Virus record (IMG/VR): IMGVR_UViG_3300002220_000624
Reading direction: 5' to 3' (one strand)
Length of the DNA: 64,000 nucleotides
Source: an uncultured virus (IMG/VR IMGVR_UViG_3300002220_000624)
Taxonomy: Duplodnaviria > Heunggongvirae > Uroviricota > Caudoviricetes
Below, one piece after another: positions 1-64,000 of this stretch. The notes under the pieces were generated by a model. That model was not told the DNA's origin and made no database searches. It worked only from the letters and a program-made list of their open reading frames with translations. The first letter of the stretch is position 1. Each line of letters begins with the position of its first letter. The translations under genes and the position numbers were made by a program.

Positions 1-462
1 GGCACGCTCGCCGTACCCGCTGCTGGCAGTGTGGCTCTCGGAGTCCCGGTAGACGCTGGAGTGGGCACGGCGGTCCTGACGCAGGCGGCGGTCGAAGCAG
101 GAACAGCCGCAGCTACACTCGCAATTAGAAACGACATCGCCAACATAGACTGGACAGCCCGCGCATTACTAACCGGCACCGTCGGAACCGTAACATCCAA
201 CAGCGACTTCACACTGTTAAGCGACGACCTTTCCGCAACAGACAACCAGTACAAAAATTGCTGGCTAGTCTTTGAGACCGGGAACAATGTTGGTGTTGCA
301 CGTTTCATTGGAGCTTATACTGGCTCCACGAAACGAGTACAGTTTAACGGCGGCGGCTTTGGTCGTGGCGAGTTTCCTAGTGATGTAGTCGCTGGCGATC
401 AGTGGCGTCTGTTACCGACGACCGACTTGGTTGCCGGTATTGTAGGAGTTCGCGCAACATGA
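1..462 (+). CDS. C-terminal part of putative virion/tail-associated protein (5' truncated by window edge)
   Basis: Frame is open from base 1 (GTLAVPAAGSVALGVPVDAGVGTAV...). G/A/T/V-rich. Lies next to fibre-like genes. Confidence 0.5.
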   Translation, partial: GTLAVPAAGSVALGVPVDAGVGTAVLTQAAVEAGTAAATLAIRNDIANIDWTARALLTGTVGTVTSNSDFTLLSDDLSATDNQYKNCWLVFETGNNVGVARFIGAYTGSTKRVQFNGGGFGRGEFPSDVVAGDQWRLLPTTDLVAGIVGVRAT

Positions 463-1272
463 GTTTACTAGCTCCAGTTCATGGCACTCCTTACGTCGGC
501 GGTCCTTTACCAGCGATCTGTGGCGTTTCCGAGTCTGGGCTGCAATCGAACTGGAAGGTCAATTATAACGCTGTAGCGGCTCCTGCTGTAACCGACGATT
601 CATCAAAGGGCTATTCTGTTGGATCGAGATGGTACTATGGCACCAATATTTATGAGTGCGTGAGTGCTGGAGTTGGTGCGGCTGTTTGGTCGCAAATTAA
701 CGCTGTTACATTGCCAGCCGGAACCGGGACTGAGTTGCAGTATCGCAACGGATCGGCATTCGGGGCTGTGGCTGGTTCGTCGTGGGACGGGACGAAGTTG
801 CAAATTACAGGAAACATAGAATCTACCAACATACACACGAGGACTCTTGGTTCTACGTTTCTGGGCAAGAATCAAACTGGTCAATCTCTGAATTATGTAA
901 CACTGATCGGGGATGGGTGTTATGCCGCAAACTCAGCCAGTGTTGGAGTGGGTTATGCAACATACGTTGCTGCTCAGTCCACTGCCATTGGGTCCCAGGC
1001 TAGGGCAGAAGGTTACGCATCCATTGCCATCGGCAGATCGGCCACAAGCAATGTCGCTTTAACCTGCGTTTTCGGTTGCGGTGATTACCCGATAAATGTA
1101 ATTCATGCGGGGAAGGGGATTACCCATGCAACACCGACCGCATGGACGCTGAAGGGCACTGGCGGCTCCGGCACCAACGTCGTCGGCGGGACGCTGTACA
1201 TCGCCCCAGGACCATCGACCGGCAACGCTACGCCGTCTGCGGTCGTGATCCAGTCCACCGTCCCCGGATCCA
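459..1272 (+). CDS. Tail fibre/adhesin-like protein, N-terminal part (YadA-head-like repeats); frameshifted at ~1272
   Basis: ATG at 459 overlaps the upstream stop. Contains STAIGSQARAEGYASIAIGRSATS repeats. The protein-like sequence switches frame at the 31-bp duplication at 1242-1303. Confidence 0.55.
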
Positions 1273-2433
1273 GTCGTGGTGCAATCCACCGTCGCCGGAA
1301 CCAGCGGGAGCACGTCGCAGACGTTGGTGAATCTGGTGACGTTCGAGAACGGGCAGGTGAATGTAGAAAACGCATATCCGCTTCGGTTTTTGGCGGCAGA
1401 CAGAACTTTGCGTGCGACAATAGCTGTAAGCATTGGAAACAACTATCAATCGTTTCAAGGTCGATACAGTCATGGGATTTATACTTTCGACACCGGTGCC
1501 AGGGTAATGCTCACCACAGGAACGGATTTGACGGCACCTGGAATGCCGTTCGCAATTCGTGGAAACATTTACGCCTCTAATTCCGAAGTCACTGACATGC
1601 TCGGAATCGGCGTTAACCCTAACATTGCCGTAGCGAATGGGCTTGGTACGTCTCTGCTGTTTCGTGCGAAATCTTCAACGACGAACGATCAAAGCCAGGG
1701 CAGGGTCGCTGCGTTTTGGAGCGATGCAACGCACGCAGCACGAACCGGGATCGTATCAATCGGTACGGTCTACAATGCCGGACCGATGACGGAACAATTT
1801 CAGGTCCGAGGGAATGGCGTCGTCAGGGCGCTGTTTGACGCGACGAACTACGCCGACTTCGCGGTCTCGTCCGCAGGCAACTTGACGGTTACGCCCAGCG
1901 GCGGCTTGGCTTCGCTCGTTGGCGACTTTGCCGTCGCATCGACAAACTATCACTACTGGGGAGCCTCCGACACAGACGGTTCATGGCGAATGGGACGCAG
2001 CGGCGATAACATCGTCATCGAGCGGAGAGAGGCAGGTTCATACGTCTCATCTGCCGCAGCCGCATTAGCTGTAGCCGCAGACATCAACATGGGCGAAAAC
2101 TCAGTCTATTTCGGCTCCACCGAAACCACTGCTACACCAACTGGAACCGAAGTCTCCTTAAATCTCGGCACAAAGAATCACCAGACGCTTGACACCAGCT
2201 CTGCCTCTGGCGATTTAACACTGTCAATCACGCCACCCAGCGGTCCCTGTGCAGGTACGATCATTGTTGTACAGGGAGCCACGGCACGCGATCTGACAAT
2301 TAGTTTGACAAGCGGAACATTGAAATGGCTTGGCTCTGTGCCTAGCTGGACATACGACACCAATAAGTACCGCATGATGGCGTGGCGGTGGAATGGAACA
2401 CATCTGTTACTTAGTGCTACGGAGGCAGCATAA
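1273..2433 (+). CDS. Tail fibre-like protein, C-terminal part (continuation of the 459 ORF after the frameshift)
   Basis: G/S/T-rich beta-strand-type sequence with a WRMG...IERR motif. Begins at the second copy of the duplicated VV(I/V)QSTV segment. Confidence 0.55.
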   Translation, partial: VVVQSTVAGTSGSTSQTLVNLVTFENGQVNVENAYPLRFLAADRTLRATIAVSIGNNYQSFQGRYSHGIYTFDTGARVMLTTGTDLTAPGMPFAIRGNIYASNSEVTDMLGIGVNPNIAVANGLGTSLLFRAKSSTTNDQSQGRVAAFWSDATHAARTGIVSIGTVYNAGPMTEQFQVRGNGVVRALFDATNYADFAVSSAGNLTVTPSGGLASLVGDFAVASTNYHYWGASDTDGSWRMGRSGDNIVIERREAGSYVSSAAAALAVAADINMGENSVYFGSTETTATPTGTEVSLNLGTKNHQTLDTSSASGDLTLSITPPSGPCAGTIIVVQGATARDLTISLTSGTLKWLGSVPSWTYDTNKYRMMAWRWNGTHLLLSATEAA

Positions 2434-2888
2434 TGAATGAACGCGAAGAAGCATTGAAGCCAGAATACGCTGCCATGACTCCGCAGCAAGTTGCCGATGC
2501 AGTCAATAGCCAGACTGTACCGGCAGAGCCAGTTTGTGTCTTTCTGTCGTTTCGCTCTCTTGGCGCATTACTTACATGTGCCGAGTATGATACACTTCGC
2601 TGGATTTTGGATTCGGCGTGTGAACAAGAAAAAGCAACTAATGGTCATCGCTTGCAAGATATTCGCGATATGCTAAAACAGCCTGGAGACCAAGCAGGTA
2701 ATGGTGGCGGAATTGATTTTAATTTGGCGGAAACGATGCTGAATTTGGAGCATCTTTGCTCGCAGAGTGAGTTGGTTTCTGCTGTTCCAGCAAAAATCGC
2801 AAGTTATGTTGCCTCGATGCAACCAGCGCCAACTAAGAAGTTTCGTGAAATTCACGCCGGTGATGTAGCCTACTGGAGAAACCAATGA
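2433..2888 (+). CDS. hypothetical phage protein
   Basis: 151-aa ORF translationally coupled to both neighbours. Confidence 0.6.
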   Translation: MNEREEALKPEYAAMTPQQVADAVNSQTVPAEPVCVFLSFRSLGALLTCAEYDTLRWILDSACEQEKATNGHRLQDIRDMLKQPGDQAGNGGGIDFNLAETMLNLEHLCSQSELVSAVPAKIASYVASMQPAPTKKFREIHAGDVAYWRNQ

Positions 2889-3340
2889 GCACCCTAAGAC
2901 CAAAATTCAGTACACCGGCACAACTAACAATTACACTGGCGGCTCTTGCCAGCAGCACAACCGGCGTCGGTAGGCAATGTACTCTAGTTAACAACTCAGT
3001 CACGCGGTATGACTTGATTAACCTGTATGGGAAAATCACGACAGGCACATCACCAACAACTGGCAAGGCAATTTACATTTACTTACTTCGTGGTGATGGA
3101 ACGCGGCGTACAGACAGCGCTGGAGCGAATGACGCAGCTATTGCTCGAATTACCGCAGTGCTGATTAAGCAAATCGGAATTGACGCCACAAGCGACAAGG
3201 CGTATGAATGGGACGCTGTAATTGCGGACCCAGGACCAGAGTGGGGCATTGCTATCGTACACGACACCGCAGTTAACCTAAATGCGACAGCAGAGAATCA
3301 TGCGATTTTCTGGGTTGGGTCGCACATGGAGCAAGTGTGA
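2885..3340 (+). CDS. hypothetical virion-associated protein (beta-rich)
   Basis: 151-aa ORF, ATGA overlap with the upstream gene, directly before the LamG-like gene. Confidence 0.6.
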   Translation: MSTLRPKFSTPAQLTITLAALASSTTGVGRQCTLVNNSVTRYDLINLYGKITTGTSPTTGKAIYIYLLRGDGTRRTDSAGANDAAIARITAVLIKQIGIDATSDKAYEWDAVIADPGPEWGIAIVHDTAVNLNATAENHAIFWVGSHMEQV

Positions 3341-4137
3341 GACGCAGAGCAGCTCCGACAGGGCTGATTCACGGTCCCTGGCGTAAAAATCCGAAAGCAC
3401 CAAGCAGCCTATGGGACGGTCTTGTCCTCGACGGTGCCTACGCCGGGCTGCATCCTGGGACTAACCGATTCGTGGATGGGAGCGGACTAGAGAATCACGG
3501 CACGCTGACGAACATGGACGCGGCGAGTGATTGGGTGTGGAGCGAAGAAATTTGCCGTGGAGGAATCCGTTTTGACTCTGGGTCGGAGAGAATTGAAGTC
3601 GCGAAATCCGACGCGTTGAAATCGAGCGGCGAGTTGAGCATTTCCGCGTGGTACACCGCAGACGTAAATTTGGCTGGACAGGTAATCGCGCTTTATGGAC
3701 GCGACATTCCGACGGCTGAATATGGCTGGTATGTAGGCGCAAGCGGAGTGTTTCGACTACTCGCCAGGATCAGCAGCGGCAGTGCTGCTGACACCATGCA
3801 GACGGCAGAAAACGCTTACGCTGACGATGGCACATACAGGCACGTAACCGCGGTGTGGCCTGGGGTCGGAGCCACAGCGGTCCTATACGCAAACGGTGTC
3901 CCATCTGTTACGACAACACAATCTGTCGTCCCACAGCAGTATGCAACCCTTGGCTTATGTATCGGGAACAGTGCAAACGTATCGCGAGACTGGAGAGGCA
4001 CTATATCTGACATGCTGATTCACTCGCGACCACTATTGCCTGCCGAAATCGAATGGCTAGCCGACCCAGCGCACCGCATGTACGAGCCCGACACGCGGCG
4101 GCAGTGNNGCAGTGTGCGTTTCCACGCAACCCAATAG
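3337..4137 (+). CDS. LamG/concanavalin A-like lectin domain protein
   Basis: Motifs DGSGLENHGTLTNM, LSISAW, YRHVTAVW, LYANG, WRGTISDMLIHSRPL..EI. The 3' end is uncertain (nn at 4107-4108). Confidence 0.75.
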   Translation: MRRRAAPTGLIHGPWRKNPKAPSSLWDGLVLDGAYAGLHPGTNRFVDGSGLENHGTLTNMDAASDWVWSEEICRGGIRFDSGSERIEVAKSDALKSSGELSISAWYTADVNLAGQVIALYGRDIPTAEYGWYVGASGVFRLLARISSGSAADTMQTAENAYADDGTYRHVTAVWPGVGATAVLYANGVPSVTTTQSVVPQQYATLGLCIGNSANVSRDWRGTISDMLIHSRPLLPAEIEWLADPAHRMYEPDTRRQXXSVRFHATQ

Positions 4138-4204
4138 CAATGCTCGCGGGTGCAAACTTTTAACACTATAAATCCAATAAAGAACTAGTTACGGAGAAAA
4201 CGAA

Positions 4205-4513
4205 ATGTCAGACGCACAAACAGCCCGAGTCACCGAGAAAGCCGCAGCCATCGAAGAACTTCGCCTGCAAGCAAAGCGATTCGTCGAAATGGTCGCCGCT
4301 TCACAGATCGCGATGAAACAACTGATGCTGTGGGGTGGTCCTACAGCGAGTGATATGGGTAATGTATCAGAAGAGATCGCCAACGAGCGACTAGCACAGA
4401 CGCTAGCATCTCTGGATGCCGCACAGGCACTCTTGGAGACACTTGGACAACCCTGTCCGAACTTCCCAGACACAACCATTGGCGATGCGTTGATGCGTAT
4501 CGCCAGCCGTTAG
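4205..4513 (+). CDS. hypothetical protein
   Basis: 102-aa ORF with GGAG RBS. Confidence 0.6.
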   Translation: MSDAQTARVTEKAAAIEELRLQAKRFVEMVAASQIAMKQLMLWGGPTASDMGNVSEEIANERLAQTLASLDAAQALLETLGQPCPNFPDTTIGDALMRIASR

Positions 4514-4525
4514 AAAGGCAACAAC

Positions 4526-4852
4526 ATGATTATTGATGATACCGTCGTACTTGACGACGACGACAAACCCGTAAAGGGCGGTGAAAACGAAGGCGACTGG
4601 ACCATGCGACATGCATGCTGGTTTGCATGTGCCAAGAGTCGTATTGGTGCCGACGGTAGACCAGCAACTACAGAAGAACTTACCATGCGGGGCAGAATCG
4701 CTCGCCGTATCAAAAAGCGGCAGGATATCGACGCTACCGAAGTGGCGAAAGTTCGCGAATGCTTGGGCTATCACGGATTCCCAGCAGACTTTGTCTACTC
4801 CGTGAGCGACTACCTCGACACGCTAGTAGTTGAAAGCAAAAAGAAGGACTAG
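4526..4852 (+). CDS. hypothetical protein
   Basis: 108-aa ORF with AAGG RBS. Confidence 0.6.
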   Translation: MIIDDTVVLDDDDKPVKGGENEGDWTMRHACWFACAKSRIGADGRPATTEELTMRGRIARRIKKRQDIDATEVAKVRECLGYHGFPADFVYSVSDYLDTLVVESKKKD

Positions 4853-4858
4853 GTTACT

Positions 4859-6028
4859 ATGGCGACTACACCTATCGAGCTTCGCACGATTCCAGGCTTG
4901 ACGTTGACGGCAGATTTGTATGCTCTCGGCAACGATACTGTCGTCCAGGCAGGAATCACGCTAACAGAGCAGACAAATCGCAGCGGCTTCTACCGTGGAA
5001 ACATCACGGCTGCGGCGTCTGGCTGGCACACACTGTCAGTGAAGCTCGGTACGGCTGTAATCGACATTCTTGACATCGCCAATTTGCAAGATACAACCGA
5101 TCTCCAGTACGCGAGAACTGCTGGAGATCAGTCTGCTGTTCAATCCGCAGCCGCAGCGGCGATTGCGGCGGCTGAGCCGATTCGGGCAAACGCTGTCGAG
5201 ATTGGCGGTGTATCAGTCGAACCAGCCGATATAAGCCAGGATGTTCGTGACGCAATGGAACTGGAAAGTACAAGCGGGGAAGATTCGATTGACGACAAAC
5301 TGAATGCTCTAAGTTTTTCCGCAGGAGCGTCGGAGCTAAAAATTGATGCAATAAAAAGTGACACATCAAATATATCCAGTAAAACGGATAATGTTATTGA
5401 GAAGTTAACAGTGTTAACAGAGATTTCAGGGATTGGTCCTGTACCAGCTACTATTAGAGTGCTAGACCAGAACGGAAATCCTGTCCTTAATGCAATGGTT
5501 TTAGCTTATGATTCAGGAGTGCTCTCTGGAAAGGGCACAACAAATGAAAACGGAGAAGTAACACTCGGTCTTTCAAATGCAATATACGATATTATACTGT
5601 ACCACACTGGATACTCGTCGTCGCCAAAAAGACTAACCGTATCTGCTCCAGTTACTGTGTCATACTCAATAGAAATGATAACACTATCTGGTAGCAACGA
5701 CCAAGATTGGTGTTACATATATGCATATATATATAATGAAAATGGGCAGATCTCGCCAGAAACAGAAGCGTCAATAAGAATAATAAAAGAACCTACAGGA
5801 AGTGGCGGTATTTTTAGTGGTAAAATTAACACTGTAAAAAGTGATGACAATGGATTAGTTTCATGGTCCGGTGACATAAGATTCCCAGTTGGATGTCAAA
5901 TAGAATACTGGAGAGGGCCATCAGAGCCATCGTCTAAGAATGCGAAGAAAGTTACTGTCTCGTCTTCTTTAGTAAGTAACGGCGTTTTTTGGCTACCAAA
6001 GATAGTTGGTGGAGTAGAGGAAAGCTAA
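4859..6028 (+). CDS. putative structural protein with Ig-like/carboxypeptidase-regulatory-like domain
   Basis: IRVLDQNGNPVLNAMV...GTTNENGEVTL..Y.I...HTGY pattern. Confidence 0.55.
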   Translation: MATTPIELRTIPGLTLTADLYALGNDTVVQAGITLTEQTNRSGFYRGNITAAASGWHTLSVKLGTAVIDILDIANLQDTTDLQYARTAGDQSAVQSAAAAAIAAAEPIRANAVEIGGVSVEPADISQDVRDAMELESTSGEDSIDDKLNALSFSAGASELKIDAIKSDTSNISSKTDNVIEKLTVLTEISGIGPVPATIRVLDQNGNPVLNAMVLAYDSGVLSGKGTTNENGEVTLGLSNAIYDIILYHTGYSSSPKRLTVSAPVTVSYSIEMITLSGSNDQDWCYIYAYIYNENGQISPETEASIRIIKEPTGSGGIFSGKINTVKSDDNGLVSWSGDIRFPVGCQIEYWRGPSEPSSKNAKKVTVSSSLVSNGVFWLPKIVGGVEES

Positions 6029-6029
6029 A

Positions 6030-6512
6030 TTGTCATTACAAATCCCGGAAGACTGCAGCGATTGTGCAGGGATACAGCTATCCGCAGGAATCTGCGGATT
6101 TTCTTATAATGCACCGTCAAATCCGTTGTTTGCTCCAATTGGAAACGGATCTGGCGTGCTTCAGTTTACGTATCCAACTGACTCGGATAGGGTTATGAGA
6201 TATGAAATTCTAATCGGAGACTCTATTTATGGACAATATAAAGTAATAGCATCATCTTTTTATAATAGGGTAATGCTAAGAGAACTGCCCATAGATCAAT
6301 TCTTTATGTCTGTTGCGGCAGTTTATAACGATGGAGTAAGAAGTAACCCCGTACAGGTTAAGCTTGGCAAGATTTCTTCTGTTGATAACTGCGACTTCTA
6401 TATTTCATCAATTGCAGGAACGACGGTTCCTGCTGAAACAAGACTTTCATTCCTTGATAGAAAAACAGGAAACATAGTAAGATGTAAGGTTAAGAATGAA
6501 ATCAGCTTATAG
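6030..6512 (+). CDS. hypothetical protein (possible FN3-like fold)
   Basis: ORF within the operon; YEI...VAAVY..G..S pattern. Confidence 0.45.
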   Translation: MSLQIPEDCSDCAGIQLSAGICGFSYNAPSNPLFAPIGNGSGVLQFTYPTDSDRVMRYEILIGDSIYGQYKVIASSFYNRVMLRELPIDQFFMSVAAVYNDGVRSNPVQVKLGKISSVDNCDFYISSIAGTTVPAETRLSFLDRKTGNIVRCKVKNEISL

Positions 6513-6521
6513 GAATCTTAA

Positions 6522-7244
6522 ATGAGTAACCTAAGACTCGGTACTTACATTGACACTGATGTATATTATGCAGATCCACTTTCTGTTTATGCTCTCATAT
6601 TCAATTCAGATAACAATGCTATCAAGGAAAGTGTTGGTATATATTCTTTCGATGAATACTTATTAGTAAACCATAGTGATTACTGCATTGATCTACTAGA
6701 GCACTCAAATAGAACGAGATACTTTTTTGCAGATATAGACACATCATCTCTAGTGATGCCGTCAACAAGCAATGGAAGTCTTTACTGCATAGAATATTGG
6801 ATGAAGTCAAGTGAATCTGAATACAGCAGAGAAAATGATTTCTTCCTTTCGCATGAAATGTTTATGTGGGACAGCGTATACAAGAGAAGGTATTACGGCG
6901 AAATAAGCATCGAACAGGAAAAAAGACTTGTATATGCAAAGGCAAATGTATCTGCTGCTTACGACAGCATAGAAGGTAAGGTACGCATAATAGGCTGGCT
7001 TGAGATTGCTGGAAGAATTATTGAAACAACAAAAAGACTTGACGTGTATTGGAATAGCTTCGATGATACAGAGATAGCTTCTGCGCAGAAAACTGTGCAT
7101 CAATCAAATACTCCTGGAGTGTTTGCAATAGAAATATCTGGCATAGACCTAAACCCTGATTTAGTGACGCCAATAAAAGCTGTTATCGTTGATGAAGATG
7201 ATATTGAATATGGGTCTGTAGTGTCGGCAGCAACCTATGACTAA
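6522..7244 (+). CDS. hypothetical virion protein
   Basis: 240-aa acidic ORF, AGGA RBS. Confidence 0.55.
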   Translation: MSNLRLGTYIDTDVYYADPLSVYALIFNSDNNAIKESVGIYSFDEYLLVNHSDYCIDLLEHSNRTRYFFADIDTSSLVMPSTSNGSLYCIEYWMKSSESEYSRENDFFLSHEMFMWDSVYKRRYYGEISIEQEKRLVYAKANVSAAYDSIEGKVRIIGWLEIAGRIIETTKRLDVYWNSFDDTEIASAQKTVHQSNTPGVFAIEISGIDLNPDLVTPIKAVIVDEDDIEYGSVVSAATYD

Positions 7245-7581
7245 ATTAGTATGCACAGATAATAATCTATTTATAAAATCAACACACGGAAGCAGAAGGT
7301 TCTATAAGATTGATAAAGGTATTATTACGCATGGAACGCAATTGCTATTTGAGTCACAATTCAAAGGTGATATTTCTGTAAGCGTAGTTGAGCTTGAGAT
7401 TGATGAGTGCATTGCAAACATAGAGCCTGGTGAGTTAACACTGTTAAATAAGAATCATTTCTTGTTTATTGAGAATAAAGACAGTATATTCAGAATCGAA
7501 CAAGACGGTGACACTCCTGAGCTTGATTGTGGGATAGTTGAAATTAGTGCAACAGGCGTTGAAGTTATCATAGGTGCATAA
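7237..7581 (+). CDS. hypothetical protein
   Basis: 114-aa ORF overlapping both neighbours. Confidence 0.55.
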   Translation: MTKLVCTDNNLFIKSTHGSRRFYKIDKGIITHGTQLLFESQFKGDISVSVVELEIDECIANIEPGELTLLNKNHFLFIENKDSIFRIEQDGDTPELDCGIVEISATGVEVIIGA

Positions 7582-9977
7582 TGGCAACTAGGCTAGTTGG
7601 ATCTGCAGTATCGGTACTTGGGTGTCCAGTCAGCATAAGCTACAACAAGACGCACGGGCCTTCTGCGCCTATAGCAAATGTATCCTATGATCTTGGACTA
7701 CATTCTGTTGTAAGGGCATATACACCAGTAAAGCCTGTTAATGTTTTACTAACAACGGTTTCAATTAACTGTGATAGATCAGATTTTTATGGATTCGTCA
7801 CAACAGCCGAAATAACTACCGACGACTCCAGTGGGAAAGAAATTTTAACGCTGTCTATAGCTGAGTGGAGAGATAGACTCCATGATTATTTTGTTTTTGG
7901 TGCATTCAACATGATTGAATCAAATGGTGTATGTTGGCATATAATGCCTGGTCATTATAATACTCAGGTTAAAAGCTATATAACAAAAGAGCTTGACCAA
8001 GTTGATTTCGATGAACTCCAAAACCTGAGTACAGCCACTGGTGCTATAGAAGTTGTTTCAAAAGATAGGCTGCTATCTGCTGCAACGATAATGAACATGA
8101 TTGCACTGCAATTTAGTTTTAATTGGACAGCAGACAGTGTTGTAATGAATGTTTTAATGAAATCAAAACCATTTAATATAGATTGGCAGCAGGGTGTTTC
8201 AGGTGCAGATGCATTAGAGGATTTATTGTCAAGAATGAATATGAGATGGACGACAAGCGGAACCAATACTGTAGTAGTGACACTGAAGGGATCAACAACA
8301 AATCTATTCTTTGAGCAGTTTCTTGATTTTAGAAAAAGAATGTGCTCATATAATGGGAGATACGCCAGCGCAGGCGAAGAAATAAATGAGCAAGGAAGAA
8401 ACATACTAATAGTAGGAGAAAGAAATAGGTATCAATTCGTATTTCCATGTCAAATGGATTGGAATCCAAGGTTTACGTTTCGACTTTGCTATGATGGATG
8501 GAGTTTAGCGAAACTATTGGATGATAATAATTTAACACCGTTAAGTAAGATTAAAGATCTTCCTCCAGCGTATCACGATAAGAAAATATGGCATCAAAAC
8601 GCTGATGGATTTGGTGGAGGTAATACGCCAGGAGGTGGGCATCCAAATAAAAAACTGAGAATGGAAATGCCTATATATCAGTATATAAAAGATGTATGCT
8701 TCAAATCATATAGAATAGATTTTGGGCACACATGTAGAGATGTTAAATTAAATGCTGCTGAAATCAATTCATCTGCCGGATCTGTTAGAACAATAGACAA
8801 GAGGTTCTTGAGGTCGTGGCCATCGACTGAAGATCAACATAAAGAGAAGCCTATCAATGAGTATCCATTTAATTATCCAGGTAGATTCTTAGATGGAGCA
8901 ATAGTTACACCAACGACTCCACCATATTATGACGGTACACCTTACGACGGTACGCCAACTGGCGGATTCTATTATAACGACTACAATTCACTTTGGCCAT
9001 TATCTCAGAGCCTTGTTACTGACTCAAATGTTCAGTTCTATGTATTGCATACAACAAGAAAAATACTTGCAAACAATATGACTCCATTTGAAGAGCAGAG
9101 ATTCTTTGTTCCAACAAACGACGGGGTTTCGCTTGAGTCGCATGAAATAATAATGCCGAATACAGGGCAAATGGAATATTATATGCGGCTAGTTTTTTCT
9201 GATATTCAATTTAGACTACTCGATCTTGCTGATTGGAAGCAACCAAATAAGATTGAGCCAGACGCAATACTTGCTGTAATATCACTTGATAAAGAAATAT
9301 ACATGCATGAACAAGGTATTAAAACTGGGCCGAAAGTAAGAACGCAGAAACATGCCGTCAAGAGCCTGTATCAATCTTTTGTAGACGAACTAGAGGTTAT
9401 ATTCTTGGCAGAAAACTATCAATGGGACATGGCAAAGGGCGGTACTGTACCGGCAATGAGGCCAGTGTATGCTAGAGATATTGCAAAGAAAATTGCAGAT
9501 CACCTTCTGTTTCATTTTGCTATAAATAAGATGGGTTCAATGAGATTCAATCACACAGCATCTCACCAGCCAGATGGAGTTATTGAAAATATATCTGTAA
9601 ACTTTTCAGACAGTGACGGCATATCCGAGACTGTCAATTTTTCGAGAACGAGAAGGTTTCATAACCTAGCACCGATTCCTCCAAGCGTATACAGAGTAAG
9701 TCGAGAGCTAAAAACAGAATCAAAAGTTAATAGAGAAAGATTGGAGTCAATTGCAAAGCAAGTCATGACTCAGTTAAAAGTAGATGCTGGAAAGGGTCTT
9801 ACGAGTTTTGACTTTTACACAATACTAGGAGATATGTCTGCTGCTGCATCATGTATGACAAAATCAATTTTTGAAATGATTAACGCAGGAAGAAATACTA
9901 TAGCAGTTGAGCATCAGAATGCAGAGAAAATAGACGAAGCGACTGGGAGTATAATAGTAGTAGATGGCAATAATTAA
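7581..9977 (+). CDS. large putative tail/baseplate protein
   Basis: 798-aa ORF in the structural operon. The function call rests on context only. Confidence 0.5.
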   Translation: MATRLVGSAVSVLGCPVSISYNKTHGPSAPIANVSYDLGLHSVVRAYTPVKPVNVLLTTVSINCDRSDFYGFVTTAEITTDDSSGKEILTLSIAEWRDRLHDYFVFGAFNMIESNGVCWHIMPGHYNTQVKSYITKELDQVDFDELQNLSTATGAIEVVSKDRLLSAATIMNMIALQFSFNWTADSVVMNVLMKSKPFNIDWQQGVSGADALEDLLSRMNMRWTTSGTNTVVVTLKGSTTNLFFEQFLDFRKRMCSYNGRYASAGEEINEQGRNILIVGERNRYQFVFPCQMDWNPRFTFRLCYDGWSLAKLLDDNNLTPLSKIKDLPPAYHDKKIWHQNADGFGGGNTPGGGHPNKKLRMEMPIYQYIKDVCFKSYRIDFGHTCRDVKLNAAEINSSAGSVRTIDKRFLRSWPSTEDQHKEKPINEYPFNYPGRFLDGAIVTPTTPPYYDGTPYDGTPTGGFYYNDYNSLWPLSQSLVTDSNVQFYVLHTTRKILANNMTPFEEQRFFVPTNDGVSLESHEIIMPNTGQMEYYMRLVFSDIQFRLLDLADWKQPNKIEPDAILAVISLDKEIYMHEQGIKTGPKVRTQKHAVKSLYQSFVDELEVIFLAENYQWDMAKGGTVPAMRPVYARDIAKKIADHLLFHFAINKMGSMRFNHTASHQPDGVIENISVNFSDSDGISETVNFSRTRRFHNLAPIPPSVYRVSRELKTESKVNRERLESIAKQVMTQLKVDAGKGLTSFDFYTILGDMSAAASCMTKSIFEMINAGRNTIAVEHQNAEKIDEATGSIIVVDGNN

Positions 9978-9997
9978 ATTGCACAGGAAGGTGGTAT

Positions 9998-10732
9998 ATG
10001 ACAACAAAGCCTGTAAGAAAGGCCGTGGACAGAGAACGTCTAAAGCTGGATTATGCATCATATGATGGCTTGACGGATCATCAGAAGCGTGTTCAGATCA
10101 CAAAGCTGCTACAAAATAGCAGCTTTTGTGTTAATTTGACACCAGTTACAAAGAGCGACATAGAAGATACCATTGGATCGACAGTAACAGGCAAAGTTGG
10201 AGGCGGAGTTGCTATTGTTAGCGGTATTGCATATGCGAAAGCGTATTATGATGGAACAGATAAGACCGGAGAGATAAAAGCAGGACAGCCAGTTGTATTT
10301 GACACTGTTACTGGTGATTCTGTCACAGGAATAAATACATCATGGTCTCCGAGCGAATACAGAGTAGTTGGTATATCTCTTGTGAATTTCAATAAGCAAG
10401 CTCCGTATGCCGACTCAAATGAAAATCTGATACAGATAAAGCTAATAGAATTCGATCAGAGTGAGAGTGGCTTGATTGGATGCTGTTTAGTTGATGACCA
10501 TCCAGGTAGAGGCGTATTATTTGATGTCCATCTTGGGTACTGGGACTATATGAATTTGGTGTGGGTATACACAACAAGTATAGGGAAAGCGATAGATCAC
10601 AGATATGGCGTTCCGTATCCAGAGAAGGGTGCAACTGGATTGTTTGAGAAGCGTAAGTCTTATTCTCACGGTTTTATATGGGAGTGTGTATCACTCGATT
10701 GTGAAAGCCCAGGCGAATGCGTAATACAATAG
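9998..10732 (+). CDS. putative virion fibre/cement-like protein
   Basis: GEIKAGQPVVFD...VVGISL resembles small head-fibre/DUF2190-type motifs. Cys-rich C-terminus. Confidence 0.4.
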   Translation: MTTKPVRKAVDRERLKLDYASYDGLTDHQKRVQITKLLQNSSFCVNLTPVTKSDIEDTIGSTVTGKVGGGVAIVSGIAYAKAYYDGTDKTGEIKAGQPVVFDTVTGDSVTGINTSWSPSEYRVVGISLVNFNKQAPYADSNENLIQIKLIEFDQSESGLIGCCLVDDHPGRGVLFDVHLGYWDYMNLVWVYTTSIGKAIDHRYGVPYPEKGATGLFEKRKSYSHGFIWECVSLDCESPGECVIQ

Positions 10733-10742
10733 GGAATTTGAG

Positions 10743-13181
10743 ATGAGCAGAAGGCGATGCTGTACAGATAAGACGTGTAAGATAGATAGCTTTGTCGGTG
10801 AACAGGAGATATTGTCTGATGAAATAAGGAGTGCTGAGCATCCACAGTATCCTTATCCATCTTGGATTGAAGCAGAAATAAAAGCAGAGGAATTTGACAC
10901 TGTTAAGATATTCATTGCGTGGAACAATGACGGTGACGATGGGCTGTATGCATCGTTTACAACTTCATCAGAAGATGGATCAATAACAGGCAGGCTAGAG
11001 TTATTCAGGAAAGATGGCTCTCAGTTAGGCTATACAAAACACCTTATATGCGCAAAGCCTAATTTGTGGCACAGAATCGTAGTATGCTATGATCCTGACA
11101 AAAATGAGTTTACGGCCTGCGTAGATGTAAGAGACGAGCGTGGCTTTATAATTAATGGCCAATGCGTAACAGCAGAGGTTCCGAGCGGATTTGTTGTCGG
11201 AAAAAATGCTGGATATGGCGGCGATGGATATATAAAGAATTACAAATATGAGAGGCTTTGGTACATAATAAATCTTTGTCCAGAAATATCAATTACAACA
11301 TTAAGCGAAGGAGACATACAGCCAGCGGAGTCATCGCAGCACGGATTTATCGTTAATACAGGGTCGCCGTGCTATGCGAACATTAACGTATTTCATCCTA
11401 TCACTGGATCATTCCTTGGTTTTTTTTCTTTTAATGATTCAGAATTCGATCAGTTTATAGCAAACGTAAATAGTCTACTATCTGTACATGAGCCGCATGG
11501 AGAAACGTGGACGGTATCTGGAAATTTATTACTAGACTTTTATGGAACAAATTCATCGCGATTTGAAGTAACAGCAACAAATGGTCTTGCAGATAGAGAG
11601 CTATTGACAGATTCATGGATTCAGGTTGAGTCAGGCAATTGCATATCTTTGGCCGGATACATACGAGGATCAGAGCCACCAGAAAATGAAAAGCAAGTAT
11701 TAACCATTAGATCTATTGGCTCGATAGGTGCATATAATAGCGATGCCGGTCTGTATACGCTGTCGTTCATGGATGAGACAACTGAGCCAATAAAAGCAAC
11801 CGCAAGTGCGGCAGAAATTGAACATGCACTAGAATCGCTAAATTCAATAGGGGAAGGCAATATATCAGTTACTGGCGGTCCAGTTTTTTATATAGAATTC
11901 ATTGGATCATTAGAAAAACAGAATGTAGATCAAATAGTCGCAACTCCTGCCGGTGGATGCTGCAATGAGTATTTTGACGATGACTACAGCGACTATGGCG
12001 ATATATGCGAAAGATCATATTGCCATAGATGCGGCTCAGATAAGTGTGTGATTGTAGAGGAAGATTTTTCCGGAATAGATGGTGACGAATCAAATCCAGG
12101 CGACATGCCTTGTGGATGGGGATCAAATGGAACTGATTGGGTTATAATAGATGGAAAAGCAAATGGGTCCGATACAATACACCATAGCATATCTGCGTCA
12201 GATGGCAACAGAATTGTGTCTGCTGTTTTTGAAGTTGATGCTTTAGATGAAATGCAGGAAAATGAAACAGTCAGTGTTGGGTTGTGTGGATACATTGTTC
12301 AGATTAAAAAATTGCAGCAGCAGTATATGTATGAATTTTCATCCGGAAGCGGATCTTTAGACCCCACTCCTGTTAATCTTTATTTTTCAATGCATAGACT
12401 GAAGTTAACTAGATGTCCAAAATCTGGATGCATAGAATTTACAGATGGATCTAGCGTCTTAACAAAAATAATGGGAATTCCATCTAGCAATTCAATATAT
12501 GTCAGTGATAAAGATGTTGTTAATGTGATTAGCTATACAATACATAAAGCAAAAAGCGAAGACATAAATTGCGAGCCTTGCCCATGTTCAGTAGTGTGCA
12601 ATAAGTGTGAAAACGGATACTGGCCATCATCAATATACATTGAAATATCAGATCTTGAAAGCAATCCTGATCTAACTCCTGGCGCACACATGCCGTGTCT
12701 TGATATAAATGAATTTAACTCTGGCTTCATAGTTGACTCTGGAGATTGTTCATCACTAATTAAAATTGAATACGATTCGTCTTGCATAAACTCGGCATGG
12801 AGAGCAGATTATTATACAGTTGGAGTTGGATTATTCTATTACAATGATTCAATATTTAGTTCAATATACACATCAAAATATGTTACGCTACCAGGTGTTG
12901 ATGTAGAGGTTGGTCATAAGTACTTGGTTGCATATCTTATCATTACATCAACCTATTTAGCAGGACCAGTGCGGCAACAATATCATTGGCACCAGTATTG
13001 GATGAAAGACATGGGAACAGGAACACAGAAGTGCCTAGAGTTCGATGAAGAGCTGGACTGGATAGGCTGGAGACAATCGCCAATGGGTCCATTATATATT
13101 AGACTGTGCGGTGGTGGGCTAGATCCATCATTAACATATCTAATTCCATCTCTGTCAAAGATCAGGGCTATTTCGGTATGA
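10743..13181 (+). CDS. Cys-rich multidomain putative tail/receptor-binding protein
   Basis: 812 aa. Contains EKQVLTI...YTLSF..ETT..I...ASAAEIEHALESL..IG.GNISVTGGP module and many CC/CxxC clusters. Confidence 0.55.
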   Translation: MSRRRCCTDKTCKIDSFVGEQEILSDEIRSAEHPQYPYPSWIEAEIKAEEFDTVKIFIAWNNDGDDGLYASFTTSSEDGSITGRLELFRKDGSQLGYTKHLICAKPNLWHRIVVCYDPDKNEFTACVDVRDERGFIINGQCVTAEVPSGFVVGKNAGYGGDGYIKNYKYERLWYIINLCPEISITTLSEGDIQPAESSQHGFIVNTGSPCYANINVFHPITGSFLGFFSFNDSEFDQFIANVNSLLSVHEPHGETWTVSGNLLLDFYGTNSSRFEVTATNGLADRELLTDSWIQVESGNCISLAGYIRGSEPPENEKQVLTIRSIGSIGAYNSDAGLYTLSFMDETTEPIKATASAAEIEHALESLNSIGEGNISVTGGPVFYIEFIGSLEKQNVDQIVATPAGGCCNEYFDDDYSDYGDICERSYCHRCGSDKCVIVEEDFSGIDGDESNPGDMPCGWGSNGTDWVIIDGKANGSDTIHHSISASDGNRIVSAVFEVDALDEMQENETVSVGLCGYIVQIKKLQQQYMYEFSSGSGSLDPTPVNLYFSMHRLKLTRCPKSGCIEFTDGSSVLTKIMGIPSSNSIYVSDKDVVNVISYTIHKAKSEDINCEPCPCSVVCNKCENGYWPSSIYIEISDLESNPDLTPGAHMPCLDINEFNSGFIVDSGDCSSLIKIEYDSSCINSAWRADYYTVGVGLFYYNDSIFSSIYTSKYVTLPGVDVEVGHKYLVAYLIITSTYLAGPVRQQYHWHQYWMKDMGTGTQKCLEFDEELDWIGWRQSPMGPLYIRLCGGGLDPSLTYLIPSLSKIRAISV

Positions 13182-14533
13182 CAAATTTATGTAATTTTAT
13201 AAAGATAAGCAGTTTGTATAGGTGCAGTAAATGCGGATTTACTGTTGGAGTGAATGTAAAAAAACCGCCAAAAAGATTGTGCGACATAATTAGCAACGAA
13301 ACACTTGCAATAAGCAAAGCAGTTGACTATTCATGGCTAATGTGCAAATACAGAAGCAAGCCGATTAACACTGTTAATGGAGCTACTGCTGGGTGCGGGT
13401 GCCAATCAACAACTGTAGAGGTTTATAATTGCAACTACTTTAATGAGACAGTGCTGAAGCAAGCTGCTGATAGGTGCTTAGATAAAATAAAATCAATACA
13501 TAATTCATACACAGGTAGAACTTGCAGGAACTGCCAGATGTATAAACACGATGATAAACTCCGCATTTTGCATTTTACATTTAGAGAAAACTGGCAAGAC
13601 CTTGCAAGGAGAAGCGAGTTTGCACTGTCTCAGAATGGAATGCAGTCACATAGCATTGAATTAGTAAGACCGAGTGCTGCAGAAATAGAAAATGCAATAC
13701 AGCATTATCGCCCATCGGTTGCAATAAACCACGGATTTAATGTTAGATACTCAGAGTTTATTAAGATCGCAAGAAGACATGAAAATATAAAGTTTATAGT
13801 AATAGATCACTCAAACCAAAATCACACACTGACGTGGCCGAGCTATTTCACAGATGAAAAAGTAGTATTAAATGCAACCAACGAGCTTAACAATTTATGG
13901 TATGCAAGCCCAGATTCGTTTTGTCCTTGGAACAATCTTGGATATAATAAGTTTTTTCATTGGCCAAACCCGGTGTATATAAACAAAGACTGGGAACAGG
14001 TGCCGATTCACAGAACGCCATCTATAGCAATAGCAGGAAGAACAGACTGGATGAAAGCATTTCCTGTACAGGTTGCAGCTTGTGCGATTGTTCAGAAGAA
14101 AAGAGAGCTTAAGGTATTTTTTGTGTTTAGAGACTCAGAGGATCGACAAAGAGGATTGAGGGAACACGCTAGGGCCTGTAGGCTTGAGTTTGATTTGCAC
14201 CCTTGGGGCGACACTGATAGCTGGGAAAGATTTTTAGCTAACGACATAGACTTAGTTTGTCAGTCAACTTTTTCTGATTCGTTTAATTACATATCAATAG
14301 ACGCTGCATCTCTTGGCAAGCCGTTTATAGGTTCACATGCAATATTGCACACTCCGAAAGAATGGCTTGTAACAAATCCAAACGACACATTTGAAGTTGC
14401 AGAAAAAATAGAATTCATTCTCGATAACTACAGTACAGAGTCATTAAAGGCGAGAAGAATCGCCGAAGATGTTGCACAAAGAAATAATAAGATGTATGCA
14501 ACTAAAATGAAAGAAATTCAAGCATATTCTTAG
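13178..14533 (+). CDS. Cys-rich N-terminus fused to GT-B (GT4-like) glycosyltransferase
   Basis: Likely ATG at 13178. C-terminal GRTDWMK...DLVCQSTFSDSFNYISIDAASLGKPFIGS matches the GT-B E-x7-E-like region. Confidence 0.65.
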   Translation: MTNLCNFIKISSLYRCSKCGFTVGVNVKKPPKRLCDIISNETLAISKAVDYSWLMCKYRSKPINTVNGATAGCGCQSTTVEVYNCNYFNETVLKQAADRCLDKIKSIHNSYTGRTCRNCQMYKHDDKLRILHFTFRENWQDLARRSEFALSQNGMQSHSIELVRPSAAEIENAIQHYRPSVAINHGFNVRYSEFIKIARRHENIKFIVIDHSNQNHTLTWPSYFTDEKVVLNATNELNNLWYASPDSFCPWNNLGYNKFFHWPNPVYINKDWEQVPIHRTPSIAIAGRTDWMKAFPVQVAACAIVQKKRELKVFFVFRDSEDRQRGLREHARACRLEFDLHPWGDTDSWERFLANDIDLVCQSTFSDSFNYISIDAASLGKPFIGSHAILHTPKEWLVTNPNDTFEVAEKIEFILDNYSTESLKARRIAEDVAQRNNKMYATKMKEIQAYS

Positions 14534-14546
14534 AAAGAAGGATACA

Positions 14547-16862
14547 ATGGCCAGCAATCTTGTTGCAATCTGTGCATACTTCAATTTAGATAATAACGAA
14601 GCTAGGCTTAGAAATTATAAGCAATTTTATGAACATATTACAGAGGTACAAGGAATCCCTCTATATACAATAGAGGGATACAAAGATGCTCCACAAGTAT
14701 CGTCATTTCAGAATACAATAAGCATTAAATGTAGTTCTGTTGTTTGGCAGAAGGAAAGGTTGCTGAACATACTGTTGTCGCAACTTCCTAGTGAATACGA
14801 TTCAGTAGCGTGGGTTGACTGTGATGTAACGTGGAAAGGAAAGAACATTAAAAAAGAGATTGAAAAAGAGCTTAATACATTTAAAATACTGCAACCCTGG
14901 TCAAAATGCAACATGATTGGCAGTAACGGCAGGGCAATGCTGTGGCCTGGAAGAAATGCGATATTATCAACTGCTTTTTGTAGTGCATCACATGGAAGGC
15001 TTGGAAAATTTCGCATAAATCCAAACATGAGCCATCCTGGTTTTGCATGGGCTGCAAGACGAGATGTAATTGACAGTGTTAAGTTTTATGATGCTCTGGT
15101 TACGGGCGCAGGTGACATAGTAATGTGCCTTGGTTTCTTTGGTGACTTTGAATCGAAGTTTCTTAAGTCAGAAAGAATGTCTCATTACATGCTTGACCAT
15201 TGGAACAAATGGGCGAAAAATGCTAATGAAGTCATTGGTGGTAATATTTCTTTTGTTGAAGAAGAGATATATCACATGTATCATGGTGAATTAAAAGACA
15301 GGAGATATACAAAAAGATGGCGGTCTTTAGCAGAGCTTGGATATAATCCATATACAGATATAAAACAAGATGAATGTTCACCAATTGACTGGTCGGATAC
15401 AGCAAGTAAAGAATTGAAAGAATCTGTTAAGGACTACATTAACACAAAGCAGTTTATGAAGCCAGCTAGAGTTGTTAACACTGTTAAGGATCGCAATAAT
15501 GAATTGCTAATTAGTGATTTAAAAAGAAGATGGGGTCTAAAATATAATCCAAACAACTGTAGTGCATCTGCCGACTCAGTGACACTTGCATGCGTAGACT
15601 GCGTAGACCCAGATCTTGCAGTTGCTGCACTTGATATGTCAAGAAAAGGATGCGTATTTGCAAGGACTCTTCTCTTGTCGGATAGATCTCCAGTTTATAT
15701 ACCTGATGGAATTGATTTTGTTCAGATTCCAAGCCTCAACTTGCATGATTATCAAGTTTTTTGCCTAAAGGATTTATGGAAGTATGTTTATACTAATCAT
15801 GTCCTAAGTATAGAATCAGACGGTTGGGTAATAAAGCCAGAAAACTGGAATAACGAATGGCTGAAATATGATTACATAGGAGCACCGTGGCGTGCTGCAA
15901 AGCATTCGTCTAAAACTAGAGTCGGTAACTCAGGATGTTGCCTTAGAAGCAGAAAGCTGATGCAGCTTACTGATATTTTGTCAACAGACGATAAGATGCT
16001 AAGGCACTTATACAACAATCTGTCTGTTGATGTGTTTACATGTTACGACTTATATGATGATCTTGTTTCTTCTGGTATTATTTTTGCACCACCAAATATT
16101 GCGGCAGAGTTCTCGGTGGAAGACGAAACTGAATTCTGTTCCACAATTGACTCGTGTTTTGGATACCACGGAAAGAGTCATTTACCGACTCAGTTTCTTA
16201 TTAACAGTGTTAAAAATGCATACAGGAATGGAAAAATAAGAGTAATTTACAATAAGTATAAAGTCGATGACGATAAAAGACAGCAAGAATTAGATCTATG
16301 CTTTAAAATGCTGTCAGATAATGCAAACATACATGAGGTTGTTGTTATAGACGGAAGGCCAAGCTTTGATGATCTTTTTAGGATAGGCAGCGAACGAGCT
16401 GAATACAATGATGTAACAGTTGTTATAAACTCAGATTGCTACATAACAAAGGAAACCACCAGATCTCTGCTAGAAATAAAAAGCGATGAATTTTGGTGCT
16501 TAACTAGGCATGAAAACGACAACGGAAAATGGGTTTTATGGGACGTTCCGTATTCTCAGGATGCATGGGCATGGAGAGGGAAATCAAAAATAAGTGGTGC
16601 AGATTTTCTTCCAGGAACTGTTGGGTGCGACAGTAAACTGGCATATCTTGCCACTAAAGCTGAATATAATGTAAAAAATCCATCAAAAAGCTTGATTCTT
16701 TGCCATGTTCACAGTGGTGAGCAAAGAACAATGCTTAAGAGATTGCAGGGTACATACGTATTTATTTACCCACACAGCATAGACAAAGACCCAGTTTGGA
16801 AATTTGTTGATAGCAAGAGATGTCCGCCGCATCCAGCAGTATGGAAGGGGAATAAGCGATGA
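14547..16862 (+). CDS. multi-domain glycosyltransferase-like protein (three GT-A-like modules)
   Basis: WQKERLLN..VAWVDCD (module 1); HVLSIESDGWV..YDYIGAPW..VGNSG..LRS (DUF5672-like module 2); VINSDCY..SQDAW..GCDSKLA (module 3). Confidence 0.7.
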   Translation: MASNLVAICAYFNLDNNEARLRNYKQFYEHITEVQGIPLYTIEGYKDAPQVSSFQNTISIKCSSVVWQKERLLNILLSQLPSEYDSVAWVDCDVTWKGKNIKKEIEKELNTFKILQPWSKCNMIGSNGRAMLWPGRNAILSTAFCSASHGRLGKFRINPNMSHPGFAWAARRDVIDSVKFYDALVTGAGDIVMCLGFFGDFESKFLKSERMSHYMLDHWNKWAKNANEVIGGNISFVEEEIYHMYHGELKDRRYTKRWRSLAELGYNPYTDIKQDECSPIDWSDTASKELKESVKDYINTKQFMKPARVVNTVKDRNNELLISDLKRRWGLKYNPNNCSASADSVTLACVDCVDPDLAVAALDMSRKGCVFARTLLLSDRSPVYIPDGIDFVQIPSLNLHDYQVFCLKDLWKYVYTNHVLSIESDGWVIKPENWNNEWLKYDYIGAPWRAAKHSSKTRVGNSGCCLRSRKLMQLTDILSTDDKMLRHLYNNLSVDVFTCYDLYDDLVSSGIIFAPPNIAAEFSVEDETEFCSTIDSCFGYHGKSHLPTQFLINSVKNAYRNGKIRVIYNKYKVDDDKRQQELDLCFKMLSDNANIHEVVVIDGRPSFDDLFRIGSERAEYNDVTVVINSDCYITKETTRSLLEIKSDEFWCLTRHENDNGKWVLWDVPYSQDAWAWRGKSKISGADFLPGTVGCDSKLAYLATKAEYNVKNPSKSLILCHVHSGEQRTMLKRLQGTYVFIYPHSIDKDPVWKFVDSKRCPPHPAVWKGNKR

Positions 16863-17437
16863 GCAGAAAATTTACGCTAGGTGATTGGGTTTCCACAAAA
16901 ACGGAAAACTGGACTAATTGGTTATCTCAGTACGCATCAGTTCCTTCGGTACACGCACTAGAAATAGGATCTTGCGAAGGAAGATCAACATGCTGGTTCA
17001 TTGATAATATATTAACCGGACGAGATTCGTTCATCACATGCGTAGACCCCTGGGTTCCGCCGTATTCAGGTGAGCATATATATAAGATATTCAAGAACAA
17101 CATAAGCGGATTAAGAGTTAATGTAATGAAAGAAACTTCTTATTCTGCACTTCCAAAACTGATGAATATAGATTCAAGATTTGATTTTATATACGTTGAT
17201 GGAGATCATGAAGCAAGAGTTTTAATGTTTGATTTGTGTGCATCATTTGAAATGCTGAAAAATGGCGGGGTTATGATAATAGATGATTATGACTGGTGTG
17301 ACGAGAGTGTAAAAATCCCTCCAAGGCCAGCAATTGATTCATGGCTCTATATGAATAAAAATGTAATCAAAAAATCACTAATAACTGACAAGATTAACAA
17401 ACCAGAATATGTTCAGCAAGCTGTGGTTTGGAAATGA
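16859..17437 (+). CDS. class I SAM-dependent methyltransferase (Methyltransf_24-like)
   Basis: ALEIGSCEGRS, CVDPW, FDFIYVDGDH, LKNGGVMIIDDY. Confidence 0.85.
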   Translation: MSRKFTLGDWVSTKTENWTNWLSQYASVPSVHALEIGSCEGRSTCWFIDNILTGRDSFITCVDPWVPPYSGEHIYKIFKNNISGLRVNVMKETSYSALPKLMNIDSRFDFIYVDGDHEARVLMFDLCASFEMLKNGGVMIIDDYDWCDESVKIPPRPAIDSWLYMNKNVIKKSLITDKINKPEYVQQAVVWK

Positions 17438-18120
17438 GATACATCCTAATTGCAAGTAGACCAAGATGCGGAACTCATTTCTTAAAAACAAAGCTTGGGA
17501 CGTGCGACAACGCATTTTACATACCAGAAGAAGCATTCAATAATGAATCAAGAGGGCTTCCTGGATTCTGGGACGGAGAATCCGACCCTAGTGAATGGGT
17601 CAGAAACCAGTATTGTTATGGAAAGGATTTGTGTGCATTCGTTTCACATCCAGGACACCTAGAAAGCGATGAAAGAGTAATACCTAGTGTTGGTAAAATT
17701 ATAACAGAAGTGATAGTACTGTACAGAAGGGATATATTAGCGCAGTACATCAGTAACTCACTAGCGTATATTAATAACGACTACGATTCATCAATTCAGT
17801 CACAAGATACATTTGGAACAATTAAAGTGGATAAAAATCATTTTATTAAATGGTTCTACGATTATATATATCCATCAATAATAACAGACATTGAAAGATG
17901 GTGCGGATTTGATCGTAAGTTTCTCGCATACGAAGATATATCGAATCGCTTTGGACGTGTAGCGTCATGGTTAAGCCTTGACCCAAAAACTTCAAAGACA
18001 GAAACCTCAAAAAAAGAAAAGCGAAACCTTAGTGATGTTGTATTGAATTATCAAGAGGCTAGGTCGTGGTCTTTAGATATGTTAATAAATGAATCAATCA
18101 TAGGAATGCATGATGCGTAA
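17434..18120 (+). CDS. sulfotransferase-like protein (Stf0-like)
   Basis: SRPRCGTHFL (5'-PSB-like), LYRRDILAQYISNSLA (3'-PB-like), YEDI. Confidence 0.65.
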   Translation: MRYILIASRPRCGTHFLKTKLGTCDNAFYIPEEAFNNESRGLPGFWDGESDPSEWVRNQYCYGKDLCAFVSHPGHLESDERVIPSVGKIITEVIVLYRRDILAQYISNSLAYINNDYDSSIQSQDTFGTIKVDKNHFIKWFYDYIYPSIITDIERWCGFDRKFLAYEDISNRFGRVASWLSLDPKTSKTETSKKEKRNLSDVVLNYQEARSWSLDMLINESIIGMHDA

Positions 18121-19096
18121 AGTTGTTGTCGCTGGTGCTGGTGGATTTATTGGCGGTCACTTGGTTCGCAGATTGATTGATCTTGGATATTCAGTAAGAG
18201 CTGTTGATATAAAAAATATTGAAGATTAGTGGCAAACTAACATTGATGCAGAAAACATACCAGAGTGCGACTTATCAAAAGTAGAAAATTGCCTCAGAGT
18301 ATGCGTCGGAATGGATGATGTGTATCAGCTTGCGTGTAACATGGGAGGAATTGGTTTTATTGAAAACTTCAAAGCAGCGTGCATGGAGTCTGTGCTTATA
18401 AACACGCACATGCTAATATCTGCTAGGGAAAACTGTATACAGAAATACTTTTATTCTTCATCGGCGTGTGTGTATGCAGCAAATAAACAGTGTCAAGTAT
18501 CAATGCCTGCATTGAAAGAAGAAGATGCATATCCAGCAATGGCTGAAGATGGATATGGATGGGAAAAGTTATTTTCAGAGAGAATGTGCAGACACTTCAT
18601 GGAAGACTATGGGTTACAATGCAGAGTTGCTCGCTTCCACAACAGCTTTGGACCTTATGGGTCTTATAAAGGCGGGAGAGAAAAGGCACCTGCTGCTATA
18701 TGCAGAAAGATAGCAGAAGCAAAGCTAACAGGAAACCATGTGATTGATGTGTGGGGTGATGGAACCAGAACGAGATCTTTCATGTGGATAGATGATAACA
18801 TAGATGGGATCATCAAAATCATGGATTCAGATATAATAGAGCCAATAAATCTAGGGTCGTCAAATGCAGTAACCATAAATTACCTTATTGATCTTGTAGA
18901 GTGTATTGCTGGAATAAAAGTGGAAAGATTATATGATCTGTCAAAGCCGCAGGGAGTTATTGGAAGGAACAGCGACAATACAAAAATACTGCAACTTCTC
19001 GATTGGGAGCCACGCTCATCACTGATGTACGGGCTAGAAAAAACATATGAATAGATTGAAAATCAAGTAGCAAATGACATGGGACATGGAAATTAA
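18110..19096 (+). pseudogene. NAD-dependent epimerase (GDP-mannose 3,5-epimerase-like) with two in-frame TAG codons (18227-18229, 19052-19054); pseudogene or recoded gene
   Basis: MMRKVVVAGAGGFIGGHL Rossmann start is in frame with the 18311 ORF. Also LACNMGGIGFI, SSSACVY, YGWEK, REKAPAAICRK, WGDG..TRSF. Reading through both TAGs gives 328 aa ending at TAA 19094-19096. Confidence 0.85.
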
Positions 19097-19568
19097 CATT
19101 GTTAATGAAGACGAAGTATTCAATGGAGGACTATGTTGGTACGAACCAACTGGAATAGAAAATGAGTATATTTGTGTGTCATGTAAGAGGGTAATTACAA
19201 GCAAAGCAAAAGATCCTCTTCTGATACACCACCCATGTCAGGTTAAGAAAACAAGGCAAGAGATACTAAAAGACAATAACATAAAACTTCCAAGTATAGT
19301 TACAAGGCTTGGTAATTTTGGAATAGCATATATTAAGCACATACTTAAAGGAAATGAAGCCTGCACTGACAATGAAATAGCAGAAAGATTTTCGATCTGC
19401 AATGCACCTGGGCTAGATCCGCTATCGAAAAAGCAACCGTGTATTTATTACAGCAAAGATGACGGCGTATGCCTTGAGTGTGGCTGTAATGTTAATTTAA
19501 TGCGAGCTGATGTTGGGCTTAATAAACTTTCTTGGAAAGACAGTAAATGCTCGAAAGGTTTTTGGTAA
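19074..19568 (+). CDS. Cys-rich hypothetical protein
   Basis: CxxC, CLECGC, C-terminal C..GFW. Confidence 0.6.
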   Translation: MTWDMEINIVNEDEVFNGGLCWYEPTGIENEYICVSCKRVITSKAKDPLLIHHPCQVKKTRQEILKDNNIKLPSIVTRLGNFGIAYIKHILKGNEACTDNEIAERFSICNAPGLDPLSKKQPCIYYSKDDGVCLECGCNVNLMRADVGLNKLSWKDSKCSKGFW

Positions 19569-19630
19569 AATAAACGATAACGTTAGAAAGAAAAGTTAAC
19601 AATGTCAATATCTTAAAGCAATATCTAAGG

Positions 19631-20035
19631 GTGACACAAATGAGCGAAAATTCTATTCTTACAGCTTTTGCTAGCAACGTTGCTGATCGCATGGCTAGTG
19701 AATCAAATATGAAGGGCAATGCAAAAGCAGGGTTTATTGAAGTGCTTATTCCTGCTCTACTGCCAACTGTAATTGATCTTATCAGAAAATGCTTTGAAAA
19801 CAAAAACCAGTTGAAATCGTTCTGCAAAAGTGGCGGAAATCTACTCCAAAAAGCATCCCTTCGCATTCAGTGCAATGAAGTTATTCGCGAAGCGAACCAG
19901 AGATGGATTGGCGCTAGGTCAGAAGGGAAAAGGCTCTACAATGCAATGATGGCTGAGATCGAATCAATGCAAAGCAATGACCTTAGTGACGATGTTTATG
20001 AGCAGATAATGCAAGAAGCAACATTGGGAATTTAG
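19631..20035 (+). CDS. hypothetical protein
   Basis: 134-aa ORF with a short hydrophobic segment. Confidence 0.55.
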   Translation: MTQMSENSILTAFASNVADRMASESNMKGNAKAGFIEVLIPALLPTVIDLIRKCFENKNQLKSFCKSGGNLLQKASLRIQCNEVIREANQRWIGARSEGKRLYNAMMAEIESMQSNDLSDDVYEQIMQEATLGI

Positions 20036-20063
20036 GTTAACGCTGTTAATAAACGGAGGTCTT

Positions 20064-20762
20064 GTGATGATTAAAAAAGTTTTCATTGTAGCGATCATGG
20101 CTATGGTCGCTGCAACTAATGGTTTTTGCCAACAGCCTCCTACAGCAATAATCACTGGACCGAAAGTTGCTGACGCTGGCGATTTGATTGTTCTTGACGC
20201 AAGCGCAAGTACTGGTAGTTCAAGACTGTGGATTCAGGCTGTTGCGCCAACTCCAAAGTCTTTCTTGCCGGTTGACAATGGCGTAAGGTGCGTATTTGCA
20301 ACAGGAACTCCTGGAAGATATGTCTTTGTACTGGTTGTTGCCGGTACTGGACCAAACGGAAATGCTCTTGCAGAAATCGCGACACATGAAATAGTCGTAT
20401 CTGGAGGCACGGCTCCGTCGGACCCTACGAATCCGCAGCAGCCACCGAACCAAACACCACCAATATCGAAGAAAGCGACGAAAGTAACATACGTTTACGA
20501 GAAGGACAGCAACCAAGTCCCCAGAGAAGTGTCGGCAGCGCTTCAAGCACTCAACGAAGGTGGTTTAATCGTCGCAAGTGAGTTCGAGAAAGATACGGTA
20601 TCAGGAAGCAATCAAGTGCCAGTGCAGTATAGAGTTGCACTAGAGCATGCCATGAGTGTTGGGCTTCCAGCGCTGATCGTGCAGTCTGGAGAAGAAGTTA
20701 TTAACACTGTTAAGTCTCCAAAAACAATCGAAGATGTAATGACAGCAGTTAAAGGAGGCTAA
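20064..20762 (+). CDS. exported protein with PKD-like domain
   Basis: Signal peptide MIKKVFIVAIMAMVAA; PTAIITGP...LIVLDASAS...PGRYVFVLVV; Pro-rich linker. Confidence 0.6.
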   Translation: MMIKKVFIVAIMAMVAATNGFCQQPPTAIITGPKVADAGDLIVLDASASTGSSRLWIQAVAPTPKSFLPVDNGVRCVFATGTPGRYVFVLVVAGTGPNGNALAEIATHEIVVSGGTAPSDPTNPQQPPNQTPPISKKATKVTYVYEKDSNQVPREVSAALQALNEGGLIVASEFEKDTVSGSNQVPVQYRVALEHAMSVGLPALIVQSGEEVINTVKSPKTIEDVMTAVKGG

Positions 20763-20764
20763 CA

Positions 20765-21652
20765 GTGCATTCATTCGACTTAGTAAAACCGGACCTGATT
20801 GATGTATTCCCAAGTGAGCATGACGGATATCCCGAAGATCTTGCAAAAGAAGATGTCGCATCTGCTGTATGGGATGCATGCGGCGATGCATCAAGATCGT
20901 TTCCAAGTCACTTGTGGGTAGAACACAGAGACTGGGGAAATGTAGCTGCACTCAATGACGAAAGAAAGACATGGCCAATTCATTTCATTGATAGGTTTAC
21001 AAATCAGCGACCTACACATGAATGCACTTGCCATGCGTTAAGGGCGAATGCTGAATGCACATGGAATCGGCAAAGAAGAATAGTTGTTGGACCTCCAATC
21101 GCAGGAAGAAGGCTTGATGTATCTGCAAAGTCTTCGAGTGTATGGTTTTCGTGCTTGAGTGTTTATGCAGAAGCCAATCCTAGACAATGGGGTGGTGCAA
21201 ATACAAGGGGAGTACTTAATATTGCATCAAGGAGGGGTTTTATTCCTGATGCAATTCAGCCGAAACAGTATAATTTTAAGCACACACTGACTGGTACGGC
21301 TGGACAAGGTGGCATTAACCAGTCAAGCGGAAGATGGATTTCACTATCAAATTTCCCTAGGCAGTGGGAAGAGACTGCAGCGCATTTTAGGCCGCTGGAA
21401 ATAATTTTACCAACATCAGTAGAGCAGATTGTGTGCCTTGTGCTGAATTCATACGCTGTTAGCATAGGCAGAAATGGACATGCAATAACGTATGCTATAT
21501 ATAATCCGATTCAGAAACTTCTCGGGTACGTTGATTCCTATGATGTGGTTAGGTGGGATACGTTAGCAACTGCTGCTCGCGGAGTTAACGCATCATACTC
21601 AATAGCTACTATGACAACGCCAGATGACTGGGACTATCCCGCTGGAAAATAA
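20765..21652 (+). CDS. papain-like (C1-type) cysteine peptidase
   Basis: NQRPTHECTCHA (Q..C), GHAI (His), YVDSY (N/D-S-W-like). Confidence 0.65.
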   Translation: MHSFDLVKPDLIDVFPSEHDGYPEDLAKEDVASAVWDACGDASRSFPSHLWVEHRDWGNVAALNDERKTWPIHFIDRFTNQRPTHECTCHALRANAECTWNRQRRIVVGPPIAGRRLDVSAKSSSVWFSCLSVYAEANPRQWGGANTRGVLNIASRRGFIPDAIQPKQYNFKHTLTGTAGQGGINQSSGRWISLSNFPRQWEETAAHFRPLEIILPTSVEQIVCLVLNSYAVSIGRNGHAITYAIYNPIQKLLGYVDSYDVVRWDTLATAARGVNASYSIATMTTPDDWDYPAGK

Positions 21653-21654
21653 CA

Positions 21655-22119
21655 GTGTTAAATCCTTCAAAGGGAGACATAATACTAACCAGGAATTCTG
21701 GTGGTATTGCAAGAAACCCAACACCAGGATACTTTAACCATGCGTCCGTCTACTGCGACGGATACGTTGTTGAAGCACAGAGATACGTAAAAGATGGAAA
21801 GATCAGTAATGATAAGAAGTGCCCAGGAGAAGTAATAAGAACCAAGGATGAAGAATTTTTTTCAAGATATGAAATATACAAAGTAAAAAGATTACTTCAA
21901 ATATATCAGATATATAGCGAGTTGGTATGTGAGTACGCTGACTCATTGGTTGGTGTGAAGTACTCAAGGCTTTCGAGCCTATTGATAGGGAATGGGAGTT
22001 GGGTTAACGGCGTTAATTGTGTTAGCGTCGTTCGTTTTGCTGTTTTTTCGGCGATAGGTAATGATCCTGGATGGAGAGTTCCTGATGACATTAACTATTC
22101 GCCAATCCTCTTTGACTAA
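21655..22119 (+). CDS. permuted NlpC/P60 (YiiX/YaeF-like) amidase/peptidase
   Basis: GDIIL, NHASVY, VVEA, LVGVKY, NCVSVV, PDDI. Confidence 0.7.
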   Translation: MLNPSKGDIILTRNSGGIARNPTPGYFNHASVYCDGYVVEAQRYVKDGKISNDKKCPGEVIRTKDEEFFSRYEIYKVKRLLQIYQIYSELVCEYADSLVGVKYSRLSSLLIGNGSWVNGVNCVSVVRFAVFSAIGNDPGWRVPDDINYSPILFD

Positions 22120-22130
22120 GGAGAAGCCAA

Positions 22131-22487
22131 ATGAAAGGCTTTGTGTTCCTGTTTGTTCTCGCTGCAGCAGTGCTGCTTTCGTTTTCGCTGGTCGCAACAG
22201 AAGGGTTTTCTCAAGAAACCGGAATTGACGTTTCGGTTATCGAACTCAGCGCCGCTCAGAAAAACGTCGCCACCCAGAAGGACACCGCAACGCAAAAGGA
22301 CACCGCAATATGCGAATACGCTGTGCGTCGCCCTATTGCAAAAGCAGTAGCATCGCCGATTGTATGCGCAGTAAAGGTGGCTCGCGGATCAGCGTGCATA
22401 GCTGCTAAGGCGGCGGCTGCTCCAGTGAGAGTAATCGGCGCTGCCGCAAAGACCGTCGCGCGAATCGTTCCTCGATGGCGAAAGTAG
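22131..22487 (+). CDS. small exported protein
   Basis: AGGAG RBS, signal peptide, ATQKD repeat, basic Ala/Val-rich tail. Confidence 0.6.
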   Translation: MKGFVFLFVLAAAVLLSFSLVATEGFSQETGIDVSVIELSAAQKNVATQKDTATQKDTAICEYAVRRPIAKAVASPIVCAVKVARGSACIAAKAAAAPVRVIGAAAKTVARIVPRWRK

Positions 22488-22593
22488 TTGCAGCAAAGTC
22501 AAATCCAGCACAGTTGACTGTGTTAACTGTGCTGGATTTTGCTGTAATTTTAATTGCCCATTATCGGTTATGGAGCCATTAGCGAAAGGAAAT

Positions 22594-23043
22594 GATATGC
22601 CAGGAGCGGAAACGCTGATAAAAGAAACAGCTAGTAGCGGAAGATATGAGTTTGCGTTAATTGTAGCTGTGATGCTGATAGTGGTAGGACTGCTATCGTG
22701 GATTGTAAAGCTATGGATAACAAAGGCAAGCGAAAGAGAAGATAAAGTGCTTAGCCAAGCTCTTGAAAGGGAAAGTAGATTATCGGAAAAGATAGATAAA
22801 TTTGAAAACTTCATTAACACAAAGTTCATGGAAGTTGTTATAGAGAATACTAAAGCTCTATTAACAATTAGTGTTCAGGCTGGAGAAAACACAAAAGCGC
22901 TAACTGAACTAATACAGTCAATGCACACAAGCAGGTTTTGTTTTGCATCAAATGAGCATCAAACAAGAGTAATTGAAGTTATAGCAGATAAAGTAATAAG
23001 AGAAATAGTACTGAAAAGACAATTGGAAGCAAAGAAGGAGTGA
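22594..23043 (+). CDS. holin-like membrane protein (single TM plus coiled coil)
   Basis: TM segment FALIVAVMLIVVGLLSWIV followed by EREDK..ERESRL, next to peptidase genes. Start uncertain. Confidence 0.45.
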   Translation, partial: DMPGAETLIKETASSGRYEFALIVAVMLIVVGLLSWIVKLWITKASEREDKVLSQALERESRLSEKIDKFENFINTKFMEVVIENTKALLTISVQAGENTKALTELIQSMHTSRFCFASNEHQTRVIEVIADKVIREIVLKRQLEAKKE

Positions 23044-23046
23044 TAA

Positions 23047-23520
23047 ATGCATCAAGAAAATTCTGTTGCAAATAAGTTTAGGCACATATCTGACTTATTT
23101 GCTGTTGCCAATGCTGGCTTGCGAAGGACATACACTGTCCTTGATGATATAGATAGAATCAGAACAAGAAAAACAACTTCACTGTATATAGTCTCAACTG
23201 ACTTTGATAAATTCCGTCTAAAATTTCCAGTAAAGCAAACGAAATGCTCAGTGGTTTACAATGTTAACTGTGTAGATGGAGACCTTGTAACCAACTACAC
23301 AGTTAACATGCGCGCTGCAGGATCTGGCCCTGTGTCGCTTAACTTTGACAGTGATATGATTGCAAGGTCATTCATTGATCCTGAAACAAAAATATATACA
23401 CCAGATAATGAGCTTCTTGCGCTGTATATACTTGCAAATCGCTTCACAAGTATTCAGTGCGAAGAATGGGAATTTAAAGTCTTGAAACAATTTATGAACT
23501 CAAGAGTTCTTTTCCGTTAA
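23047..23520 (+). CDS. hypothetical protein
   Basis: Last ORF of the + strand block; converges with the - strand block. Confidence 0.55.
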   Translation: MHQENSVANKFRHISDLFAVANAGLRRTYTVLDDIDRIRTRKTTSLYIVSTDFDKFRLKFPVKQTKCSVVYNVNCVDGDLVTNYTVNMRAAGSGPVSLNFDSDMIARSFIDPETKIYTPDNELLALYILANRFTSIQCEEWEFKVLKQFMNSRVLFR

Positions 23521-24846
23521 GATATCTAGCATGCTAGATCCTACTATAAAATTTACGTTTTCGATGATCTTTTTTGCAGTATCGACAGAATGCTTAGCCT
23601 CTGCGACAATTGGGCATAGGCCGTAAATCAATGGAGCTATGTGATTACCCTCAAGGCAGTCGATTAAAGGGTTTTCTGTATAGGCTATTATGATCCTGCC
23701 ACAGTTCACAAGATAATCAAAGTCTTCTCCGGTCCATGTATCAATGTCAATTGCAATGATTCTGTACTCAAGATAATCCTCTTGATTAAGAACTTCTCCG
23801 AATGTTCCAGATGTAAGAACTATTGAATTAGTTGCTGCAACCTTTATTTCTTCTCTTTCTGTTATAAATAAACATAAAGTGCCCATTCTCTTTGAGATAA
23901 ATTGGGCAAATAATTTGAATTCGTCTATACCAGAACCACCTGTACAAATAACTCTTCCATTCTCTTTCAGGGATTTCATCCAGACTGACTGCGCTTCACT
24001 TAGTCCGTGATATTCACTGACTAATTCTCCATTTTCGTTAACCCAGTCTGGAAATCTTACGCCGAAAGTTCTTGTAGGCGGAATCCCTTTTTCTATTAAC
24101 CATCTGAATGCAGCAGCTTTGTTGATTACAAACACAGATGGATATTCTTGTGTATGGTCTCTGTCCTCTACGACAAAATCTAGTTTATCCCAATATTGTG
24201 CAAGATCTTCACCATACAGCTTAGATCCTGTTAATGAAAGCTCAATATTTCCATAATCGAAATTATGGCGATCTAGAAATGCTTTATGTACAGGGTATGT
24301 TAGCATTGAATATTGATTAACAGCGTAAACTCTATATCCTTTTGTTTCATATAGACAGAATCCGTATGAATACTTTACGAATGCTGGTACAATAGCAATC
24401 ATTGTTCTACATCCAAACGACTTATTTAAATCGAATGCTATTACATGTTCACTCATAAAATTAACAAAACCTCTTCTTGAAAAAGCTGGACCTAAGTGAA
24501 CATATTCACCAACTTTTTCTCCAAGCTCCGATGATAATTGATTTTTTGCTTTTTCTGATAACTTATCAAGCATGTCGAAGCTTGTCATAACATCTCGAAT
24601 TTTCTCTGTTATTGAATTTATCTGGGTATGAACTTTATCAACATACCTAATGTCTCTTGATATTGCAACGTCTTCAGCTAAAATCATCAGCGGAAGATCA
24701 ATAACTGGTTTGTCAGTTTTTCTTCTGATAAACTTAGCATAAGTTTTAACTTCTTTGCATATAGGGCATATAAGTGTAACTGGTAAATTGTACTCTTCGA
24801 CACCAATAGTGTTGCCGCAGAACAAACAGTCAATTGCAATAATCAT
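23500..24846 (-). CDS. hypothetical protein with N-terminal Zn ribbon and degenerate helicase-like C-terminus
   Basis: CLFC..CPIC; Q...GRVICTGGSG resembles a decayed Walker A. Confidence 0.5.
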   Translation of the reverse strand: MIIAIDCLFCGNTIGVEEYNLPVTLICPICKEVKTYAKFIRRKTDKPVIDLPLMILAEDVAISRDIRYVDKVHTQINSITEKIRDVMTSFDMLDKLSEKAKNQLSSELGEKVGEYVHLGPAFSRRGFVNFMSEHVIAFDLNKSFGCRTMIAIVPAFVKYSYGFCLYETKGYRVYAVNQYSMLTYPVHKAFLDRHNFDYGNIELSLTGSKLYGEDLAQYWDKLDFVVEDRDHTQEYPSVFVINKAAAFRWLIEKGIPPTRTFGVRFPDWVNENGELVSEYHGLSEAQSVWMKSLKENGRVICTGGSGIDEFKLFAQFISKRMGTLCLFITEREEIKVAATNSIVLTSGTFGEVLNQEDYLEYRIIAIDIDTWTGEDFDYLVNCGRIIIAYTENPLIDCLEGNHIAPLIYGLCPIVAEAKHSVDTAKKIIENVNFIVGSSMLDILTEKNS

Positions 24847-24976
24847 ATTTGTCTTTCTATAGTTAATTGGTTGACACTGTTAACTCGCAACGACTGCCCG
24901 GCCACCCTACCGCCCACCCACCCCACCTACAGCTATACAATCACTTATATACACGCACGCGCAAATGTTCTATGTA

Positions 24977-26299
24977 CTACTGTGTATCGAGTTCTTTTAA
25001 TGCATCGCATGACGCTTTCTCTTCCAATTCAGCGAGCAGCCTTGCTTTCAAATTATATTTTCCAGCACCCTTATTCTGCCTTGCGTCAGTTCTTACATTT
25101 TTCCAGCATCTTGGAGTGCCTGTCATTATATTTTTCCATTCAGTATCAGTCTTGACTAGCCCAAGTTTCTTTAGGTATTCGAGCGTCGTTTTGTCTGAGG
25201 CATGCCCAAGCATAGATCCCACATATATCGAATCGCTTCTTCCGCCCCTATAGTCTCGGTACATCTGAATGCAACAGAATGCATGTCTACAGCAGTGAGA
25301 AGAAAACGAATCAGAGTATTCGACTTTATTAACAGGTCCAACATTATTTACAAGTCTTTCAGCGGCTCTTCTTGCAACTGCGTCCCTGACAGCCTTTGGC
25401 ATCTTTGCAAGATCTTCTGGGCTTACAGTAAACTCTTCCGCTGCTATCTTTGCAACTGGAGTCGAGCTGTATACGCTCTCAAATGTTACCTTACTCCTTA
25501 ACTCATCGTACCACTTTTCAAGTGTTGTTACCCTCCAAGGGAAGATAACTGCATTTGATGAAAACGAATCAACTCCATTGAGCTTCATGTATAGCTGTAA
25601 TAGCTTAAACGCCAATTTGCTGATATACGTCAATCTGCTTCTTTTTGTTTTAATCGACATAACTTCTGCATCCAAAGAAATTGATGCTGCTGCGAATCTC
25701 GTTTTTTCGCCGGTGTTTATATCATACGGAACATCGCCAGGCTTGATATCTTTGTATCTTAATTGCAGCAATTCTTTTATCCTAAGCCCACCACTTATCA
25801 TAATCTCAAGCATTAACGCAAGATTAAGATGCACATCTGCTTGTCTCATTCTAATAATGTCATTGTAAGATGGAATCAGTCTAAGTTTTTGCTTTGCATT
25901 TGCTGAAACTAAATTATCAAATCTTTCTGTACTCAAATCAAATGGCGAAAAAAGCCCCTTTGCAAACGCAAATGACATAAATATTTTTATGTGACTAGAC
26001 GTTAATCGCTTTGTTGTATTTGCCAATTTATCTGTTTTGATCAGAAACTCATAGAATTCTAGATATAGCTTTCTGTTCATGTCTTTTATATCGTAACCAC
26101 ATGATTCAATATATTTGAATAAGTGCCTCAACGCACTTCTTTGATTCCATAGCCATTCAACTGCATACGTCATTCCTTTTGATTCTTCCGCCCAATCAGA
26201 CAGAAGATTAGTTATTATAGTGCATTTTGTATTAAATGCATGCTCTTCTTCTGTTAAATTAGTCATTCCTCTTAATGAAATTTGGAGATGATTAGCCAT
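24977..26299 (-). CDS. tyrosine recombinase/integrase
   Basis: GGLRIKELLQL (R), SSHCCRH (HxxR), LGHAS..TT..Y. Likely ATG at 26299. Confidence 0.85.
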   Translation of the reverse strand: MANHLQISLRGMTNLTEEEHAFNTKCTIITNLLSDWAEESKGMTYAVEWLWNQRSALRHLFKYIESCGYDIKDMNRKLYLEFYEFLIKTDKLANTTKRLTSSHIKIFMSFAFAKGLFSPFDLSTERFDNLVSANAKQKLRLIPSYNDIIRMRQADVHLNLALMLEIMISGGLRIKELLQLRYKDIKPGDVPYDINTGEKTRFAAASISLDAEVMSIKTKRSRLTYISKLAFKLLQLYMKLNGVDSFSSNAVIFPWRVTTLEKWYDELRSKVTFESVYSSTPVAKIAAEEFTVSPEDLAKMPKAVRDAVARRAAERLVNNVGPVNKVEYSDSFSSHCCRHAFCCIQMYRDYRGGRSDSIYVGSMLGHASDKTTLEYLKKLGLVKTDTEWKNIMTGTPRCWKNVRTDARQNKGAGKYNLKARLLAELEEKASCDALKELDTQ

Positions 26300-26987
26300 T
26301 GTTTGCAGTCTCCAACTGAATATCTGATTCAATGATTTTTGAAATAATTCCAATTAACTGATTTGCATTTGCGCGTATGGCTGATCGGTCATAATACCTT
26401 CCGCTTTCCGGTTCAATGATACTTGATACATTTGCCATCCATACAGGGACGCCTCTTCCAAAATAATCTTCTATTTTCTGAAATCCAAAAGCAAGCAATA
26501 GATTATCTGGTATTAGGTTTAAGTTTGCTGACTCAAACCCAGCATTCGGAACACCGTTTATTCTTATCGTCTCAAGCATCGACAAAATCAAAGCTTGCTT
26601 AGAAGGATACACAGAGTATTGTACATAATCTTCGTCTTCAATTGACAGTGTTAATCCTGGCTTGATTCCATACCGAATCACATCTCCTGCTGCTGTTATA
26701 CACATTCCGCTTTTATCTTGAGATCCAATCATTCCAGTCGCAGATATATTTCTTGCGAGGTCTTTTGTTCTTGATGACCTAACTTGACAGAAGCATCTAA
26801 TTGCTTCGTTCTTGATATCGTCAATCCAGATAGAGTGTATTGGTATTGCATACTTAACATCTGTTGGTGCTCTATTTTGATATGTTGTTGTTAAATAAAA
26901 CACAAACCTCCCAGATGTTTTGTTTTTCAGGAGTTCAAATGTGACGCTGTGTATATACGTCGATACTACATTTCTTTTGTCAAACAT
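26292..26987 (-). CDS. hypothetical protein
   Basis: 231-aa ORF coupled to neighbours. Confidence 0.55.
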   Translation of the reverse strand: MFDKRNVVSTYIHSVTFELLKNKTSGRFVFYLTTTYQNRAPTDVKYAIPIHSIWIDDIKNEAIRCFCQVRSSRTKDLARNISATGMIGSQDKSGMCITAAGDVIRYGIKPGLTLSIEDEDYVQYSVYPSKQALILSMLETIRINGVPNAGFESANLNLIPDNLLLAFGFQKIEDYFGRGVPVWMANVSSIIEPESGRYYDRSAIRANANQLIGIISKIIESDIQLETANNG

Positions 26988-28938
26988 TACATTCCCTTTA
27001 TTTTTTCGATGCTATGTTTTGTTTTATCAATGTATTCGTCATCACCGATTCCACTGACTACACCTGAAAACAATTCATCATAGCCTCTGTTCGCGCCACT
27101 AAGCGCTCTTTTTAGCGGGCCTTTAATCAAAAGCCTTGCAACAGTAATATTGTACTTTCTATTAACTATTTCAGCGTATTTACCATCTTCTTCGATGATT
27201 ATATCACAATTGCTGTAAGTCGTACTCTTCATCTTGAATAACCTTTCTGACTGGTATCATAGTTGCTATTTCATTACTACAAGTGAATACGCGAGATCGC
27301 ATCAAAGCATCCTGTACTGTATCAGCATGCATGAATTTCTTCTTTGTCATGCCAAGGAATTTTAATATTCCAGATTTGGTCCACTTGAATTTCGGAAATG
27401 ATGTAAATACAATTTTGGTTCTTTTTTCTTCCGGTACAGGACAGAAGTGCCTGTTAACTTCTATCCCTTTCATCATGGCCTTTAAAGATTCTATAAGAAC
27501 AGACAGGAACTGTATATATTCTGACCCAACTTTACTGCCAGTGCAGCCAACTTCAATAGTTTTGTCAGCAGTGATATACAGAACACTATCAGCACCAATT
27601 GTTATTGTAATTTCAACTCTCTGCATCTAATTTAATCCTCTTCAGTTCCTTGTTGATGTGCTCATCCATCTTATCAAGCAGATGCAATAAGTCAATTTTG
27701 TTTTTTTCGTCAAATTGACGATTCAGTACTCGACCTATCTCATCCTCGTGTTTCCCTAATGACACAATGGCAAGCTCAAGAAATGCACCCGCTGCGTTTA
27801 TTTTACTTCTTGTTTCAGATATAACACTGTTAAGTCTTTCAATCTCATATAGTAAAATTTCGTCGTTATATGGCGTGCATCCAGCGTATCTTGTCCTTCC
27901 AATTGATTTAGCTCTTACTTCTTCAATAGCTCCAGCTACTTGATCTTCGGTAAACATCAACTATCTCCCTTAAAGAAGAACCTTTTCAATCTATCCCTAT
28001 CAGCGTCTATTTTTTGCCATATCTTAAACTTCCTGTCATTTCTTAATGGATTCTTAGTTGACGCATGCATATATACATACTCAGCAGTCACTCTGTCCAT
28101 CTTTAGTTCATTAACTTTCTTTCTACAGTACTCATATAAGAAGTCGTGAAACTTCTTATCTGTTACTGTGCATATACGAATATACTCAATTGCTTGTTCA
28201 CTCGGTTCACAGTGATCCATAACCCAATATGGTGACTCAGCTTCTCCGCATATAGAAACCTGCCCATACAAAATTTTACCAAACATTTTGTAGCAGATTC
28301 TCATTTCTGGAGTAATTAAGCTGCTTCTTTTGATAACCAGTATTATCGGTTTGCGTATCGAGCAATATGCTGTAAACCTAATGCCAGATAATCTACACTT
28401 AAGCTCCATCCAGCTTGGACTATATTTACTGGCAATCCACATAATCTGAGTCTCATTCTTAGTATCCGCCATGAAATGTTAACATATATATCATTGCCAA
28501 AGACTTTACAGTACTTCGATACAATCCTTCACTGGCACAAAGATTATCATCTCCGTTTGCGAGACATTTAATTAAATCAAGCGAATGCTTCTCTTTCATT
28601 GTAGCGGCAAGCTGATCCAGCCTTGCACTGACCTTAATTCCTTCACAAGTGATTTTATCAATCGCTTCACCTTGCAATGCCCTTACTACTTCAGAAAATG
28701 AATCGCTGTTAATCTTAATATATAAAACGTTTTCGCTATCGCTAACATCTATGGCCTTAAAGATGATGTCTCTTTCATCTCCAGTTGACTTTATCTTTAC
28801 AAGAAAGTCGAACTTTCTTGGTGGTGATGGACTTTCGCTTTTTGGATTATACAGTGTTAATTTACACGTATCATCATAGATTGAATACTTTGAATCAAAT
28901 ACTGTTTTTTTATGACGATGACTTTTTCTATTCTTCAT
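26987..28938 (-). CDS. run of five small overlapping hypothetical ORFs (26987-27232, 27204-27626, 27613-27960, 27957-28472, 28459-28938)
   Basis: Contiguous overlapping ORFs tiling the - strand. Confidence 0.55.
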
Positions 28939-28955
28939 GGCTGATTCCTTTCTTT

Positions 28956-31900
28956 CTAATTCCCATTTTCATCGTCATCATAGTCTTCTTCGTCAATATC
29001 TTCGTCTTCCTCTTCTTCATTCAAATGCTTTGTTGCATCCTGCTCCCATTCACTCTTGATCTTTTCAACCTGAAGCCACATGTTTCTCTTTAATATGTGC
29101 TCAGTTCCATCAACAATGCTGTCTGCATACTGTCGAAAATCTGGTATCATCTCAGAAGAGATATCATCAAAAGAAATGCCGTCAATACCTTCATCGTGCG
29201 ATCTCTTCTTGAGGTAGCATAAAGCAATCATGTATTCGTCAACTGTCCCTTCGTGCATAAGAAACTCTACAAATACATTTTTGCGTTGTTGAGGCCGAAT
29301 CATTCTTCCAATTGCCTGCATTGCATCTGCAGGCTCCCATGTCGTATCATATATAATGCCGTGATTGGCTTCTGGAATATTCATGCCCTCAGCAAGGGCA
29401 ATGATACCGGCCCACATGGCATCGTATCCTTTGAATCTAAAGTCCTGTACAACAAGATGCCTTTGCGACCTTGCTTCACCTTTTTTGGTTTCAAGAGATA
29501 CACTTCCATCAACTATCATAGACTGGAGCCCGACTCTGTCGCAAATACTATTTCCAAGCCTAAGTGTCTGTCTTCTGTTCGCAAACACAATAGTCTTGTC
29601 TTTCTTCATTGATGCATCTTTTATTAGTTCAATCGACTTTTTCATCTTTGCTGTAATTGGGCCTTTATATGGCTTTATAATCGAAGCCCATTTCTTTGTG
29701 ATTTCGTCGGCTTTTCCTTTTCTTACATTCTCTATCAACCGATCGAATATAAAGTGTGGATTAGTTGCTGCTCCAATAAGCCAGCCAAGTTTCGCAAGAA
29801 GACTCCCTTCTCCAACCTTCTTTCCTTCCTCTTCTTCTTTCATTGCTTGCCACCATTCTTTGAATAGCTCAAGCATTTGCTGATAAAATTTTCTATGCTC
29901 ACTATCCATAGGAAGCCTGTGATCTGTGTAGTGGCAAACAACCGGCGGTATGTACTCAGCAACTTCTGGTTCATTTCTGACTCGCCTAATAAGAAAAGGC
30001 GAAAGTTCGGACATAAACAATTCAGGATTCCTGATTTTATGTATCTGCTTTCTCTTGCCACCAACTATCTTTCCATCTTCGACTTCTGTTCCAGAAACAA
30101 ATACATCTGTCTTGTACTTATCAAGAAACCTCTTTTGACCACCGGAATCGAAAAGACGGTAATCAGGGAAAACTTGCCTATCAACAGTCCAGTTGATATA
30201 GTTTAGGATTCTTTGAGGCAATCCACGCATTGGAGTTCCAGTTGAAGTCCATCTAGTTATAGCTGTTAAATGATTCAGTGCCTGCGATCTTTGCGAAGTT
30301 GCATTGCTTACATTAGTAAGAATTTCATCAACCATTACAAGATTGAATCTATTTCTTAGCAACTCAGAAAACGTCCACTTTGCGTGAAACTTTTTTCCAC
30401 CGCATTTCCTGTAATCTCTTTTTACAATTGGAACATCCACAATCTCATTCGGATCATGGTACTCTTCACTGCTTAATCCTGTTAGCTCAAATTCGGATTG
30501 TGACAGCTCAGACACTTTCTTTTTCTGGACGCCAGTTATTGAAGTCTTTGTCTTTGCATACATAGTATCCATCTTCTTCATCAACGGCGGCCTTGGTTTT
30601 TTACCAGTTAGCGCATCCCTGTATGGATTTTCTCTTCGAGTGTCAACGATATGACACTCTGATTCAGGAATTCCATCCCTGCTAGGATGATGATGATTCC
30701 AATGCACCTTTTTTCCGGTTTTTGAATGTACTTTGTATTTCTGATACTTGAGTTTTTCATCTGACCCTCGTTCAGTATTTGCCGCTTTCCATCGCCGCAA
30801 TTGACCGATGCAGCTCTTGTCTTTCATGGGATCGGCATCGTAGTAATACGGATCACCTGGGCACCGCATTGAGTCAACTTTATCGCTGCCGCTAAAAGTA
30901 ACAAAACCACACTTAGGGCAACAGAAAAACTTTCCATCCCTTGGAGTAGACTTTAGTTTATCGTAGCTGATAATATTAAACAGTGTTAATTTCTTTTCTT
31001 CACAATCAGATGCAAACTCTATTATGTTTGGCAAGCTGACAGAAAGCATTTCATTACTCCAATGCTTTCGCACTCTTCGTGCAAATGGAATTAAAGTGCT
31101 TTCTATTTCATCCTGCCACGTACCAATCAGTCGCTTCGGGCATACTATCAAAACTCTTTTAGTTCCGCGCAGTATTGCAGAGAAGAGAAGCTCTCGTGTT
31201 TTACCAAGACCCATGATAGATCCGTTTACAATTGAATCCTTCATGGCATGCATGATGATATCGTTGAACTGGAATCCGAAAGTATATCCAGGAGAATTTA
31301 ATCTCATTTTTGTCGCTCTGCGAACCCATTCATCGTACTGATCTCGCATAGTTGCCTTAAGGCCAATATCGTCATTTACAATATCCCAGTCCTTCGAGAC
31401 AGCGGAATTGAACTTTGATCCAGACGTTGGCGATGCATCGCCTTGCACCTGAATATATCTCTGTATAGGCGTCAATTGCCTGTTAATCCATTTTCGCCTT
31501 TTCTCATATGCAAGCTGCTCGCTTCTAAGCATGCATGGTATTAAGCCAAAGTCATAGAGCGATTTAATCAAACCAAACTTAACAGTGTCAAAATCTCTAT
31601 TGAGTTCTGTTAAAATGTTTGGCTTTCGTGTTTCTTGTGACAGATCTTTACTGAGCATAAACTCAGCTATTGCACACCTAGCTGCAACTGTATGCCCAAT
31701 AATTTTAATTCTAGATCTTGTGATTTTAACCTGTACCATATTTTTACTTTTCTTCAGCCTTGACAGCCCATCGACTATAACAATCTTTTGCCGAAATGAA
31801 TCGCTGGCTTTGGCAACAAACATTTCACTCTGGTCTTTGATCTTTGCCTGCTTATAGGTTCGTCCAAAAACTATCGTTGAATTATCATACGCTTTCAGCA

Positions 31901-32765
31901 TCTTATTCCACTGAAAAACGCTCATCTTATACCAGTCGCTTGTTTTGAATCTATTTATCAATTTATCTGGATTCCCAGGGTCAAATTTTGCCTGTACAGG
32001 TGAATATGTGAATTCAGCCCATTCCAAGGGAATTGGAAATCTCGATGACGTTGGAGAATCAAGCCCGTCTAGATTATATGTCACGCTATAAGGCTTGAAT
32101 AGAATCATTAAAAACATCTTACTTTTGATTTCAAAATCTAACTTAACACTGTCAAATCCTGAGTCAATCTTTGACCCATACTGATCCTCTGGCCTATACG
32201 GTATGTCGATTTCTTTTTCGTATCGCATAAAACCTTGAGGGAGTTCAATTTTTGCAACAACAGATGAATTACTTTCAAGCCATCTGTTGTATCGCATATC
32301 TTGGGATCTCCATTTGTCTGGGATTATCATAAATACATAACCGCCAATATAGATGGCGTTTAGCATTTGTTCAATTTCCATTAGATGGAGATTCATTTCC
32401 ATTTCATTGCTCGCCCTAGAACACCTGAACAATGACAATGTATCAGCAATCTTTTCTGGATGCAACAATCCTGTTTTATGATCGAATCCAAAAGTTGGTA
32501 CGCCGAATGATATGTGAAACATGTCTTTCGGCAGGTATATGTTTTGAGACTTTGTATTTAATGTTCCAGGAAAGCTAGAATTCCTGCCAATACTTGCAAT
32601 CTTCATATATTGTACATGAGACATTGATGATGCAAACTTTTCGCAATTGTCTACGGACGGACAAAATGCTTGCAATCTGTCTTGAAAGTTAAACATTTCT
32701 GAAATTGTGGCAGAAATCTTATTAGCGTCAAATATGTACATGCTACACCATATCCATGCAGACAC
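28956..32765 (-). CDS. SNF2-family (SF2) helicase/ATPase with long N-terminal region and Zn-ribbon insertion
   Basis: MGLGKT, LIVCP, SYDKL, MVDE, STGTP, EGMNIP, QAIGRMIRPQQ. Confidence 0.85.
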   Translation of the reverse strand: MSAWIWCSMYIFDANKISATISEMFNFQDRLQAFCPSVDNCEKFASSMSHVQYMKIASIGRNSSFPGTLNTKSQNIYLPKDMFHISFGVPTFGFDHKTGLLHPEKIADTLSLFRCSRASNEMEMNLHLMEIEQMLNAIYIGGYVFMIIPDKWRSQDMRYNRWLESNSSVVAKIELPQGFMRYEKEIDIPYRPEDQYGSKIDSGFDSVKLDFEIKSKMFLMILFKPYSVTYNLDGLDSPTSSRFPIPLEWAEFTYSPVQAKFDPGNPDKLINRFKTSDWYKMSVFQWNKMLKAYDNSTIVFGRTYKQAKIKDQSEMFVAKASDSFRQKIVIVDGLSRLKKSKNMVQVKITRSRIKIIGHTVAARCAIAEFMLSKDLSQETRKPNILTELNRDFDTVKFGLIKSLYDFGLIPCMLRSEQLAYEKRRKWINRQLTPIQRYIQVQGDASPTSGSKFNSAVSKDWDIVNDDIGLKATMRDQYDEWVRRATKMRLNSPGYTFGFQFNDIIMHAMKDSIVNGSIMGLGKTRELLFSAILRGTKRVLIVCPKRLIGTWQDEIESTLIPFARRVRKHWSNEMLSVSLPNIIEFASDCEEKKLTLFNIISYDKLKSTPRDGKFFCCPKCGFVTFSGSDKVDSMRCPGDPYYYDADPMKDKSCIGQLRRWKAANTERGSDEKLKYQKYKVHSKTGKKVHWNHHHPSRDGIPESECHIVDTRRENPYRDALTGKKPRPPLMKKMDTMYAKTKTSITGVQKKKVSELSQSEFELTGLSSEEYHDPNEIVDVPIVKRDYRKCGGKKFHAKWTFSELLRNRFNLVMVDEILTNVSNATSQRSQALNHLTAITRWTSTGTPMRGLPQRILNYINWTVDRQVFPDYRLFDSGGQKRFLDKYKTDVFVSGTEVEDGKIVGGKRKQIHKIRNPELFMSELSPFLIRRVRNEPEVAEYIPPVVCHYTDHRLPMDSEHRKFYQQMLELFKEWWQAMKEEEEGKKVGEGSLLAKLGWLIGAATNPHFIFDRLIENVRKGKADEITKKWASIIKPYKGPITAKMKKSIELIKDASMKKDKTIVFANRRQTLRLGNSICDRVGLQSMIVDGSVSLETKKGEARSQRHLVVQDFRFKGYDAMWAGIIALAEGMNIPEANHGIIYDTTWEPADAMQAIGRMIRPQQRKNVFVEFLMHEGTVDEYMIALCYLKKRSHDEGIDGISFDDISSEMIPDFRQYADSIVDGTEHILKRNMWLQVEKIKSEWEQDATKHLNEEEEDEDIDEEDYDDDENGN

Positions 32766-32771
32766 TATTTG

Positions 32772-33349
32772 TCATGTTATTACTCCTTCATCTGATTTGA
32801 AAGTTTTTTGATAATCAGGGTCAAGTGTTACTCTGAGCCCGTCGTTCATTCCAAGAACGTATACATACTTTAATTCTGAAATAACAAGAGACAAACCATG
32901 AACACCATGAACGCCACTTCGTGCGTGTTCTGATTTGATTTCCTCAATGAATTTAAGAAATTCGCAACTAAAGATCCTTGGATCGCTACTCATTCTGCGG
33001 CGTTGTCGATAATGTAATTTATTGTCGCGTCAATAATGTCATACAACCTTATATCAAGATTGCCGTATTCGGATAGTCCATTCAATTGACTTGATTCGAT
33101 AAGTTTCTTTAGATCCTCTTCCCAGGGTTCATACCCAATTATCTCATCACCGCATGTATCCTGTTTTTCATTTTCTTGAATAATCATATCAGAGCGATGC
33201 TTTCTGCATACTTGATACGCAGAGTTGACTACTACAACAATCTCTTGTAGTAGTTCTTCCATGCTTGCTTTTCGCAATTCAACTTGGCATTCGCCACATT
33301 CATCCTGCGCGACCACATTAGCTTCTGCGATACCGCTGCTATTGTCCAT
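32772..33349 (-). CDS. two small hypothetical ORFs (32772-32993, 32990-33349)
   Basis: Coupled ORFs; GGAG RBS before 33349. Confidence 0.5.
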
Positions 33350-33400
33350 TAGCTATCTCCGTAAGCGATAAAGTATTTATGTAATTAACAGTGTTAATGA

Positions 33401-33445
33401 AAATGGCGTAGCGGGTGCCGTTTCCGGCTACCCACTACGCCATTT
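33401..33445 (-). terminator. intrinsic terminator-like hairpin after the ParB-like gene
   Basis: AAATGGCGTAG...CTACGCCATTT inverted repeat. Confidence 0.6.
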
Positions 33446-33456
33446 GTGTTTCGTTA

Positions 33457-35247
33457 CTACAGGCTGATGTCCGGGAACAAAACTTCAATTTTCTGGAATT
33501 GCTCTGCGTTCATCGTCTTCCTTGCATGGGAAATCATTGCTTCCCAGATATTTGCTGTCTTGTCAGAGACAGTCATAAGCATTTCAGAATATTTCTTGTG
33601 AGTAGCTGTGTCACCAATTACTTCGGCCATAGAAACGATCGAAGAAATTGTAGAGATAGCTTCGATGTAATTGATATTCGCTCTGACTCCATCTGCCTCA
33701 TTGACAACCGCTTCAAGCAAAATGCCAGCAGTAGTAATCTTGTCAACGATAGAATCAATTGAGCGGACCTTGAGTGAAGTTTCACCGGACACGGTAGAAA
33801 CTTTCTTTTCTCCAGTGATTTCACTTGGCTTTACCTCGCCAATATCTTCTGCAACGTCGCCAATAAGGTCTTTCAATAGATCTTCTGTGTCTGCAATGCC
33901 GTCTTCGTCGTCATCGAGAATCGTTGGTTCAGAAGGCGACTCAGTTTCCACAACAGCTTCTGCTTCAGCGGATTCGGAGCCAGAACCTTTCTCGGTAATC
34001 TGCTTCATGATGTCGTCGAAGTCGATTTCGGTTTCGGCACCATGACTCATTGATTCGGCTTTGTCAGAGAGTTCTTTTTCTTTCCTCTGAAGCTCAGCAA
34101 TGTCATCAATGGTGACACCGCTTGTAGCTACAGATGAACTCGTTTTTCCGCCACTGAGGATTGCGATTATATCATCAGTGTCTTCTTCTTTTGTTTTCGA
34201 TTGAACGCGATTCTTGGCGTTATCAACCAATTGGCTAAACACGGTGTAATTCGCCGATTCTGCCTTTGGCTGAATCTTGCCATCTTCTGAAACACGACAG
34301 AGATCTCGAATCAGCTTCATTGCGTCTTTGAAATTAACACCGTTATTTTTTCGGCCAGACAAGAGCTGACCAAAGATCCGGCCATGTGACAAGTTGATTG
34401 CGCACGGATCGTTAACTGGAAGGCTTGCACGTCGTACATATTCATCAATGCATACCTGCATAACCTTCTCATCAGCGTCTCCGAGCTTTAGCATTTCCTT
34501 ATCTTCAGAGTACATTTCTTTCATTGCATCAGGGACTGCGTACATTGCATTGTACTGGGAGACAGTCGCTTGCTTGAGCCCAAGCATTGATGCGATGTCC
34601 TTCCATGAAACACTAAACGACGTTTTCAATCTTTGCAGATTATCGGCAGTTGCCCATGCAGGAGCATTCTGTCTTGCATTGTTTTCAATGAAAGATTTCT
34701 TGAAAGCATTCAGATCGCTAATCGAAGGCGAGAGTTCAACCTTTACAGGGTAAACCTTAAGCGCTTCATTGTACCTCTCGGCCCATCGACCACCAGCTTG
34801 CAAAATAACTTCTCGCTGCTGCTGAGCTTCATACCCACAGTCAGGGAACGGATGAATGTAATTTGCACTATCAGGGCTGATTTTGTTTTCTTCATTCCAG
34901 GCGTTGATAACGCCTTCAAGAGCAAGTCTCTGCATGGCTTCAAATCGAGTAAAGCCAGCGTAAATTCCAATGAAATTAGCTCCGTCGATGGTAGCAACAG
35001 CAGCGTTGATAGCAACCAACTGCTCATTGTGCTTATTGTCACCGAGAGTATTTGCAATGTTCGAGATATGATCGGCTGACGCTTCTGGCCGAGTGTTCTT
35101 AAAGATTTTATTAGACAAATCATGCAGGCTCAATACTGCGTATTGGACTTGCTTCGTAGAAATTGCTCGGTCAATTACATCCTTTGCGTTTTCGATACCC
35201 GATGTAGGAGTACCAACCAACATAGCGGCAACATGCTCTGCCATCAC
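33457..35247 (-). CDS. divergent ParB-family protein (ParB N-domain, HTH, acidic C-terminus)
   Basis: NTRP, YAGFTRFEA (GxxR), FIENNARQN, HTH WKDIASMLGLKQATVSQY. Confidence 0.65.
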   Translation of the reverse strand: MMAEHVAAMLVGTPTSGIENAKDVIDRAISTKQVQYAVLSLHDLSNKIFKNTRPEASADHISNIANTLGDNKHNEQLVAINAAVATIDGANFIGIYAGFTRFEAMQRLALEGVINAWNEENKISPDSANYIHPFPDCGYEAQQQREVILQAGGRWAERYNEALKVYPVKVELSPSISDLNAFKKSFIENNARQNAPAWATADNLQRLKTSFSVSWKDIASMLGLKQATVSQYNAMYAVPDAMKEMYSEDKEMLKLGDADEKVMQVCIDEYVRRASLPVNDPCAINLSHGRIFGQLLSGRKNNGVNFKDAMKLIRDLCRVSEDGKIQPKAESANYTVFSQLVDNAKNRVQSKTKEEDTDDIIAILSGGKTSSSVATSGVTIDDIAELQRKEKELSDKAESMSHGAETEIDFDDIMKQITEKGSGSESAEAEAVVETESPSEPTILDDDEDGIADTEDLLKDLIGDVAEDIGEVKPSEITGEKKVSTVSGETSLKVRSIDSIVDKITTAGILLEAVVNEADGVRANINYIEAISTISSIVSMAEVIGDTATHKKYSEMLMTVSDKTANIWEAMISHARKTMNAEQFQKIEVLFPDISL

Positions 35248-35265
35248 TGCATCCCTTTACTTTTG

Positions 35266-38200
35266 TTAAAATTGTTCAATGTAAATAACATTTCCACGAT
35301 CATTCAATTCGAGATACTTAAGCCTTGCTGACTCAGCACTCTCGATTAGTTTGTTACAGTTTTCTATGCAATCCTTTACGATACTGACTTGTTCACATGA
35401 AAGCAGTATAGAAAGAATCGTTCTAAGATTTGTGAGGCTAATCAAGTGCCTCACGCCAGGCTTCTTGGAAAGCGGCACTTTACTTTTTGACACTGTTAAA
35501 TCAAATTTCTTCAATGCAATACTTGAAACCTTTTGGACGTATTCACGCAATTCATACTTCTTGTCCACTGCCATAGCGTTCGCAGCGTATACGATTCCTA
35601 TTGAATTTACGTCAACGATAATGTTATCGTTCATTTTTTGAACCTTATCCCAGTATTTTGCTTCATTTCTTTAATTTCTGATTGACCAGTAGTTACACCC
35701 TTAAATACGAATGTTTTTCCTGTTGTTGATATCTGTCCAGGGATTTCTTCATCAACTAGATTTTCAGATATTTTCTTTGCTTTATTTATCCAAAACTCCG
35801 GTGCAGTGCATGACATTTCCAGCAGCCACCTTGCCACTATAATTGCACCCTGATCGTGAAATAGATCTTTTGCAAACCCAGATCTGCTAATGCAGTATTC
35901 AGCTTCTTCTTTTTTACCAGATGTAATGCATTCAGCTACAGATTTTAGATATTCGATGTTGGCTGGCTCAAATTCTTGCCTGTAAAACAATTTTATCTTT
36001 CTTGTTACAGCAAAAATGCGTCTATCTGTAGGTGATGATATAAATCCATGCCTTGCAACAGATAGGACTGATGCAAGAATCTCAACTGAATTAAGAATCA
36101 TTTCCTGAAATAAAGATGGATTCCAGAGTGGAGTGTGGCAAAACCTATCTTTAATCTCAGGGTCTTCGTATATGTAAATTAGCGCATATGGGTCTGTCCC
36201 TCTAAGGAGTTCTCTCCAGTGTGGCGTAGATTTATCTTTAAGCTTTTTCTTATTGTACGCCATTATCTCATGTTCGTAGTCACTTATTCCAAACTTAAGA
36301 TCTGACACAGACTGTGCTCCGTCGTTTGGCGGCGGGCACCTATACGCAGGTACATCAGGAAGGCAGAGCCCATGCTTTTTTAATTCACATGAATCACCGC
36401 AAAACGACCAGCATTTCATAAGATAAATCCGCTGTAAATAATTTGAAGCTTTCCAGATCCATTAACGCTGATTTCTACCTTGTGTTTTTTCTTCTGATTA
36501 ACAATGTTATCTGGTATCGGTTTTTTGTTATCAACTTCCATATCTTCGTCATACTGAAAAACAGGTGAATCGGGATTGATCTTGGTTGTAAATATAGGAT
36601 TAGCATTTTCAGTTATCTTGTACAACCACTGAAGATCTTCTTCCTGTTCTTCATTTAGGCCGCACATGTTTATTAACAAGTCGTGACACCTAAGCATCCT
36701 TTCGTAAGTAGCAAGCTTGACCTTAAAATAAAATATTGCAGTATTTTCAGGAACGTATTCATAGATAAGAAGTACACTATATAGCTGTTCTGTTGTAGTC
36801 ATAGAATTCCTTCTAGTTGTCCAATGTAGTATATGTTTCCACTAGAGACTTTATAGCTTCCGTTATTTGAAACAGAATCAACAAACTCAGGTGTTGGGTC
36901 ATCTTTGTTATCCAATGCAAGATGAATGCAACAAAACACTGCATCAATAAGCGTTTCGCTGTATATGGTTCTTCCAAGAATTTTGTCATTACCTATACAG
37001 AATGAAACATATCCAGGCATGCTTAGCCTTTGCTTGAAAATTTAACTCTTTTGATTTGCTTTCTCTTTCTTCTCAAGTCTCTTAAATCACCCTCTGCAAG
37101 CTTTACTATAATAGGATATAGCTGCGAAAACGACTTGCACTTTTCGTTAATCATAAAACTTACGACTCTTTCGTTTCGTACAACAGGGATTCTATACCCG
37201 CTAAAGTACTCTATTATATATTTTACGTGACGCATAACAACGTCCTTTGGTTCTATTCTATACTTAATCAACCCCTTCTTTTTTGCAAATGATTCAGCTT
37301 CTTCTTGTGACTGAAATAAATACGGTATCCCATACACAATACAAAGCGCTACATCAAACGGCTGTGTATTGTTGCTGTAGACTATTCCGTATTTAGTTAA
37401 CACTGTTAACGAACCTCTTCAAAGACTTCTCGCAAAATCCTTTGCTCCATCAGTTTTCTTTCTTGTTCTCGCAATTGCCTCTTACTGTATGGTGGATCAA
37501 TACAACCGCATCCTTCGCCGATTGCAGATAGAATTGCCATTGCAAAGATAATAAGAATCAATACTCTAAGTGACATACATTGGCTCCTATAACTTTTTTA
37601 TGTCAATCTTCATCTTCTCATACATTACCCAGTACTCTTTCCACTTAAATTCTTTCGGGAATTTACATACACCAATCACACGAAAGATCCTGTTTGGGTC
37701 ATTGCAATCTTTATGAAGATTTGCAACCCCATTTGACGAACCTTTACCAGTGATCTTCCCAGAGAATTTCCCCTGAACCTCAGAGTGCCTGCTGTACATT
37801 ATATACCTTGCAGGGTTTGTTGCAGCAGTAGATAGCTTCCAAACATTTCCGAATTGACCAACAAGCGATCTACCTTCTTCAGTGATGCCAATTAAAATTA
37901 CAGTATCGTCGATCATAAATTCTGGCTCACTGAATCTCTTTTTTGGAGCCTCGATTACTTCACCATCGTCTTTTGGTGATGTGCTGATTTCAATTGTAAT
38001 TTTTTCCGGTATAAGCTTTGATAGCTTGCCGGAGAACTTGAAACTCTTTGCTGTTTTGTATCTTTTTCTAATTTCATCCTCAAATATTGACTCGATTTCT
38101 GCTGGAGATAATGTAATTGTCTGTGTTGGCACTATACAGATCTCCTGTTAATCACAGTAGTCGAGTGTAGTTAAATAAGGGTGCTCTGGATCAAGTACAT

Positions 38201-39325
38201 CTGTGTAATCCTTTCCAGTATCAACGCTTCCTAATGAAAAATATTCATCCATGTCACTAACGTACACAACTGCATGCAGGTTCAGTTTTTCTTCTGGAAA
38301 TGTATTGAGTTTCTCAAGAAGCTGCCTATAGGTAATTGGTGATGAATTTTGTGCCATTGCTTGCAAATCTCCTATTCGATTAACATTGGGCAATCACAAC
38401 TCGAATCATATCCATCACACTCACTGTGATGAACAACACAATCAAATTCTATGTTGAGCTTTTTAAGTAATTCGCATAATTTAACCAGTTCTTCTCTATG
38501 AACTATTTCAAACTGTCCATAGTGAGCCATAGTTTCTGTCCACACTCCTAGTTCAGTTTCAGTGTGTTTCCTGCAATGAATAACTATCATGTAAATATAT
38601 CCTTAATCAAGGTTTATCCAATCTTCTTCACTGCATATTGATATGTGCGTTACAATTGACAAATCTCTTGTTGGATTTATAACGTCTTCTGCTGCTCGAA
38701 TTACAGCTTCCCTATTTGATAAGCCAAGAAACTTTTCATCAATAAGAAAAGTTGGTACTTGATGAGAAGAAGAGGTTTTGCCTACTCTCTTCTCGACTTG
38801 CGCAACTATCCTATACACAAGTTCTTTCCATGTATTCTGGATAACATTTTAACTCTGTTAACATTGCATCCGTCTCGCAACACCCAAACGAAACAGACGC
38901 CATGATTTCCATCCAATCTTTAACAACTTTTGGCACTTCGTATTTGGATATCATCTTTGTAAAATTATTGACAGTTTCTTCCTTAAGATGCCTATCTGCC
39001 CTGTTGCAATCTTCGATTGTCCAGTCAAGAGGATTAAACCAATTGACATACTCTTCTTTTGTCATAGCAAAGCTCTTCAATTCGGCGATATGCATTTCCT
39101 GTCTCCTTTCTCTTCTCTGGCTCTGTTTATTATTTCTTTAATTACAGCAGTAACTATATCGTATTTGCAATTAGATGCAGTTGAAATGCTTACATACATT
39201 GCTGTGTATTTAACACCTGACTTAATAAAAGTAATCTCAAGTGCATGTAACTGTTCATTAAATCTCATTTCAATAACCTCATCTTCTTGAAGCTGAGGTA
39301 TTATATTTACGATTTCATTTGTCAT
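35266..39325 (-). CDS. array of ~12 small hypothetical early-type ORFs (35266-35634, 35631-36419, 36416-36802, 36799-37020, 37023-37403, ~37406-37576, 37587-38132, 38148-38393, 38372-38590, 38603-38818, 38811-39095, 39077-39325)
   Basis: Tightly tiled, co-oriented ORFs with overlapping start/stop codons. Confidence 0.55.
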
Positions 39326-39795
39326 AGCAAATAATCACAGACAGTTACTCTTTGGAATTTACCAAAGTATTGCTTAGCAAGCTTTATCGCAAACTTAACA
39401 GGGATTCCACCTTCTCCGCATCCAGGCAGAGGCATTGCTAAATGAACTCTTTCGTGGGAAATGAGAAACTTGTCAACTTCCGCAAGGCCGCGTTTGATTA
39501 GCTCAACATCTGCATTATTCATCCATGAATGCCACGGAGCGTCAGCCTTTAATGGTTTTGTTGGCATTAGGATCAGTCTGATATCTTCGTATACCAGTAT
39601 TCCAGTATTTTCTTGATGAATTCTGCAATATTCACCGTATTGCTGAGAAAGAAATGGATATCTAGTAACAGCCTGCAATGCCGTTCCTCTCCCCATAACA
39701 GCATTGCCGTCTACTTTCCATCCAATGTTTGTGTAGATCAAACAATAATGCCCATGTTCGTGCTTATCCCAGATGCTACATCGCTCTTGCTTCAT
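39322..39795 (-). CDS. macrodomain (ADP-ribose-binding/hydrolase-like) protein
   Basis: TN.G..AVMGRGTALQA..RYP, PTK, LAMPLPGCGEGG. Confidence 0.75.
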   Translation of the reverse strand: MKQERCSIWDKHEHGHYCLIYTNIGWKVDGNAVMGRGTALQAVTRYPFLSQQYGEYCRIHQENTGILVYEDIRLILMPTKPLKADAPWHSWMNNADVELIKRGLAEVDKFLISHERVHLAMPLPGCGEGGIPVKFAIKLAKQYFGKFQRVTVCDYLL

Positions 39796-41092
39796 CCCTG
39801 ACTCTCTTCATAATTGCATTAACGATTTCACGTTCATTACCAATACTGCCTTCAAGTTCACGTCTCATTCTCTTGAGCTTGTTTTTTGAAACCTTCTTTT
39901 TTCCTACACGATCTTTTCTTGCAGCGTCAACTTTAATGTTCATTTCAGCAAACTTCTTTTTCATTACCTTCTTGCTTGGCCGAAGCCTTTTTGATGTTTT
40001 CATTAAGCTAGTTTCCTTCCTGCAATAACTGCTTTTCAATTATTCCATGAGTTTCATACATCATCATAGATGCCTCTGTTAATCGCAAATCAAACTTGCC
40101 ACTGTTAAGCGCAGCTTCCGCTTCGCTTCTGCTGTTGTAATATGCAGACTCTCTAGATCCTGGGTATGATGTAATAACTCTTCCGTTCTTATCTTCTTCT
40201 ATGTATATCCTTCCAATATAATATCCTGCATTTGTTCTTTCGACAACAAGCGGTGTATAGTACGCATACACTTCGCATCCACGAATTTTGCTGATATCAG
40301 AATAAAGTCTCTTGCCGTATAACGGCTTTACTGAAACATTATTCAAAAACCTCTCAATATGTCTACGAGACTCAGACGACATAAACAGTTCCTGTTTTTC
40401 TTATATTTGAAATTGCATCTTTGATTGTAAACTTAGAAGTCAAGTCCCTATACAACAGAACCTCTTCTTCTGTTAATTGATCTATTGTATAAGCAATCTT
40501 CTCTGCGCCCCATTCTCGCTCAATGTACACTCCTGCAAGGCACTGTACGCCATACAACTTAGACCACTGACCTTCGTGATAGTCTAAGCAGTATACGTAC
40601 AATGCCCGCAGGAATGACAGTAGTTGTAGCTGGAAGTTCACTCTGCTACTTTTTCTGCTGAGTCCGTGGTTTGATTACGAACGAAGTAAAGAAGTCTTGA
40701 GTCTTGAAGATCGAAAGAGCAGTTGCGACGAGATCATTGTTTCCAGTGGCTTCCCCAGTAATCTCGCAGATGATCTTAGCAATCCGTTCGTGTACCATGC
40801 TCTCGAATACGCCGCGGCACATTAACACTGTTAAATCACTAACAGTGTAGACTTCCATCGCATTCGTCATCGCGAGGCACTTTGATGCGATTGCGTCATA
40901 AATGGTAATAAGTTCAACGTTTTCTTTGCTAACGTTGCTCCTATTGCCATCTTTGAACTTCAAAATGAACGGATGATTCGGATTCCTCTTAACCTTAACG
41001 ACCTTCTTTTTCTTGCTGTCAGCAGTAGCGGCGGCAGCAGAAGTAGCGTCGGTGGTTGCGTTTTGATTCTGAGCTTGGGCTTGCTTAGCCAT
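39776..41092 (-). CDS. four small hypothetical ORFs (39776-40003, 40008-40382, 40372-40641, 40646-41092)
   Basis: Tiled ORFs; starts approximate. Confidence 0.5.
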
Positions 41093-41324
41093 TTTCCTTC
41101 TCCTCGTTTTTGGTCTGTGGTTTGTGTAAATGTGCAATTTCTTTTCTAAGTATTAAATATCTTTCGCTGCTTGCAGATATTCCAATCTTGGTTCTGCTAC
41201 TTGTTGAGCCAGCAAGAGCCGATACAGTAATCTTTTCTCCAGTAATCCTGTCGTGAATTACTATATCCCTCAAGTTTTCATTGTCGCTCAACGGGTATCT
41301 AAGTAATACCAGCATGCCAGGCAT
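41085..41324 (-). CDS. csrA: CsrA/RsmA-like RNA-binding regulator
   Basis: MLVLLR...IVI...ITVSAL...TKIGISA...ILRKEI matches the CsrA pattern MLILTR..I.I..I.V.V..V.IGI.AP..I.R.EI. Confidence 0.6.
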   Translation of the reverse strand: MPGMLVLLRYPLSDNENLRDIVIHDRITGEKITVSALAGSTSSRTKIGISASSERYLILRKEIAHLHKPQTKNEEKENG

Positions 41325-41543
41325 AGTAGAATCCTTTCCTTTTTTTGGTGGATTTTTAAGGTCCGATTATTGGATAGAAAGCAAACGCCAAACCTAATTC
41401 ACACAACAGGTTTCATTTCCATTGTGATTGCTGTTGGATAAGCGTATATTGCACTTTAGGCACCCTTTTGGCCTATTGCGGTGATACTCTTAACACTGTA
41501 AACTAGGTTTGGCGCAAAGAAAGTGGCGGGTGTCGCACTTAGA

Positions 41544-42605
41544 CTACTTATTCAGCTTCTTGATGAAGTTTTCGCAAGGCTCGAATTGCCCGTCTTCGTC
41601 CGAGATAAAGAACTCAAATCTGAAATCAACGTCTTTCATCATCGAGTACTTTCTCGTTGCAGCTTTCATGTGGAATCTAGCGTCAAGCGCATCGACCCCA
41701 CACCAGATTACTTCACTGCTTCTCGCCATCTCAGTGCGATTGAACGTCTTGGTTTGATTGTCTGCTTTCAGTGGCCCATACTGAACCACGGTTGCAACGA
41801 TCTTGTACATCGGCTGGTTGATGAAGTCTTCCTTCAATGCAACAACCTGGTTTTTCAGCGTCCAAGTGGTAACAACTGGACCGCGGCGATGCATTCCTGG
41901 GATGTACAGAACTTCGGAGCCGATTTCGATCTGATCGAGGACATTGATGATTTCATCATCAGAGTCGGAGTCGAACTTCAACGGGCTTCCGAGCGTCACT
42001 GCGTCATCGGTGAGAATTGGCGGGCGGTATTGCCGCAGATGGAAATACAGGAACCCATCGGCAACTTGAAGAAATCCCCACCACTTGCTGTAGTTGAATT
42101 TCGAGATAACGCCGGTTTGCATCTGGTCTGTCGTTCCAGTAAACCACTTAAACCCGATCCTCTCTTGCGACTCAGCGTCGTCATCGCTTCTGTCGCCATC
42201 AGCAGCATTGCTTTTCTTCTTATGCTTCTTTGGCTGCTGCTGCTGTTGCTGCTGTTGCTGCTGCGTGGGCTGCTGCTGCTGTTGCTGCTGTTGCTGCTGC
42301 GATGGACCATCAGAAGCAACTGACTCAACAAGCGGCTGTTGCGTTTGCTGAAACTTCTTCCGATTCTCTTCGGCTTTGGCTTCAGCTTCTTCGCGACGTG
42401 CTTTCTTCGCAGCCTGTTCCATCTCTTCGATAGCTTCAAGCCCAACGATATCGTCTTCGGGATCATCCTCTTCAGCAACATCGTCGTAGTTGTCAACTGG
42501 AACAACGACTTCTGCAGCTTCGGTTGTATTCACGGAAGCGGTATCGGGCGTGATATCGGAAGCAACTTCGGAAGCAACGGCGGCGGTATTATTCGTAACT
42601 GTCAT
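41544..42605 (-). CDS. cold-shock/OB-fold domain protein with acidic and poly-Q N-terminal region
   Basis: QTGVISKFNYSKWWGFL..LYFHL (CSD RNP1/RNP2-like). Likely ATG at 42605. Confidence 0.6.
   Translation of the reverse strand: MTVTNNTAAVASEVASDITPDTASVNTTEAAEVVVPVDNYDDVAEEDDPEDDIVGLEAIEEMEQAAKKARREEAEAKAEENRKKFQQTQQPLVESVASDGPSQQQQQQQQQQPTQQQQQQQQQQPKKHKKKSNAADGDRSDDDAESQERIGFKWFTGTTDQMQTGVISKFNYSKWWGFLQVADGFLYFHLRQYRPPILTDDAVTLGSPLKFDSDSDDEIINVLDQIEIGSEVLYIPGMHRRGPVVTTWTLKNQVVALKEDFINQPMYKIVATVVQYGPLKADNQTKTFNRTEMARSSEVIWCGVDALDARFHMKAATRKYSMMKDVDFRFEFFISDEDGQFEPCENFIKKLNK
42234..42299 (-). repeat. CAG/CAA trinucleotide repeat encoding Q10-PT-Q10
   Basis: ctgctg/ctgttg tracts seen directly. 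Confidence 0.9.
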
Positions 42606-42686
42606 AGTAGCTAAATCCCTATTCGCGTTTTCGGTGTTTTTGTTTAACAGTGTTAAGGTTTTGAGGTTTTGCAAGTGTTACAAGTA

Positions 42687-43455
42687 TTACAGGTTTTTCA
42701 GATCGTCGATGACAGATGCATCGCCAACGTCATCTTCTTCCTGTTCCTCTTCTTCTTCGACTTCCGTGATGCCAAGGCTCCTATACAGGCAATCTTGAAC
42801 GTCTTCATACTTCTCAAAGACGCCAAGATCGGCAAGTTCTTGGATAACGCATTTGATCGCACGATAGATCGTAACTGCCTTTGCGTTTTTCTGATCTTTG
42901 GCATTCATGGCGTCGTCAAGTTTTACGCATGCACTTGTACATGCATTCGCAACTATATTGCGAATCTTGATTCTTGCGTCCTTGACGAATTTTTCCCTGT
43001 ACGGGTTCTTACGAGTTCTCTTCGCCATAACAGTTCTCCTTGATGTTACAGTGTTAATTGCCGCGTCTCTTTTTGCGACAAACCAGAACAGGAACCTTCT
43101 CTTCGGCGTAATCGCTGCTGTCCGGCGATTCTGTTCGATACTTCCTGATTTCTAATCTGGCTGTCTTTGCCAAGACAATTGCCTTGGCGATTTCAAGTTC
43201 CTCGATCAACTCAGGGTGTAATTTTAATATCTTCCTCCTTTCTAAAAATTCAACCATCGACTCAACCCTCAAATCTCGCAGCGGAATATCGACTCTGTAT
43301 GTTCGGACATCACTAATGCACTCTTCATGTCGAAGCTCGATCTCCGCCCTATCGAGTCCGCCAAGCAGCCCGTCACCAGCATTCTTGGCAGAAACAATTC
43401 CCCTCTTTCCAGGCTGCTTGGCAATACATTCAAGTGTTGTGGTCTGAAATTTCAT
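42687..43455 (-). CDS. two hypothetical ORFs (42687-43028, 43054-43455)
   Basis: AGGAG RBSs in front of both. Confidence 0.55.
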
Positions 43456-43491
43456 GTCCGATCTCCTGTTAAAGAAACTAAACTGAACCAG

Positions 43492-43564
43492 TACTCCGGG
43501 ATGGGATTGAACCATCGACCTCCAGCTTATAAGGCTGATGCTCTTACCACTGAGCTACCGGAGC
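43492..43564 (-). tRNA. tRNA-Ile, anticodon UAU
   Basis: GCTCCGG/CCGGAGT acceptor, GCTC-AGTGGTAA-GAGC D arm, TCAGC-CT TAT AA-GCTGG anticodon arm, GATGG-TTCAATC-CCATC T arm, discriminator A, no encoded CCA. Confidence 0.9.
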
Positions 43565-43627
43565 AATAATAGCGGCCCGCCGATAATCGTGAGGCCGTTA
43601 ACGGCGGGCCGGGTTTTAACTGACTAT

Positions 43628-43777
43628 CTAACCATATTCGTGTTGGTCGATCCTGTTGCCAGTACACTGTGCTGTCCTGGATGCGCGGTTCCTCACTAAC
43701 CGTGGACCAGAGAATGAGCGTAATGGACACAGGGCGATCAACACGAGTATGATGAGCATAGTAATAATGCCCATCAT
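43628..43777 (-). CDS. 49-aa small hydrophobic peptide (not in ORF track)
   Basis: AGGAGG RBS at 43785-43790; MMGIITMLIILVLIALCPL...; TAG at 43628. Confidence 0.5.
   Translation of the reverse strand: MMGIITMLIILVLIALCPLRSFSGPRLVRNRASRTAQCTGNRIDQHEYG
43633..43751 (+). ncRNA. candidate rod-like structured RNA, antisense to the 49-aa ORF
   Basis: 23-bp terminal stem whose three non-Watson-Crick pairs are G-U on the + strand, plus nested CTGG/CCAG and GCGGTT/AACCGT stems. Confidence 0.4.
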
Positions 43778-43793
43778 TTCTTTGCCTCCTTTC

Positions 43794-43973
43794 TTATTTT
43801 AGAATTTCGTTAATTAGTGAAACAGGCCAAAACAACACTAGATTAAATATTTTGGTTTTTGTCGCCTTTGTTTCTCTTATTGTCGGATCTAAGATGCAAA
43901 ACACGAAAGAGAAAAAAGATATGACAACGTAGTACAAGAAAACATAGGCAAGTAGAATTAACACTGTTAACAT
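43794..43973 (-). CDS. 59-aa membrane peptide (not in ORF track)
   Basis: MLTVLILLAYVFLYYVVISFF...LFWPVSL; two hydrophobic stretches. Confidence 0.5.
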   Translation of the reverse strand: MLTVLILLAYVFLYYVVISFFSFVFCILDPTIRETKATKTKIFNLVLFWPVSLINEILK

Positions 43974-43991
43974 AATAAAAACCTTAAAGTG

Positions 43992-44133
43992 TGGCGCTGG
44001 CGGCAGGGTCTCGACTGCTTCATTAACACGGGCTCTCGATCGCTGGATGACTAACCAGCGAAAGTGTGTTAAAGGTGTTGAGCGTCACAGCCTAGACACT
44101 CTTCACAAAAACAGGAGTCAACCTACCGCCAGC
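43992..44133 (-). ncRNA. candidate structured ncRNA with tRNA-like closing stem and 3' GCCA
   Basis: GCTGGCGGTAGG pairs with CCTGCCGCCAGC followed by G-CCA. Internal hairpins TTAACAC/GTGTTAA and CGCTGG/CCAGCG. Confidence 0.45.
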
Positions 44134-44186
44134 AACCACTGGGTGATTTGCTTATGATAATGTTATCGAAAACTTTCTGTTATTTT

Positions 44187-47053
44187 TTACCACTTTGCAT
44201 AATCAGGCAAAGATTCGTAAATCTCTTGGCAGTGGATCTCGATTTCAATTGCTGTCTGAATCAGGCCGCCCATTCTACACTGAATCGCCCATCTCTTTGC
44301 TTGGCAGTAACACGCAATGCCGAACATGGTTGTTACGTAGTCATTCGGCTTGCTTGGAAATAACTCTTCAGCCTCCTTTTTCAAATCCTTGCGAGACAGT
44401 TGACAAATTGCAAGCAAGTCGTCTTGATCCAGTGCATCAATATTCGGAACACATGCATTCGCAATTGCGTCACTCTCCTTTACAAACAACCGTTTCAATA
44501 CATCTCCATCGGATACTGACCTCACTGTTTCAAAAGTTCTGATTCCTCTCTTGAGGCGAATTTCAAATGCCTCTGGCGTCCTTTTCCACAATTTTATTGA
44601 CGTTATCTTGTACCGATACGGAGTCCCGTCGGCATTGTGAAACCGGCTGCAGTACAAGATCTGTCCAGAAGACAATAAATCAACGTCTTTTCTTGTAATC
44701 ATAAATATTCTCATGTTTGTGGTTAGGCAGCTTTCAATGTCCCTATACTAAATCCTGTGATGTCAAATAACGTTTCTTCCCCAACCTTGAATTCCTACGC
44801 TTAGCTCCTTGGTGGATTCCACAACAGAGCTGGGGAATAAATTTTTAATGTAGTCGATAGCCAGTGATTTACACGTTGCAAAAACAAATGAGCTTTCATC
44901 TGCGTTAGTGTCAATGTTTCTGAAACGCACTTCGTGTAGAGATATTTTCGTCAGATCGCCGCCGATCTCCAAATAAAAACCGAGTTGATAGTCCGGTCTC
45001 GATTCACATAGCAAGATCTCAGCAACAACCATATTGTCAAATTCCTCTACAGAGTAGCATTGCGTTTCGGTTCCACTCAATATCTGGCATTCTCTGCTGT
45101 CTGTTGACGCAAACACTACTCCAACCATTACGTCATCAGCTAGTATCGAAAATGGAATAGATTGTGAGCGGATGTCGGAATCTTGAATTGAATCGAACTT
45201 CTCTTTTAAGATGCAACATGCTTGGCTGTTAGCACGAAAAGCAGATGCAGCGATGACATACTGCTTAGCAATCGCACCGATGCTGCATTTGTAAAGATAA
45301 TGCACGATATTCTTATCTGGTGGCGATGGATTTGCAACCATAACTCCATTGCTGAATATCTTAAAAGACCAGAGTGTTCGTATAGCGCCAAGTTTTGCGA
45401 CTCTTACTGTTTCTGTCATTGCTACATAACTCCTTGTGTTTTTATTTCTTGTGTTATTGTTTCTTCTGTTCTTCTGGTTCGTCTGGTTCGTCGATAACTT
45501 CCCAGTCTTTTATGTTGCACATTCCGAAAGCTGCTCCGTCTACACTATGTGTCCAAAAGTATCCGTTTTTCGACGGAGATACATTTCGCACATCGCCAAT
45601 CCCGATTGCGAGTCTGCGACTTGGACCAACATAAAAGTTTTTCTTTGCACGAACTAACACTGTTAATTCCCCTTACTTTGAAATCACGATAATCGACTCC
45701 GACTCATTCTGGTTCTGTAACACCATCCCGGACACGAGCACTTGCTCTGGATTCTGATTCCACAGCCTATACAAGGCAATTGTCTCGGCACGAGAAATTT
45801 CGCTGTTTGTGTCGCCAGATAGCAGAATGAATCGCAGTGGTTCCATGTGTTTCGGCCTGTTGAATATCATCTTACACGACATGGATTTTTGATCCGAAAA
45901 GAAAACGCTGTTCACTGACTCGCCTGCTGCTGTGTACGTAGCCGGAATTGGCGTAGCTGTAACATGCTCATCCATGCCGATGCGGCTTAGCGAATATACA
46001 AAATGGCCCTTCTTGTTTTTGGTAATGGAGGTTACGAAATATTGCCTCTCTTCCTGATCTGCTGTCATAACAAGCAGAATTTTGAGCCATTTCGCCAACT
46101 CAATATATTTGTACCAAGTGCCGACTTTATTCTCTTTTGGCCACAGCTTTTGCAGAATCTGCTTGCCATACTTCAGCCCAGGCATTGGAGATGAATACAG
46201 TGAAGCTGACAATGCGCAAATCTCCATATCGCTCATTTGCCTATTTATGCTCTGCTCGATGAAATACCGTGACACAAAGCTGCGAATACCAAGAGACGCG
46301 AGATTCTCGGCAGCACCGGCAACCCCAATACACTCTATCATGAGTTCATTAAACTCTTCTTCTGGTGTAAGCGGCGGCGGTTTCGTTGACATTTTCACGT
46401 AGGCCCCAATTGTCCGATTGTAAATCCGCTCAGCGCTTGGGAATGCGTCAATCACGCTCTGATTATTAGAAGAGTATACGATTGTGTTCCCGATTCCATC
46501 ACTGTATAAGATCCAGTATTCGTACATCACAAGCTCCTTTGTTAGGTTGCCGACTTCAGTTCCCAACCGCCGCTGCTGATTGGCTGGAATTTCTTGTTCA
46601 CGTATTTCCGATACGGTAGCGTGTCACCGCTGTCAAACCGATACCCATAGACGACGTATCCATACATCCTATTCCAGCTAATCTTCGCTCCTGTTGCCAA
46701 ACAGAAATCTTGATACTCCATTCCGTAACACGTGCTGTTGTGAATTGACTGAAAATCCAAACCCTCCTTTTTGCAAATCGCAACTGCACCCTGTACAGTG
46801 ATCGGGAAATATTTCCATTGATTACACATTACCATGTCCTTTCTTAGTAGATCCAGCGATCTTCTCTAATCATATACAGTGCGGCGATTCCACTAAACGA
46901 GAACACTGCAATCACGTCATTCTTGCTGCATTCTCTTGCGATCTCCTCTACTTGTTTCTTTGCTTCACTAAGCAACCAGTGTTGTGAGTTGAACTCCTTT
47001 TTCACGATTTCGTCGTTGATAACTACTCTCGTTTTGTGTCGAATGTAGTACAA
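44187..47053 (-). CDS. six hypothetical ORFs (44187-44714, 44763-45419, 45454-45660, 45673-46528, 46542-46835, 46844-47053)
   Basis: Co-oriented ORFs, several with AGGA/GGAG RBSs. Confidence 0.55.
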
Positions 47054-47171
47054 GTCTTAGTCTCCTTGAGATTTGCTGGTAAATTTCAGTCCCGTTATTG
47101 GATAGACAGCAGTTCCGCAATTTCCTTACTGTCGTGATCCTTTACTTTTAACACTGTTAAATGCAATGCCC

Positions 47172-47213
47172 GGCGGTGTCTGCAACTGACACTGTGCAAT
47201 TGCAGACACCGCC
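47172..47213. terminator. 14-bp inverted repeat after the 47225 ORF
   Basis: GGCGGTGTCTGCAA...TTGCAGACACCGCC. Confidence 0.55.
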
Positions 47214-47224
47214 TGGGATGGTAC

Positions 47225-48460
47225 TTAACTATGCTTGCTTGAATTGTGGGCCTTGTGGGCCTTGCGGCTGCTATTCCCCCTTTTACGATTCTTAATCGCA
47301 GACACCTTCGATCGCAGCGATCGCATTATCTTTTTCGGCGTATTGGTATGGACTAAGACAGGATACTCTCCGTCTTTTGTGGCCATGTCGCAGCCTAGCA
47401 TTTCAATCTGCTGCTTGATGTATAGGCCATTGAACTTGCCGGCCCACTTACATAGTTCGTACCCGTCTTCTCTGCTTAGGTAGCAAAGAGCGGTCAAGGT
47501 GTCATCGGCCTTTGCGGGAACGTGGCATTCTGGGGCTGCTGGAGCCGGTTTCGGTCCGGCTGATTCTTTTGTGTATTCCTGTCTGGCCTTTTCGCCCACA
47601 AGGAATTCCAGTGCTCGGTCGATTCGAGCAATGGCTTTCTCCGGTTCGACTTTCATAAAGATCTTTTTTAGATTGACTAGCTGTTTTGCCGTCATGCCGT
47701 CCAAAACTAGAGTGTATACTTCTTCAAGCTGTTCTTTCGTCGGCACAAAGCCGTGTTCGAGAAACTGCCTCAGCGGTACGACATTTGGCTGATACGGCTT
47801 GCTTGCAGACCTGTATTGAGGGTCTTGCTGCGGGGCTATGCCATCGTCTAGCTTTCGCTGAATGATCCTTAAGATAGGATCTTTTCTTGCCATCTGGGAA
47901 CGGCCATTGCGGGATGATCGACGAACTGAAGGTGTCGGTTTTATGTGGAGCGGGTTGTACATATCCTCCAACGGGTGAATCCGCGACGACCAATACCCTA
48001 CCTTTTTCTCAAATAGCAGGAATAGAGTATTTTCAAGCTCCCATTGGGACTTGCTTTTCAGTGACGTTATGAATGGAATTAGCTCTCCGTTCATGGCGTT
48101 GATTGTAGCGTCAGCACTATCAACGTCACATTTTATGTATACGACTGGAAATTTTTCACGGTTGTGCTCAAGCACCGTTGACACTTGCCAGTGGTGCTCG
48201 AACAGACAGGTGATCTCGTTAAACATCAATCGTATGATGGTCGCAGGAAGGTCGGCGTTTTGCCGACTAAAAATTGTTTCGGCGGCTGCGGTTTCGGTGG
48301 CGGCGGTTGCGGCTTTTTTGGTTGCCGATACAGATAATTTTGCTGTTTCGGCGTTGATTCGATCAAGTTCAGCTTGCAACTCCGCTAGTTTGGCTGCGTG
48401 CTCAATGTCAATGTCTTCTGTTGCGGCCGTCTTTGCCGTCTTGTTTGTTCTTGTAGCCAT
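47225..48460 (-). CDS. hypothetical early protein
   Basis: 411 aa, AAGGA RBS, N-terminal coiled coil. Confidence 0.65.
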   Translation of the reverse strand: MATRTNKTAKTAATEDIDIEHAAKLAELQAELDRINAETAKLSVSATKKAATAATETAAAETIFSRQNADLPATIIRLMFNEITCLFEHHWQVSTVLEHNREKFPVVYIKCDVDSADATINAMNGELIPFITSLKSKSQWELENTLFLLFEKKVGYWSSRIHPLEDMYNPLHIKPTPSVRRSSRNGRSQMARKDPILRIIQRKLDDGIAPQQDPQYRSASKPYQPNVVPLRQFLEHGFVPTKEQLEEVYTLVLDGMTAKQLVNLKKIFMKVEPEKAIARIDRALEFLVGEKARQEYTKESAGPKPAPAAPECHVPAKADDTLTALCYLSREDGYELCKWAGKFNGLYIKQQIEMLGCDMATKDGEYPVLVHTNTPKKIMRSLRSKVSAIKNRKRGNSSRKAHKAHNSSKHS

Positions 48461-48584
48461 TGTTACAATCCTTTATCCTTTGCGGTGGCTGAGTGCTGAC
48501 AGTGCTACTGCTGTTCCGATTGCGTGCATAATAGAACAAGCGATCAAGATTATCGTCACAGTTGACACTGTTAATTCCTTTGTG

Positions 48585-48645
48585 TTTGGTGGTTTTTCTG
48601 TGGCCCGTTAACGGATAGTGCGTCATCCGCTTTACGGGCTGTTAG
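48585..48645. repeat. 61-bp direct repeat, copy 1 (leader/promoter of the 48460 gene)
   Basis: Identical to 49500-49560 except for one base. Confidence 0.9.
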
Positions 48646-48676
48646 TTTTTGTGGTAATGAAAACGCTGGTTTTCTT

Positions 48677-48713
48677 GCTGCTGGCACTGCGGTTCTGTTG
48701 CAGTGCCAGCAGC
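48677..48713. terminator. 14-bp perfect inverted repeat
   Basis: GCTGCTGGCACTGC...GCAGTGCCAGCAGC, downstream of the 48754 ORF. Confidence 0.6.
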
Positions 48714-48753
48714 CTATACATGGTAAATAGTTTGCGTCAGCTTGTGGCGGCTA

Positions 48754-49434
48754 CTAACCTATGTCGATTACTGACTTCATCTTTTGAATGCCAAAGGCAA
48801 TCTCACCAGCCTGTTCAATACTCAGAGCGACACCCTCATTAGCCATGATGCTGGTTACCTTATCATATGCTTCTTTAGTTGCTTCGCATTCTCTAACTTC
48901 AATGCTCAACTTGTTTTCTATGCAGTCAAGTGACTCAGACAGAGCATACGCTATGGTCTCATAATACTCATGGCAAATATCGCTTCCATAGCATGAATTA
49001 AAAGCGCGCTTAATCACGGGGTAGGAAAATTGCCCATTGCTCATCAGCGAGACCGCGAATTCGACAGTGACGAGTGTTTCCGAATCGTCAAGGTAGGAAT
49101 GTATTTTGCATTGCGCTTCTGGACAATTCTTTGCGATTCTCATGCGGAGCACCAAAACCTCGCATGGATGATACCATACGATGGTCTTGAATGTCGATGC
49201 CATGTTGACACATTCCTGTACCAACTTTGACACGACAATCATAAACTTCGACAAAAGCATCCATGCGATACCGGAATCTGCCGCATCGTCGATGGCCTTG
49301 ATGGTCATGATTGCACTGATGACCTTCTTAACTTCTCCGACCACAGTGGTCATCTTTCTTGTGGCATCTTCGCGGTTGTTGTTGTTGTTGTTGTTGTTGT
49401 TGCTTTTGTTGCGTCGGTTGTTTCGGATAGTCAT
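48754..49434 (-). CDS. hypothetical protein with poly-Asn N-terminus
   Basis: GAGG RBS; (AAC)n tract. Confidence 0.65.
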   Translation of the reverse strand: MTIRNNRRNKSNNNNNNNNNREDATRKMTTVVGEVKKVISAIMTIKAIDDAADSGIAWMLLSKFMIVVSKLVQECVNMASTFKTIVWYHPCEVLVLRMRIAKNCPEAQCKIHSYLDDSETLVTVEFAVSLMSNGQFSYPVIKRAFNSCYGSDICHEYYETIAYALSESLDCIENKLSIEVRECEATKEAYDKVTSIMANEGVALSIEQAGEIAFGIQKMKSVIDIG

Positions 49435-49499
49435 TTCGGTTTTCCTCTACATGGCTAGTTGTTTCTTAACAGTGCTGCCATGTTTAACACTGTTAAGTT

Positions 49500-49560
49500 T
49501 TTGGTGGTTTTTCTGTGACCCGTTAACGGATAGTGCGTCATCCGCTTTACGGGCTGTTAG
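49500..49560. repeat. 61-bp direct repeat, copy 2 (leader/promoter of the 49434 gene)
   Basis: See 48585-48645. Confidence 0.9.
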
Positions 49561-49588
49561 GTTTGTGGTGGAGTGAATTGGTACATAA

Positions 49589-49624
49589 AAACCCGGACAC
49601 CTGGATGTCCAGATGTCCGGGTTT
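49589..49624 (-). terminator. intrinsic terminator
   Basis: AAACCCGGACA..TGTCCGGGTTT with a T-run on the - strand. Confidence 0.65.
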
Positions 49625-49640
49625 CTGGTTGTCGGGTGGA

Positions 49641-50099
49641 TTACTCGAATTCGGACAAGTCGAATTCCTGCGCCGCTTTGCTGGTGACGTAGCCTTCGGC
49701 CAGCATAGCTTCGATCATTTTGTTGAGATACGCATCGAATCGGTCCCGATCGAAGTGCGCCAAGCACAACAACTGCCGATACATCTTAACAGGGAACGGC
49801 CTACCACCGTCGATTGAGATGAAGATAGCGTGTTGCTCGCCACCGCGCTTTCCCTTGGGAGTCTTTGCCACGGAGTACTTGCACTTCCCGAAATACTCCC
49901 GCCAGCGCGCCTCATTCTTTTCCGGGGTATCGGCACCGCGGATATTAGAGGATTGCGCGGCTTGATTGGCGCGAGCGGTCTGCAATTCCGCCTCTGCTCG
50001 CCTTGCCTTTGCCTCTTCGATTGCCTGCTGGGCGCGAGCAATCTCCAGTTGTTTGTCGAGGTCTGTCGTCTGCTTGCGTGTTGTCGTTTTTGTCGCCAT
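49641..50099 (-). CDS. hypothetical early protein
   Basis: AAGGA RBS. MATKTTTRKQ N-terminus resembles that of the 48460 gene. Confidence 0.65.
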   Translation of the reverse strand: MATKTTTRKQTTDLDKQLEIARAQQAIEEAKARRAEAELQTARANQAAQSSNIRGADTPEKNEARWREYFGKCKYSVAKTPKGKRGGEQHAIFISIDGGRPFPVKMYRQLLCLAHFDRDRFDAYLNKMIEAMLAEGYVTSKAAQEFDLSEFE

Positions 50100-50139
50100 T
50101 GCATTGTTCCTTGCGATGTGAGAATCGGTGCTGGCCACG

Positions 50140-52350
50140 TGTGATGGGTACGTACCATCGGGCCGGGAAGAACGGAAGCAAAGCCAGTGCCAACCAGAAG
50201 TGGGGTATCGCTAAATCGTTGTGCCGCAAGGGGTTACGACGCATAAAAGCTGGCCGATGGATTGATTTAGTAGCGTAGAGGGGCGGCTAGTTGGCAAGAA
50301 TGGTCGTTTTTCTGCTTAAATCTGTAGCAATGGTGCGTAAACCAGTGGCAATCGCTAACTTATTGGCAGTAAACGGCTTAAATGACGTATAGCCCAGAAG
50401 GATGCGTATTCAAAAGGCATAAAAAAGAGTCCGCTTGGACTACAAGCAGGAGAATAAGCAAAAACACGTGTCCTGCGGCCGTTTCGGCCCCGGTGCCGCA
50501 CTATATAGAGGATCTTTTTTCAAAATATGCAACACTTTGGTATGAAATTAAAGTACAATTGACTAATTTCAGCCCACCTACTTACGCACGATATCAAAAA
50601 TAGCACATAATTACATTTGCAAACAAGTAGTTATGAGTATTTCTGTGCATGAAAACAGCCTATACAGAAATATTCACTGGTGGCGTTTGCGTTATTAACA
50701 CTGTGAATTCGCGGGCAAGTGGCCTCGGTATTACTTGGTGAATGCACCCTGCAGTTTTGTAGTTCACTTGACGAGCCTGAATAAGGAGTTAGCTTGATAT
50801 TTCCTGTCATGTAGACAGATAAAAATATTTTTGTCGATTTTGCCAAAAAGTAGAATATTCAAAAATACGGTTTTCAAGAAATCACAAAACATGCCGTTTT
50901 AACACTGTTTAGTCACTTTTTATTACTGAGTAAAGATTGACAAAAATTAAGAATATTACTTTTAGTAAGATAGTATTATTTAACAGTGATACTAAGAAAT
51001 TAACAGCTTGCTATTTCTGTTAAAAAACTGACAAGCGAACGTAAGGGGTGAAGGTTTTGAAGCAATGGTCACGATGAAGCGGACTACCACCAAAACGAGG
51101 TATGGCGTAAATTCCGTCACCTTTCACCCCTTTTTGAAGTTTGCTTGGGCTCAAGCGATTAAAAATTAACCCCTCTAACACAGGGGGGTGACGTTTCTTA
51201 AAACCAGCACCTATGGGTGGCAGGTCTCCATAACCCCTTACAGGACAAAGGTTTACATCAACACTATACACCCCCCTGTCGTTTTCCGCTATTTTTTAGA
51301 CGCTCCAAACTGGAAGTTGACTTGAATACCCTAAAAAAAGTGGTAGTTAGTGAAGTGTACTCATACACTACAGTATGCTTGTATATAGGGGCTGTTTTCA
51401 CAACCCATTTACCCTATATCCCGTGGGGAAAACGGGGTGTCAAAAATGAACTACCAAACGGCCCGAATCTAAGTTGTTGTCCTGTATAGGCTTGCATCGA
51501 GAAACGCGAGACTTCAGAAATGCGACAGTGGGTGTTGTTTTTGAAACAAAGAGTTATAGCCCCATGTCAGATCACGTTTTTCCTTCAAATCCGTCACCCA
51601 TGTCGCTCTGGCAAAATTAACAGAGTGTCCACTGTGTCACTCTGTTAATTGTCAGAGTGACTTTTTACGTAACTGACATAACATTGTTAACATTGTTAAC
51701 ATTGTTAACTTATATACTTTTTTATAACTTTTCTATTCTACTGTATCTATTTTTAATAACAATAATAACGTTACTAACTTTGTTAATTTTCTATATCTTT
51801 TATACATCTACAGTTCTTCATATATCCTATAAATTCAATATCGCTTATAGATCAGTTATATTACCTATTATTACTTCTCGACCGCCAGCGGACGCACCAC
51901 CAAGGATGCCGCATTGCCTCATTCCGGCCCACAGCATCAACGCTCCCGCACTTTCCTGCGGAGCGTGTGTTCTAGCACGTCCATCGCAACAGCACCCCAG
52001 AATCGTTTTAAACGCACCAGTGAAGCATACCCATGTTCATAAGTTTCAAAATTTGCAATAACTCTCCAAAACTGCCCATCTTAACATAAATTTCATAAAT
52101 TTCATAAATTTCATAAATCTTGCAAAAATGCATATTAAAAATAAACCTCCAGTGTAGCATATCAAAATTATCTACGATAACACTAATACAGAGGTCGCAA
52201 GTAATCAGCACTGCATCAATACAATATCTCTAGCATTGTCAAGTATTAGACGCCAATCAGAAACCAGCGAAAACATCACACAAGCAAGAAGTTAGAATCT
52301 AAAAATAGCTTTAACACTGTCAATCATAGAGATCAATCACCAGGAGTACG
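50140..52350. other. large divergent non-coding region (candidate origin/control region)
   Basis: No credible ORFs, strand switch, inverted and tandem repeats, AT-rich tracts. Confidence 0.55.
50177..50193 (-). promoter_or_regulatory. sigma54 (-24/-12) promoter consensus
   Basis: TTGGCAC-TGGCT-TTGCT matches TGGCAC-N5-TTGC, ~80 bp upstream of the first leftward gene. Confidence 0.55.
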
Positions 52351-52355
52351 CAAAT

Positions 52356-52673
52356 TTGTCACGCAAGTATTCTAAGCCAACAGCAATGCTCCCAATAAAC
52401 ATAGCTGCATCATGTATAGGCATCTCTCCGGCACAATTAAGAAGACTATGTGTTAATAAAAGGATCAGATCAATAAACATATCATCATCAGCGAGCCGCA
52501 ATGAATATAGGATTCCAATACTAGAACTCGTTAAGTTTATGCAAGAAAATTGCCTAAAAGTACCTGAGCAACTAATAAAACTAGAAGAATCAGTTAGAAT
52601 TAGAAATGAAGCAGAGTTAGCAAGCCATATAAACACAACTAAAGACGTAAATCATAAGCCAAATCAAGCATAA
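52356..52673 (+). CDS. excisionase/HTH_17-like DNA-binding protein
   Basis: AASCIGISPAQLRRLC..KRIRS...YRIP..EL..F; AGGAG RBS. Confidence 0.65.
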   Translation: MSRKYSKPTAMLPINIAASCIGISPAQLRRLCVNKRIRSINISSSASRNEYRIPILELVKFMQENCLKVPEQLIKLEESVRIRNEAELASHINTTKDVNHKPNQA

Positions 52674-52687
52674 CGGAGAACTAAACA

Positions 52688-53192
52688 ATGAAAAACACAC
52701 CAAAAAAGCAGCAAAAAACCAACCAAAACACTACAAAAAACCACCAAAAAACCACAAAAACAATCTAATACACGACCAAAATTAAGCGAAAAACCAGTAC
52801 ATATAAAGGAAATTTCTGGTGAATTTCATACAGACAAACAGATACACGCAGCAGAATCACTCAAACCTGCTGCAGAGATGAAACAAAGATACTTTCATTC
52901 AGTGATCTTAACCAGACAATTTCCGTCATTTTATAGCAATGACTCAATCTTAATGAACACTGTTAATCTGCAAACAGATCCATCAAAAGCAGCAATTAAC
53001 ATAGCACTTCCACTCGCAGTACAGTTAAACGGAAATTTCCCTGTAAAGGTTTTTTCTGGAAAATACACACCTGATAAATTATGCTCACAACCAAATGAAG
53101 AACAAAATGAACAAAATGAAAAGAACAAAGCGAAAAAAATGAACAAAGCGAAAAAAATGAACAAAACGAAAAAAATGAACAAAACGAAATAG
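52688..53192 (+). CDS. Lys-rich hypothetical protein, probable 1-nt frameshift just after the ATG at 52688
   Basis: GGAG RBS plus ATG at 52688. The frame of the 52878 ORF is open back to 52692. C-terminal 18-bp tandem repeats encode KKMNK(A/T). Confidence 0.4.
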
Positions 53193-53224
53193 AGGTTAAC
53201 TACCTAAAAGAACTGTCACATGAA

Positions 53225-53815
53225 ATGCAGAATTCTATCTTATTAGATAGGCCGATGGGAGAAAAGATTATACTATGTAATAAAAAAACTATCAGCAGCA
53301 CTCGTGAAAAAGATAATCCAGAAAAAAAGTTATACATCAGAACCAAGCACGCAATCAATCAACTCAACGGCGAGACATATCAAGCTATCGACAAGATGCT
53401 ATGCACAGTTATTCCGAGTATTCAAAATACTCCATACAAATCACAGCCATCAGTAAAGATGCTCTCATTACGAGGGATTCTTTTGTTCAATCTCAATGAA
53501 ACCAATATAACAATATTCTTCTCAACAGCAGTTCTTACAGGAGAGCAGTATGATCTAATATCAGAATGCCTGCGACCTGTCCCATCGCTTGCATCGACAC
53601 AAGAAAAAGATTGCGACAGTTTGTTCAAGTTCGATTTTCATGCAGTATCAATAAATAACATGGCATCAATGCGAAACATTATTCCACCAGTAATCTGCAC
53701 TGCAATTTTATATTCACTCGTTCGCAACTTATTCTTTGAAATGTATTCATTCGATATTATTAGTGGAAACTCATTAGATTCATCAACGTCAATCAAACTA
53801 CTAAACAGGCAGTAA
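53225..53815 (+). CDS. hypothetical protein
   Basis: 196-aa ORF. Confidence 0.55.
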   Translation: MQNSILLDRPMGEKIILCNKKTISSTREKDNPEKKLYIRTKHAINQLNGETYQAIDKMLCTVIPSIQNTPYKSQPSVKMLSLRGILLFNLNETNITIFFSTAVLTGEQYDLISECLRPVPSLASTQEKDCDSLFKFDFHAVSINNMASMRNIIPPVICTAILYSLVRNLFFEMYSFDIISGNSLDSSTSIKLLNRQ

Positions 53816-53821
53816 TCAGCT

Positions 53822-55039
53822 ATGACAGCACCACAAGTAATTCCACCACAGGTAATTCCATCATCTGACATCAACGAACTTATTTATAGGCAAAGTTTAA
53901 TCAATGATATATCAACATGCCCAAAAATGGCATCTTATAAATGGTTGTATTCATTCAACTCTGCATCACATAATAGAGTCGGGTCCGAAAATGGTGCAGC
54001 TATTCTAGATGCATACGACGATATTTCTATTCCATTTAACTCTGCTGTACTGGGATCAGCAGGACATGATGTTGTTGAGTTGTTACATAAATTTCAAGCG
54101 GCAAGGAATGCACACCTGAGTCGCTTACAAGTAGAGCGTGCGTTTTCTGAGTTCTATTTTTCAAGGATAAACGACCTCCCAGTTACTCCGCAAATTGCAG
54201 CAGGATACGATACACTAGAGGACGAATATGAAATGAAGTCGCAAGACTACATCGAAATGCTAATGAACTATCAAGAGTTTAACAGTGTTAAAACAAATAA
54301 TTTCGTTCCAGTAATGCTCGAACAGTCCTTTGCGTTTCAGCTTCAATACAAAGGAGAAGTATTTACATTCTCAGGCACTATCGACCAAGCAGGATACTAC
54401 TCATACGATGGAGTATTCTCTGTACGCGACATCAAGTTCAGAGAGAATGCATTCAAGCCCAATTCTGTCGAAATGTCCCTGAACAAACAACTTATTATAT
54501 ATTCCTATGCATTAGCACATGGAAATCCGTCATGCAAAAACTGCCGACCAGTGTACGAAGAGAGCCAAGTAGGAACAACAGCCTCAGCCTCAGCCTCCTC
54601 AGACACCTCAAACTTATTCCTGTATTCGCCAAGTCGCAGGGTTGTGTATAATGGTCCATGCGAAGAATGCATGAAGAAAAAAGGAACAATCCAATACCCA
54701 ATGTCGTTTCCTGCTCGCGGTGAACTTGTATGGATGAGAGACCTTGTAAAACTTAAAAAGGCAAACAGAGGTCGCAGCAAAGGAGACTTTAAAGGAAAAG
54801 TTCTGTACAGGATGTTTGTGCCGCCCGATAGGATTATACACTACATGACAGATATTCTTGAACAGTGTTATTTATTTAAGCACGGATACTCAGTTCGTCA
54901 TCCTGGCGGTCATTGCTTAATCTTCTGTGATTCAGCATCGCAATGCAGAAAAGAATTATATAAATCAGATGACTTTGACTCATTATTCAACGAAGACTCA
55001 CTAAATACACCAGATCTATTAACAGAGCTATTAGCGTAA
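53822..55039 (+). CDS. PD-(D/E)XK (RecB/Cas4-like) exonuclease
   Basis: CPK..Y, GSAGH, LEQSF, SGTIDQ, VRDIKF, QLIIY, C-terminal Cys cluster. Confidence 0.75.
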   Translation: MTAPQVIPPQVIPSSDINELIYRQSLINDISTCPKMASYKWLYSFNSASHNRVGSENGAAILDAYDDISIPFNSAVLGSAGHDVVELLHKFQAARNAHLSRLQVERAFSEFYFSRINDLPVTPQIAAGYDTLEDEYEMKSQDYIEMLMNYQEFNSVKTNNFVPVMLEQSFAFQLQYKGEVFTFSGTIDQAGYYSYDGVFSVRDIKFRENAFKPNSVEMSLNKQLIIYSYALAHGNPSCKNCRPVYEESQVGTTASASASSDTSNLFLYSPSRRVVYNGPCEECMKKKGTIQYPMSFPARGELVWMRDLVKLKKANRGRSKGDFKGKVLYRMFVPPDRIIHYMTDILEQCYLFKHGYSVRHPGGHCLIFCDSASQCRKELYKSDDFDSLFNEDSLNTPDLLTELLA

Positions 55040-55087
55040 CCGTCAAGTTAATATAAACACAACAAGCTAATCTGTGAGGTAATAACG

Positions 55088-57054
55088 ATGAGTAAACCTT
55101 TGGCGTTCGTGAGATTTCTTAACATCACGCCTGTTTTAGCAAATGGCGAAGACGAATTAAAGGCACTATGCATTGCAGAAAACGACCTGCTTATGGCAAT
55201 ATTGGAAACTGAAAAGGAACTGAAAACAGCCAATTCTGTACATGCTGAAAGAATTAAAAGAGAATTCACGCAGCGCAAGGAAAGCGTGAACATGAATGCG
55301 TACTATGACAAATACGGAATTCTTGTTTCACCATTTGATATCTCAGTAATCACAAAGTCTTCTCGTGCTTTTCCAGTAAAGCCATTTGTACGCTTCTTTA
55401 CTGAAATTCAAGTTGGTCAATTTAAATACATGATACTCGAAAACGTAGATAGAGTCATTAGTGCAATTCAATCAATAATGGAACAATTAAACAGCGGCTA
55501 TGCACACGAAAGGAGCATTATTCCAGCTACAAGTGCATCCATTAACCAGGAAATTAAGTCGAAATATCTCAGGAAATAGCATGAACAGCGTAGCTGAAAT
55601 CATAAAAGATTGTGCTGGAGAAAATAACAGTGTTAATATTCAGAAAATCCTTTCGTCACCAGTATACCGTACAGGCGGTGTAGTTCACGACAAGAGGCCG
55701 TATGAAGTTGTAAATTACTCAGAGATCCCAGAACCAATAAAGCTCCTTTTTGCAACATGGTATGACAGGGATGTTCCTCTACTTGCAATGCTAAAACACA
55801 CAGGTCCAAAGATGGCAGAGCTTGGACTCCCTCAGTTAACCTTACCAGACCTGTACTTGCTTCTAGCTACACTTGAAACTAAAAATAAGACTAGGCGTGC
55901 AACTAGTTACGAATTTACAAAAGAACAATTCGTAGCATTTTTTAAGTCGTACTTGAATGGCATGACTTGCGAAGAATGTGGATTAGTTGCTAAACTTGTT
56001 AATGACAGCGGAATAGAGCACGGAAGTCGCGTTCATGCGAAGAGGTTATTTACTGCGTTACAGGCAAGGAGCAGAATTTTTAGAGACAAACATGGAAGGC
56101 GCCCTGTTAGAAAAGTTGATGTAATATTAACACTGTTAATCGACAAAATGAGATTCTCTAGTGGGATCTATGAAATAAAGCTAAGAGACTTCCCTGTATC
56201 AGTAAGGGTTGATTTAGCAAGAATGTTTCCTCAATTTGAAGATAAGCTTCTTGCATACGAAAAAGAAAGATTCTCTCGTGGTGAAATTACGAGTGAGCAG
56301 TATGAGGCAATAATATCTGACGTTAAATTAGTTGATGTCAGTGAAAATATATATGGAGAATATACGTCATCATACTTTAGCAACGTTATGAACAGATCTC
56401 AAGACACAGAAGATCCAGAAGAAAGAAGAAAAGAGAGAGTACAGGAACACGTAACTGGCTTGCGTAACGACAGAAGGTGGGAGTTCAATAAACTAAAAGA
56501 ACTAGAGAAGAAAAGAGAAATAGAAGAGAAGCGTTCAGGAAATGCTATGACGCTAACAGAGGCAGATAGCAAGTACAGAATTGAGAAAATGGTAGCAGAT
56601 GGGCTGATAGAAATCAAGAAAGGCGAAAGCGATAATGACAGTGACAGTTGCGATTTATGTATGGACGAAGTTATAGAAGACGCAGAAGACACAGAAGACG
56701 CGGCAAAATCTGTAAGTGAAGTCAGTATTCCTGTACAGGCCAGTGCTAGTAATCAAAAAGACGTAAAAGAAGCGCTTATAGAAAACGAGAAGCGACTTTC
56801 TTTTTCTGAGCGTATAAAGTTAAGGATAAATACTCGATAACATTACTACAACGAAAGGTCACATGTCAATGAAACTTAGCGATCACGATAGCACAAAATG
56901 TATTTTGGAAAACGATTGCTGCTCTTGCGATGAATCTTGCGATGGCGATGGCTGTGAGTGTGAATGCGAACATAAGTCAGCACATTTTCAATTCGATAAT
57001 AATCAGCAATTACACGAAGTCTGCGATGCTTGTAAAAGCCGCGTAAATGAATAA
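55088..57054 (+). CDS. three hypothetical ORFs (55088-55579, 55581-56840, 56863-57054)
   Basis: Tiled ORFs; the last is Cys/Asp/Glu-rich. Confidence 0.55.
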
Positions 57055-57437
57055 TGCTAATCATGTACAGCGATCACGAAGCAATACGGCAGCACTTGCT
57101 TAATTCTCTTGGAGTAAGTGTTTCATCAAAGCCAGTTAATACTCATCCAGATTTAACAGTGTTACGAGAAACAGAGTGGAGTGAAAAATTTGAGCAGTTC
57201 ATGCGAAACAGATTGATAATGGGGTCATTTAGATATGGAACATTGGAAGAAAAGAAGAAAATTAGATACGATTATATTGGATATATATTTACAAAGCTTA
57301 AATCATACAAAGAAACTGGAAACTTAGAAGCATTAGTTGATGTTGCTAATTTATGTCTCCTTGAATTCATTAACCCAAGTCACGAAAATCCTGTATTTAA
57401 GCCAGAAGATAACTTAATAAGCTGCAAAATTCTTTAA
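57054..57437 (+). CDS. all-alpha phage protein, possibly MazG-like nucleotide pyrophosphatase fold
   Basis: RNRLIMGSFRYG...TGNLEALVDVANL. Confidence 0.4.
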   Translation: MLIMYSDHEAIRQHLLNSLGVSVSSKPVNTHPDLTVLRETEWSEKFEQFMRNRLIMGSFRYGTLEEKKKIRYDYIGYIFTKLKSYKETGNLEALVDVANLCLLEFINPSHENPVFKPEDNLISCKIL

Positions 57438-57454
57438 AAATTTTCGTACCCCCC

Positions 57455-57483
57455 TTGACAGGATGGGTCCGATATGGTATAAT
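57455..57483 (+). promoter_or_regulatory. consensus sigma70 promoter
   Basis: TTGACA-N17-TATAAT with a TG extension. Confidence 0.8.
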
Positions 57484-57537
57484 GATGGCATGCAAAGCGA
57501 AGGCAATTCTTAAGAGTATCAAACAATATAAAGGGGC

Positions 57538-57933
57538 ATGATAGTGATTATTACTCGAAGACAGTTCATTGCAAACGCTGTAAAAGTCACTGGTATCGCA
57601 GTTGGAGTTGCATCGACTTTTGCATGTGGAGAAGCTTCTGCATTCCTGTTTAATCGGAGGCGAAGAACCAATACCGTTAACACTGTTAATACGCAATACA
57701 CAAGCCCTCAACACGCTGCTGATTCCAAGGCTGACATTATGGCAGAGCGTGGAATATTTCGCCATCTTGGCGGTGGATATGGTGGCGGAAATGCAGAGGG
57801 AATCGGAAGGGCTTCAACAGCTAATGGTGCTCTAAACAACTGCTGCTTTACAGGACAAAGAACGGTCCTCGGTCAAGCTGTTAGATGGTCAGAGAAGTTA
57901 AGGTCTTATATTGCTGTGAAAATTTATAGGTAA
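57538..57933 (+). CDS. Tat-signal-bearing small exported protein (CAP/SCP-like)
   Basis: TRRQFI twin-arginine motif, ASA cleavage site, H.GG..AEGIG, NCC. Confidence 0.55.
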   Translation: MIVIITRRQFIANAVKVTGIAVGVASTFACGEASAFLFNRRRRTNTVNTVNTQYTSPQHAADSKADIMAERGIFRHLGGGYGGGNAEGIGRASTANGALNNCCFTGQRTVLGQAVRWSEKLRSYIAVKIYR

Positions 57934-57948
57934 ATAGAACACAAAGGA

Positions 57949-58881
57949 TTGCAAATGTCTGACAACGAAATTATCCATAGTGGCAACTTTTCGTTCGGTG
58001 ATTATCAGTCGCAGTTTGATGAAAACATTTCTGCTGGAGAAATAAGGGTTTCTCGCGTTGCTATCATGCAACCTGGTTCTCCAGAAATCACGAATACAGT
58101 ATCTGGCTATAAGCCTGGAATGCTTGTTGACACTGTTACGCGAGAAATCCTTACTCGCGAAATGAAGTCGCCGTGGCTGCAAGGGAAAGTTGACGTGTCT
58201 GAGCTTGCGAATCGCCACTGCCTACTCATTGTACCGGCATTCAAGTTGCCATCTGAGTTTATTAAGTGGAAAGACAGAAAGACCGAAGGCACTGGCTGGC
58301 ACTTCAAGACGCTGGACAGGAATGATCCTCGTGTTCGTGAAGGCTTGTGGCCTGGAAGCGGTGGAACGTGGGGTAAAAAGGAAGGTCAGGTTGGATCACC
58401 GCCTGTAACTGAGAACTGCAACTACATGTGCATGGTAGTTGAAAAAGAGACTAAAGAAGACGGAGAAGAAAAGCTTTCTGTTGTAGATAGTGGGATCATT
58501 TTTACATTCTCAAAGACTTCTTTTAACGCCGGAAGAAGTTTGACGACGTACATCAGAAAAGGTTTTCAACGACGAATTCCGGCGTTCGGAGTGTCGTATT
58601 GGATATATACGACAAAAGAGCTAAGCAAGAACGGTGAAGTGTATTACGCAATGAACTGCGCTCCTGGTTCGGTTGTGAAAGACAGAGACATTCTTGATAT
58701 GGCTTTTGATTGGCATAGGAAATTCTCGGAACCATCATCCGGTCAGGCATTGCAGGCTATGTACCTGAACTCTGCTGAGATTGGCGATGAAGGCAGCGAC
58801 GAAGTTAACAGTGTTAACAACAGCCATACGAGTGCTACTGAAGTTGATGAAGATGACGTTTCCGGTCAATCTCCGTTCTAA
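57949..58881 (+). CDS. putative ssDNA-binding/recombination protein
   Basis: Acidic C-terminal tail ending SPF; lies among DNA-metabolism genes. Confidence 0.45.
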   Translation: MQMSDNEIIHSGNFSFGDYQSQFDENISAGEIRVSRVAIMQPGSPEITNTVSGYKPGMLVDTVTREILTREMKSPWLQGKVDVSELANRHCLLIVPAFKLPSEFIKWKDRKTEGTGWHFKTLDRNDPRVREGLWPGSGGTWGKKEGQVGSPPVTENCNYMCMVVEKETKEDGEEKLSVVDSGIIFTFSKTSFNAGRSLTTYIRKGFQRRIPAFGVSYWIYTTKELSKNGEVYYAMNCAPGSVVKDRDILDMAFDWHRKFSEPSSGQALQAMYLNSAEIGDEGSDEVNSVNNSHTSATEVDEDDVSGQSPF

Positions 58882-59110
58882 GGAATACATTGATTCAAGC
58901 AAGAAGATACTACATTAGCATCAAAGATTGCGGAATAGTACTTGTCAGACCCGCTTGAGAATCTGAATGCAGACCAAGATATAGTAAGAATAAAAAAAGA
59001 GAATACGCAGGCAAGTGGATGCGTGGCAAAAAGAAAAACTCCAGATCTTTAATACCAGAAAACAAAATTACTAATAAACAAAACATGAGTTCATAAGGGC
59101 TTATTTTACT

Positions 59111-60562
59111 ATGACAACCGATACCGCTAATGCTTCTGCTGCTTCCAAAGTTTCTCTCGGCGACTCTGTTATCGGTCGCGCATTTGCTTCCGACGAAGAC
59201 GTTGGCAGTGCTGCTGCTATTCACGTTAAGCTGTCTTCTATTTACATCGACAAAGAGAGCAACTCGCGTGACGTTAACAGTGACAAATATGGTGCAGATT
59301 CGATCGCAAATCTTGCGGCTCAAATCAGGACGACCAATGGTTTGCTTCATCCGATCGTCATCGCTCCGCTCGATTCGTCGAACGAAGAAACTGAATTCAA
59401 AGATTTTATCCTTGTAGCTGGATATCGTCGCTCTCTTGCGCTTCAGAAATTGGCGCATGACGATGGGAATCCGGCTTGGGTCAATAGAATCCCTGCTCGC
59501 GTTACCGAAATCAGCGACCATGCTACATTTGCAATTGTACAAGCTATTGAGAACGTTGGTCGCGCTGATCTTAGCGCGCTTGAAATTTGTGATATGATCT
59601 CGAATATTCTCACAGAAAGCCGCGGCAAGCTTAGTCAGACTCAACTCGCGCAGTTGATCGGTTTGTCTCAAGGTGCTGTTAGTCGATATCTTTCGCTGAA
59701 AAAACTGCCCGATGAAATCAAGAAGATGCTGGCATCTGGAGCGATTGGATTTACAAACGCTGCAATGCTGTGCTCTGGTGAGTACAATATTGAAGATGCA
59801 AATCTCATTCGATTGGCGAAGATCGGAAGTAAGTTTACAACAGCAGCGTTTAAGGAACTGCTTGACAGCAGGTACAAGAAGCAATCTGGTGATGCAAAGC
59901 CAGACAAAAAGAATCCCGCTGGAAAGTATGTCAAGCCGACGGTTATTGAGAAGATTTATATTCCATTTTTGAAAGAAAAGATTGCGTCTCTTGCTGAGAA
60001 GGAACTTAAGCCTCAATACACAGAGGCTGATATCCTTGCAGCCAGATTCGACATGATCCAGGCTTTCCAGGGCGTGAAGTCTGCGTTTTCCGAAGAAGTT
60101 GAGCCATATCGCCAGAAAATCCAGGAAGTGATCGACGCTGAAAAGCGGACAGAAAAACAGAAGAAGGGATATGTGAAGTTTATCGCAACGCTTGTTAAGC
60201 GAGTCAGAGATCTGATGAAGCTACCTCCTGTAGAGGGTGCTCGTCCGTTTCCGACTATCGCGAGCGCTCTCGTGAAGATCGGTGGCGAGCTTGCTTCCAT
60301 GAAGCAGGCCGACATCGACAAGCTCGACATCAAGATCGACATCGCGAACAGCCTCAAGGATATCCTTGACACTGTTAAGGACGAATACCTGAAACAGGAT
60401 CGCGAACTCATTAAGAAGCGTGAAGCCGCTAAGGCGAAGAAGTTGCAAGAAGAGAAGGAAGCCAAGGCTTCTAAAAAGGAAGCCGGAGAAGATGCGACCG
60501 CAAAAACCAAGGCTGCCAAGGGCGAGAAGTCGTCTGACAAATCGGCCAAGAAAAAGGAGTAA
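59111..60562 (+). CDS. parB: ParB/Spo0J-family protein with Lys-rich tail
   Basis: NSR, LAAQI..GLLHPIVI, LVAGYRR, IENVGRADLS, HTH SQTQLAQLIGLSQGAVSRYL. Confidence 0.85.
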   Translation: MTTDTANASAASKVSLGDSVIGRAFASDEDVGSAAAIHVKLSSIYIDKESNSRDVNSDKYGADSIANLAAQIRTTNGLLHPIVIAPLDSSNEETEFKDFILVAGYRRSLALQKLAHDDGNPAWVNRIPARVTEISDHATFAIVQAIENVGRADLSALEICDMISNILTESRGKLSQTQLAQLIGLSQGAVSRYLSLKKLPDEIKKMLASGAIGFTNAAMLCSGEYNIEDANLIRLAKIGSKFTTAAFKELLDSRYKKQSGDAKPDKKNPAGKYVKPTVIEKIYIPFLKEKIASLAEKELKPQYTEADILAARFDMIQAFQGVKSAFSEEVEPYRQKIQEVIDAEKRTEKQKKGYVKFIATLVKRVRDLMKLPPVEGARPFPTIASALVKIGGELASMKQADIDKLDIKIDIANSLKDILDTVKDEYLKQDRELIKKREAAKAKKLQEEKEAKASKKEAGEDATAKTKAAKGEKSSDKSAKKKE

Positions 60563-60638
60563 CTAGAAGCGGCAAGGAGACTTGCCGATAAACTGTGCGG
60601 AGTAAATAATCCGCTCAGTACGTCTATCTAAATACGCG

Positions 60639-60694
60639 GCGGTGCCGAAATTTAAGTTCAAGTGGTAGAGGGCTTAATTTCGGCACCGCTTTTT
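60639..60694 (+). terminator. intrinsic terminator
   Basis: GCGGTGCCGAAATT...ATTTCGGCACCGC followed by TTTTT. Confidence 0.75.
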
Positions 60695-60720
60695 ATTGAA
60701 TATTCTAGCAATAACATAAC

Positions 60721-61680
60721 ATGGAGGTACAGGAGATAGGACTTATGGCGATACGCTTTAGGAAAGACGCTGATAGCACAGAAGCCAACAACACAGTCAG
60801 TAAAACTGTTTATCAAAATCCTGTACACAGGAAGTATACTGACATTGATGAATGGAATGCATTCATTGCAGCAAAAAACCTTATCTCTTCATGTAGTTGT
60901 GGATGCTGCGGTGATTTAAAGCTGTGCAGGAACACAAGGGTCACTAGCTTATATTATTCATTACGCAATTATCTCATTGACAAAAACATGAAATTCTTTA
61001 AGAGGATTGCGTTATTAACGTCGAAGAGAATTGGAGCATTTAGGCGATCTGTTACTATTGAAGATTCTGTCAGTTCTGCCGTATTGGCCGGTATTCAGTC
61101 TGTAATGAGATACGATCCAGTTCATGGATCTAATGCATCATTCACTACATTCGCTTACCTTAGAATAAGGGGTGAGATTTTTGATGAATTGAGAAGAATG
61201 CAAGATTTCTCTAATTGCATTGCTGAGCTAAGGCGAGACATATACCCAAAGATTCAATGCATAACGCACATACTTGGAAGATTCCCTACAACAGAGGATC
61301 TAAGGGATGTATTGTCAGATGAAGACTTTGAAAAATGCATGAATCCTCTTGCGTTTTCATCAGTGAGAATAATATCTGATGTATTTGAAGATGGAACTGG
61401 AATCGACAGCTTGATAACATCGTCACAAGCAAGGCGCGATGCTGGAGTAAGGCGATCGGTTCAGGTTAACGCAATAGATCTTGATTCGATAATTGGAAGC
61501 GACCAATTAAAGAGCGTTATTTTTATGTACTACTACCTCGGTATGCCGCTTTCAGAGATAGCGCTTGTTGAGGGAATAAGTATTAGCGGTGCCTCTAAGA
61601 GAAAGCGTGATGCTGAGGATAAGATAAAAGAATATTTTGGTGACAGAGTTAACATGGTTAATTTCATGTATTCTAAGTAG
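60721..61680 (+). CDS. sigma70-family sigma factor, FliA/WhiG-like
   Basis: RYDP..ASFTTFAYLRIRGEIFDELR (region 2), LGRFPT.E, region-4 HTH LSEIALVEGISISGAS. Confidence 0.85.
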   Translation: MEVQEIGLMAIRFRKDADSTEANNTVSKTVYQNPVHRKYTDIDEWNAFIAAKNLISSCSCGCCGDLKLCRNTRVTSLYYSLRNYLIDKNMKFFKRIALLTSKRIGAFRRSVTIEDSVSSAVLAGIQSVMRYDPVHGSNASFTTFAYLRIRGEIFDELRRMQDFSNCIAELRRDIYPKIQCITHILGRFPTTEDLRDVLSDEDFEKCMNPLAFSSVRIISDVFEDGTGIDSLITSSQARRDAGVRRSVQVNAIDLDSIIGSDQLKSVIFMYYYLGMPLSEIALVEGISISGASKRKRDAEDKIKEYFGDRVNMVNFMYSK

Positions 61681-61690
61681 CAGGTGCAGC

Positions 61691-61864
61691 ATGCCAAATA
61701 GCAACCCTTATACGCTTCAAGAAAAGATAGAACGAATGTTTTGCGACAGCGAAAGATCTGAGCTAGAAATTGAACGTGCCGCTGCTATGACAAAAATGGA
61801 CATACTGAAAGACATGAGATCAAAACAGATACTGGATAAAAAAGATGAGCAAGAGAAAAAGTAA
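61691..61864 (+). CDS. small hypothetical protein
   Basis: ATG at 61691 after AGGTG. Confidence 0.4.
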   Translation: MPNSNPYTLQEKIERMFCDSERSELEIERAAAMTKMDILKDMRSKQILDKKDEQEKK

Positions 61865-62759
61865 TGCAAGTGATGAGCAAAAAGTAGTACGCACAGTACA
61901 TGCAAAAGTTTTGAGGATAATATACAGCAGAGATGGTTATTTTATTTTCAGTTTCTCTATAAGTAAGCATGATGATGCATCGAAGATTGGTCAGATTTTT
62001 ACAGCAAAAGGAAATGTGCCATTTCAAATCTACCCAGGTTCAAGGGTTGTGCTAACTGGAACGCCAGTGTACGATAGCCAGAGAGATGCATGGCAGCTTA
62101 ACATAAAGAGTTCCACAGAGGACATATCTGATACTGACAAGGCAATCAGGGTACTGAAAGAGGCTAAGGGAGTTGGTGATGTAAAGGCAAAGGAGATAGT
62201 TGACAGCTTTTCAGTATCCGGTAATTCAGAAGGTATATTAGAAAGAATAGCAAAGAACCCAAGAATGCTATTGTCTGTACAGGGGATAAACAGTGAAACC
62301 TCTGTTGAAGTTTATAACCATGTTTGCAACTTCTTAAAGAGCGATAGCGGTCTACAAAAGCTTTATGAATTAAATTTAACAAATCACCAAATAGGTAGAA
62401 TACATGAATGCTTTAAGACATATTCATTAGATGTAATAAAAGCACGGTGTTTTGAGTTAACAAATCTTAACGGCATAGGCTTTTTGCTTGCGTCTAGAAT
62501 AGCAGATGCAGTTGGTGTTCCAAAAAGTGATCCGAAAAGAATTGAGGCTTGTATATTATATTATGCAAATGAAGCAATGAACAACGGAAGTGTTTGTTTT
62601 GATGGAATGGAGCTTATTAACACAGTTAATAAAATTCTTGGTGTTTCAACAAAAGCAATAGTTGATGTTTTTTCTAAGCTTGTTGAGGAAATGAAGATAG
62701 CAGCATTAAACGGAAGATTTGATCCAACTGAATACTCTAATATTATTCCAAAGGAGTAG
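61845..62759 (+). CDS. RecD2-like helicase, N-terminal half (OB and HhH domains)
   Basis: KGVGDVKA..IV, VQGI, LNGIGF..A.RIA..G...DPKRIEA. Confidence 0.8.
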   Translation: MSKRKSNASDEQKVVRTVHAKVLRIIYSRDGYFIFSFSISKHDDASKIGQIFTAKGNVPFQIYPGSRVVLTGTPVYDSQRDAWQLNIKSSTEDISDTDKAIRVLKEAKGVGDVKAKEIVDSFSVSGNSEGILERIAKNPRMLLSVQGINSETSVEVYNHVCNFLKSDSGLQKLYELNLTNHQIGRIHECFKTYSLDVIKARCFELTNLNGIGFLLASRIADAVGVPKSDPKRIEACILYYANEAMNNGSVCFDGMELINTVNKILGVSTKAIVDVFSKLVEEMKIAALNGRFDPTEYSNIIPKE

Positions 62760-62761
62760 CG

Positions 62762-63430
62762 ATGGCATACGAAAACGAGACTATTATGGTTATCAACAAA
62801 AGTGACGTAAATATTGACGATCTTGATATGTCGTTTAAGCCACGTAGCATGCACCGTATTGGCGAACCTTATAGAATCAGTGTTCTACAGCTTCTTGACT
62901 CATGTTATTATACACAGAGATGTGACGATCTTGAGAATAATCCTGAGATTTTGCAGATAATACCATACTGTGTTATTGTAGCTCCTTCTGGATATATATT
63001 TTCATATAGCAGAGGGAAGGAGACATCCGAAGGCAGGCTAAAGAAACTAAAGAGCATAGGTCTTGGTGGCCATGTGAAAGAACAGCCTGGAAGTGGAAAA
63101 GGCAGGTTGATGATACTAAGAGACTCAATAATTCGCGAACTAAAAGAAGAAGTAGGACAAGACTATGAGCATGTACGATGCTTTCTTCCTTATTTTAGCG
63201 GATACATTTTTGATCCAAGTAATCAAGTTGGTAGAGTGCATTTGGGTATTTTGTTTGTAATACCATCTTCAAGAATGTTTGTTGTTGCAAAAGATTCAGA
63301 GATTGGAGTCCACATGACTCCATATTCATGGATCAACATTGACCACCTTGGAACAAATGAAGACATGAATACGTATGAAACATGGAGCGACATCGTAATT
63401 AAGAATAAAGAACTATTATTAAGGTTTTGA
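62762..63430 (+). CDS. Nudix/MutT-family phosphoesterase (YmaB-like)
   Basis: LENNP..QIIPY, E.RL....SIGLGGH, RELKEEVG, VGRVHLG, YETWS. Confidence 0.8.
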   Translation: MAYENETIMVINKSDVNIDDLDMSFKPRSMHRIGEPYRISVLQLLDSCYYTQRCDDLENNPEILQIIPYCVIVAPSGYIFSYSRGKETSEGRLKKLKSIGLGGHVKEQPGSGKGRLMILRDSIIRELKEEVGQDYEHVRCFLPYFSGYIFDPSNQVGRVHLGILFVIPSSRMFVVAKDSEIGVHMTPYSWINIDHLGTNEDMNTYETWSDIVIKNKELLLRF

Positions 63431-63431
63431 T

Positions 63432-64000
63432 ATGTTATATTACCTTCCAGAGTTCAGGGTAAAGGAAGAGGAAATTGGGTTTATGCTTGCTAGGCAGGCA
63501 TTATATCCATGTGACAAGATAGCTGCTATTAAACCTGGCGATATCAATGGAATCGCGAATGAACAAAGCAAGCTTGATGACAGGCAGATGGCTGCTGTAG
63601 AGAATGCATGTACAAATAATTTATCTATTTTGTGTGGTAGAGCTGGGACAGGGAAGACTACAACTTTGAAAGCGATAGCAAATTCTTTTATTGGTGCTGG
63701 AATGAATGGCATTGCTATGTGTCCAACTGGCAAGGCTGCAAAGAGATTTCAGGAAGTTGTGTGTTGTGGAGATAAAATTAACAGTGTCAATCTTCCGTCA
63801 AAAACAATAGCATCTGCACTCAGATATTACAATGGAAGATTTACGGTCGATGAAAATGACACATTAGATTATGATTTTGTGATCGTAGATGAAGCTTCAA
63901 TGTGCGGAGTCCATACGTTTAATGCACTACTAAGGGCAATAGATTGGAAAAGAACTAGGATTGTAATTACAGGAGATCATAATCAACTGCCAAGCATAGA
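63432..64000 (+). CDS. RecD2-like helicase, ATPase half (runs off the window; not in ORF track)
   Basis: MLYYLPEF...Q..A...GRAGTGKTT, PTGKAAKR, IVDEASM, GDHNQLPS. Confidence 0.9.
   Translation, partial: MLYYLPEFRVKEEEIGFMLARQALYPCDKIAAIKPGDINGIANEQSKLDDRQMAAVENACTNNLSILCGRAGTGKTTTLKAIANSFIGAGMNGIAMCPTGKAAKRFQEVVCCGDKINSVNLPSKTIASALRYYNGRFTVDENDTLDYDFVIVDEASMCGVHTFNALLRAIDWKRTRIVITGDHNQLPSI

Follow-up and report, generated by a model that had tools for sequence, protein, structure and literature searches.

The closest precedents for the dispersed palindrome described here, both absent from the preliminary description, are the KorB protein with its OB operators on plasmid RK2, and the 17-bp palindrome of the Cluster O mycobacteriophages (PMC4351075). 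KorB is reported to slide to promoters as far as 1.5 kb away (PMC11790492). The Cluster O palindrome is the closest printed case and has no known function; the same phages carry a ParB-like gene, and the authors judged a role of its product in genome stability unlikely (PMC4351075). The sequence analysed here, referred to as the window, is a 64-kb stretch of a tailed-phage contig, across which a 13-bp palindrome recurs about once per kilobase. Most likely, a DNA-binding protein of the phage, for example a ParB-type clamp, docks at these palindromes.

Sequence and enrichment of the palindrome

The palindrome TTRACASTGTYAA has 29 exact copies in the window, the first at 2215 and the last at 63778, in agreement with the preliminary description, which had reported at least 29 at the same coordinates and a chance expectation far below one. 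In 100 dinucleotide-preserving shuffles the mean was 0.01 exact copies, and 29 was reached in none of them. A scan allowing up to one mismatch yields 55 copies (shuffled mean 0.41, maximum 3) and hence 26 one-mismatch copies; the earlier estimate of about 19 was too low, but all 16 positions listed for it are recovered. Two-mismatch copies number 17 against 6.5 expected, several of them falling in the largest gaps. The palindrome is the sole outlier word of the window, with its constituent 8-mers present 36-39 times against 3.9 expected.

The consensus dyad, TTRACA-S-TGTYAA, is 13 bp long, with a half-site spacer that is always 1 and never 0, 2 or 3, and pairing extends beyond the 13 bp by more than one position in only 2 of 33 copies. 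Conserved flanks are absent around the window's copies, and no fixed -10 box was found downstream of them. The palindrome is a rigid dyad, suited to a dimer-type reader.

Selection at the DNA level

Synonymous codons were shuffled over 200 rounds, keeping every protein and the codon usage of each gene. This leaves a mean of 6.7 of the 29 exact copies (maximum 9), which are essentially the unshuffled intergenic ones. The enrichment therefore survives both dinucleotide- and codon-preserving nulls, and depends neither on codon usage nor on the encoded proteins. Peptides able to encode the palindrome, which are those named earlier (LTVL, LTLL, NTVK, DTVK and NSVN), were counted 14 and 16 times where 0.87 and 0.61 would be expected, a 16-26-fold over-representation, and 23 of the 30 use the motif's exact codons. 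The peptide excess and this codon choice point to selection on the DNA and not the protein, as had been proposed, and mean that the phage's own protein sequences have been bent to accommodate the palindrome. Within genes the copies occupy the two frames that contain no stop codon, on both coding strands, and they are also used in intergenic DNA. Both shuffles, together with the occurrence of copies in two frames, on both strands and in intergenic DNA and the lack of conserved flanks, reject an artefactual origin in composition, codon usage, a recurring protein motif or a dispersed mobile repeat; nothing was found in support of such an origin, and its probability is negligible.

Spacing and placement

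The 55 copies have a mean spacing of 1.18 kb, close to the 1.3 kb first estimated, and a density of 0.86 per kb. Random placement gives a coefficient of variation (CV) of the gaps of about 0.98; the observed values are 0.54, 0.61 and 0.62 when up to 0, 1 and 2 mismatches are allowed. Only 2 gaps are shorter than 400 bp, against 15.8 expected, and the largest is 3190 bp, so that every base lies within 1595 bp of a site. The copies are thus evenly spaced with short-range exclusion, a tiling compatible with a genome-coating or coverage role. An even pitch would likewise be useful if a translocating enzyme had to encounter a mark at least once in a given distance, and the copies could be covalent or enzymatic targets: sites of methylation, hypermodification or programmed nicking, or a self-mark halting a nuclease-helicase such as the window's large SNF2 helicase (1269 aa), which has a short PLD-like anti-phage match and is encoded alongside RecD2-like helicase pieces and exonuclease-like proteins. 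This is very improbable: neither a DNA methyltransferase nor a nickase was recognised among the window's genes, its sole methyltransferase is of the O-methyltransferase type and lies among glycosylation genes, and modification targets normally need neither enrichment nor even spacing. Phage nick sites known so far are, moreover, asymmetric.

On ORF-based gene calls, 39 of the 55 copies lie wholly within genes, bearing out the earlier statement that most are in coding sequences, on both strands and in different frames. In the left part of the window, exact copies lie in a coding sequence at 2215-2227 and in CDSs 4859-6028 (5405-5417), 7237-7581 (7435-7447), 10743-13181 (10894-10906), 13106-14533 (13365-13377), 14547-16862 (15070-15082, 15475-15487 and 16201-16213) and 20064-20762 (20701-20713), and one-mismatch copies in coding sequence at 5826-5838 and 10299-10311, in CDSs 7581-9977 (8532-8544) and 18311-19054 (18484-18496), and, with a central T, 25 bp into CDS 19074-19568 (19093-19105). 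Further along, exact copies occur in the minus-strand CDSs 26292-26987 (26642-26654), 35266-35634 (35487-35499) and 40646-41137 (40822-40834), 24 bp into the start of 41544-42674(-) (42644-42656), at the start of ORF 43794-43973(-) (43958-43970) and in ORF 48408-48626(-) (48562-48574); one-mismatch copies lie in coding sequence at 27821-27833 and 40096-40108, and the SNF2 gene holds one such copy (30977-30989) and two exact ones (31579-31591 and 32143-32155). On the right, exact copies lie in CDSs 53822-55039 (54279-54291), 55500-56840 (56127-56139), 57538-57933 (57677-57689) and 57949-58881 (58805-58817) and in the open-ended RecD-like ORF 63432-63998 (63778-63790), with one-mismatch copies in coding sequence at 52954-52966, 55624-55636, 57153-57165, 58127-58139 and 62617-62629.

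Of the 55 copies, 17 are not fully in coding sequence, although non-coding DNA makes up only 8.2% of the window (p about 1e-6), and 16 of 55 fall in the interval from -70 to +50 around a start codon, where 9.2 would be expected; the copies are preferentially placed in the scarce non-coding DNA. Two span gene junctions, a one-mismatch copy between 20765-21652 and 21655-22119 (21649-21661) and an exact copy at 37397-37409. Intergenic one-mismatch copies include TTCACACTGTTAA at the window's edge (208-220), a centre-A copy 29 bp before the start at 19631 (19596-19608), copies 21 bp before the start at 20064 (20037-20049), 50 bp before that at 22570 (22514-22526) and 37 bp before a start codon (38849-38861), and those at 41490-41502 and 45654-45666. 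Intergenic exact copies lie 31 bp upstream of the start of 23500-24846(-) (24871-24883), between 33457-35247(-) and 32990-33349(-) (33385-33397), at 47148-47160, and 56 bp upstream of the start of 48754-49434(-) (49484-49496).

A divergent, largely non-coding control region of about 1.5 kb (50850-52355) contains a split inverted repeat, an AT-rich block, 9-bp iterons and overlapping centre-T copies of the palindrome (51687-51699 and 51696-51708, within TAACATTGT x3.5 at 51679-51709). Palindrome density reaches 2.3 sites per kb over 50201-52355, with one-mismatch copies assigned to the control region at 50695-50707 and, intergenically, at 50899-50911. An exact copy (52311-52323) lies 33 bp upstream of a winged-helix gene, the first of the rightward arm, which adjoins this region.

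Candidate readers and proposed mechanism

The leading candidate reader is a 483-aa ParB-CTPase protein encoded at 59111-60562(+). It matches PF17762 (HTH_ParB), with a precomputed match to PF02195, scores 63.8 bits against TIGR00180 (cut-off 58.45), and aligns to the CTP-bound Caulobacter ParB 6t1f and to Noc. It carries IGRAF at its N terminus and the boxes VAGYRRSLA (GxxRxxA) and IENVGRADL (ENxxRxDL), and on these sequence features is a genuine ParB of canonical architecture. Its gene contains two palindrome copies, one with a mismatch (59274-59286) and one exact (60366-60378) encoding L-D-T-V-K. Where the exact copy lies, relatives of 67% and 47% identity retain L-N-T-V-K and L-N-S-V-H, a conservation that protein constraint could explain equally well. 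Neither a ParA nor a KorA-like partner was recognised among the genes of the 64-kb window (23.5 kb of the 87.6-kb contig lies outside it).

The ParB-type protein has at least two competitors for the role of reader, which counts against it. The 596-aa protein at 33457-35247(-), previously described as a second ParB-like protein, proved only marginal (TIGR00180 21.3 bits, under the cut-off of 58.45; KorB domain E 7.7e-4, under cut-off; ParB chains E 0.018), and its predicted fold model is unusable. The helix-turn-helix protein noted earlier at 52356 is a 105-aa protein of the MerR/Xis winged-helix type (52356-52673, +) with a long C-terminal helix (HTH_17 E 0.0066; model pLDDT 70.9); the nearest folds to the model are SoxR, RacA, MtaN, BldC and Xis, none at E<=0.001. 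Most small ORFs of the window have no recognisable fold.

A phage dimer acting at dispersed operators might be a non-ParB protein: the MerR/RacA/Xis-like winged helix, whose modelled long helix could dimerise, the KorB-like protein with its weak domain match, or an unrecognised small protein. Such an immunity-type repressor would bind every copy and keep the prophage silent, preventing initiation where copies lie near start codons and forming an orientation-independent, stoperator-like roadblock within genes. The element encodes a tyrosine integrase and is therefore probably temperate, non-coding and start-proximal DNA is enriched for copies, and the exact copy before the winged-helix gene sits beside the motif-dense control region. 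Unrelated viral contigs (L005 and L008), furthermore, have this palindrome in a local array next to a LexA-type winged-helix gene, but the L005 winged-helix protein has no homologue in the window. Most copies lie in genes, the matches of the window's own winged helix are weak, and a palindrome cannot provide the orientation dependence described for stoperators (PMC4351075; PMC9283540). Repression by a non-ParB reader is considered unlikely, if a serious alternative.

The preferred reading, with a probability of roughly 0.4, is that the 13-bp dyad is a docking site kept by selection at a pitch of about 1 kb and read by a phage dimer, likeliest the ParB-type CTPase, with silencing or organisation as the outcome. 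A symmetric phage-encoded dimer would read the palindrome; the partner-less ParB-type protein may be loaded onto the DNA as a clamp at each copy and then move by sliding or spreading over roughly 1 kb, such that 55-72 loading sites would jointly leave no base of the genome uncovered. If KorB on RK2 is a guide, the prophage or replicating genome would probably be transcriptionally silenced or organised along its whole length, with the dense cluster at 50.85-52.35 kb as a putative master control or origin region; protection is a further possible function.

Occurrence in other genomes

No genome-wide equivalent was found in the viral, metagenome and 185,579 prokaryote genome collections scanned, and the dispersed palindrome is element-specific in having no counterpart there. 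A spaced-pair scan, which does detect the window (1 match per 64 kb), returned only 3 loci in the 185,579 species genomes, none at window-like density. Of 401 cyanobacterial genomes, none had more than 50 copies (in 5.2 Mb, where the window's density would give about 2,300). These indirect scans argue against equal abundance in the host chromosome. A host-directed or host-inherited word (a nucleoid-protein site, a host-wide iterated palindrome, a REP-type repeat, or an uptake or Chi-like mimic) is improbable. Such an origin is suggested by Cyanothece and Crocosphaera chromosomes, in which the same 13-mer (19 and 26 copies; the reversed control has 1 and 6) is the core element of a longer, REP-like hairpin repeat that flanks a RAYT-like gene; the window's copies, by contrast, have no REP flanks, the window has no RAYT-like gene, and its source, hydrocarbon and wastewater metagenomes, is not obviously cyanobacterial. 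The known Chi and uptake signals, moreover, are shorter than this word and lack its symmetry.

Comparison with known systems

The palindrome is evenly pitched (CV 0.61), whereas the Cluster O palindrome is not (computed gap CV 1.07). Three comparisons speak against the ParB-type reading: the 483-aa protein is nearer to ParB and Noc than to KorB, parS is 16 bp long and the phage palindrome 13 bp, and no ParB, KorB or Noc system is known to approach the window's site density.

Abundance of the palindrome and selection on the DNA

The palindrome of the window (TTRACA-S-TGTYAA) is a DNA-level, selection-maintained and evenly tiled dyad. The degenerate 13-mer TTRACASTGTYAA occurs in 29 exact copies in the 64-kb window, as against a mean of 0.01 in 100 dinucleotide-preserving shuffles, and 55 copies are present if one mismatch is allowed, whereas the shuffles gave 0.41 on average and never more than 3. 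The preliminary description had reported at least 29 exact copies, which agrees with the count, and about 19 one-mismatch copies, which was too few, the actual number being 26, although all 16 of the positions it gave for these are present. A further 17 copies have two mismatches, compared with 6.5 ± 2.2 expected under a first-order Markov model, and several of these (at 4160, 23255, 24317, 28848, 34334 and 36498) sit in the largest gaps. In an unbiased k-mer scan, sub-words of the palindrome were the only strong outliers in the window, with 8-mers found 36-39 times compared with about 3.9 expected, and the cyanobacterial HIP1 word occurs once.

The contribution of coding sequence was assessed with a synonymous-codon shuffle, carried out for each ORF-called gene with proteins and per-gene codon usage kept (91.5% of the window is coding). 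Over 200 rounds this left a mean of 6.7 of the 29 exact copies (maximum 9), approximately the intergenic ones, which lie outside the reach of the shuffle. The enrichment thus stands under both the dinucleotide-preserving and the codon-preserving null for which the preliminary description had called, and an artefact is extremely improbable. The in-gene copies are found in genes of both strands and are restricted to the two frames free of a TAA or TGA stop; the palindrome can be encoded only as L-T-[LV]-[LS] with A as the first base of the next codon, or as [FLIV]-[ND]-[TS]-V-[KN]. The 19,960-aa proteome contains 14 and 16 peptides that fit these two patterns, as against 0.87 and 0.61 in 500 residue shuffles (maxima 4 and 5), and 23 of the 30 use the exact codons of the motif, several of which make up only 14-27% of their synonymous set. 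Selection is on the DNA, and the proteins of the window have been bent to accommodate the palindrome. Comparison with matching DNA from another sequencing run (X2) gave 229 differences over 40001-60000, and no palindrome copy is hit among the 40 substitutions and 12 indels listed, where less than one hit would be expected.

Anatomy of the site

The site is a rigid 6+1+6 dyad, with zero copies having a spacer of 0, 2 or 3. At the centre, 19 copies have C, 10 have G, 3 have T and 1 has A; the bias of C over G is not significant (p 0.136) and has no association with gene strand. The flanks are without base preference, and pairing beyond the 13 bp is absent in 17 of 33 copies, involves one position in 14, and two or three positions in the other 2. 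In 16 of the 33, the base at -1 can pair with that at +13, compared with 26% expected (p 0.005), again without base preference, and the site in function may extend weakly to 15 bp.

Two other readings of the word were rejected. For a promoter element, the palindrome is not followed by a -10 box at any set distance, and 40-58 kb contains 34 sigma-70-like matches, compared with 35.4 in shuffles. For a hairpin or terminator, a 6-bp AT-rich stem closed by a 1-nt loop would not be credible as a hairpin. The reading of the palindrome as an enzymatic mark is very improbable.

Spacing, placement and the divergent control region

The 55 copies with up to one mismatch are separated by a mean gap of 1177 bp with a coefficient of variation (CV) of 0.61, compared with 0.98 for random placement; a CV this low was reached in none of 5000 random placements, and in 0.03% of 3000 in a separate run. 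Only two gaps are shorter than 400 bp (9 and 204 bp) where 15.8 would be expected, and the largest is 3190 bp, as against a random mean of 5245, every base lying within 1595 bp of a copy. Restricting the set to exact copies (CV 0.54), or widening it to the 72 that have up to two mismatches (CV 0.62), gives the same evenness.

Copies wholly within coding sequences number 39 of 55, and 17 of 55 were counted as not fully in a coding sequence although 8.2% of the DNA is non-coding (p ~1e-6), so that non-coding stretches are favoured. Relative to a start codon, 16 of the 55 lie between -70 and +50, compared with 9.2 ± 2.7 expected. Density is 0.7-1.0 per kb across the three gene arms, peaks at 2.3 per kb in a divergent control region (50.2-52.4 kb), and is 0.42 per kb at the left end (1-4800). 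The left end has a GC content of 0.53, compared with about 0.40 elsewhere, contains 2 palindrome copies only and encodes tail-fibre-type domains; it may be a recently acquired host-range module in which the word has not yet accumulated. Two Ns are present in it, at 4107-4108.

The divergent region is largely non-coding over about 1.5 kb (50850-52355) and contains several types of repeat. At 51679-51709 the unit TAACATTGT is repeated 3.5 times in tandem, with three overlapping units forming two centre-T copies of the palindrome. A split form of the motif, consisting of an inverted repeat with 13-nt arms, a 10-nt spacer and motif half-sites, is located at 51615-51650. A very AT-rich block extends over about 51700-51860, and the 9-bp iteron CATAAATTT is present four times at 52085-52118 and again at 52038. 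The region has the appearance of an origin or of a master control element, and the ORF called across it (51657-52061) is probably spurious.

Gene content of the phage

The window is read as a temperate tailed phage, few of whose proteins match known families. The left arm encodes the tail-fibre-type domains (YadA head, Laminin_G_3, CarboxypepD_reg/Big_1), and within the structural arm lies a glycosylation block (13106-19054, +) containing glycosyltransferase-like, DUF5672, Methyltransf_24 and NAD-dependent epimerase genes. A 798-aa protein has Uroviricota proteins and tail/baseplate families as its nearest atlas clusters (score 0.93), which is a lead only. Beyond the left arm are a tyrosine integrase and Pam3 gp34-like, exonuclease-like and RecD2-like proteins. 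A 1269-aa SNF2 helicase (28956-32765, -) contains a short match to a PLD-like anti-phage protein (residues 518-573) and has weak similarity to the ZorD, DrmD and DpdE helicases. It may be a phage-carried defence or counter-defence enzyme, and three palindrome copies lie in its gene.

A FliA/WhiG-like sigma factor (60721-61680, +; TIGR02937, above cut-off) is encoded directly downstream of the ParB gene, and its family assignment suggests that the phage probably redirects the host RNA polymerase. At 57455-57483 (+), between the genes at 57054-57437 and 57538-57933, lies a promoter that fits the sigma-70 consensus perfectly (TTGACA, 17 nt, TATAAT, with TG), the only 12/12 match in 40-58 kb. The single tRNA gene, tRNA-Ile with anticodon TAT (43491-43564, -), may be an attachment site or recombination hotspot. 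Contigs of other runs end or diverge near it, with loose ends at 43499-43565. The fraction of window words recovered was 0.99 in a hydrocarbon-metagenome run, which may be the origin of the sequence, and 0.44 in a wastewater-metagenome run, and window DNA was partly present in runs of two further studies, with no RNA run among the matches listed; pieces from two of the matching runs (X3 and X4) are at least 99% identical to the window.

Candidate readers of the palindrome

Three proteins of the window were considered as candidates for the protein that binds the palindrome (the reader), of which the 483-aa ParB (59111-60562, +) is the leading candidate. It contains an HTH_ParB domain (PF17762, E 5.1e-8, 33.4 bits as against a cut-off of 22.6), passes TIGR00180 (63.8 bits, cut-off 58.45) and carries PF02195 as a precomputed annotation. 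It aligns with the CTP-bound Caulobacter ParB (6t1f) and with Noc, its GxxRxxA box being VAGYRRSLA and its ENxxRxDL box IENVGRADL. The N-terminal IGRAF is near [LFI]G[KR]G[LFI], the motif for ParA binding set out in PMC12704722, and near the IGRTL of P1. By its sequence, this protein is classified as a genuine ParB of canonical layout. No Walker-A ParA-type ATPase is found among the window ORFs of at least 50 aa, 23.5 kb of the 87,563-bp contig lying outside the window. The ParB gene itself contains one exact palindrome copy and one with one mismatch. At the position of the exact copy, the window protein reads L-D-T-V-K, a 67% relative (P0002) L-N-T-V-K and a 47% relative (P0003) L-N-S-V-H; these substitutions fit the degeneracy of the motif but also ordinary conservative changes, and thus give weak evidence for the word in the relatives.

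It is possible, if rather doubtful, that a different phage-encoded reader acts by the same logic. The 596-aa protein (33457-35247, -), which the preliminary description had grouped with the ParB, appears only marginally ParB-like: its KorB domain match (E 7.7e-4) is below cut-off, ParB chains are matched at E 0.018, and TIGR00180 gives 21.3 bits. A single-sequence fold of its N-terminal 330 aa was unusable (mean pLDDT 38.5). The 105-aa protein (52356-52673, +) has a weak HTH_17 match, and an exact palindrome copy lies 33 bp upstream of its start. It is modelled as a winged helix with a long C-terminal helix (pLDDT 70.9), and its nearest solved folds are SoxR, RacA, MtaN, BldC and Xis, none at E<=0.001; it is a plausible reader, though weakly evidenced.

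Occurrence of the palindrome elsewhere

No near-identical DNA was found in phage or plasmid collections. Searches for related loci gave no matches, either with the single ParB protein and SNF2 in viral contigs or with a ParB alignment in metagenome and viral contigs; these collections contain neither the contig of the window nor those that encode P0002 and P0003. In tblastn searches against annotated phages, the best ParB match was 31.5% identical over 33% of the length, in a Dolichospermum phage; SNF2 gave about 29% over 15%, and a 222-aa protein about 30-36% to Nudix-like genes.

Motif scans of viral contigs, metagenomes and species genomes gave no genome-wide equivalent of the tiling. A close-pair scan of the viral contigs returned 19 stretches, all of them either tandem repeats or local groups of 2-4 copies, and none homologous to the window. 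For example, two viral contigs of GC 0.52-0.55 contain tight arrays of 3-4 exact copies plus one-mismatch copies (L005 4661-4782; L008 185-288), which adjoin a gene for a 79-aa LexA-type winged-helix protein and a large-terminase gene, and which could be an operator array or packaging site. These arrays indicate that unrelated phages use the palindrome as a protein site of the ordinary, local kind. A spaced-pair pattern, which matches the window itself once per 64 kb, had zero matches in viral contigs. In metagenomes it matched 11 loci, mostly tandem repeats of 21-bp period or dense local arrays, without homology to the window. A 2.2-kb metagenome contig unrelated to the window (L035, GC 0.33) carries a very dense array of 15 copies with up to one mismatch at irregular spacing.

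These scans also bear on the possibility that the palindrome is a signal directed at the host, which is distinctly unlikely. Among 401 cyanobacterial genomes the maximum was 50 copies per 5.2 Mb, as against about 2,300 at the density of the window, and across 185,579 species genomes spaced pairs were present at only 3 loci, two of which are Cyanothece and Crocosphaera. A chromosome tiled at the density of the window would yield dozens of spaced pairs, so that a host-wide origin is unlikely, although the host may lie outside the genomes sampled.

Proposed mechanism and significance

From these properties, we infer that the reader of the palindrome is a symmetric dimer encoded by the phage. With a probability of roughly 0.4, and by analogy with KorB, the ParB-family CTPase of the window reads the palindrome, the copies being loading sites for a clamp that silences or organises the genome. 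In this mechanism, each copy would be recognised by the phage-encoded symmetric dimer, a ParB clamp loaded there would slide or spread along the DNA, and the loaded clamps would silence or organise the phage genome as KorB does. Even tiling with short-range exclusion is the outcome expected if selection favours covering the whole genome as cheaply as possible. A more ambitious version, which we regard as speculative and rather unlikely, is that the whole phage chromosome is tiled with loading sites at a pitch matched to how far a CTP clamp of the ParB family slides, with every base under a phage-made coat. This would constitute a sequence-programmed minimal ‘viral chromatin’ that silences the prophage, or marks or shields the DNA from nucleases, and its cost would be the rewriting of dozens of phage protein segments to hold the sites evenly spaced. 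The observation made in the preliminary description is confirmed and made stronger by the present analysis, and its interpretation, of a dimeric phage protein coating the genome for segregation, compaction, protection or silencing, is supported in part.

Prophages often carry orphan ParBs, most of them uncharacterised (PMC12704722). Should the ParB of the window prove to be the reader, long-range control of the KorB type would be shared by plasmids and phages, it would be clearer what many orphan phage ParBs are for, and the even spacing would be a genomic read-out of the working range of the clamp. Published accounts of dispersed phage palindromes go back to the Cluster O mycobacteriophages (2015). 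The window is an extreme and clean example, with about one site per kb, near-regular spacing, a measurable imprint on its proteins and a short list of candidate readers. Three proteins and one 13-bp site, with and without CTP, make the question testable in vitro without the host. No published description of an evenly spaced, mostly intragenic phage palindrome array, or of its link to a ParB, was found in the literature searched outside subscription journals.

Comparison with known systems

The IncP-1 plasmid RK2 carries about a dozen OB sites, OB being a 13-bp 6+1+6 dyad with a central S, as in the window palindrome. In both cases a mobile element contains many dispersed copies of one short palindrome, with a ParB-family reader, which in the window is a candidate. 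KorB of RK2 is a ParB-family CTPase clamp that slides up to about 1.5 kb to silence genes (PMC11790492), and the greatest distance to a site in the window, 1.6 kb, matches this range. By contrast, the window has 55-72 sites and these are mostly in genes, whereas the OB sites are mostly near promoters and outside genes. KorB also has the partners IncC/ParA and KorA, none of which was recognised in the window, and the 483-aa protein is nearer to ParB and Noc than to KorB.

The Cluster O mycobacteriophages (~70 kb) have over 30 copies of the 17-bp palindrome TGTTCGGNNNCCGAACA throughout the genome, about one third in genes and two thirds intergenic, mostly not at promoters and denser at the right end (PMC4351075). 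The authors predicted a dimeric binder and assigned the palindrome no function; they describe an orphan ParB-like gene, methyltransferase and glycosyltransferase genes in the structural arm, and no integrase (PMC4351075). Ryadel is the subject of a further Cluster O paper (PMC6439249). The window resembles these phages in having more than 30 dyad copies (55 in 64 kb) spread over a tailed-phage genome and partly in genes, in its ParB gene, and in its glycosylation block within the structural arm, but without sequence homology and with a different word. Corndog (69.8 kb), measured in the same way, has 34 exact copies with a CV of 1.07; 7 of the gaps are shorter than 400 bp and the longest is 9.2 kb, and thus, unlike in the window, the copies are not evenly spaced. 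No window ORF matches a Corndog protein at 1e-4, and gp90 matches the window ParB at E 1.4.

The stoperators of Cluster A phages are dozens of repressor sites distributed over a temperate phage genome, with silencing across the genome and beyond promoters (PMC9283540). They are asymmetric and oriented with transcription (PMC4351075, PMC9283540), are read by a monomeric repressor and lie mostly in short intergenic gaps, whereas the window site is a perfect dyad without orientation, and 39 of its 55 copies are wholly in coding sequences.

Dispersed palindromes are also found in the ParB-parS, Noc-NBS, MatP-matS and RacA-ram systems, in which dimeric readers organise the chromosome; the window ParB aligns best to ParB and Noc, and the fold neighbours of the 105-aa protein include RacA. 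In these systems, however, a site recurs only every tens to hundreds of kb, which is about 100-fold more sparsely than in the window. The resemblance to matS remarked on at first holds for the minor variant TTGACASTGTCAA, which fits the inner 11 positions of the quoted consensus, but not for the major TTAACA form, which differs at four positions, including position 3/11; the outermost positions differ in all copies. Domain searches found no MatP-type domain in the window.

In Cyanothece sp. BG0011 and a Crocosphaera MAG (loci L021, L022, L025, L027 and L028), a longer REP-like hairpin whose flanks are conserved is built around the identical 13-mer, with 19 and 26 repeat copies per genome, respectively. 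In L022 (3024-4497), about six of these copies, some 205 bp apart, flank a gene for a 198-aa RAYT-like protein (NF047646, E 1.8e-17, below cut-off). REPs are longer flanked hairpins, extragenic and tied to RAYT, whereas the window copies are without such flanks and mostly in genes; no RAYT was found in the window, where tblastn with the L022 protein gave a best E of 1.6. The palindrome array of the window belongs with the dispersed palindromic protein sites on mobile elements, and is set apart by how densely and regularly the sites recur and by the mark that they have left on the proteome.
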